Positions 1 to 16,353 of a stretch of 16,353 nt of DNA are shown here, piece after piece. Position numbers and translations under genes: made by a program. Origin of the DNA: Myxococcota bacterium (GTDB taxonomy: Bacteria; Myxococcota; JACRCW01); contig JBFMGU010000240.1 of NCBI GenBank assembly GCA_040752415.1, forward strand, positions 1 through 16,353. Direction: 5' to 3'. The notes beneath the pieces were generated by a model. It saw only the letters and a list, made by a program, of their open reading frames with translations. It had not been told where the DNA came from and did not search any database. Positions within the stretch are counted from its first letter, which is position 1. The number at the start of each line of letters is the position of its first letter.

Positions 1-61
1 CGCCCCTGAACAACCCCCACCCCAGGCCCCCGCTCCCAAGAAGCTGGGCAAGGGTAAGTAG
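1..61 (+). CDS. 3' end of an upstream gene (partial), Pro/Lys-rich tail APEQPPPQAPAPKKLGKGK*; possibly a GltE/AglT-like TPR protein
   Basis: The frame starting at nt 2 is open to TAG at 59-61, about 10 nt before the RBS of the next gene. The gltE identity is inferred only from the usual gltD-gltE-gltF-gltG gene order, not from this short sequence. Confidence 0.45.
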   Translation, partial: APEQPPPQAPAPKKLGKGK

Positions 62-70
62 GCGTCCGCC

Positions 71-77
71 AAGGAGG
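71..77 (+). promoter_or_regulatory. Shine-Dalgarno sequence (AAGGAGG) of the gltF-like gene
   Basis: Near-perfect SD 5 nt upstream of ATG 83. Confidence 0.8.
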
Positions 78-82
78 TTTTC

Positions 83-346
83 ATGGAGGACAGGGTGTTG
101 CGCCGTGTGCGGAGGCTCCTTTATAGTGCCGCGCTCTCCGGGCTCGTGCTCGGTCTGTCCGCCTCGGCGGCAACCGCGCAGCAGCGCAAGAAGATCGTGC
201 TGGGAGAGATCACGGTGGAGGGACGCAGGCAGAAGCCCCAGGCCTTCTACATCCTGCAGCGTCAGAACCTGAACTTCGAGGGGCTGGAGCTGAAGAAGAG
301 TTTTGTGCCGAAGATCGAGAAGTCCGTGGAGAAGCAACCGTTTTGA
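83..346 (+). CDS. GltF/CglF (NfsF)-like small exported protein, 87 aa
   Basis: Strong SD. Arg-rich n-region, hydrophobic h-region and ATA cleavage site indicate a Sec signal peptide. The mature part ITVEGRRQKPQAFYILQR...SFVPKIEKSVEK resembles the IEG-x3-KP pattern of CglF-like proteins. It lies directly before a gltG-like gene. Probably a paralogue, so no symbol is given. Confidence 0.72.
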   Translation: MEDRVLRRVRRLLYSAALSGLVLGLSASAATAQQRKKIVLGEITVEGRRQKPQAFYILQRQNLNFEGLELKKSFVPKIEKSVEKQPF

Positions 347-442
347 TGGAATGGTGGCGCGGCTGGAACCGGTGAAGAACGGCGGGTGTCCCTCCGACAG
401 AACCCCGGTGACAGCGCGGAAAGCGACTGCAAAGGTAGCCCG

Positions 443-1804
443 ATGACCACGCAGCAGAAGTCGGCGGAAAAGATCCTCAGGATCGGCGTCATCCACGGCG
501 GCAAGATCGTGGAGGAGCGCCTGCTGAAGAAGCGGGAAGTGGTCTCCGTGGGCTCCGACCCCAAGAACACCTTCGTGCTCCCCGGGGCGGACATCCCCAA
601 GAGCGTGAAGCTGTTTGACTGCAAGGGCGCCATCTACACGCTGTGCTTCACCGACAAGATGGACGGCCGTCTCTCCGTCAATGAGAGCGTCATCGACTTT
701 GCCGGCCTCAAGAGCCAGAACCTGGCCACCAAGACGGGCGACACCTACCGCATCAACCTCACCGACAGCTCCCGCGGCAAGGTGCAGGTGGGCGACGTCA
801 CGCTGCTCTTCCAGTTCGTGGTGCCGCCACCCGTGGCTCCCAAGGCCACGCTGCCCGCGGTGGCGCGCGGCGGCATCATCAAGGGCATGGACCCGCTGTT
901 CTCGGGTCTGATGATCGGCTCCATCGTCTTCCACTTCGGCAGCGCCGCGTTCCTCTCCACGGTGGACCCGCCGCCTCCGCCCACCCTGGAAGACGTGGGT
1001 GAGCGCTTTGCCAAGTACATTGCGCCGGACATCACCAAGCTCAAGCCACCGCCCAAGGTGGAGGAGAAGGTGGCCGACGCTCCCGCCGAGAAGAAGGCGG
1101 AGAAGAAGCAGGACGACGGCAAGAAGGCCGAGAAGAAGGACAGCGGCGCCAAGAAGGCCCAGGACAGCGCGGCGCGCAAGGCCGCCATCCAGAAGGCCGT
1201 GGCCAGCAAGGGTCTCCTCAAGGTGCTCGGCGCGCGCGGCGGCGGCGGTGCCTTTGCCGACGTGTTCTCCAACTCCGGGCCCGGTCAGGGACTGGGGGAG
1301 CTGCTCTCGCAGTCCGGCGGCGTGGGCATTGCCAAGGAAGGCGACGGAGCGCTCTCCGGGCCGCGCGGCGCGGGCTCCGGCACCGGCGCGGCAGACATCG
1401 GCACGCTCAACACGGCGGGCGGCGGTGGCGGCGGCGGCGCGGCGGTGGGCGCCAAGTCCGCGGTGCAGGTGCGCGGTGAGGTGAAGGCCACCAACGTGGA
1501 AGAGGTGGACGGCAGCCTGGACCCCAAGGTCATCACCAAGACCATCCGCGCCCGCATGGCCGGCTTCAAGGCCTGCTACGAGAACGCCCTCAAGCGCAGC
1601 CCCAACCTGCAGGGCAAGGTGACCATCAGCTTCACGATTGACGAGGAAGGCCGGGTCAGCGAGGCGTCCGTCGAGAACGACACGTTGGGGGACCCCGAGG
1701 TTGGTCGCTGCATTGCCAACCTGTTCAAGCGCATCCGCTTCCCCAAGCCAGACGAGGGGACGGTGCAGGCGTCCTTCCCGTTTGTGTTCGTGCCCTCCGG
1801 CTGA
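443..1804 (+). CDS. GltG/PglI-like TonB/TolA-type inner-membrane energy transducer (FHA-like N-domain, one TM helix, low-complexity linker, AgmX/PglI/TonB-like C-domain), 453 aa
   Basis: ATG 443 follows AAAGGT and is preferred over the ORF-track GTG at 386. The N-terminal beta-rich domain reads KILRIGVIHGGKIVEERLL...VSVGSDPKNTFVLP. The TM segment contains SIVFH. The linker is rich in Pro, Lys/Glu and Gly. The C-domain IRARMAGFKACYENALKRSPNLQGKVTISFTIDEEGRV...VGRCI...FPKP...FPFVF carries the typical Cys pair. Confidence 0.88.
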   Translation: MTTQQKSAEKILRIGVIHGGKIVEERLLKKREVVSVGSDPKNTFVLPGADIPKSVKLFDCKGAIYTLCFTDKMDGRLSVNESVIDFAGLKSQNLATKTGDTYRINLTDSSRGKVQVGDVTLLFQFVVPPPVAPKATLPAVARGGIIKGMDPLFSGLMIGSIVFHFGSAAFLSTVDPPPPPTLEDVGERFAKYIAPDITKLKPPPKVEEKVADAPAEKKAEKKQDDGKKAEKKDSGAKKAQDSAARKAAIQKAVASKGLLKVLGARGGGGAFADVFSNSGPGQGLGELLSQSGGVGIAKEGDGALSGPRGAGSGTGAADIGTLNTAGGGGGGGAAVGAKSAVQVRGEVKATNVEEVDGSLDPKVITKTIRARMAGFKACYENALKRSPNLQGKVTISFTIDEEGRVSEASVENDTLGDPEVGRCIANLFKRIRFPKPDEGTVQASFPFVFVPSG

Positions 1805-1919
1805 GCCGCTCAGGCCGCGCGGGGCACCCGGACTGCTTCAACGTGCGCGCCACGGTGGTTGGGCGCGTCGGCTTTTGGGTAGACCCTGACGTGGGACCGG
1901 TTCACTGGGAGGCACACGC

Positions 1920-2825
1920 GTGAAGGCCAAGCAGCTCCCCGAGGTGAGGGAAATCGTCAACAGCGAGCTGTTCCGCTCGTGGTTTGACGCGCTCACCAAG
2001 GCCCGCCTGGCCGCGCGGGAGGCCTCCCTCCGTCATGACGAGGTCCTCACCCAGGTTCACCTCATGGAGTTCCGCGCGGAGCTGGCCCAGAAGAAGGCCA
2101 TGGACGCGCTGTACCGCTCCGGCGACTACGAGAACGCCTCCGCCCAGATGCAGGCCGAAGCCAGTGAGCTGGAGAACAAGAGCCTGGAGGTGGTGGGCCA
2201 GTTCGAGAAGCAGCGCGTGATGTGCACCGAGCTGTGGGTGGCCCTCACCAAGGCGGAGGAGCAGAACGACCCCCGGGCCAAGCGCATCAAGGACGACTAC
2301 GAGCGCGAGACCGCCAAGAAGACGCTGCTCTGGGAAGAGGTGGAGAGCCTGTGGGCGGCCAGCCTGGCCAAGAACCTGGCCATGATCGAGAACCGCGCCA
2401 AGGGCAAGCGCGTGCGCAAGGAGAGCGAGCAGCTCTTTGCCAACGCGGAGCAGGGGAGCCGGTCGGCGGCGGCGTTGAAGGCCGAGACCCAGGAGTCCGC
2501 GCGCGCCCTGGAGCAGGCGGAGGAAGCGGTCCGGGACCTCATGAACAAGGGGCGCACCCAGTTTGACGCCGTGGTGCACGAGGACTTCCTCTACTGGGCC
2601 GCGCGCGAGAACAAACTGGTCTACGTGGTTCCCCTGTTCTCCGACAGCGAGCACTACAACATCGAGCTGACCGCCTGCACCGTCTACCAGTGCGAGCGGA
2701 CGCGCGGCGTGGAGTTCCTGGAGCCGGTCATGGAGCCGCAGAAGGCCACCCGCGTGGACACCCGCCTGGATGACTTCTTCCTCAAGGACCGCCCCAAGGT
2801 GAAGCGCGAGAAGCAGGATGCGTGA
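1920..2825 (+). CDS. Hypothetical cytoplasmic protein, 301 aa; long predicted coiled coil plus a small C-terminal alpha/beta domain
   Basis: GTG start with GGGAGG upstream and strong GC3 codon bias. The first ~210 aa are Glu/Ala/Lys/Leu-rich and helical. No signal peptide or TM segment is seen and no family is recognised. Confidence 0.8.
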   Translation: MKAKQLPEVREIVNSELFRSWFDALTKARLAAREASLRHDEVLTQVHLMEFRAELAQKKAMDALYRSGDYENASAQMQAEASELENKSLEVVGQFEKQRVMCTELWVALTKAEEQNDPRAKRIKDDYERETAKKTLLWEEVESLWAASLAKNLAMIENRAKGKRVRKESEQLFANAEQGSRSAAALKAETQESARALEQAEEAVRDLMNKGRTQFDAVVHEDFLYWAARENKLVYVVPLFSDSEHYNIELTACTVYQCERTRGVEFLEPVMEPQKATRVDTRLDDFFLKDRPKVKREKQDA

Positions 2826-2837
2826 GCGGAGGACGTC

Positions 2838-3284
2838 GTGAACAAGGCGGAAGTGCTGCAGAAGTCCCGGCTCTTCGAGAACCTCCTCCCCGAGGAGATC
2901 GAGATGCTGGCCGAGCTCAGCGTCATGCGTCGCTACAAGGGCGGTGAGGTGGTCTTCGAGAAGGGGGACGTGGGCGACAGCCTGTTCATGGTGGTGGAAG
3001 GTGACGTGGAGGTGCTGCTGCGCGACGGCAGCGGCGAGCCCAAGGTGCTGGCCACCCTGGGCATCCACGACTTCTTTGGGGAGATGAGCCTCATCGACAA
3101 GGAGTACCGGAGCGCCACCGTGCGGGCCAAGAGCGACTGCGCGCTCCTCCTGCTCACCCACGAGAACCTGCACGCCTTCTCCAAGGCCTTCCGGGAGGGC
3201 TTCACCTGGATCACCGTGAACATTGCCCGGGTGCTCAGCCAGCGCCTGCGGGAGACCAACCGCCGCCTGGCCGAGAAGCTCTGA
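2838..3284 (+). CDS. Stand-alone cyclic nucleotide-binding domain protein (CRP/Fnr-type sensor domain, no HTH), 148 aa
   Basis: GGAGG SD at 2828-2832 and a GTG start. Motifs VFEKGDVGDSLFMVVEGDVEV and the phosphate-binding cassette FFGEMSLIDKEYRSATVRA are present. It ends just after the C-helix (IARVLSQRLRETNRRL). Confidence 0.92.
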   Translation: MNKAEVLQKSRLFENLLPEEIEMLAELSVMRRYKGGEVVFEKGDVGDSLFMVVEGDVEVLLRDGSGEPKVLATLGIHDFFGEMSLIDKEYRSATVRAKSDCALLLLTHENLHAFSKAFREGFTWITVNIARVLSQRLRETNRRLAEKL

Positions 3285-3361
3285 GCCGCCTCCGCGAGCG
3301 CTGGAGCGCCTTTCACGTCGTGCAGTAGGCTGCGCGGCCCCCTGGTCCACGGAGCCGTCCC

Positions 3362-6300
3362 TTGAGCAGCGCAGCTGGCTGCAGATGCATCTGTCCCGCG
3401 TCACGTCGTGCCACCGTCCTTTTGTCCGCGGCGGTGCTGTTGACGACGTTGCGATCCCTCCCCGCGCACGCCGGTGAGCTTCGCGGCTGGCCCGTCCGCC
3501 TGGAGTCCGGCATCACCGCCAGCAATCCCGCCGTCGGCGACATTGACGGGGACGGGCGCCTGGAAGTGGTGGTGGGCGCGGGGCAGAGCCTGCACGCGGT
3601 GCGCGCCAACGGCGGCATGGTCGACGGCTGGCCCGTGAAGCTGGCGGGCGAGAAGACCACGCGCAACGAGTTCCCCGCATCCCCCACGCTGTGTGACCTC
3701 GACGGCAACGGCGCGCTGGAAGTGGCCGCGTTGGGCCTGGATCACAAGCTGCACGCGCTCACCGGCGAGGGGCTGCCGGTGGCGGGCTTTCCCGTCGAGG
3801 GTGGTGGCGCGTGGGCCAGCGCCCCGGCGTGCGCGGACCTGGACGGCGACAACCGGCCCGAGCTGGTGTGGGCGGGCAGCGACGGGGTGGTGCGTGCCGT
3901 CGACGGGACGGGGCGCGTGGTGCCGGGCTTCCCGCTGAAGGATCTGCGCGCCGCGGAAGGCATGCTCGCCGTGGGCGACCTGCACGTGAGCCCGGGCGTC
4001 GAGATCGTGGTGGGCGCGGTGGATGGGCGCGTGCACGTGCTGGGGCGCAAGACGGGGAAGGGCGCGTTTGCCTCCGTGGAGGGATTCCCGGTCAAGACGC
4101 AGTTCACTGTCAGCGGCGGCCCCGCCCTGGCCGACCTGGACGCCGACGCCACGCTGGACCTGGCCTTCGGCAGCCAGGACTTCTCCATCCACGCGCTGCG
4201 TGGCGACGGCTCCCACCTGCCGGGCTTTCCGCAGCAGACCAGCTACCGCATCTACGCCCAGCCCGCGCTGGCGGACCTCACCGGCGACGGAAAGCGCGAG
4301 GTGGTGGTGGGCGGTGCCGACGGAAATGTCTACGCGTTCCAACCCGACGGCACTCCCGCCCCGGGGTGGCCGGTGAAGCTGGGGGGTCGCATCAACGCGT
4401 GCGCGGCCGTGGGTGACCTCGACGGCGACGGCAGCCAGGAGGTGGTGGTGGCCAGCGCGGAAGGTCGACTGCACGTGCTGCGCGCCAACGGCACGCCGGT
4501 GGGCGGTTTCCCGGAGACGCCCGGCGGAGCGCTGCAGTCCGCGCCGGTGATCGTGGACCTGGATGGCGACGGACGCATCGAGGTGATCGTCGGAGGCGCG
4601 GCGGGGAAGCTGCACGCCTACAGCTTTGCCAACCTGGGCAAGGTGAAGCGTCCGTACATCGCGTGGCCAACCGCGGGTCATGACGCGGGTCGCGTGTCAC
4701 GCGTGCGGCCCAACGCCGCCATGTTCCTGGGCGTGGCGGTGGCCCCGGATGCCGCGCGCACCGAGGACGAGCTGACCGTGCGCTACCGCTTCGTCGACCT
4801 GGATGGCGACGCGGAGAAGGACACGCAGGTCCGCTGGTACCTGGATGGCCAGCTGGTGACGGAGCTCAACAACAAACGCGCCGTCCCACGTGAGCGCACC
4901 GCCAAGCGACAGCGCTGGAGCTACACGCTGCAGGAGGGCGCGGACTTCCAGGCGCAGGGAGAAGGGAAGGGCGCCACCATCTGGCGCAGCAACGAGCTCA
5001 CCGTGGCCAACACCGCGCCCACGGCACCGGTGGTGGGATTCAAGAACCAGGAGCCCCGGACCGACGACGTCCTGGAAGTGGTCATCACCCAGCCCGCGCA
5101 GGATGCCGACCAGGACACGCTGCAATACCGCTTCCGCTGGTTCCGCAACCGCGAGGCGGTGACGGACCTCCCACTCTCCGCGAGCACGGTGGACGGTACG
5201 CGCACGCGCAAGGGGGAGCGTTGGCGCGTGGTGGTCACGGCGTTTGATGGCGAGGTGGAGGGCGCGTCGGGTGCTGCGGACGTGACGGTGCTCAACACCA
5301 CGCCCAGCGCGCCGGGCCTGGTCCTCGATCCCGCGGAGCCGGGCGCGGCGGTCCCGGTGCACGCGGTCATCCAGAAGCCCAGCACGGACCCCGATGGCGA
5401 CGTCATCACCTATGAATACGCGTGGAGCGTGAACGGTGGCCCGGTGCCGCTCATGAAGGACCGCGACACGCTCCCGCCGTACTCGGTGCGCAAGGGCCAA
5501 CGCATCACGCTGGTGGTGACCCCGCGCGACGACGAAGCGCCCGGCCAGACCACGACGTTGGAGACCACCGTGGTGAACACGCCACCCCGCCCGGCCGCGG
5601 TGACGGTCCTTCCCTCCGGCGCCCGCACCGACGACGATCTGCAGGCGTCCATCAGCGCGCCCGCTCATGACGTCGACGGCGACCACGTGACCTACGCGTT
5701 CACCTGGGCGCGCGACGGCCAGCCGCTTCCCGCCACGGACCCGCTGACGGTGCCCCGCGACCAGACCGTGAAGGGCCAGAAGTTCACCCTCACCGCGCTT
5801 CCCTCCGACGGTACCCGCGACGGAACCCACGCCAGCGGAGACCTGACCGTGGCCAACACCGCGCCGGGCGGGGCCCGGGCCCACCTGGAGCCCTCGGAGC
5901 CGCGCGCGGGCGACACGATGAAGGTGGTCATCGACCAGCCCGCGCCCGACGCCGACGGGGACGCGGTCAGCTACCGCATTCGCTGGCTGCGCGACGGCAA
6001 GGATGAAACCGCGCGCGCCAAGGGCGAGGCGCTGCCTGCGGGCATCATCCGCAAGGGCGAGGTCTGGCAAGCCGTGGTCACCGCTTTCGACGGCGTGGCC
6101 ACCGGCACTCCCGTTTCCACCGACGAGAAACGCGTGCTCGACACCCCTCCCACCTCACCCACCGTGGCGGTGCGCGCCAAGGGCAGCAGTGGAACCGCCG
6201 TGGGCACCGAGGACGTGCTGGTGGTGCAGGTGGTGAAGCCCGCCACCGACGTCGACAAGGACGCGGTGAGCTACCGGTACCGCTGGTTTGTCGACGGGAT

Positions 6301-9300
6301 GCTGCAGGACGTGCCGGATACCCAGGACGCCATCCCCGCCGCACGCACCGAGCGCGGTCAGACCTGGCGCGTGGAGGTGACGCCGGTGGCGGATGGCAGG
6401 CGCGGCACCCCCGTGACGTCGGAAGTCACCGTGGGCAACACGCCACCCAAGGCTCCGCCGCTGTCCATCTTCCCGGCCAAGCCGCTGGCGGGGCAGTCGC
6501 TGCGGGTGAGCATGGGGCGCGCTCCCGAGGACGCCGACGGCGACCCGGTCCGTCTCACGTTCCGCTGGCTCCGCAACGGCTCCCCCGCCGGCGTGGAAGG
6601 CGCGGTGGTGCCCGCGGGGCGGACGCGCAAGGGTGAGACCTGGACCGCCGTGGCCACCCCCGCCGACGACAACGGTGACGGCGCGCCCACGCAGGTGGCG
6701 GTGATGGTGGGCAATACCCCGCCGGCGCCCCCGCGCATCCAGGTGACGCCGCTCTCGCCGCGCACCACCAACGTCGTCGAGGTGCAGGTGTTGCAGCCGG
6801 CCAGCGACGTCGACGGGGACGCGGTGAAGCTGGGGTACACGTGGTTCGTCGACGGCGCGGAGGCCAAGGCGCTGGCGGGCAAGACGCGGCTGGCGAAGGG
6901 TGAGTTCAAGAAGAACCAGCGCCTGCGCGTGGAGGTCACTCCCTCCGATGGGACCGCGTCGGGAGCCAAGGTGGTGGCGGAGATCCGCAGCGTCAACAGC
7001 GCGCCGTCCGCACCGCAGGTCCGCCTGCAGCCCGCCGACGTGGCCGTGCCCGGTCCGCTGAAGGTGGAGATGACCGCGCCCGCGCAAGACCCCGACGGCG
7101 ACGGGCTGACGTACCGCCACCGCTTCTATCGCAACGGCACGCTGTTGACGCTGCCGCCCACCACCACCGCGGTGCCCAAGGAGATGCTCCGTCGTGGGGA
7201 TGCGTGGCGCGTGGAGGTGGTCGCGTACGACGGGGAGACCGAGGGGCCGGCAGGCAGCGCCGAGGCGTTGGTGGTGAACGCGGCTCCCTCGTCGCCCAAG
7301 GTGCGCTTCGTCCATGACACCGTCACGGTGGCCGGCCCGCTGGACGTGGAAATCACCACCCCCGCCGTCGACGCCGATGAAGACACGCTGCAATACCAGC
7401 ACCGGTTCCGTCGGAACGGGCAGGTGGTGGACCTGCCGTCGTGGCGGTCCGGCGTTCCGCGCACGCTGCTCAAGAAGGGTGACAAGTGGTCCGTGGACGT
7501 CGTGGCCACCGACGGACAGCTCCGCAGCGCGCCCGCCACCGCGGAAGCCAAGGTGGTGAACACGCCGCCCACCGCGCCCGTGGTGCGTTTCAGCGCGCAG
7601 CGCAACGGCAGCCAGCCGCTGAAGGTGGAGCTGGTGGCCCCCGCCCACGACGTCGACGGCGACACGCTGACCTACCGCTACCGCTACACGCGCGCCGGCG
7701 GCGCAGTGAAGCTGGATCCCAAGACGGACACCATTCCCGTCACCATGTTGCGCGCCGGCGAGAAGTGGCAGGTCACCGTGGTGGCGTTCGACGGCGAGAA
7801 GGAGGGGCCCGTCGCCAGCGCGGAGGCCGTGATTCAACCGCCCAACACGCCGCCCGTCGAGGAGGCCGCGCCCGCCATCCCCGCGCCGCCCGTCCTCCCG
7901 TCGGAGACCGAGCCCACCGCGCCCGCGCCGCCGGATCCCGCCACGCAGGCGCCTCCTCCGTCGCGACCGGCGGTGTGTCGCGCGCAGGGGCCGACAGAGA
8001 ATGCACTACCGCGCGCGGGCGAGGCGCTGCGCGTGGTCTTTGGCACGGACGCGGTCTCACAGGCCGCCGCCGCGGGAACGGTCCAGTGGCTGCGCGACGG
8101 GCAGGACGCCGTCCGCGGCAACGAGGTCCCGCCGGGCACCGTGCGCAAGCGCGAGCGCTGGCAACCGGTGGTGACGACGTCGGACGGCAAGACGGTGCGC
8201 TGTCGCGAGCTGACGGTGGGAGACACCCCGCCCGGTGCCCCCGCGGTGACCCTGACGCCGACCGGGCCGCGCGCCGGGCAACCCCTCACGGCGGAGGTGG
8301 TGGCGCCGGGAAGCGACGTCGACGGGGACGCGGTCAGCGTGCGCTTCCGTTGGTTCCTCGACGGTGTGCCCCAGGACATCCCGGAGCGCGACGCGGTGGT
8401 CGCCGGCGCGCGCGTGCGCAAGGGGCAGCGCTGGCGCGTGCAGGCCGTTTCCGTGGCCGACGGCGCGGAGGGCGCGAGCGCGGGCGCGGAGGTGACGGTG
8501 GGCAACACGCCGCCGGCACCGCTGGAGATTGTGGTCACGCCAGCGCAGCCGCTGCCCGGGCAGGAGCTGGAGGTGAACCTGGCGCGTCCCGCCGACGACG
8601 TCGACGGAGACCCGGTGGCGCTCCGCTTCCAGTGGATTGTCAACGGGCAGGACGCGGGAATCGCCGAGCCGAGGGTGCCGGCGCGTCGCCTCAAGAAGGG
8701 CGAGGTGTGGCAGGTGTGGGTCATTGGCAGCGACGGAGAAGTGGAGACGCCGCCCGCCGGCGCCAAGGTCACCGTGCGCAATGCGTTGCCCACGCCGCCG
8801 GTGGTGAGCCTGGGAGAGTCGCGCATCCGCGCGGGGAGCGCCGTGGAGGTCAAGCAGCTGCGCGCCGCCGCGGACTCCGACGGTGACAAGGTCACGGTGA
8901 GCTACACGTGGTGGGTGGACGGCAAGGAGGTCCCGGCGTTCAAGGGGCGCACCCGCCTGGAGCCCACCGAGCTCAAGAAGAACCAGCGCATCCGCCTGGT
9001 GGCCACGCCTCACGACGGAGCCGAGGCTGGCCCTTCCGTGCACGCCGAGGTGCAGGTGCTCAACACGCCGCCCACCGCACCGGCGATCCGTTTCAACAAG
9101 GAGCAGCTCCCGGTCACGGAGGCCCTCAAGGTAGAGCTGACCCGCCCGGCCACCGACGCCGACGGAGACACGCTCACCTACCGCTACCGCTTCCTGCGCA
9201 ACGGCGTGCGCGTGAAGCTGCCGGAGTCGGAGAGCGCGGTACCGGCGGCCATGATGAAGAAGAACGAGCGCTGGCGCGTGGAGGTGGTGGCGTTTGACGG

Positions 9301-10225
9301 CGAGGAGGAGGGGCCGGCGGTGTGGGCGGAGGCGGTGGTGATCAACACGCCGCCCCGGGCTCCCGTGCTGGCCGTGACACCGCGCGAGCCGCTCACCACC
9401 AACACGCTCACCTGCGCCGTCACCAGCCCCGCGCAGGACGTGGACGGCGACGTGGTGACCTACCGCACGCGCTGGCTGCGCAATGGCCAGCCGGTTCCGC
9501 TCGTCGACGGTGACCGGCTCTCCCCGGAGGCCACGCACCGCGGCGAGAAGTGGAGCTGCACCGCGGCCGCGCACGACGGGGAGGCGCTGGGCGCGTGGGG
9601 GAACGCCGGGGAGGTGACGGTGCTCAACACCGCGCCCCAGGCGCCGCAGGTGGGGGTGGTGCCGCGCGCGCCCAAGGTGGGTGAGCCGCTGAGCTGTCGC
9701 GTGGCCAGCGAAGCCCGCGACCACGACGGCGACCCGCCGCGCTACACATTCCGCTGGGAGAAGAACGGTCGCCCGGTGGCGAAGCTGGACGGGGCGTTGG
9801 AGGTGCCGGGCGCGGAGGTGCGTCGCGGGGACCGCTGGGGCTGCTGGGCCCAGGCCGCGGACGACGCGCGCAGCGGGGAACCCGGGCCCCGCACCGAGGT
9901 GGCCGTGGGGAACACGCCGCCCAGCGCGCCGGTGGTGGAGGTGCTGCCCGCCTCACCACGCCCCGGGGACCCGCTCCGCTGCGAGGTGCGCCAGGTCTCC
10001 GTGGATCCCGACGGGGACCGCGTCAGCTACCGCGTGGTCTGGGAGAAGGACGGCGTGCAGCAGTCGTTCGCCTCCACCGAGGTCCAGGTGGCCGGTCGCC
10101 TGGTGATGGCTGGCCAGACCTGGCGCTGCATCCTGACCGCCAGCGACGGACGACTGGACAGCCCCCCGGGCCGCAGCCCGCCGGTTTCGGTCCAGCCCAC
10201 GGGATCCCCCGCCGCGTCGCGCTGA
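3362..10225 (+). CDS. Giant exported repeat protein, 2287 aa: signal peptide, 8 FG-GAP/VCBS-like repeats (beta-propeller), ~19 cadherin/Ig-like repeats with an internal Pro-rich linker
   Basis: Uninterrupted 6.9-kb ORF with GC3 bias. The TTG start has GGAG 7 nt upstream, but the exact start is uncertain. The h-region ends in AHA|G. It has repeated DLDGDG-x2-E-VVV blades, then ~95-aa units of the form NTPP...D-x-DGD-x-(V/L)-x-Y-x-(Y/F)-x-W...KG-x2-W-x-V-x-V...DG. Confidence 0.88.
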   Translation: MSSAAGCRCICPASRRATVLLSAAVLLTTLRSLPAHAGELRGWPVRLESGITASNPAVGDIDGDGRLEVVVGAGQSLHAVRANGGMVDGWPVKLAGEKTTRNEFPASPTLCDLDGNGALEVAALGLDHKLHALTGEGLPVAGFPVEGGGAWASAPACADLDGDNRPELVWAGSDGVVRAVDGTGRVVPGFPLKDLRAAEGMLAVGDLHVSPGVEIVVGAVDGRVHVLGRKTGKGAFASVEGFPVKTQFTVSGGPALADLDADATLDLAFGSQDFSIHALRGDGSHLPGFPQQTSYRIYAQPALADLTGDGKREVVVGGADGNVYAFQPDGTPAPGWPVKLGGRINACAAVGDLDGDGSQEVVVASAEGRLHVLRANGTPVGGFPETPGGALQSAPVIVDLDGDGRIEVIVGGAAGKLHAYSFANLGKVKRPYIAWPTAGHDAGRVSRVRPNAAMFLGVAVAPDAARTEDELTVRYRFVDLDGDAEKDTQVRWYLDGQLVTELNNKRAVPRERTAKRQRWSYTLQEGADFQAQGEGKGATIWRSNELTVANTAPTAPVVGFKNQEPRTDDVLEVVITQPAQDADQDTLQYRFRWFRNREAVTDLPLSASTVDGTRTRKGERWRVVVTAFDGEVEGASGAADVTVLNTTPSAPGLVLDPAEPGAAVPVHAVIQKPSTDPDGDVITYEYAWSVNGGPVPLMKDRDTLPPYSVRKGQRITLVVTPRDDEAPGQTTTLETTVVNTPPRPAAVTVLPSGARTDDDLQASISAPAHDVDGDHVTYAFTWARDGQPLPATDPLTVPRDQTVKGQKFTLTALPSDGTRDGTHASGDLTVANTAPGGARAHLEPSEPRAGDTMKVVIDQPAPDADGDAVSYRIRWLRDGKDETARAKGEALPAGIIRKGEVWQAVVTAFDGVATGTPVSTDEKRVLDTPPTSPTVAVRAKGSSGTAVGTEDVLVVQVVKPATDVDKDAVSYRYRWFVDGMLQDVPDTQDAIPAARTERGQTWRVEVTPVADGRRGTPVTSEVTVGNTPPKAPPLSIFPAKPLAGQSLRVSMGRAPEDADGDPVRLTFRWLRNGSPAGVEGAVVPAGRTRKGETWTAVATPADDNGDGAPTQVAVMVGNTPPAPPRIQVTPLSPRTTNVVEVQVLQPASDVDGDAVKLGYTWFVDGAEAKALAGKTRLAKGEFKKNQRLRVEVTPSDGTASGAKVVAEIRSVNSAPSAPQVRLQPADVAVPGPLKVEMTAPAQDPDGDGLTYRHRFYRNGTLLTLPPTTTAVPKEMLRRGDAWRVEVVAYDGETEGPAGSAEALVVNAAPSSPKVRFVHDTVTVAGPLDVEITTPAVDADEDTLQYQHRFRRNGQVVDLPSWRSGVPRTLLKKGDKWSVDVVATDGQLRSAPATAEAKVVNTPPTAPVVRFSAQRNGSQPLKVELVAPAHDVDGDTLTYRYRYTRAGGAVKLDPKTDTIPVTMLRAGEKWQVTVVAFDGEKEGPVASAEAVIQPPNTPPVEEAAPAIPAPPVLPSETEPTAPAPPDPATQAPPPSRPAVCRAQGPTENALPRAGEALRVVFGTDAVSQAAAAGTVQWLRDGQDAVRGNEVPPGTVRKRERWQPVVTTSDGKTVRCRELTVGDTPPGAPAVTLTPTGPRAGQPLTAEVVAPGSDVDGDAVSVRFRWFLDGVPQDIPERDAVVAGARVRKGQRWRVQAVSVADGAEGASAGAEVTVGNTPPAPLEIVVTPAQPLPGQELEVNLARPADDVDGDPVALRFQWIVNGQDAGIAEPRVPARRLKKGEVWQVWVIGSDGEVETPPAGAKVTVRNALPTPPVVSLGESRIRAGSAVEVKQLRAAADSDGDKVTVSYTWWVDGKEVPAFKGRTRLEPTELKKNQRIRLVATPHDGAEAGPSVHAEVQVLNTPPTAPAIRFNKEQLPVTEALKVELTRPATDADGDTLTYRYRFLRNGVRVKLPESESAVPAAMMKKNERWRVEVVAFDGEEEGPAVWAEAVVINTPPRAPVLAVTPREPLTTNTLTCAVTSPAQDVDGDVVTYRTRWLRNGQPVPLVDGDRLSPEATHRGEKWSCTAAAHDGEALGAWGNAGEVTVLNTAPQAPQVGVVPRAPKVGEPLSCRVASEARDHDGDPPRYTFRWEKNGRPVAKLDGALEVPGAEVRRGDRWGCWAQAADDARSGEPGPRTEVAVGNTPPSAPVVEVLPASPRPGDPLRCEVRQVSVDPDGDRVSYRVVWEKDGVQQSFASTEVQVAGRLVMAGQTWRCILTASDGRLDSPPGRSPPVSVQPTGSPAASR
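3476..4700 (+). repeat. Eight FG-GAP-like (DxDGDG) repeats with G(W/F)P spacers
   Basis: Blade cores: DIDGDG, DLDGNG, DLDGDN, DLHVSP (degenerate), DLDADA, DLTGDG, DLDGDG, DLDGDG. Each is preceded by GWP or GFP. The region closes with WPTAGHDAGR. Confidence 0.85.
4712..10195 (+). repeat. Tandem array of ~19 protein-level beta-sandwich repeats (~95 aa, ~285 nt each)
   Basis: Counted by eye: 18 units carry DxD(G/Q/K/E)D and one unit (~7970-8221) lacks it. Most units start with N/D-T-P-P or NxAP. The repeats are diverged at the DNA level. Confidence 0.82.
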
Positions 10226-10400
10226 ACAGCCTGCCGCATCCGCGCCACACACCGGACGCATGCCCAAATCCGTCCGTCCGTTGGCCACGCCCGCCGAGGC
10301 GTCGCGCGCATCCAAGCAGTGGGCGCACCCGCCAAACCGTGGTATCGGCCGGGGGTTGGGCGGTGCACGCAGGCGTGCCGCCCTGGCATCTGGGGCAGTC

Positions 10401-12182
10401 ATGAACATTCGGCATGGACTGACGGTTGCGGGTCTGGTGTGCGTGTTGGCGGCGCCCCACGTGGCGCGCGCGGACGCGAAGGATGCTTCCCAGGAGATGG
10501 GCATCCGGCTCACGGAGCGGGCCAAGCTGCACCTGGCGCTGGGCGCGCTGATGGGCATTGACAGCAACCCCAACGCGGTGCCCTACGAGCTGACCCGCGC
10601 GCGCGCCAGCAACGAGCAGGCACAGTTCTTCAACGGCCCGGCGGTGACGGTGCCGGAGGGGCTGCCGCATCCCAACAAGCTGGTCTTTGAATTCCCGCCC
10701 GACGCGTTCCTGGCGCTGCGTCCTTCCATGGCGTTCAACATGCCGGGGGACCGCCTCAACGCCAACGCCAACATTGGCCTGAACTATTACGAGTACCTGG
10801 GCATCTTCCAGCCGGGCCTGCCGTTCATCCCCGGCACCGCGGCGTCCAAGAGCGGGTACAGCGTCTGGGCCTACAACAGCGGCTACCGACGGCTGCGCAC
10901 CCTGGACGGCTCCGCTTCCGGCGGCCTGGAGCTCAACCGGACGGGGCCGTTCGGCCTGGCGCTCAGCGGTGGCCTGATGCGCTCGGTGGATCCGGGCCCC
11001 ATCGTGGTTGGGACGCGGCTGGCGCGCACCAACGCCAACGGCACCATCGCCGGCGTGGCCCGGCCGGGCGGTGGGACCATGTCCTTCACCGGGTCGCTGG
11101 GCGTCTCCGCGGAAATCTACGACCCGCAGAACGGCAAGGACTTCTTTGGCAACCCCATCCCGCCGTTCAGCGCCGGCCCCAGCGCCGGTCCGCTGTTCCT
11201 GTTCGGTGAAGGGAACCCCGTGGACGTGATGGGCCTGGCGCCCGCCGCCAACGCCACCGTGGACCCGCGGCAGTTCCACAACGCGGGCTCGTCGCTGTCG
11301 TTCCAGTGGCAGTGGCGCTTCCTGCCCAAGAGCGCGGTGTACGCCGGCGCCAGCGCAGGCACGCACTTCTACCTGTACCCGTTCCAGAACACGAACGCGC
11401 CCTCGTTCCCCGTTGGCGCGTCCATTGGCTACCTGGGGCAGATCACCGCCAAGCTGGGCCTGGTGGCCTCGGTGGGGTTCACCTATCCCATCTTCATCTG
11501 CCTGGAGCCCCTGGCGGCTCCCTCGGCGGCCACGCAGAGCTGCTCGGCCAACACCGGGTTCATCAACGGGCAGCCGCAGAACAACGCGCAGGGCCAGTCC
11601 GACCTGGAAACCCTGGGCGTTCCCGTCGCGCAGTACCTGTGGTGGGCACCGGAGCTGACCCGGTGGCAGTCGTACGCGTCGGCGCCGGGGGGCCAGCTGG
11701 AGGCCCGCTACCAGTTCACGCCCACGCTGGCCGGCGCGGTGGGGGTCCGTCGGCAGCTGCGGCTGGTCCCGCTCTACCGCTACCTCACCGACAACCGCGT
11801 CTACGCCACGCTGGTGGGCACGTTCATGCAGCGCTTCCAGGTGTCCCTGACGGCGTCGGAGGCGGTGCAGCCGCACGGTCAGCTCACCGAGAGCACCGCC
11901 GGGTACAACCAGTACCCCTTTGACGAGCAGTTCCGGCAGCTGGTGCCCGCGCTGGCCAACAGCGACCCGGGCCGCTGGGACAATGACCTGAGCGTCTCCG
12001 CCGCGCTCAACGTGGCGCTGCTGAAGTGGTTCCTGGTGGGCGTGGGCAACACCCTGACCTGGCACGCCACCAACGCCGCCACCGGCGGGCCCAATGACTC
12101 CCCCGGCGTCTATAACGAAAAGCCGTTCAATCTCAGCTACGTGCGCAACGTGACGGTGCTGCAGGCTGAACTGCGCTATTAG
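10401..12182 (+). CDS. Outer-membrane beta-barrel for polysaccharide export (Wzp/EpsX/ExoB-like), 593 aa
   Basis: ATG 10401 gives a clean signal peptide MNIRHGLTVAGLVCVLAAPHVARA|D and is preferred over the ORF-track start at 10260. It has a DSN motif after the first strand, many alternating amphipathic strands, and a C-terminal BAM beta-signal VTVLQAELRY. It lies 6 nt upstream of a short OPX gene. Confidence 0.75.
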   Translation: MNIRHGLTVAGLVCVLAAPHVARADAKDASQEMGIRLTERAKLHLALGALMGIDSNPNAVPYELTRARASNEQAQFFNGPAVTVPEGLPHPNKLVFEFPPDAFLALRPSMAFNMPGDRLNANANIGLNYYEYLGIFQPGLPFIPGTAASKSGYSVWAYNSGYRRLRTLDGSASGGLELNRTGPFGLALSGGLMRSVDPGPIVVGTRLARTNANGTIAGVARPGGGTMSFTGSLGVSAEIYDPQNGKDFFGNPIPPFSAGPSAGPLFLFGEGNPVDVMGLAPAANATVDPRQFHNAGSSLSFQWQWRFLPKSAVYAGASAGTHFYLYPFQNTNAPSFPVGASIGYLGQITAKLGLVASVGFTYPIFICLEPLAAPSAATQSCSANTGFINGQPQNNAQGQSDLETLGVPVAQYLWWAPELTRWQSYASAPGGQLEARYQFTPTLAGAVGVRRQLRLVPLYRYLTDNRVYATLVGTFMQRFQVSLTASEAVQPHGQLTESTAGYNQYPFDEQFRQLVPALANSDPGRWDNDLSVSAALNVALLKWFLVGVGNTLTWHATNAATGGPNDSPGVYNEKPFNLSYVRNVTVLQAELRY

Positions 12183-12188
12183 CGGGCC

Positions 12189-12800
12189 ATGGTGGATCGG
12201 TTTCTCCGTCGTGGGTGGGTCTGGGCGCTGCCGCTCCTGCTGGTGTTGGGAGGGTGCCCGGGCAACGCCACCACCACCGCGGAGGAGCGGCCCGCCACCG
12301 CGCTCCCCGCCGCCGACACGCTGGACGTGGGCGACGTCATCGAGGTCAAGGTCTACGGTGAGCCGGACCTCAGCGGCTCCCACAAGGTCCGCAGCGACGG
12401 GACGGTGGGCCTGCCGCTGGTGGGTCTGGTGAACGTGCGCGGGATGACGCCGGAGCTGGCCGCCGACGCCATCAGCAACGCCTACGCCAAAGGCTACCTC
12501 AAGAACCCCCAGGTCTCGGTGGTGGTGACGGCGTTCAATTCCAAGCGCTTCTACGTGCTGGGCGCGGTGAACAATCCCGGCGTGTTTGCCTACGAAGCGG
12601 ACATGAACATCCTGCGGGCGGTGATCATGGCGGGAGGATTCGCGCCCAACGCCTCCAAGAACAGCGTGCTGGTCACGCGCACGGTCAAGGGTGTGGAGAC
12701 CCGGATTGAGGTGGCGGTGGATGACATCGGGCAGGGAAAAGCCAAGAATTTCCCTCTCTTGCCGGGGGACATTGTATACGTCCCCACCTCCCTGCTCTAG
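12189..12800 (+). CDS. wza: Short polysaccharide export (OPX/Wza-like) lipoprotein, Poly_export plus one SLBB domain, 203 aa
   Basis: Lipobox-like LVLGG|C. PES motif LDVGDVIEVKVYGEPDLSG...VRSDGTVGLPLVGLVNVRGMT...YLKNPQVSV. SLBB domain FYVLGAVNNPG...AVIMAGGF. It ends at LLPGDIVYVPTSLL. Confidence 0.92.
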   Translation: MVDRFLRRGWVWALPLLLVLGGCPGNATTTAEERPATALPAADTLDVGDVIEVKVYGEPDLSGSHKVRSDGTVGLPLVGLVNVRGMTPELAADAISNAYAKGYLKNPQVSVVVTAFNSKRFYVLGAVNNPGVFAYEADMNILRAVIMAGGFAPNASKNSVLVTRTVKGVETRIEVAVDDIGQGKAKNFPLLPGDIVYVPTSLL

Positions 12801-12809
12801 GCGGCAGCC

Positions 12810-15035
12810 GTGGCTGAAGCGCACCTGGTTCCACCGCACAACCCTCCGCCCCCGGGCCAGGCCCTGGAGGACGCGCCGCTGGACCTGCGCCAGTACTGGA
12901 ACACCATTGTCAACCACCTCTGGACGGTGGTGCTGGTGACGGTGGCGGTGACGGCGGGCACCACGCTGTGGACCCTGCGCCAGCCCAAGATCTACCGCGC
13001 CCAGGCCCAGGTGGCGGTGGACTTCAACACGCCCAAGGTGCTCTCCGAGGTGCGCGAGGTGGTGGAGCTGGGCTCGCTCACCGCCTGGAACAACCGCGCC
13101 TACATGGACCTGCAGCTGGCCATGTTGCGCTCCCGGGAGGTCTCCCTGGAGATTGCGCGGCGGCTGGCGGAGGACCCCACCTTTGTCCCGGTGAGCGAGC
13201 GCGAGAGCGCGCTGCGCTGGCTGCCCAACTACGTCCGGGGCGTGCTCCAGGCCTCCAGCGACAAGGACAGCCGCATCGTCAACATCGTGGCGGAGGACAC
13301 GGCGCCGGAGCGCATCACCCGCGTGGTGAACGTGGCGGCGGATGTCTTCATCGAGCGCAATCTGGAGCAGAAGATGGAAGCCACCGTGGGCGCCAATGAG
13401 TGGCTGGTGGGCCAGGTGGATGAGTTGGAGGGCAGCCTGGAGAAGAGCGAGGTGGCGCTCCAGAGGTTCAAGGAGGAGCACGACATCCTGAGCGCCACGT
13501 TCGAGGACCGGCAGTCCATCAACAGCCAGGACCTGCTGGCGCTCAGCAAGGCCATCACCGACCTCCGCCTCCGCAAGATGGAGCTGGAGGTGCGCGAGCA
13601 GCAGACGCAGCGGGTGATGGCGGAGTCCGCCGACGGCGGCCTGGGGGTGCGCGCGCTGCCCCAGGTCTACAGCAACGCGAGCGTCCAGGAGCACCACGCC
13701 GAGCTGCAGAAGCTCCGGACCGAGCGCGCGGACCTCCTGAGCCGGTACGGCGAGCTGCACCCCAAGCTGCAAAGCATTGAGCGGCAGATCCAGATGCAGC
13801 AGGAGGAGCTTGACCGCGAGATCCAGCTCATCCTGGAGGTGGAGCGTCGGTCCCTCTCGGAGCTCAACGAGGTGGAAAAGGTCTACGAGACCGCCCTGGA
13901 GCGCGCCAAGTCCGAGGCGTTCGAGGTCAACCGGCACGAGATTGCCTACAACCGGCTCAGGCGGGAGCAGACCAACAACGAGCGCCTGTACGAGATGGTG
14001 CTGCGTCGCCAGAAGGAGGCGGACCTCTCCGCGGCCATGAAGTTCAACAACATGCGCCTGATGGAGAAGGCGTTGGTGCCCAACACGCCGGTGCGCCCCA
14101 ACAACACGCGCAACGTCATGTTTGGCATGATCATCGGCCTGCTGCTGGGCATTGCCATGGCATTCCTCCTGGAGTTCCTGGACAACACCGTCAAGAGCCA
14201 GGCCGACGTGGAGCAGAAGCTGGGGATGGTGTTCCTGGGCGTGCTGCCGTCCATCAAGTCCACCACCGGCGAGGCCACGCCGGAGGCCAAGGAGGGCACT
14301 GCCCGCAGCCCCTCACGCGACCTGCACGTGCACCTCTACCCGAAGAGCGCGGTGGCGGAGTGCTGTCGGGCGCTGCGCACCAACCTGCTGTTCATGACGC
14401 CGGACGCGCCGCTGAAGACCATCCTCATCACCAGCCCGGGTCCGCAGGAAGGCAAGACCACCGCCGCCATCAGCCTGTCCATTGCCATGGCGCAGTCCGG
14501 CGGGCGCACGTTGCTGGTGGACACCGACCTGCGTCGGCCGCGCATCCACAAGAGCTTCCAGATCTCCAACCAGGTTGGCGTCACCAGCGTTCTCGTCGGG
14601 GACTGCGAGCTGAAGGACGCCATCAAGAGCACCGAGGTGCCAGGCCTGTACGTGCTGCCCTGCGGGCCCATCCCGCCCAATCCCGCGGAGCTGCTGCACA
14701 CCGCGCGCTTCCAGGAGACGCTGGAGAAGCTCAAGGAGCAGTTTGACCGCGTGATCCTGGACAGCCCGCCGGTGGGCGCGGTGGCCGACGCGCTCATCCT
14801 CAGCTCCTACGTGGGCGGCGTGGTGATGGCGCTGCGCTGCAACAAGACCAGCAAGGACATGGCGGCCCGCACGCGCCGGGCGTTGGTGGACGTCAACGCG
14901 CACATGCTGGGCGTGGTGCTGAACGACCTCGATCTCGAGAGCAAGTCTGGCTACTACAGCTACTACCTGGCCCGGTACGGCTACGTGTACGGCGACCCGG
15001 AGGGCGAGGGTACCAGCAGCGCCAAGGCGGCGTGA
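12810..15035 (+). CDS. wzc: Polysaccharide co-polymerase with fused BY-kinase (Wzc, PCP-2a), 741 aa
   Basis: Wzz-like N-terminus LDLRQYW, TM1 and PKIYRA. Long periplasmic coiled coil with YGELHP. TM2 is GMIIGLLLGIAMAFLLEFLDNTVKS. Kinase motifs: E-x2-R-x-LRTNL, Walker A SPGPQEGKTT, A' LLVDTDLRRP, Walker B VILDSPP, and Tyr cluster YYSYYLARYGYVY. Confidence 0.95.
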   Translation: MAEAHLVPPHNPPPPGQALEDAPLDLRQYWNTIVNHLWTVVLVTVAVTAGTTLWTLRQPKIYRAQAQVAVDFNTPKVLSEVREVVELGSLTAWNNRAYMDLQLAMLRSREVSLEIARRLAEDPTFVPVSERESALRWLPNYVRGVLQASSDKDSRIVNIVAEDTAPERITRVVNVAADVFIERNLEQKMEATVGANEWLVGQVDELEGSLEKSEVALQRFKEEHDILSATFEDRQSINSQDLLALSKAITDLRLRKMELEVREQQTQRVMAESADGGLGVRALPQVYSNASVQEHHAELQKLRTERADLLSRYGELHPKLQSIERQIQMQQEELDREIQLILEVERRSLSELNEVEKVYETALERAKSEAFEVNRHEIAYNRLRREQTNNERLYEMVLRRQKEADLSAAMKFNNMRLMEKALVPNTPVRPNNTRNVMFGMIIGLLLGIAMAFLLEFLDNTVKSQADVEQKLGMVFLGVLPSIKSTTGEATPEAKEGTARSPSRDLHVHLYPKSAVAECCRALRTNLLFMTPDAPLKTILITSPGPQEGKTTAAISLSIAMAQSGGRTLLVDTDLRRPRIHKSFQISNQVGVTSVLVGDCELKDAIKSTEVPGLYVLPCGPIPPNPAELLHTARFQETLEKLKEQFDRVILDSPPVGAVADALILSSYVGGVVMALRCNKTSKDMAARTRRALVDVNAHMLGVVLNDLDLESKSGYYSYYLARYGYVYGDPEGEGTSSAKAA

Positions 15036-15059
15036 CGTCGCGCGCGGCGCGGAGAGCCC

Positions 15060-15977
15060 ATGAGCATCACCGTTCCCGCCGCGGGTGCCGTCAGCAGCCT
15101 GGCCGTGCGCAAGGGCATTGTGCTGGCGGGTGGTCGCGGCACGCGCCTCTATCCGCTGACGAGCTTTGCCAACAAGCAGCTCCTGCCCGTCTATGACAAG
15201 CCCATGGTCTACTACCCCATCAGCACCCTGATGCTGGGGGGTATCCGCGACATCCTCATCATCAGCGGCCCCGACGAGATTCCGCTCTACCAGCGCCTGC
15301 TGGGCAGCGGAGACCGCTACGGCGTGCGCTTCAGCTACGCGGTGCAGGCGGCGCCGCGCGGCATTGCCGAGGCCTTCCTGGTGGGGGAGGAGTTCATTGC
15401 CGGGCAGTGCTGCAGCCTCATCCTGGGCGACAACATCTTCTTTGGCACCCTGGATTTCCTGCGCGCCGCGCTCCACCGCGAACAGGGCGCCACCGTCTTT
15501 GGCTACCGCGTGAAGAACCCGCAGGAGTACGGCGTGGTGGAGATGGCGCCGGACGGTCGCGCGTTGTCCCTGGAGGAGAAACCCGCCGCCCCGCGCAGCA
15601 ACTACGCCGTGCCTGGCCTGTACGTGTACGACCAGCAGGTGGTGGAGATTGCCCGCAACCTCAGGCCCTCCCCGCGCGGGGAGCTGGAGATCACCGACGT
15701 CAACCGCGTCTACCTGGAGCGCAAGCAGCTGCGCGTGGAGTTGCTGCCGCGCGGCATGGCCTGGCTGGACACCGGCACGGTGCAGAGCCTGCTGGACGCC
15801 AGCGAGTTCGTGGGCGCGATTGAGCGGCGGCAGGGCCTCAAGATTGCGTGCCTGGAGGAGGTGGCGCTGCGCATGGGGTTCGTCTCGCCGGCGCAGATGC
15901 GCGAGGTGATTGCCCGGTACCCGGCCAGCGAATACCGCACGTACATTGAAGGGATCCTGGGCGAGGCGGGCGCTTGA
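15060..15977 (+). CDS. rmlA: Glucose-1-phosphate thymidylyltransferase, 305 aa
   Basis: Motifs KGIVLAGGRGTRLYPLT, KQLLPVYDKPMVYYP, LILGDNIF, EEKP, SNYAVPGLY, RGELEITD, WLDTGT and RQGLKIACLEE. GGAG SD upstream. Confidence 0.96.
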   Translation: MSITVPAAGAVSSLAVRKGIVLAGGRGTRLYPLTSFANKQLLPVYDKPMVYYPISTLMLGGIRDILIISGPDEIPLYQRLLGSGDRYGVRFSYAVQAAPRGIAEAFLVGEEFIAGQCCSLILGDNIFFGTLDFLRAALHREQGATVFGYRVKNPQEYGVVEMAPDGRALSLEEKPAAPRSNYAVPGLYVYDQQVVEIARNLRPSPRGELEITDVNRVYLERKQLRVELLPRGMAWLDTGTVQSLLDASEFVGAIERRQGLKIACLEEVALRMGFVSPAQMREVIARYPASEYRTYIEGILGEAGA

Positions 15978-16353
15978 GCGAGGAGCCGGTTCCACGGTGG
16001 TACGCGCTGGCCGTCCACGCGCGGCAGGAGAAGGCCGCCGCCGCGGAGCTGGAGGGGCGCGGGTTCCAGGTGCTGTTGCCGCTCAAGCGCGAGCGCCGCC
16101 TGTGGAGCGACCGCGTGCAGACGGTGGAGCTGGCGCTCTTCCCGGGATACCTGTTCGTGCACACCGGGCTGAGCGCGGCGCGTCGGGTGGACATGCTGAA
16201 GGTGCGCCAGACCTATGACCTGGTGGGGCGCCTGCCGGGGGATGAGCGCATTGCCACGCCGGTTGGCGACGAGGAGATTGCCAGCATCCAGACGCTCCTG
16301 CGCGCCGAGCGCGAGATGGACCCGGTGGAGCGCCTGGTGCGCGGCACGCGCGT
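15974..16353 (+). CDS. NusG-paralogue transcription antiterminator (UpxY/TaA/LoaP/RfaH-like), partial, runs off the window; absent from the supplied ORF track
   Basis: The TTG at 15974 overlaps the rmlA stop (TTGA), with GAGG at 15963-15966. Manual translation: MSEEPVPRWYALAVHARQEKAAAAELEGRGFQVLLPLKRERRLWSDRVQTVELALFPGYLFVH...PVGDEEIASIQTLL...LVRGTR. This matches an NGN domain (WY...EK...LFPGYLFV) with the WSDR motif typical of UpxY-like proteins. The KOW domain would begin at the window edge. Confidence 0.9.
   Translation, partial: MSEEPVPRWYALAVHARQEKAAAAELEGRGFQVLLPLKRERRLWSDRVQTVELALFPGYLFVHTGLSAARRVDMLKVRQTYDLVGRLPGDERIATPVGDEEIASIQTLLRAEREMDPVERLVRGTR

Follow-up and report, generated by a model that had tools for sequence, protein, structure and literature searches.

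Gene content of the locus

The window, that is the whole stretch of 16,353 nt analysed here, is one entire contig of a Myxococcota bacterium. The ten co-directional ORFs that an earlier note had described for this DNA are all present on the + strand; they span the entire contig, have a GC3 of 0.85-0.95 and follow the order given below, where the tail of a further gene precedes them.

2..61, + strand: 3′ end of a co-directional upstream gene, truncated at the contig start, with the tail ...APAPKKLGKGK*
83..346, + strand: GltF-like small periplasmic protein, 87 aa, with a signal peptide and a mature part of ~55 aa
386..1804, + strand: G4-type GltG paralogue, 472 aa (NF033760, NF033768, AF2 model, tree)
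1920..2825, + strand: conserved cytoplasmic protein of 301 aa, helical/coiled-coil, with a small domain at the C-terminus
2838..3284, + strand: stand-alone cyclic-nucleotide-binding (cNMP) protein, 148 aa (PF00027, 79.3 bits)
3362..10225, + strand: secreted giant protein, 2287 aa, with a signal peptide, an FG-GAP beta-propeller at ~40-460 and ~19 Ig-like repeats
10401..12182, + strand: Wzp-type beta-barrel of the outer membrane, 593 aa when read from the revised start (ORF open from 10260)
12189..12800, + strand: class-3 OPX lipoprotein Wza of the WzaB type, 203 aa (lipobox LGGC; Poly_export 76.6 bits plus SLBB)
12810..15035, + strand: PCP-2a Wzc with a Wzz/GNVR periplasmic domain, a fused BY-kinase and a C-terminal Tyr cluster
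15060..15977, + strand: RmlA, glucose-1-phosphate thymidylyltransferase (TIGR01207, 422.8 bits, cut-off 360.65)
15974..16351, + strand: UpxY/LoaP-like NusG paralogue, truncated at the contig end, with the NGN domain only

The gaps between these ORFs measure 39, 115, 12, 77, 175, 6, 9 and 24 nt, with one overlap of 4 nt, so that the largest equals the 175 nt claimed before. Terminator-like sites show no excess in the window (8 compared with 7.7 expected from shuffles), and an Rfam search of the window gave no match. The extent of the locus had to be corrected: the locus itself is real, but the contig begins inside the cluster and positions 2-61 belong to an upstream gene. This tail is probably the end of a GltE-like TPR lipoprotein, since its Pro/Ala/Lys-rich 'GKLG..K*' end resembles the tails of ORFs at the GltE-like position in genomes G012, G035, G113 and G005, which terminate immediately before the F-like gene. 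The window is the distal half of a Myxococcota-wide Glt-paralogue locus, here termed G4-type after the G4 cluster of Luciano 2011; it continues directly into the genes for envelope export of a BPS-like Wzx/Wzy polysaccharide pathway, whose remaining genes lie off the contig.

A GltG paralogue outside the gliding and sporulation clades

The 83..346 product, which is preceded by a ribosome-binding site (aaggagg, 71-77), matched no family in Pfam or NCBIfam. Its earlier designation as GltF-like therefore finds no backing in a family match of its own, but the small gene that takes this place in relatives encodes a product 43-62% identical to it (tblastn), and the G012 orthologue has a weak match to CglF (NF033764, 30 bits, cut-off 90).

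The GltG-like protein aligns with profile positions 189-649 of NF033760 (178 bits, equivalog cut-off 650) and matches the AgmX/PglI tail model NF033768 with 101.7 bits. Its AF2 model comprises a cytoplasmic FHA-like domain (~30-145), a TM helix (170-192), a Pro/Lys/Gly-rich disordered linker and a TonB-CTD-like domain (364-470), and Foldseek retrieved FHA folds and the TonB CTD 6fip. Only the first FHA domain is missing from this protein, whereas the membrane-proximal FHA-like domain is kept. In a tree with Glt, Nfs and orphan paralogues, a check suggested in the earlier note, the window protein falls inside the G4 clade and outside the canonical gliding clade, apart from both Glt and Nfs. The clade has SH-aLRT support of 95 with 24 rows and 90 with 23 rows and takes in the 2.32-Mb copy of genome G117, whose other three GltG copies are a canonical GltG (1093 bits, above the cut-off), an Nfs-like and a G5-like protein. 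Judged by this placement, the window GltG-like protein is neither the gliding nor the sporulation copy.

A putative cytoplasmic regulatory unit

The coiled-coil protein had no match in Pfam or NCBIfam, no family in an Atlas search, and neither a signal peptide nor a TM segment; its orthologues immediately follow the GltG-like gene in many families. Among the 30 single-locus genomes that supplied the alignments, the GltG-like, coiled-coil and cNMP genes are consecutive in 28, from 13 families, while the cNMP gene was not detected at 3/13 loci examined in family f11. Across 29 cNMP orthologues, mean column identity is 66% and the phosphate-binding cassette residues G81, E82, R91 and A93 are invariant. 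When the cNMP protein was modelled with the coiled-coil protein plus the GltG N-domain, the predicted complex scored 0.35 (best control 0.00), which the tool rates as weak support; the mark for this score is reached by 116/157 solved complexes and 2/215 mismatched pairs, and passes at or below 0.60 comprise 18 of the passing solved complexes and both mismatches. Between runs, at least 87% of the contacts were shared, and the partner pLDDT was at least 81. Support for a possible cNMP-controlled switch consists of conserved synteny, intact binding residues and this weak complex prediction.

The exporter genes

Upstream of the Wza gene, the barrel had been given a start at 10260, which we revised to 10401, most likely the true start, where the Met precedes a predicted signal peptide. 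The Wzp barrel matched nothing in Pfam; its AF2 model (pLDDT 72, pTM 0.70) has 18 long strands, for which Foldseek returned generic outer-membrane barrels only. It is, however, 21-26% identical to the barrels preceding Wza in relatives, its distant homologues of 432-442 aa carry PF10082, and it ends in ...ELRY. The best PDB match of Wza is 9n9a (E 2.6e-44), and among the G117 Wza copies the G4-adjacent one scored 155 bits and the two others 88 and 72. Wzc exceeds the TIGR01007 cut-off (185.6 bits, cut-off 108), with the Walker A motif GPQEGKT and the tail SGYYSYYLARYGYVYG. The NusG paralogue matched PF02357 (61 bits) and, below its cut-off of 100, NF033644 (61 bits); an UpxY-like NusG paralogue also follows Wzc in G124, G027, G083, G068 and G034.

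The G4 locus across Myxococcota

GltG proteins of the G4 clade were found in 106/151 Myxococcota genomes, nearly always as a single copy. In relatives the full locus reads mglB - mglA - 260-aa protein - GltC-like - GltD-like - GltE-like - GltF-like - [M2-type TolQ-TolR-TolR] - GltG-like - [coiled-coil] - [cNMP] - [FG-GAP giant] - [210-aa] - Wzp - Wza (- Wzc), where brackets mark genes of some families only. The source genome carries an mglB-mglA-260-aa-GltC-like run that reaches the edge of contig C164 and an M2-type motor on contig C114; no GltD/E-like genes of G4 type were found in its assembly. M2-type TolQRR motors lie within the cluster in many families, and the G4-embedded TolQ proteins form one clade (SH-aLRT 96, 13 rows) together with the 3.54-Mb copy of G117 and C114b of the source genome. 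In M. xanthus the M2 motor corresponds to MXAN_3003-5 (Luciano 2011, PMC3169522; Wartel 2013, PMC3858216), a set that has no known partner and binds neither GltG nor NfsG.

A second Tol-Pal-like system for envelope integrity or outer-membrane tethering, regulated by cyclic nucleotides and without a specific cargo, would fit this near-universal, single-copy distribution, the TolQ/TolR/TolA-like logic of motor and GltG-like protein, and the YbgF/CpoB-like TPR repeats of the GltC-like and GltD-like proteins. Nevertheless, we regard it as very improbable: M. xanthus has a bona fide Tol-Pal elsewhere, the annotated clusters showed neither TolB-like nor Pal-like genes, and the mglBA, cNMP and Wzp-Wza neighbours would be left unexplained.

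The linkage with the exporter recurs widely but is not universal, and the earlier expectation of its conservation holds in part. In 42/92 genomes with both, from 10 families, a Wza of the WzaB type follows on the same strand at a distance of 1.8-10.4 kb downstream, although these counts come from related genomes, among which synteny is not independent evidence; tblastn adds G013 and G029. The intervening genes vary, while Wzp-Wza stand at the end of the array every time. The two are not adjacent in 50/92 genomes, including 16/16 f6 genomes holding both, and some cases outside f6 are possibly assembly breaks.

Functional coupling of the G4 machine to polysaccharide export is plausible on this basis, although we hold it tentatively. 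An alternative to be taken seriously, if somewhat doubtful, is that the genes are neighbours by descent: Wzp-Wza would merely have retained an ancestral position beside a G4/M2 machine whose role in the envelope has nothing to do with polysaccharide, such as a polar Tol-like process controlled by MglA, as two real systems that do no joint work. The mglBA...GltG core is far more widely kept than the Wza link, with mglA 8-15 kb upstream in 47/53 genomes with both on one contig, as against 42/92 for Wza. Moreover, entire families have the cluster without an adjacent exporter (f6, 0/16 linked; f8, f18, f19, f21, f23, f24), and in G042, which has no G4-type GltG at E 1e-55, Wzp-Wza directly follow mglBA without G4 genes, so that the exporter can exist without G4. 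In Luciano 2011 (PMC3169522), MXAN_1922 is the gltD homologue of the G4 cluster, with unassigned function, and a polar insertion in it is reported not to have affected gliding or twitching 'at any appreciable level'. Descent explains less well that the link has been kept across 10 families despite changing genes between GltG and Wzp, or that in M. xanthus the outer-membrane pair remained by G4, apart from its own biosynthetic cluster. Furthermore, an AglR-clade (AglRQS-type) TolQRR motor, paralogous to M2, directly precedes Wzp-Wza-Wzc at 10/48 WzaB-type loci not linked to G4, in 6 further families, for which shared ancestry of one arrangement is no explanation.

The giant FG-GAP/Ig-repeat protein

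The giant protein (FG-GAP_3, 97 bits) carries tandem Ig-like repeats of 94 aa (spacing 92-95 aa) with the pattern NTxP...DxDGD...YxW..G; its gene has no tandem repeats at the DNA level. In G002, G005 and G023 this position is taken by shorter orthologues of 1300-1600 aa. With its signal peptide, FG-GAP propeller and ~19 DxDGD-bearing repeats, this protein could be an integrin-like surface adhesin and the cargo of G4/M2, which would handle it as Glt does its own surface adhesins, in which case the polysaccharide exporter would at most supply a matrix bound by the adhesin. The surface adhesins CglB and CglD are reported as partners of the Glt machine, and the giant gene is situated inside the cluster, after the cNMP gene and before Wzp, in families f1, f2, f4, f15, f16, f17, f21 and f25. 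However, it is missing at 13/13 f11 loci examined and from many other families in which the remaining genes are retained, and thus cannot be the core cargo; nor was an anchoring signal seen at its C-terminus. Adhesin handling is therefore an unlikely main role.

Proposed function of the G4 machine

Taken as a whole, the best explanation is an M2-driven G4 machine acting on Wzp-Wza export sites or on the polymer, which we advance with less than even confidence. An M2-type, TolQ5R2-like proton channel would energise the TolA/TonB-like GltG paralogue, with its FHA-like domain at the cytoplasmic face of the channel, its long disordered linker in the periplasm and its TonB-CTD, and GltG would act via a periplasmic TPR scaffold of GltC/D/E/F-like proteins. 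No GltH/CglE or GltK/CglC model matched at the G4 locus of G117, where GltH/CglE matches occur only beside the Glt and Nfs GltG copies and GltK/CglC only at 2.95 Mb; the cluster proteins scanned in G005 and G012 gave no GltI match and no full GltJ match. Since the cluster is without GltH- or GltK-type outer-membrane parts and Wzp and Wza occupy the slot where gltH/nfsH follow gltG/nfsG, we propose the Wzp-Wza translocon or the exiting polymer as the outer-membrane or surface partner, plus the FG-GAP/Ig-repeat protein where present. Such a machine may use the proton motive force to position or gate the export sites, or to handle the polymer once secreted, much as Agl-Nfs does with the polymer of the spore coat. 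In the cytoplasm, the coiled-coil protein together with the cNMP receptor would serve as a regulatory platform, probably subject to polarity control by MglA/MglB.

In weighing this coupling, we counted for it the G4 identity of the GltG-like protein, the 42/92 linkage, the second, AglR-type linkage (10/48), the M2 clade, the outer-membrane slot, the folds, the regulatory genes with mglA upstream and the Agl-Nfs analogy. Counted against it were the reported motility of the polar MXAN_1922 mutant, the 50/92 non-adjacent genomes, G042, the stronger mglA link, the LL and KN residues of Wza, the failure to find GltD/E-like genes in the source assembly and the weakness of the complex prediction. The earlier note's reading, by which such a machine may move, anchor or release a secreted polysaccharide, is supported in part. 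Most likely the G4 machine is modulatory and not essential for export. Its place in front of polysaccharide exit genes suggests a concrete, testable job for a widely conserved, unassigned Glt relative.

Comparison with known systems

The statement in the earlier note that a Glt-paralogue cluster lies near the BPS wzaB/wzpB genes proved accurate: the G4 gltD homologue is MXAN_1922, WzpB/WzaB are MXAN_1916/1915, and the D, E, F, G, cNMP, 210-aa, Wzp and Wza genes counted in G012 and G117 equal MXAN_1922 down to MXAN_1915. BPS-pathway mutants have swarm phenotypes, whereas motility is reported as normal in the MXAN_1922 mutant, so either BPS export does not require G4 or wzpB/wzaB are transcribed from a separate promoter. 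The window resembles the M. xanthus G4 locus in that its GltG-like protein shares a clade with the 2.32-Mb G117 copy, gene order and count match MXAN_1926 down to MXAN_1915, and the M2-clade motor is unlinked in the source genome, as in family f11. It differs in having the coiled-coil gene (3/13 f11 loci) and the 2287-aa giant (0/13), in lacking the 210-aa gene, in its larger Wzp (593 aa compared with ~440) and in the contiguity of wzc, rmlA and the UpxY-like gene with wza, whereas M. xanthus wzpB/wzaB lie ~1 Mb from wzcB and the remaining BPS cluster.

The spore-coat machine Agl-Nfs, which has been shown experimentally to carry the Wza-exported polymer of the Exo (MASC) Wzx/Wzy pathway after export, likewise combines a Glt paralogue, a TolQRR-type motor and a TonB/TolA-like G protein. 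However, NfsG belongs to another clade than the window protein, nfs has the NfsA, NfsB and NfsH barrels and the AglRQS motor, and the locus tags of M. xanthus nfs (which we take to be MXAN_3371-3378) and exoA/wzaS (MXAN_3225) are far apart. With the Agl-Glt gliding machine the locus shares the GltG domain logic (FHA, TM helix, disordered linker, TonB-CTD) and the periplasmic GltC/D/E/F-like set. In contrast to that machine, its GltG-like protein lacks the first FHA domain, the GltI binder in the published model, and stays at 178 bits against the equivalog cut-off of 650; searches of the G4 locus for homologues of GltH and GltK gave none, and the M. xanthus G4 mutant is reported to glide normally.

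Finally, the WzaB-WzpB-WzcB class-3 OPX translocon of the BPS pathway (Mellouk 2026, PMC12819527; Islam 2020, PMC7310880) has a WzaB whose FF binds WzpB and whose RR binds WzcB, whereas the window Wza has LL at its C-terminus and KN, respectively. In its overall build the window exporter resembles this translocon: Wza is a 203-aa lipoprotein with PES and SLBB domains and no C-terminal outer-membrane helix that matches 9n9a, and it adjoins an 18-strand barrel and a PCP-2a Wzc with a fused kinase.

Results

Gene content of the window

The window carries a Glt-paralogue locus of the type that Luciano 2011 named G4, joined to a Wzp-Wza-Wzc export block like that of the BPS polysaccharide pathway. 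It represents one entire contig of 16,353 bp (C158) from a genome of ~11 Mb in 520 contigs, and is filled by ten ORFs on the + strand with GC3 values of 0.85-0.95.

Annotated features of the window
2-61, + strand: Pro/Lys-rich tail of an upstream gene, similar to GltE-like tails of relatives
386-1804, + strand: GltG-like protein (NF033760, 178 bits against a cut-off of 650, profile positions 189-649; NF033768, AgmX/PglI tail, 101.7 bits)
2838-3284, + strand: stand-alone cNMP-binding protein (family scan, PF00027)
3362-10225, + strand: FG-GAP protein of 2287 aa (family scan)
12189-12800, + strand: Poly_export and SLBB lipoprotein, Wza (family scan)
12810-15035, + strand: Wzz/GNVR/BY-kinase protein, Wzc (family scan)
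15060-15977, + strand: RmlA (family score over the cut-off)
15974-16351, + strand: NGN half of an UpxY-like NusG paralogue (family scan)

Family scans matched no family in the ORFs at 83-346, 1920-2825 (the coiled-coil protein) and 10260-12182 (the Wzp barrel, whose most likely start is 10401, given the signal peptide after Met48). The earlier note had seen no convincing U-tailed terminator inside the locus, and terminator-like sites were not in excess, with 8 against 7.7 in shuffled sequences. Promoter-like sites were likewise not in excess in the window, and an Rfam scan of it returned no family.

In the giant FG-GAP protein, a signal peptide and an FG-GAP propeller are followed by ~19 repeats of ~94 aa carrying NTxP...DxDGD...YxW..G. 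Its Ig-like repeats show a clear period of 92-95 aa at the protein level. Since the gene (3362-10225) contains no tandem repeat at the DNA level, the repeats appear to be old and diverged, without recent amplification.

The coiled-coil and cNMP-binding proteins follow the GltG-like protein consecutively in 28 of 30 single-locus genomes, the source genomes of our alignments. The 148-aa cNMP protein is the best-conserved member of the cluster, with a mean column identity of 66%. It matches the cyclic-nucleotide-binding domain PF00027 (79.3 bits against a cut-off of 27.5), whose phosphate-binding cassette has Gly-Glu and Arg-Ser/Thr-Ala; FGEMSLIDKEYRSA is present and the phosphate-binding residues, G81, E82, R91 and A93 among them, are invariant in 29 sequences. 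Atlas searches with the coiled-coil protein and with the 260-aa protein of the cluster named no family. When the cNMP protein was modelled together with the coiled-coil protein and the GltG N-domain, the complex scored 0.35 (0.38, 0.35 and 0.27 in the runs) and the best control 0.00; contact agreement was at least 87%, partner pLDDT at least 81, and one control had the coiled-coil protein swapped out. Of 157 solved complexes, 116 reach the mark used for such predictions, as do 2 of 215 mismatched pairs, with only 18 of the passing solved complexes and both passing mismatches at or below 0.60; this calibration is only rough here because our own alignments and three chains were used. The models lend weak support to this complex.

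By its domain content Wza is a class-3 OPX protein: this 203-aa lipoprotein with an LGGC lipobox combines a Poly_export (PES) domain with one SLBB domain and lacks an outer-membrane helix at its C-terminus. Its closest match is PDB 9n9a, a solved class-3 OPX chain (E 2.6e-44, residues 27-202). In M. xanthus WzaB, a C-terminal Phe-Phe contacts WzpB and an Arg-Arg contacts WzcB, according to the accessible part of PMC12819527. Neither motif occurs in the window Wza, which ends in ...PTSLL and reads LKNPQV against VRRPQV of the solved chain; the motifs may define either the class or M. xanthus alone. The wzp gene ends 6 nt before wza, and its AF2 model has 18 long strands (pLDDT 72, pTM 0.70). 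Known porins of the Wzp/EpsX/ExoB type have 18 strands, and the window protein is predicted to be such a porin, as an 18-strand outer-membrane barrel adjoining a class-3 OPX gene. Its similarity to the barrels that lie before Wza in relatives is weak (21-26%), and Foldseek retrieved generic outer-membrane barrels only, at TM <0.5. Wzc has the make-up of a PCP-2a protein, in which a Wzz/GNVR periplasmic domain is fused to a BY-kinase that carries the Walker A, A' and B motifs and ends in a tail of seven tyrosines; a single TM-like window (433-461) passed a crude hydropathy filter, where PCP-2a proteins have two TM helices. NusG paralogues of the UpxY/LoaP type have an NGN and a KOW domain; the NusG-like protein here matches the PF02357 NGN domain at 61 bits and NF033644 at 61 bits against a cut-off of 100, with its KOW part lying beyond the contig end; no contig continuing the gene was found in the assembly. 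A protein of ~210 aa without a known family (y210) lies immediately upstream of Wzp in G4-linked loci and also in three loci of family f6 (L188, L220 and L225) in which Wzp-Wza do not follow G4. Since it stays with Wzp in the latter, it is part of the exporter module. The window has no such gene, and the Wzp encoded there exceeds the usual length by ~150 aa.

The GltG-like protein and its paralogue clade

The AF2 model of the GltG-like protein comprises a confident beta-sandwich (30-145), a TM helix (170-192), a disordered stretch (213-359) and a confident C-terminal domain (364-470). Foldseek placed the first domain near FHA folds (TMt 0.55-0.64) and the last near the TonB C-terminal domain 6fip (TMt 0.56). 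In the broad sense this is the architecture of a bitopic Glt/Nfs transducer, whose FHA domain in the cytoplasm is connected through a single TM helix and a long disordered linker in the periplasm to a TonB-CTD-like domain; NF033768 agrees, scoring 101.7 bits against a cut-off of 40. In the published GltG model, as far as the available text describes it, the membrane-proximal FHA domain touches the AglR channel and the first FHA domain binds GltI. From the FHA and TonB matches we conclude that the membrane-proximal FHA domain is kept and the first alone is missing; a description of the protein as FHA-less was rejected on the same FHA fold. Canonical gliding GltG has both FHA domains and at least 650 bits to NF033760, and the window protein reaches 178 bits over positions 189-649 alone. 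A copy with 547 bits lies on contig C349 of the same genome, which has at least six GltG-family genes.

The earlier note had proposed a phylogeny of the protein against the Glt, Nfs and other paralogues. We anchored a 39-row tree on a genome of family f11 (G117), which has exactly four GltG-family genes of 1093 bits (over the equivalog cut-off), 348, 178 and 171 bits. These mark its Glt, Nfs-like, G5-like and G4-like parts, the labels Nfs, G5 and G4 being assigned from relative chromosomal position and gene count against published locus tags. SH-aLRT support, the only measure in our quick GltG and TolQ tree searches, which were run without bootstraps, was 98 for the Glt clade, 99 for the Nfs-like clade, and 90 (23 rows) and 95 (24 rows) for the G4-like clade; a G5-like branch was also present. 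The window copy falls in the G4-like clade, outside the gliding clade, as sister to a copy on contig C493 of its own genome (SH-aLRT 100), followed by that of the relative G002 (99). This placement rejects its identification as gliding GltG or NfsG. The C493 copy (L185, G000:C493:26000-33000) encodes 439 aa, is ~50% identical to the window copy and has no cluster partners nearby; a same-strand 370-aa protein with a TIGR02266 domain precedes it. A search among genome contigs for loci related to the GltG-like protein gave 343 pattern matches, none of which was confirmed.

Conservation of the array across Myxococcota

Gene neighbourhoods were compared across Myxococcota, as the earlier note had suggested, in 151 genomes spread evenly over the phylum, the genome of the window included. 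G4-type GltG (E <=1e-55) occurs in 106 of them (81 of 112 high-quality genomes), nearly always as a single copy, WzaB-type Wza (E <=1e-33) in 102 and an MglA orthologue (E <=1e-80) in 112. Among the 92 genomes with both GltG and Wza, 42 from ten families have Wza 1.8-10.4 kb downstream of the GltG gene, both genes sharing contig and strand (f1, f4 with 15/18, f7, f11 with 18/19, f12, f15, f17, f26, f30 and f31; f6, 0/16). Two f12 genomes share this layout with a weaker Wza match. Upstream of the GltG gene, mglA lies on the same strand at 8.1-15.5 kb in 47 of 96 genomes with both genes, or 47 of the 53 in which they share a contig, and in 16 families; the six shared-contig exceptions are all from f6. 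The arrangement of G4 with the exporter is old and widespread.

The consensus of 68 mapped loci, with heuristic ORF calls in relatives, reads MglB - MglA - x260 (a ~260-aa protein) - C - D - E - F - (TolQ-TolR-TolR) - G - (cc, the coiled-coil protein) - (cNMP) - (giant) - (y210) - Wzp - Wza; four loci under the 150-bit filter (G036, G027, G073 and G083) are absent from this map and present in the coordinate-based Wza and mglA counts. Both G117 and a second genome, G012, have the order MglB, MglA, a 272-aa protein, GltC-like, GltD-like, GltE-like, F, G, cNMP, a 210-aa protein, barrel, Wza. This order fits the M. xanthus locus-tag numbers gene for gene: in the published descriptions, as far as they were accessible, MglB is MXAN_1926 and MglA MXAN_1925, MXAN_1922 is the gltD homologue of G4, a cluster of unknown function (Luciano 2011, PMC3169522), and WzpB and WzaB are MXAN_1916 and MXAN_1915. 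A Glt-paralogue cluster near the BPS wzaB/wzpB genes, which the earlier note had mentioned, is thus confirmed to the extent that these sources cover it. In genome G042 (L206, C1:217014-229547), Wzp-Wza lies within ~1.5 kb after MglB-MglA and no G4 gene intervenes; a G4-type GltG was not found in this genome at E 1e-55. The G4 block seems to have been lost cleanly from the ancestral array.

RNA-library contigs from three studies of one organism (X5, X8 and X14) each span L095:10001-20000, from Wza to the GltD-like gene, as a single contig of 15.5-20.6 kb at ~93% identity, and the cover of a further library (X18) is interrupted by variant bubbles within the G gene. We take nothing from this on co-transcription because a contig is no proof of a single transcript and DNA may have been carried over.

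Relatives have the periplasmic TPR proteins GltC, GltD and GltE and a small GltF upstream of G; in the genome of the window a GltC-like gene lies at the end of contig C164, and the 20-residue tail at 2-61 probably belongs to the GltE-like gene. The end of C164 (L184, G000:C164:1-6000) encodes an MglB-like protein, a 196-aa GTPase 93% identical to G002 MglA, a 278-aa protein and the 799-aa GltC-like protein, whose gene ends 176 nt short of the contig edge. By tblastn no G4-type GltD/E was found in this assembly; the best matches, at 24-28% identity on C510, C210 and C223, appear to be other paralogues because two of these three contigs have no GltG-family match among those listed. The join of C164 to C158 is therefore putative.

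Motors associated with G4 and with the exporter

In many families a TolQ/TolR/TolR set (Pfam MotA_ExbB, ExbD) lies between F and G, as expected of a dedicated motor. Contig C114 of the genome of the window (L186, G000:C114:3000-8000) has two TolQRR sets in tandem, of which the first falls in the AglR-like clade and the second, C114b, is the orthologue of the G4-embedded motor. In a 26-row TolQ tree, the G4-embedded copies form one clade (SH-aLRT 96, 13 rows) together with C114b and a copy at 3.54 Mb in G117, which we take by position to be the M2 set, MXAN_3003-5. Luciano 2011 described M2, like G4, as function-unknown. According to the accessible part of Wartel 2013 (PMC3858216), M. xanthus has no complete Agl set besides AglRQS and M2; neither motility nor sporulation requires M2, which showed no two-hybrid binding to GltG or NfsG. 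Given the M2-type motor genes within the G4-type clusters of many families, M2 is the probable cognate motor of G4.

A TolQRR set also directly precedes Wzp-Wza-Wzc in 10 of 48 WzaB-type loci away from G4, in five genomes of f18 and one each of f20, f27, f28, f10 and, at a contig edge, f32. The TolQ proteins of two of these loci (G124 and G112) fall in the AglR-like clade (SH-aLRT 96), and the other eight were assigned to it by 69-85% identity to the G112 copy. An UpxY-like gene is often next in these loci (L162, L163, L197-L200, L203, L211, L212 and L221), and the genomes concerned have, in addition, a G4 cluster elsewhere that carries a motor of its own.

Discussion

Our survey revealed four links around G4-type clusters: they contain M2-type motor genes in many families; they lie directly downstream of mglBA nearly wherever contigs permit checking; they carry a highly conserved cNMP receptor with a coiled-coil partner; and their 3' neighbours are BPS-type outer-membrane exit genes, before which a paralogous AglRQS-type motor is similarly placed in other families. 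These links are not stated in the consulted parts of PMC7310880, PMC9601211, PMC12819527, PMC3169522, PMC3858216, PMC4316618 and PMC4546325 or of the literature under the locus tags; the capsule biogenesis and motility review of Agrebi et al. 2015 may argue part of them, and Figures 1B and S1 of Luciano 2011 may show the neighbourhood.

Whether the G4 machine works together with the polysaccharide exporter is a separate matter, and we regard functional coupling as a serious possibility with the odds slightly against it. In its favour, the adjacency persists while the intervening genes change, an independent AglRQS-Wzp-Wza-Wzc arrangement occurs in other families, and the GltH-type slot is empty at G4. 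Moreover, Agl-Nfs, the spore-coat machine, provides in the published accounts available to us an experimental precedent for a Glt paralogue handling a Wza-exported polymer. Against coupling, a polar MXAN_1922 mutant glides and twitches normally, as reported in the accessible part of PMC3169522, many families show no adjacency, G042 has the exporter without G4, and related genomes are non-independent samples. If real, the coupling is expected to be modulatory, acting in placement, gating or post-export handling, with export itself not needing it. It would extend the principle of a motor transporting a secreted glycan from spores to vegetative polysaccharide secretion, and would connect such secretion with polarity control and with signalling by cyclic nucleotides. 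If coupling is false, what the survey defines is an MglA-linked envelope machine that is spread across the phylum in single copy.

On a broader reading, which we consider rather improbable, TolQR-type Agl/M2 motors and Glt-like transducers could be ancestral accessory engines of class-3 OPX (Wzp-Wza) secretion in Myxococcota, under MglA/MglB and cyclic-nucleotide control. Glt gliding and Nfs spore-coat wrapping would then be later specialisations of a machine for positioning, gating or pulling polymers, and G4/M2 the surviving original, acting on a BPS-type polymer.

One feature of Glt/Nfs-type machines, outer-membrane parts of the GltH/CglE and GltK/CglC type next to the cluster, was looked for at G4 and not found. 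In G117, the GltH/CglE model (NF033755) matches solely next to the GltG genes of Glt and Nfs, and the GltK/CglC model (NF033754) solely at 2.95 Mb, neither of them at the G4 locus, and no GltH/CglE- or GltK/CglC-type family was matched among the G4-cluster proteins of G005 and G012. CglE/GltH-type proteins are described as outer-membrane proteins in the part of the literature consulted. In G117, the Glt and Nfs clusters have a gene of this type downstream of G, whereas in G4 that place is taken by the Wzp barrel and Wza.

Follow-up and report, generated by a model that had tools for sequence, protein, structure and literature searches.

What is the work of a very large protein that is apparently sent through Sec, begins as a beta-propeller, continues as a long rod and ends with nothing that would hold it in a membrane? 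The question is raised by a stretch of DNA of 16,353 nucleotides from a Myxococcota bacterium (GCA_040752415.1, contig JBFMGU010000240.1; this whole stretch is called the window below), in which the gene of this protein, the giant, stands in a row of genes with a common direction:

83..346, + strand: small87, an 87-aa secreted GltF-like protein ending ...KQPF (ORF, alignment, position)
386..1804, + strand: GltG/GltJ-like TonB-type protein (NCBIfam NF033768, NF033760)
1920..2825, + strand: cc301, 301 aa, helical/coiled-coil and apparently without a signal peptide, both by eye
2838..3284, + strand: single-domain cyclic-nucleotide-binding protein, 148 aa (PF00027, E 2e-22)
3362..10225, + strand: ORF of the giant, 2,287 aa; TTG start, GGAG 8 nt upstream
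3362..3472, + strand: signal peptide of the giant, aa 1–37 (by eye and alignment)
3473..4630, + strand: eight-bladed FG-GAP beta-propeller, aa 38 to about 423 (Pfam, structure model)
4724..7855, + strand: repeats R1–R11, beta-sandwich, about 94 aa each (repeat alignment, model)
7856..7996, + strand: proline-rich linker, aa 1499–1545 (sequence)
7997..10225, + strand: repeats R12–R19 and a short tail (repeat alignment)
10401..12182, + strand: Wzp-type outer-membrane beta-barrel, 593 aa from Met48 of an ORF opening at 10260 (public gene call P0126, model)
12189..12800, + strand: class-3 OPX lipoprotein, 203 aa (Poly_export and SLBB only; lipobox LGGC)
12810..15035, + strand: Wzc-type polysaccharide co-polymerase/tyrosine autokinase (Pfam, NCBIfam)
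15060..15977, + strand: RmlA glucose-1-phosphate thymidylyltransferase (TIGR01207, 423 bits, cut-off 361)
15974..16351, + strand: UpxY/NusG-like antiterminator, truncated where the contig stops (PF02357, NF033644)

The start codon of the giant is identical in the public protein collection (entry P0006). Its leader, read by eye, has an RR n-region, a hydrophobic core and the boundary ...LPAHA/GELRGWPV, and a hydrophobic leader likewise abuts an (L)RGFP or GFP mature start in 13 of 15 listed frames of relatives, which upholds the Sec-type signal proposed in a first-pass annotation of the DNA. At the other end, an 18-residue tail ending in PTGSPAASR follows the last Ig-like repeat. The highest mean Kyte-Doolittle value over 19 residues is 1.5, inside the signal; since no such stretch reaches the mark of 1.6, no membrane helix is seen. 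Models for RTX/HemolysinCabind, autotransporters and MYXO-CTERM are absent (Pfam and NCBIfam, E <= 0.01), and the C-terminus has no hydrophobic stretch of the kind found in a MYXO-CTERM sorting tail (hydropathy, NCBIfam). Neither a C-terminal beta-barrel domain nor an N-terminal TPS domain was found in Pfam or NCBIfam, nor was an export signal other than Sec. The earlier description of a protein lacking a TM helix, MYXO-CTERM tail, RTX repeats or autotransporter barrel is therefore sound. A likeness of PTGSPAASR to the tail RPPAASPYQ of p215, a helical protein encoded beside many relatives of the giant, was considered as a common motif and rejected, as the giant's close homologues have other ends.

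The N-terminal propeller noticed on first reading proves to be of the FG-GAP type with eight blades: PF13517 is matched at 97.1 bits (cut-off 26.9) in 5 stretches, and the head has a closed propeller fold. D-x-D-x-D occurs in five of the eight blades (at 60, 159, 258, 352 and 399) with variants in the others, loops that are of the Ca2+ type by sequence. Behind it, the rod is made of 19 units of about 94 aa that can be aligned in register, of which all but R12 (18/19) carry D-x-D-x-D; R1 and R2 take a beta-sandwich fold in the predicted structure, and the estimate of some 19 acidic-motif beta-sandwich repeats was thus accurate. R1 is a special, conserved first repeat with an insert, R12 is degenerate, a Cys pair lies in each of R12, R17, R18 and R19, and the block R5–R9 is copied as R12–R16. 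Profile matches of the repeats are weak (Ig constant, E 1.7e-6; protocadherin-15, E 7.8e-5). Scanned singly, none of the 19 reaches the Pfam cut-off of Big_9, Cadherin_4, fn3 or PKD, the best matches below it being fn3 (E 1.6e-4, one repeat) and Cadherin_4 (E 0.01, two repeats); in the ESM Atlas, R9–R11 lead to unnamed Myxococcota clusters, with Big_9, PKD and Ig_2 as leads only. Repeat number in homologues runs from about 8 to 19, and stalk length differs between lineages in steps of about three repeats.

Such an architecture invites comparison with the large adhesins of the LapA, SiiE and MpIBP type, which use type I secretion and have C-terminal RTX repeats and a secretion signal, with no Sec signal. 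The likeness is a long rod of Ca2+-type Ig-like repeats bearing a ligand-binding region; the giant differs in that a Sec signal is present and RTX repeats are absent.

The giant is no isolated oddity. Its family comprises 1,454 proteins at E <= 0.001 among 8,000 scored, and a relative is present in 84 of 401 sampled Myxococcota genomes (the window's own included), mostly at one place each, with one homologue, P0119, listed under Anaeromyxobacter oryzae; judged by this recurrence of related sequences, it is more than a product of chance. Its company was accordingly traced in a census of the window and 55 further loci, 56 in all, across the Myxococcota.

On the 3' side of the window's giant, the next gene models as an outer-membrane barrel with 18 long strands (pLDDT 75.6), ending ...LRY, so that the giant is indeed encoded beside an export barrel as first claimed. 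The barrel can be aligned with its counterparts at related loci; these are about 170 residues shorter (about 420 vs 593 aa), and the additional length of the window's barrel lies in low-confidence loops of the model. PF10082 is matched by 14 of 36 members of the barrel family, the window's own not among them, and Foldseek returned generic barrels only (TM < 0.5), with PgaA, BcsC and AlgE not specifically matched among the rows listed. The 640-aa ORF at 10260 was weighed as a fusion of p215 with the barrel and the idea was rejected: the public start is Met48 (593 aa), and the N-terminus, which has a signal peptide, shows the motif with which the barrel family opens and lacks that of p215. The gene of p215 (215 aa) is absent from the window. 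The OPX protein lacks the Wza_C helix and finds its closest match in sWzaB of Myxococcus xanthus (PDB 9n9a; E 2.6e-44, residues 27–202). With the WzaB-WzpB-WzcB system of BPS (PMC9603273, PMC9601211, PMC12819527) this half of the locus has in common a short Poly_export and SLBB lipoprotein, an adjoining 18-stranded barrel (Wzp is published as 18-stranded; PMC9603273) and an adjoining Wzc, whereas the window's OPX ends ...TSLL where a Phe-Phe motif is reported as WzpB-binding in the BPS system.

On the 5' side the layout of the GltG-like protein comprises a cytoplasmic N-domain (FHA-like by eye), one membrane helix, a Pro/Lys/Gly-rich linker and an AgmX/PglI C-terminal domain. It matches NF033768 at 102 bits (cut-off 40) and NF033760 GltG with E 3e-52 over residues 16–472; because the latter match stands at 178 bits, under the cut-off of 650, it is taken as a paralogue, and a better GltG match lies in the same genome on a separate contig, C349. 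In front of it small87, with zero Pfam or NCBIfam matches, has its position and motif in common with the small secreted ORF just 5' of bona fide gltG, and its size (87 aa) compares with 89–92 aa in the gltG loci L075 and L080; the likeness to GltF itself is weak (tblastn best E 3e-4; E <= 0.002 in three of six gltG loci). Complex prediction of GltF-like residues 33–87 with the GltG-like C-terminal domain (residues 360–472) scored 0.23 against a mark of 0.32, which is evidence neither way. The coiled-coil protein cc301 belongs to no known family in Pfam or NCBIfam. The contig starts 82 nt before the GltF-like gene, so the TPR genes and any ExbB/ExbD genes beside this copy of the module are out of view; ExbD-like genes of the genome are on other contigs. 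All 16 related loci scanned encode TPR proteins (440–620 aa; 750–1,350 aa) 5' of the GltF-like gene, whose likeness to GltD/E rests on TPR content and gene order.

The census bears out the association of these two sides. Its loci were hand-picked from related genomes and kin among them are not independent, and its counts out of 50 refer to loci where the giant gene is complete and 3.5 kb or more of sequence follows it. A GltG-like gene lies 5' of the giant in 46 of the 50, and a GltF-like gene in 34 of the 37 loci that extend 6 kb or more in that direction; cc301-type coiled-coil genes (35/50) and cNMP-binding genes (31/50) are also frequent, and ExbB plus ExbD, as the set ExbB-ExbD-ExbD, were detected with Pfam in 21/50. 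Directly 3' of the giant come p215 (36/50), the barrel (35/50) and OPX (35/50), and all module genes are co-directional with the giant. Both flanks are available at 45 loci: 33 have both halves, 8 the Glt-like half only, 4 neither, and none the barrel only. The association with polysaccharide loci, whose absence the first-pass annotation had named as refuting its reading, is thus confirmed by the barrel and OPX counts just downstream. Its phrase "next to the export barrel" is right in that the barrel adjoins, and it missed the stronger association with the GltG-like gene. That gene's frequency, together with the GltF-like, TPR and often ExbB/ExbD genes, suggests that the giant belongs to a Glt/Nfs-like envelope machine and is not merely beside a pore.

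There are exceptions. Loci L039–L042, of another family, f11, have a giant without any module gene, and L024–L027 have no module genes other than, at most, those for the coiled-coil and cNMP-binding proteins. Also in f11, a distance of 2.2–3.8 kb separates the top GltG-like match from the top OPX match in five of five genomes, and the four f11 loci examined hold the entire module with the giant absent. The module can do without the giant. From gene content across these lineages, it appears as an optional, lineage-variable part of a conserved two-half envelope module.

These exceptions also bear on the reading of the giant as a cargo, threaded unfolded through the neighbouring barrel under TonB-type power and folding outside on Ca2+. 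The barrel and a TonB-type system do adjoin it, Ca2+-type motifs stand in 18 of its 19 repeats, and secretion of PopC in M. xanthus needs a TonB-dependent transporter. Yet barrels of this family go together with the OPX lipoprotein and are kept in f11 where the giant is missing, the window's barrel matches published 18-stranded polysaccharide porins (PMC9603273), and 8 loci have a giant and a TonB-type gene with no barrel, leaving threading a most improbable explanation.

Among characterised systems, the upstream half finds its parallel in Agl-Glt (gliding), Agl-Nfs (spore coat) and the G4 paralogue cluster of M. xanthus (Luciano 2011, PMC3169522; Wartel 2013, PMC3858216), with which the module has the gene order D-E-F-G in common, that is, two TPR proteins, an 87–89-aa secreted protein and an FHA-like/TM/TonB_C protein. 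The one ExbB-like and two ExbD-like genes found in 21 of the 50 module loci resemble AglR/Q/S, and just as Nfs partners Exo, the module partners a Wza-type polysaccharide exporter. In contrast, no giant propeller-rod protein is described for Glt, Nfs or G4, and Glt has no counterpart at the place of the module's cNMP-binding and coiled-coil proteins.

The closest relation may be to G4. One f11 OPX is about 85% identical to WzaB, and the published M. xanthus tags (MXAN_1922 for the G4 gltD homologue, MXAN_1916/1915 for wzpB/wzaB) have a spacing compatible with the eight-gene giant-less module of L081/L082. On this evidence the module resembles a union of "G4", a Glt-like cluster so far uncharacterised, with the BPS exporter. 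A polar G4 mutant of M. xanthus glides normally (PMC3169522). In the literature, no paper was found that ties G4, TonB-type parts or the giant to OPX export, although the genes of G4 may have been drawn before, in Figure 1B of PMC3169522 and Figure S9 of PMC3858216. The main texts of PMC9603273, PMC9601211 and PMC12819527 mention neither TonB nor a propeller, and ExbD is likewise absent from those of PMC9603273 and PMC9601211. A bolder and, to us, unlikely proposal would make the module a third working class of Agl-Glt/Nfs-type motors, serving a BPS-like polysaccharide: proton-driven by an ExbB/ExbD-type motor with a GltG-like TonB-type link, under cyclic-nucleotide control exerted in the cytoplasm and acting on the Wzp/OPX site, it would use the giant as a cargo arm that grips, carries or spools the emerging polymer along the cell surface, and G4 would be the long-sought BPS partner, in a form that lost its arm.

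Without going that far, the giant may be an anchorless polysaccharide-binding rod that works with the Glt-like/OPX machine, a tentative reading to which we give somewhat less than an even chance. The giant, exported by Sec and lacking a membrane anchor, is a Ca2+-motif propeller head on 19 Ig-like domains. A force-transducing apparatus of the Glt/Nfs kind (TPR proteins like GltD/E, GltF-like and GltG-like TonB-type proteins) would form one half of the module, in some lineages with its own ExbB-ExbD-ExbD motor, and with putatively cytoplasmic coiled-coil and cNMP-binding proteins; the other would be a BPS-type class-3 OPX/Wzp/Wzc polysaccharide exporter. The propeller most likely binds the exported polysaccharide, by analogy with Bap1/RbmC and VPS, and the rod would hold or guide the polymer away from the pore, as the machine's cargo-binding arm or by tethering it in the matrix. 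What the analysis shows is the giant's anatomy and family, the module with its conservation, and the form of the module that lacks the giant in another family; that the giant binds polysaccharide and is coupled to the machine, and that it works at the surface (via type II secretion) or in the periplasm, is what we infer.

The glycan-related role of the first-pass annotation is plausible on the strength of this same analogy, since the eight-bladed propellers of Vibrio cholerae Bap1/RbmC bind their exopolysaccharide (VPS) directly (PMC10102183), with Bap1 tested by gel shift. Identity with the giant is 19% (PDB 6mlt; PMC10102183), the giant has neither the beta-prism nor the mucin-binding domains of Bap1/RbmC and so not their propeller-plus-beta-prism arrangement, and Bap1/RbmC in turn lack an Ig-like rod and Glt-like neighbours.

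Where the giant works is a separate matter. It had been argued that a rod longer than a typical periplasm may on that account be exposed, which does not follow: homologues have about 8 to 19 repeats, and a rod can run parallel to the membranes, as the Glt periplasmic complex does in the published model (PMC11761067). Rod length does not exclude a periplasmic location. Nor is crossing of the outer membrane the unexplained step it was said to be, there being no paradox: the genome encodes a GspD secretin (521 bits, NCBIfam cut-off 351), which makes a candidate type II route available to the giant. Bap1 and RbmC use type II secretion. The giant could therefore be a free matrix protein or adhesin, secreted folded by type II, held only by its cognate polysaccharide or by foreign surfaces, and sharing with the module no more than co-regulation, with no mechanical link to the Glt-like parts. 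This fits the Sec signal, the missing anchor, the variable stalk, the GspD match, the f11 giants that lie away from the module (L039–L042) and the "double-sided tape" precedent of Bap1/RbmC (PMC10102183), but the tightest neighbour is the GltG-like gene (46/50) and not the exporter (35/50), and eight loci have the Glt-like half with no barrel/OPX against none the reverse, so that we consider it rather unlikely.

Still less likely, in our estimate, is a giant that stays in the periplasm, either as a rod that lies beneath the outer membrane and serves nascent polymer as a scaffold or measure, or as a propeller lyase/hydrolase that trims it. Sec is the only export signal found with Pfam and NCBIfam, and the Glt complex modelled parallel to the outer membrane (PMC11761067) offers a geometric precedent. 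Also in favour are a Pfam match to the lambda-carrageenase propeller (58 bits, cut-off 26.8), a weak one to the rhamnogalacturonan lyase PL11_C (E 1e-4, below cut-off) and a cluster of polar residues in blades 5–6 (S271, D273, Y295, R296, D305, D309) that is conserved in the alignment of relatives. However, it is the FG-GAP repeat as such that gives rise to these Pfam matches, and a more than two-fold range in repeat number is a poor fit to a fixed periplasmic geometry.

The giant sits in a conserved myxobacterial module in which an envelope machine resembling a gliding motor is combined with a pore for polysaccharide export, and this suggests that it handles the exported sugar polymer. The wzpB/wzaB pair thereby gains a concrete genetic connection with a Glt-like cluster, through which the function of the Glt-like paralogue clusters, a question since 2011, would become directly testable; so would the hand-over and organisation of polymer outside the pore in class-3 OPX systems, the most widespread kind. 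The giants themselves form a new, abundant and unstudied family, a candidate polymer-binding output of Glt-like machines. Should polysaccharide prove to be the propeller's ligand, the "double-sided tape" principle would reach beyond Vibrio, and such binding could account for the stepwise differences in stalk length between lineages.

The giant protein of the window lies between the two halves of a gene module, the upstream one Glt-like and the downstream one devoted to barrel/OPX polysaccharide export. The features concerned are the following.

83..346 (+), 87-aa secreted protein, directly 5' of the TonB-type gene and easily missed in annotation
386..1804 (+), GltG-like TonB-type protein
3362..10225 (+), giant protein of 2,287 aa; start codon TTG, with GGAG 8 nt upstream
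5867..9355 (+), stretch of the giant holding repeats R5-R9 and R12-R16
12189..12800 (+), short OPX protein
15974..16351 (+), UpxY/LoaP/RfaH-like NusG paralogue with a 4-nt overlap with the RmlA stop

All plausible genes of the window, which has a G+C content of ~70% and is the whole of contig C158 (16,353 bp) in an assembly of 11.0 Mb and 520 contigs, are on the + strand. The module was delineated in a hand-chosen sample of related genomes: ~20 kb was fetched around each of 55 giant homologues, of which 15 were the relatives-set matches other than the window's own genome (16, minus one 292-aa fragment) and 40 came from further phylum-sample matches, chosen so as to favour long contigs and represent a range of families. 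The loci were scored by tblastn, the queries being taken from the window and five loci.

Table. Module genes around the giant in the sampled loci
Upstream (50 loci with 3.5 kb or more before the giant; genes on the giant's strand)
GltG-like TonB-type gene: 46/50
87-aa secreted ORF: 38/50; 34/37 with at least 6 kb upstream
Coiled-coil gene: 35/50
cNMP-binding gene: 31/50
ExbB and ExbD (Pfam): 21/50
Downstream (50 loci in which the giant gene is complete and followed by at least 3.5 kb)
215-aa helical secreted protein (p215): 36/50
Barrel gene: 35/50
Short OPX gene: 35/50

Both flanks are available for 45 loci: 33 of these have the two halves, eight only the upstream half, four neither and none the barrel only. 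The giant might also be viewed as cargo of its neighbour, the barrel, which we consider very improbable. Giants without any module gene occur at L039-L042, and of the module L024-L027 retain no more than the coiled-coil gene and the cNMP-binding gene. At L026, in the small-genome family f8, the genes directly upstream of the giant encode a PilZ-domain and a cNMP-binding protein (L026:15153-15515 and L026:16541-17008), a TonB-type gene is absent, and neither barrel nor OPX follows downstream, a hint that the giant itself may be under the control of second messengers.

The upstream half recalls the gliding cluster of Myxococcus xanthus, in which gltD (1,191 aa, TPR), gltE (471 aa, TPR), gltF (89 aa, signal peptide) and gltG (FHA and TonB_C, one membrane helix) are listed together with gltH, and in which a 'core complex' of aglR/Q/S and gltD/E/G/C has been defined (Luciano et al., PMC3169522). 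The D-, E-, F- and G-like genes of the module come in that order too; in 21 of the 50 loci one ExbB-like and two ExbD-like genes stand between F and G. A TPR scan upstream of the 87-aa ORF, covering 24 of 33 candidate ORFs and 16 of 20 loci (after removal of long frames on the opposite strand and of one short ORF), recovered TPR proteins in 16/16 loci, usually as a pair with lengths of 440-620 aa and 750-1,350 aa. In the window the contig edge falls 82 nt before the 87-aa ORF, and hence TPR and motor genes are not visible beside the giant. Almost the entire TonB-type protein can be aligned with the GltG model (E 3e-52; 178 bits, cut-off 650), and it carries an AgmX/PglI C-terminal domain. Since the same genome has a separate, better GltG match on contig C349 (547 bits), the window's gene is a paralogue; a second paralogue lies at C493:29207-30502 (50% identity, E 8e-140), on a contig with no match to the other module queries. 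Bona fide gltG loci likewise have a secreted ORF of 89-92 aa directly upstream, which has a sequence pattern in common with the 87-aa ORF and to which the latter has weak tblastn matches (best E 3e-4), at that spot in 3/6 loci. The 87-aa protein matches no Pfam or NCBIfam model and, judged by its sequence and position, looks GltF-like; it is conserved phylum-wide, with E46, G47, K51 and P52 invariant and F87 nearly so.

The downstream half is that of a polysaccharide exporter. The OPX protein (203 aa, lipobox LGGC) has Poly_export and SLBB only and matches PDB 9n9a over its length (E 2.6e-44), this being M. xanthus sWzaB, the model class-3 OPX protein (PMC12819527). It ends in VPTSLL and has KN in place of the WzaB RR before PQVSV; thus, neither the Phe-Phe nor the twin-arginine contacts described for WzaB are conserved in it. 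The barrel (593 aa from Met48, ending LRY) is modelled with 18 long strands (pLDDT 75.6), and the Wzp porins beside wzaX/S/B are 18-stranded (PMC9603273). PF10082 matches 14/36 members of the barrel family and not the window's own, which is ~170 residues longer than the usual form. Nine close homologues of this long form were found, one of which lies on a 31,574-bp contig, as does a giant homologue of 2,306 aa. The window has no p215 between giant and barrel (10226-12182). Elsewhere that protein occupies this position (e.g., L020:8919-9584), with two conserved Cys and a tail RPPAASPYQ; p215-like matches in the window's own genome fall inside much longer unbroken reading frames on C161 and C489. 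Sugar-nucleotide and Wzy/Wzc genes lie 3' of the OPX gene in related loci, and Wzc, RmlA and the UpxY-like antiterminator do so in the window; the last is placed within the polysaccharide gene row and not at its head.

The module also exists without the giant. In family f11 the best GltG-like (40-44% identity) and OPX (46-51%) matches are 2.2-3.8 kb apart on one strand in 5/5 genomes, and four fetched loci read TPR, TPR, 87-aa ORF, GltG-like, coiled-coil (2/4), cNMP (3/4), p215, barrel and OPX, with no giant gene. In two fetched f11 genomes a giant homologue is on another contig, at a locus without module genes (L039, L040). The giant is thus dispensable for the module in f11. The OPX of one f11 locus shares ~85% identity with WzaB along 163 residues and has the C-terminus ESFF, with the Phe-Phe motif reported to bind WzpB (PMC12819527). 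In M. xanthus, wzaB is MXAN_1915 (bioRxiv 10.64898/2026.09.26.754727), MXAN_1916, later named WzpB, is encoded beside it (PMC9603273), and the gltD homologue of the Glt-like paralogue cluster G4 is MXAN_1922, a polar G4 mutant gliding normally (PMC3169522). MXAN_1922 down to MXAN_1915 makes eight genes, as in the eight-gene form of L081. Because this numbering and the giant-less loci fit, G4 is probably contiguous with wzpB/wzaB.

The giant itself begins with a basic stretch and a hydrophobic core ending in LPAHA before GELRGWPV, as read by eye and from conservation; the public collection contains this protein with an identical start (P0006), and 13 of the 15 printed frames of relatives have a similar leader ending directly before (L)RGFP or GFP, which bears out the Sec-type signal of the first-pass annotation. 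The absence of a TM helix and of RTX, autotransporter or MYXO-CTERM features, also claimed there, holds: no 19-residue stretch reaches a mean Kyte-Doolittle value of 1.6 (maximum 1.5, inside the signal), no such model matches in Pfam or NCBIfam at E <= 0.01, and the protein ends in PTGSPAASR. That the giant is a free matrix protein secreted by the type II system seems rather unlikely; GspD scores above cut-off in the same genome, so a candidate route out exists.

The N-terminal propeller proposed earlier is recovered both by FG-GAP_3 (97 bits; cut-off 26.9) and by an AlphaFold2 model that covers residues 38-650 and was computed from an alignment of 53 relatives (pLDDT 93.3, pTM 0.87), in which residues 38 to ~423 are an eight-bladed propeller. 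Every blade has a GFP/GWP turn and five have D-x-D-x-D.

Table. Structural matches to the propeller (three comparison values each; Foldseek agrees)
Designed Cake8 (320 residues): 41.6; 1.6; 317
YxaL: 37.4; 1.9; 318
BamB: 33.8; 2.2; 317
V. cholerae Bap1 (6mlt): 32.6; 2.6; 366

The fold is generic, and likeness of fold alone shows no function of the giant. Behind a conserved linker follow 19 repeats of ~94 aa, the number anticipated, 18 of them with D-x-D-x-D and then an aromatic-rich strand (consensus PAxDxDGDxVxYRxRW). R1 and R2 are beta-sandwiches in the model. None of the 19 reaches any Pfam threshold; a profile built from them matches Ig constant domains (E 1.7e-6) and protocadherin-15 (E 7.8e-5), and an Atlas search gave Big_9/PKD/Ig_2 leads only. 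R12, R17, R18 and R19 each have one Cys pair. R5-R9 and R12-R16 are mutual best or near-best matches in the same order (40-53% identity), pointing to an old five-repeat block duplication, which explains a large share of the increase to 19 repeats; R9-R11 seem to reflect another, tandem expansion. At the duplication junction, aa 1499-1545 form a proline-rich linker, followed by the degenerate R12.

Of 8,000 proteins scored against the N-terminal 560 residues, 1,454 match at E <= 0.001; those with names come mostly from Myxococcota or 'Deltaproteobacteria' metagenome bins. The three closest homologues have 2,288-2,306 aa (58-62% identity). Counting the window's own genome, matches occur in 17/41 genomes of relatives' species and 84/401 sampled phylum genomes, mostly at one place per genome and unevenly between families.

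Table. Genomes with a giant match among those scored, by Myxococcota family
f4: 17/18
f21: 4/4
f8: 4/4
f26: 7/9
f15: 33/67
f11: 6/172
f6: 0/20
f10: 0/21

Measured from the matched N-terminus to the stop in 56 loci, homologues fall into classes of ~1,220-1,302 aa (29 loci), 1,496-1,559 aa (21) and ~1,800 aa (3), spaced by about three repeats; two frames are shorter (563 and 977 aa) and only the window reaches 2,287 aa. All 13 complete homologues examined end in a Cys-containing last repeat and a short unconserved tail.

Beyond this observed anatomy of the giant, its module and the variants thereof, the literature offers parts of a mechanism. Our search, with ~1.7 million PMC articles and subscription journals outside its scope, yielded no paper in which BPS (the WzaB-WzpB-WzcB pathway) or OPX export is linked to G4, to genes of TonB or ExbB/ExbD type or to an FG-GAP protein, none on FG-GAP with ExbD and Myxococc*, and only Luciano 2011 (PMC3169522) on MXAN_1917 to MXAN_1922. 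In that paper and the 2026 preprint (bioRxiv 10.64898/2026.09.26.754727) we found no G4, TonB or FG-GAP link to BPS or OPX export, and the main text of two 2022 OPX papers lacks the words TonB, ExbD, FG-GAP and propeller. AglRQS is a proton-driven motor contacting GltG and NfsG; Agl-Nfs circles the spore and is required if the polymer that ExoA (Wza) exports is to form a compact coat, and specialisation of such machines by cargo has been proposed (PMC3858216). In a modelling study, a strand of GltF lies against the TonB-like domain of GltG, and the complex in the periplasm runs parallel to the outer membrane (PMC11761067). That the giant is a periplasmic scaffold or trimming enzyme is, in our estimate, distinctly unlikely. 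The eight-bladed propeller of Bap1/RbmC directly binds Vibrio exopolysaccharide (PMC10102183). We tentatively favour, with somewhat less than even confidence, a giant that combines a polysaccharide-binding propeller with a distance-holding rod. Several points given above count against this view: the generic propeller fold, the occurrence of giant and module apart from each other, the hand-chosen sample of related genomes, the weak GltF likeness, the contig edge and, in the window, the missing p215 and the long barrel. In the favoured view the giant's propeller would bind the polysaccharide emerging at the Wzp/OPX site, and the rod, stiffened by its Ca2+-type motifs, would keep that polysaccharide at a set distance, serving the Glt-like machine as a cargo arm or else tethering the polymer to the matrix.
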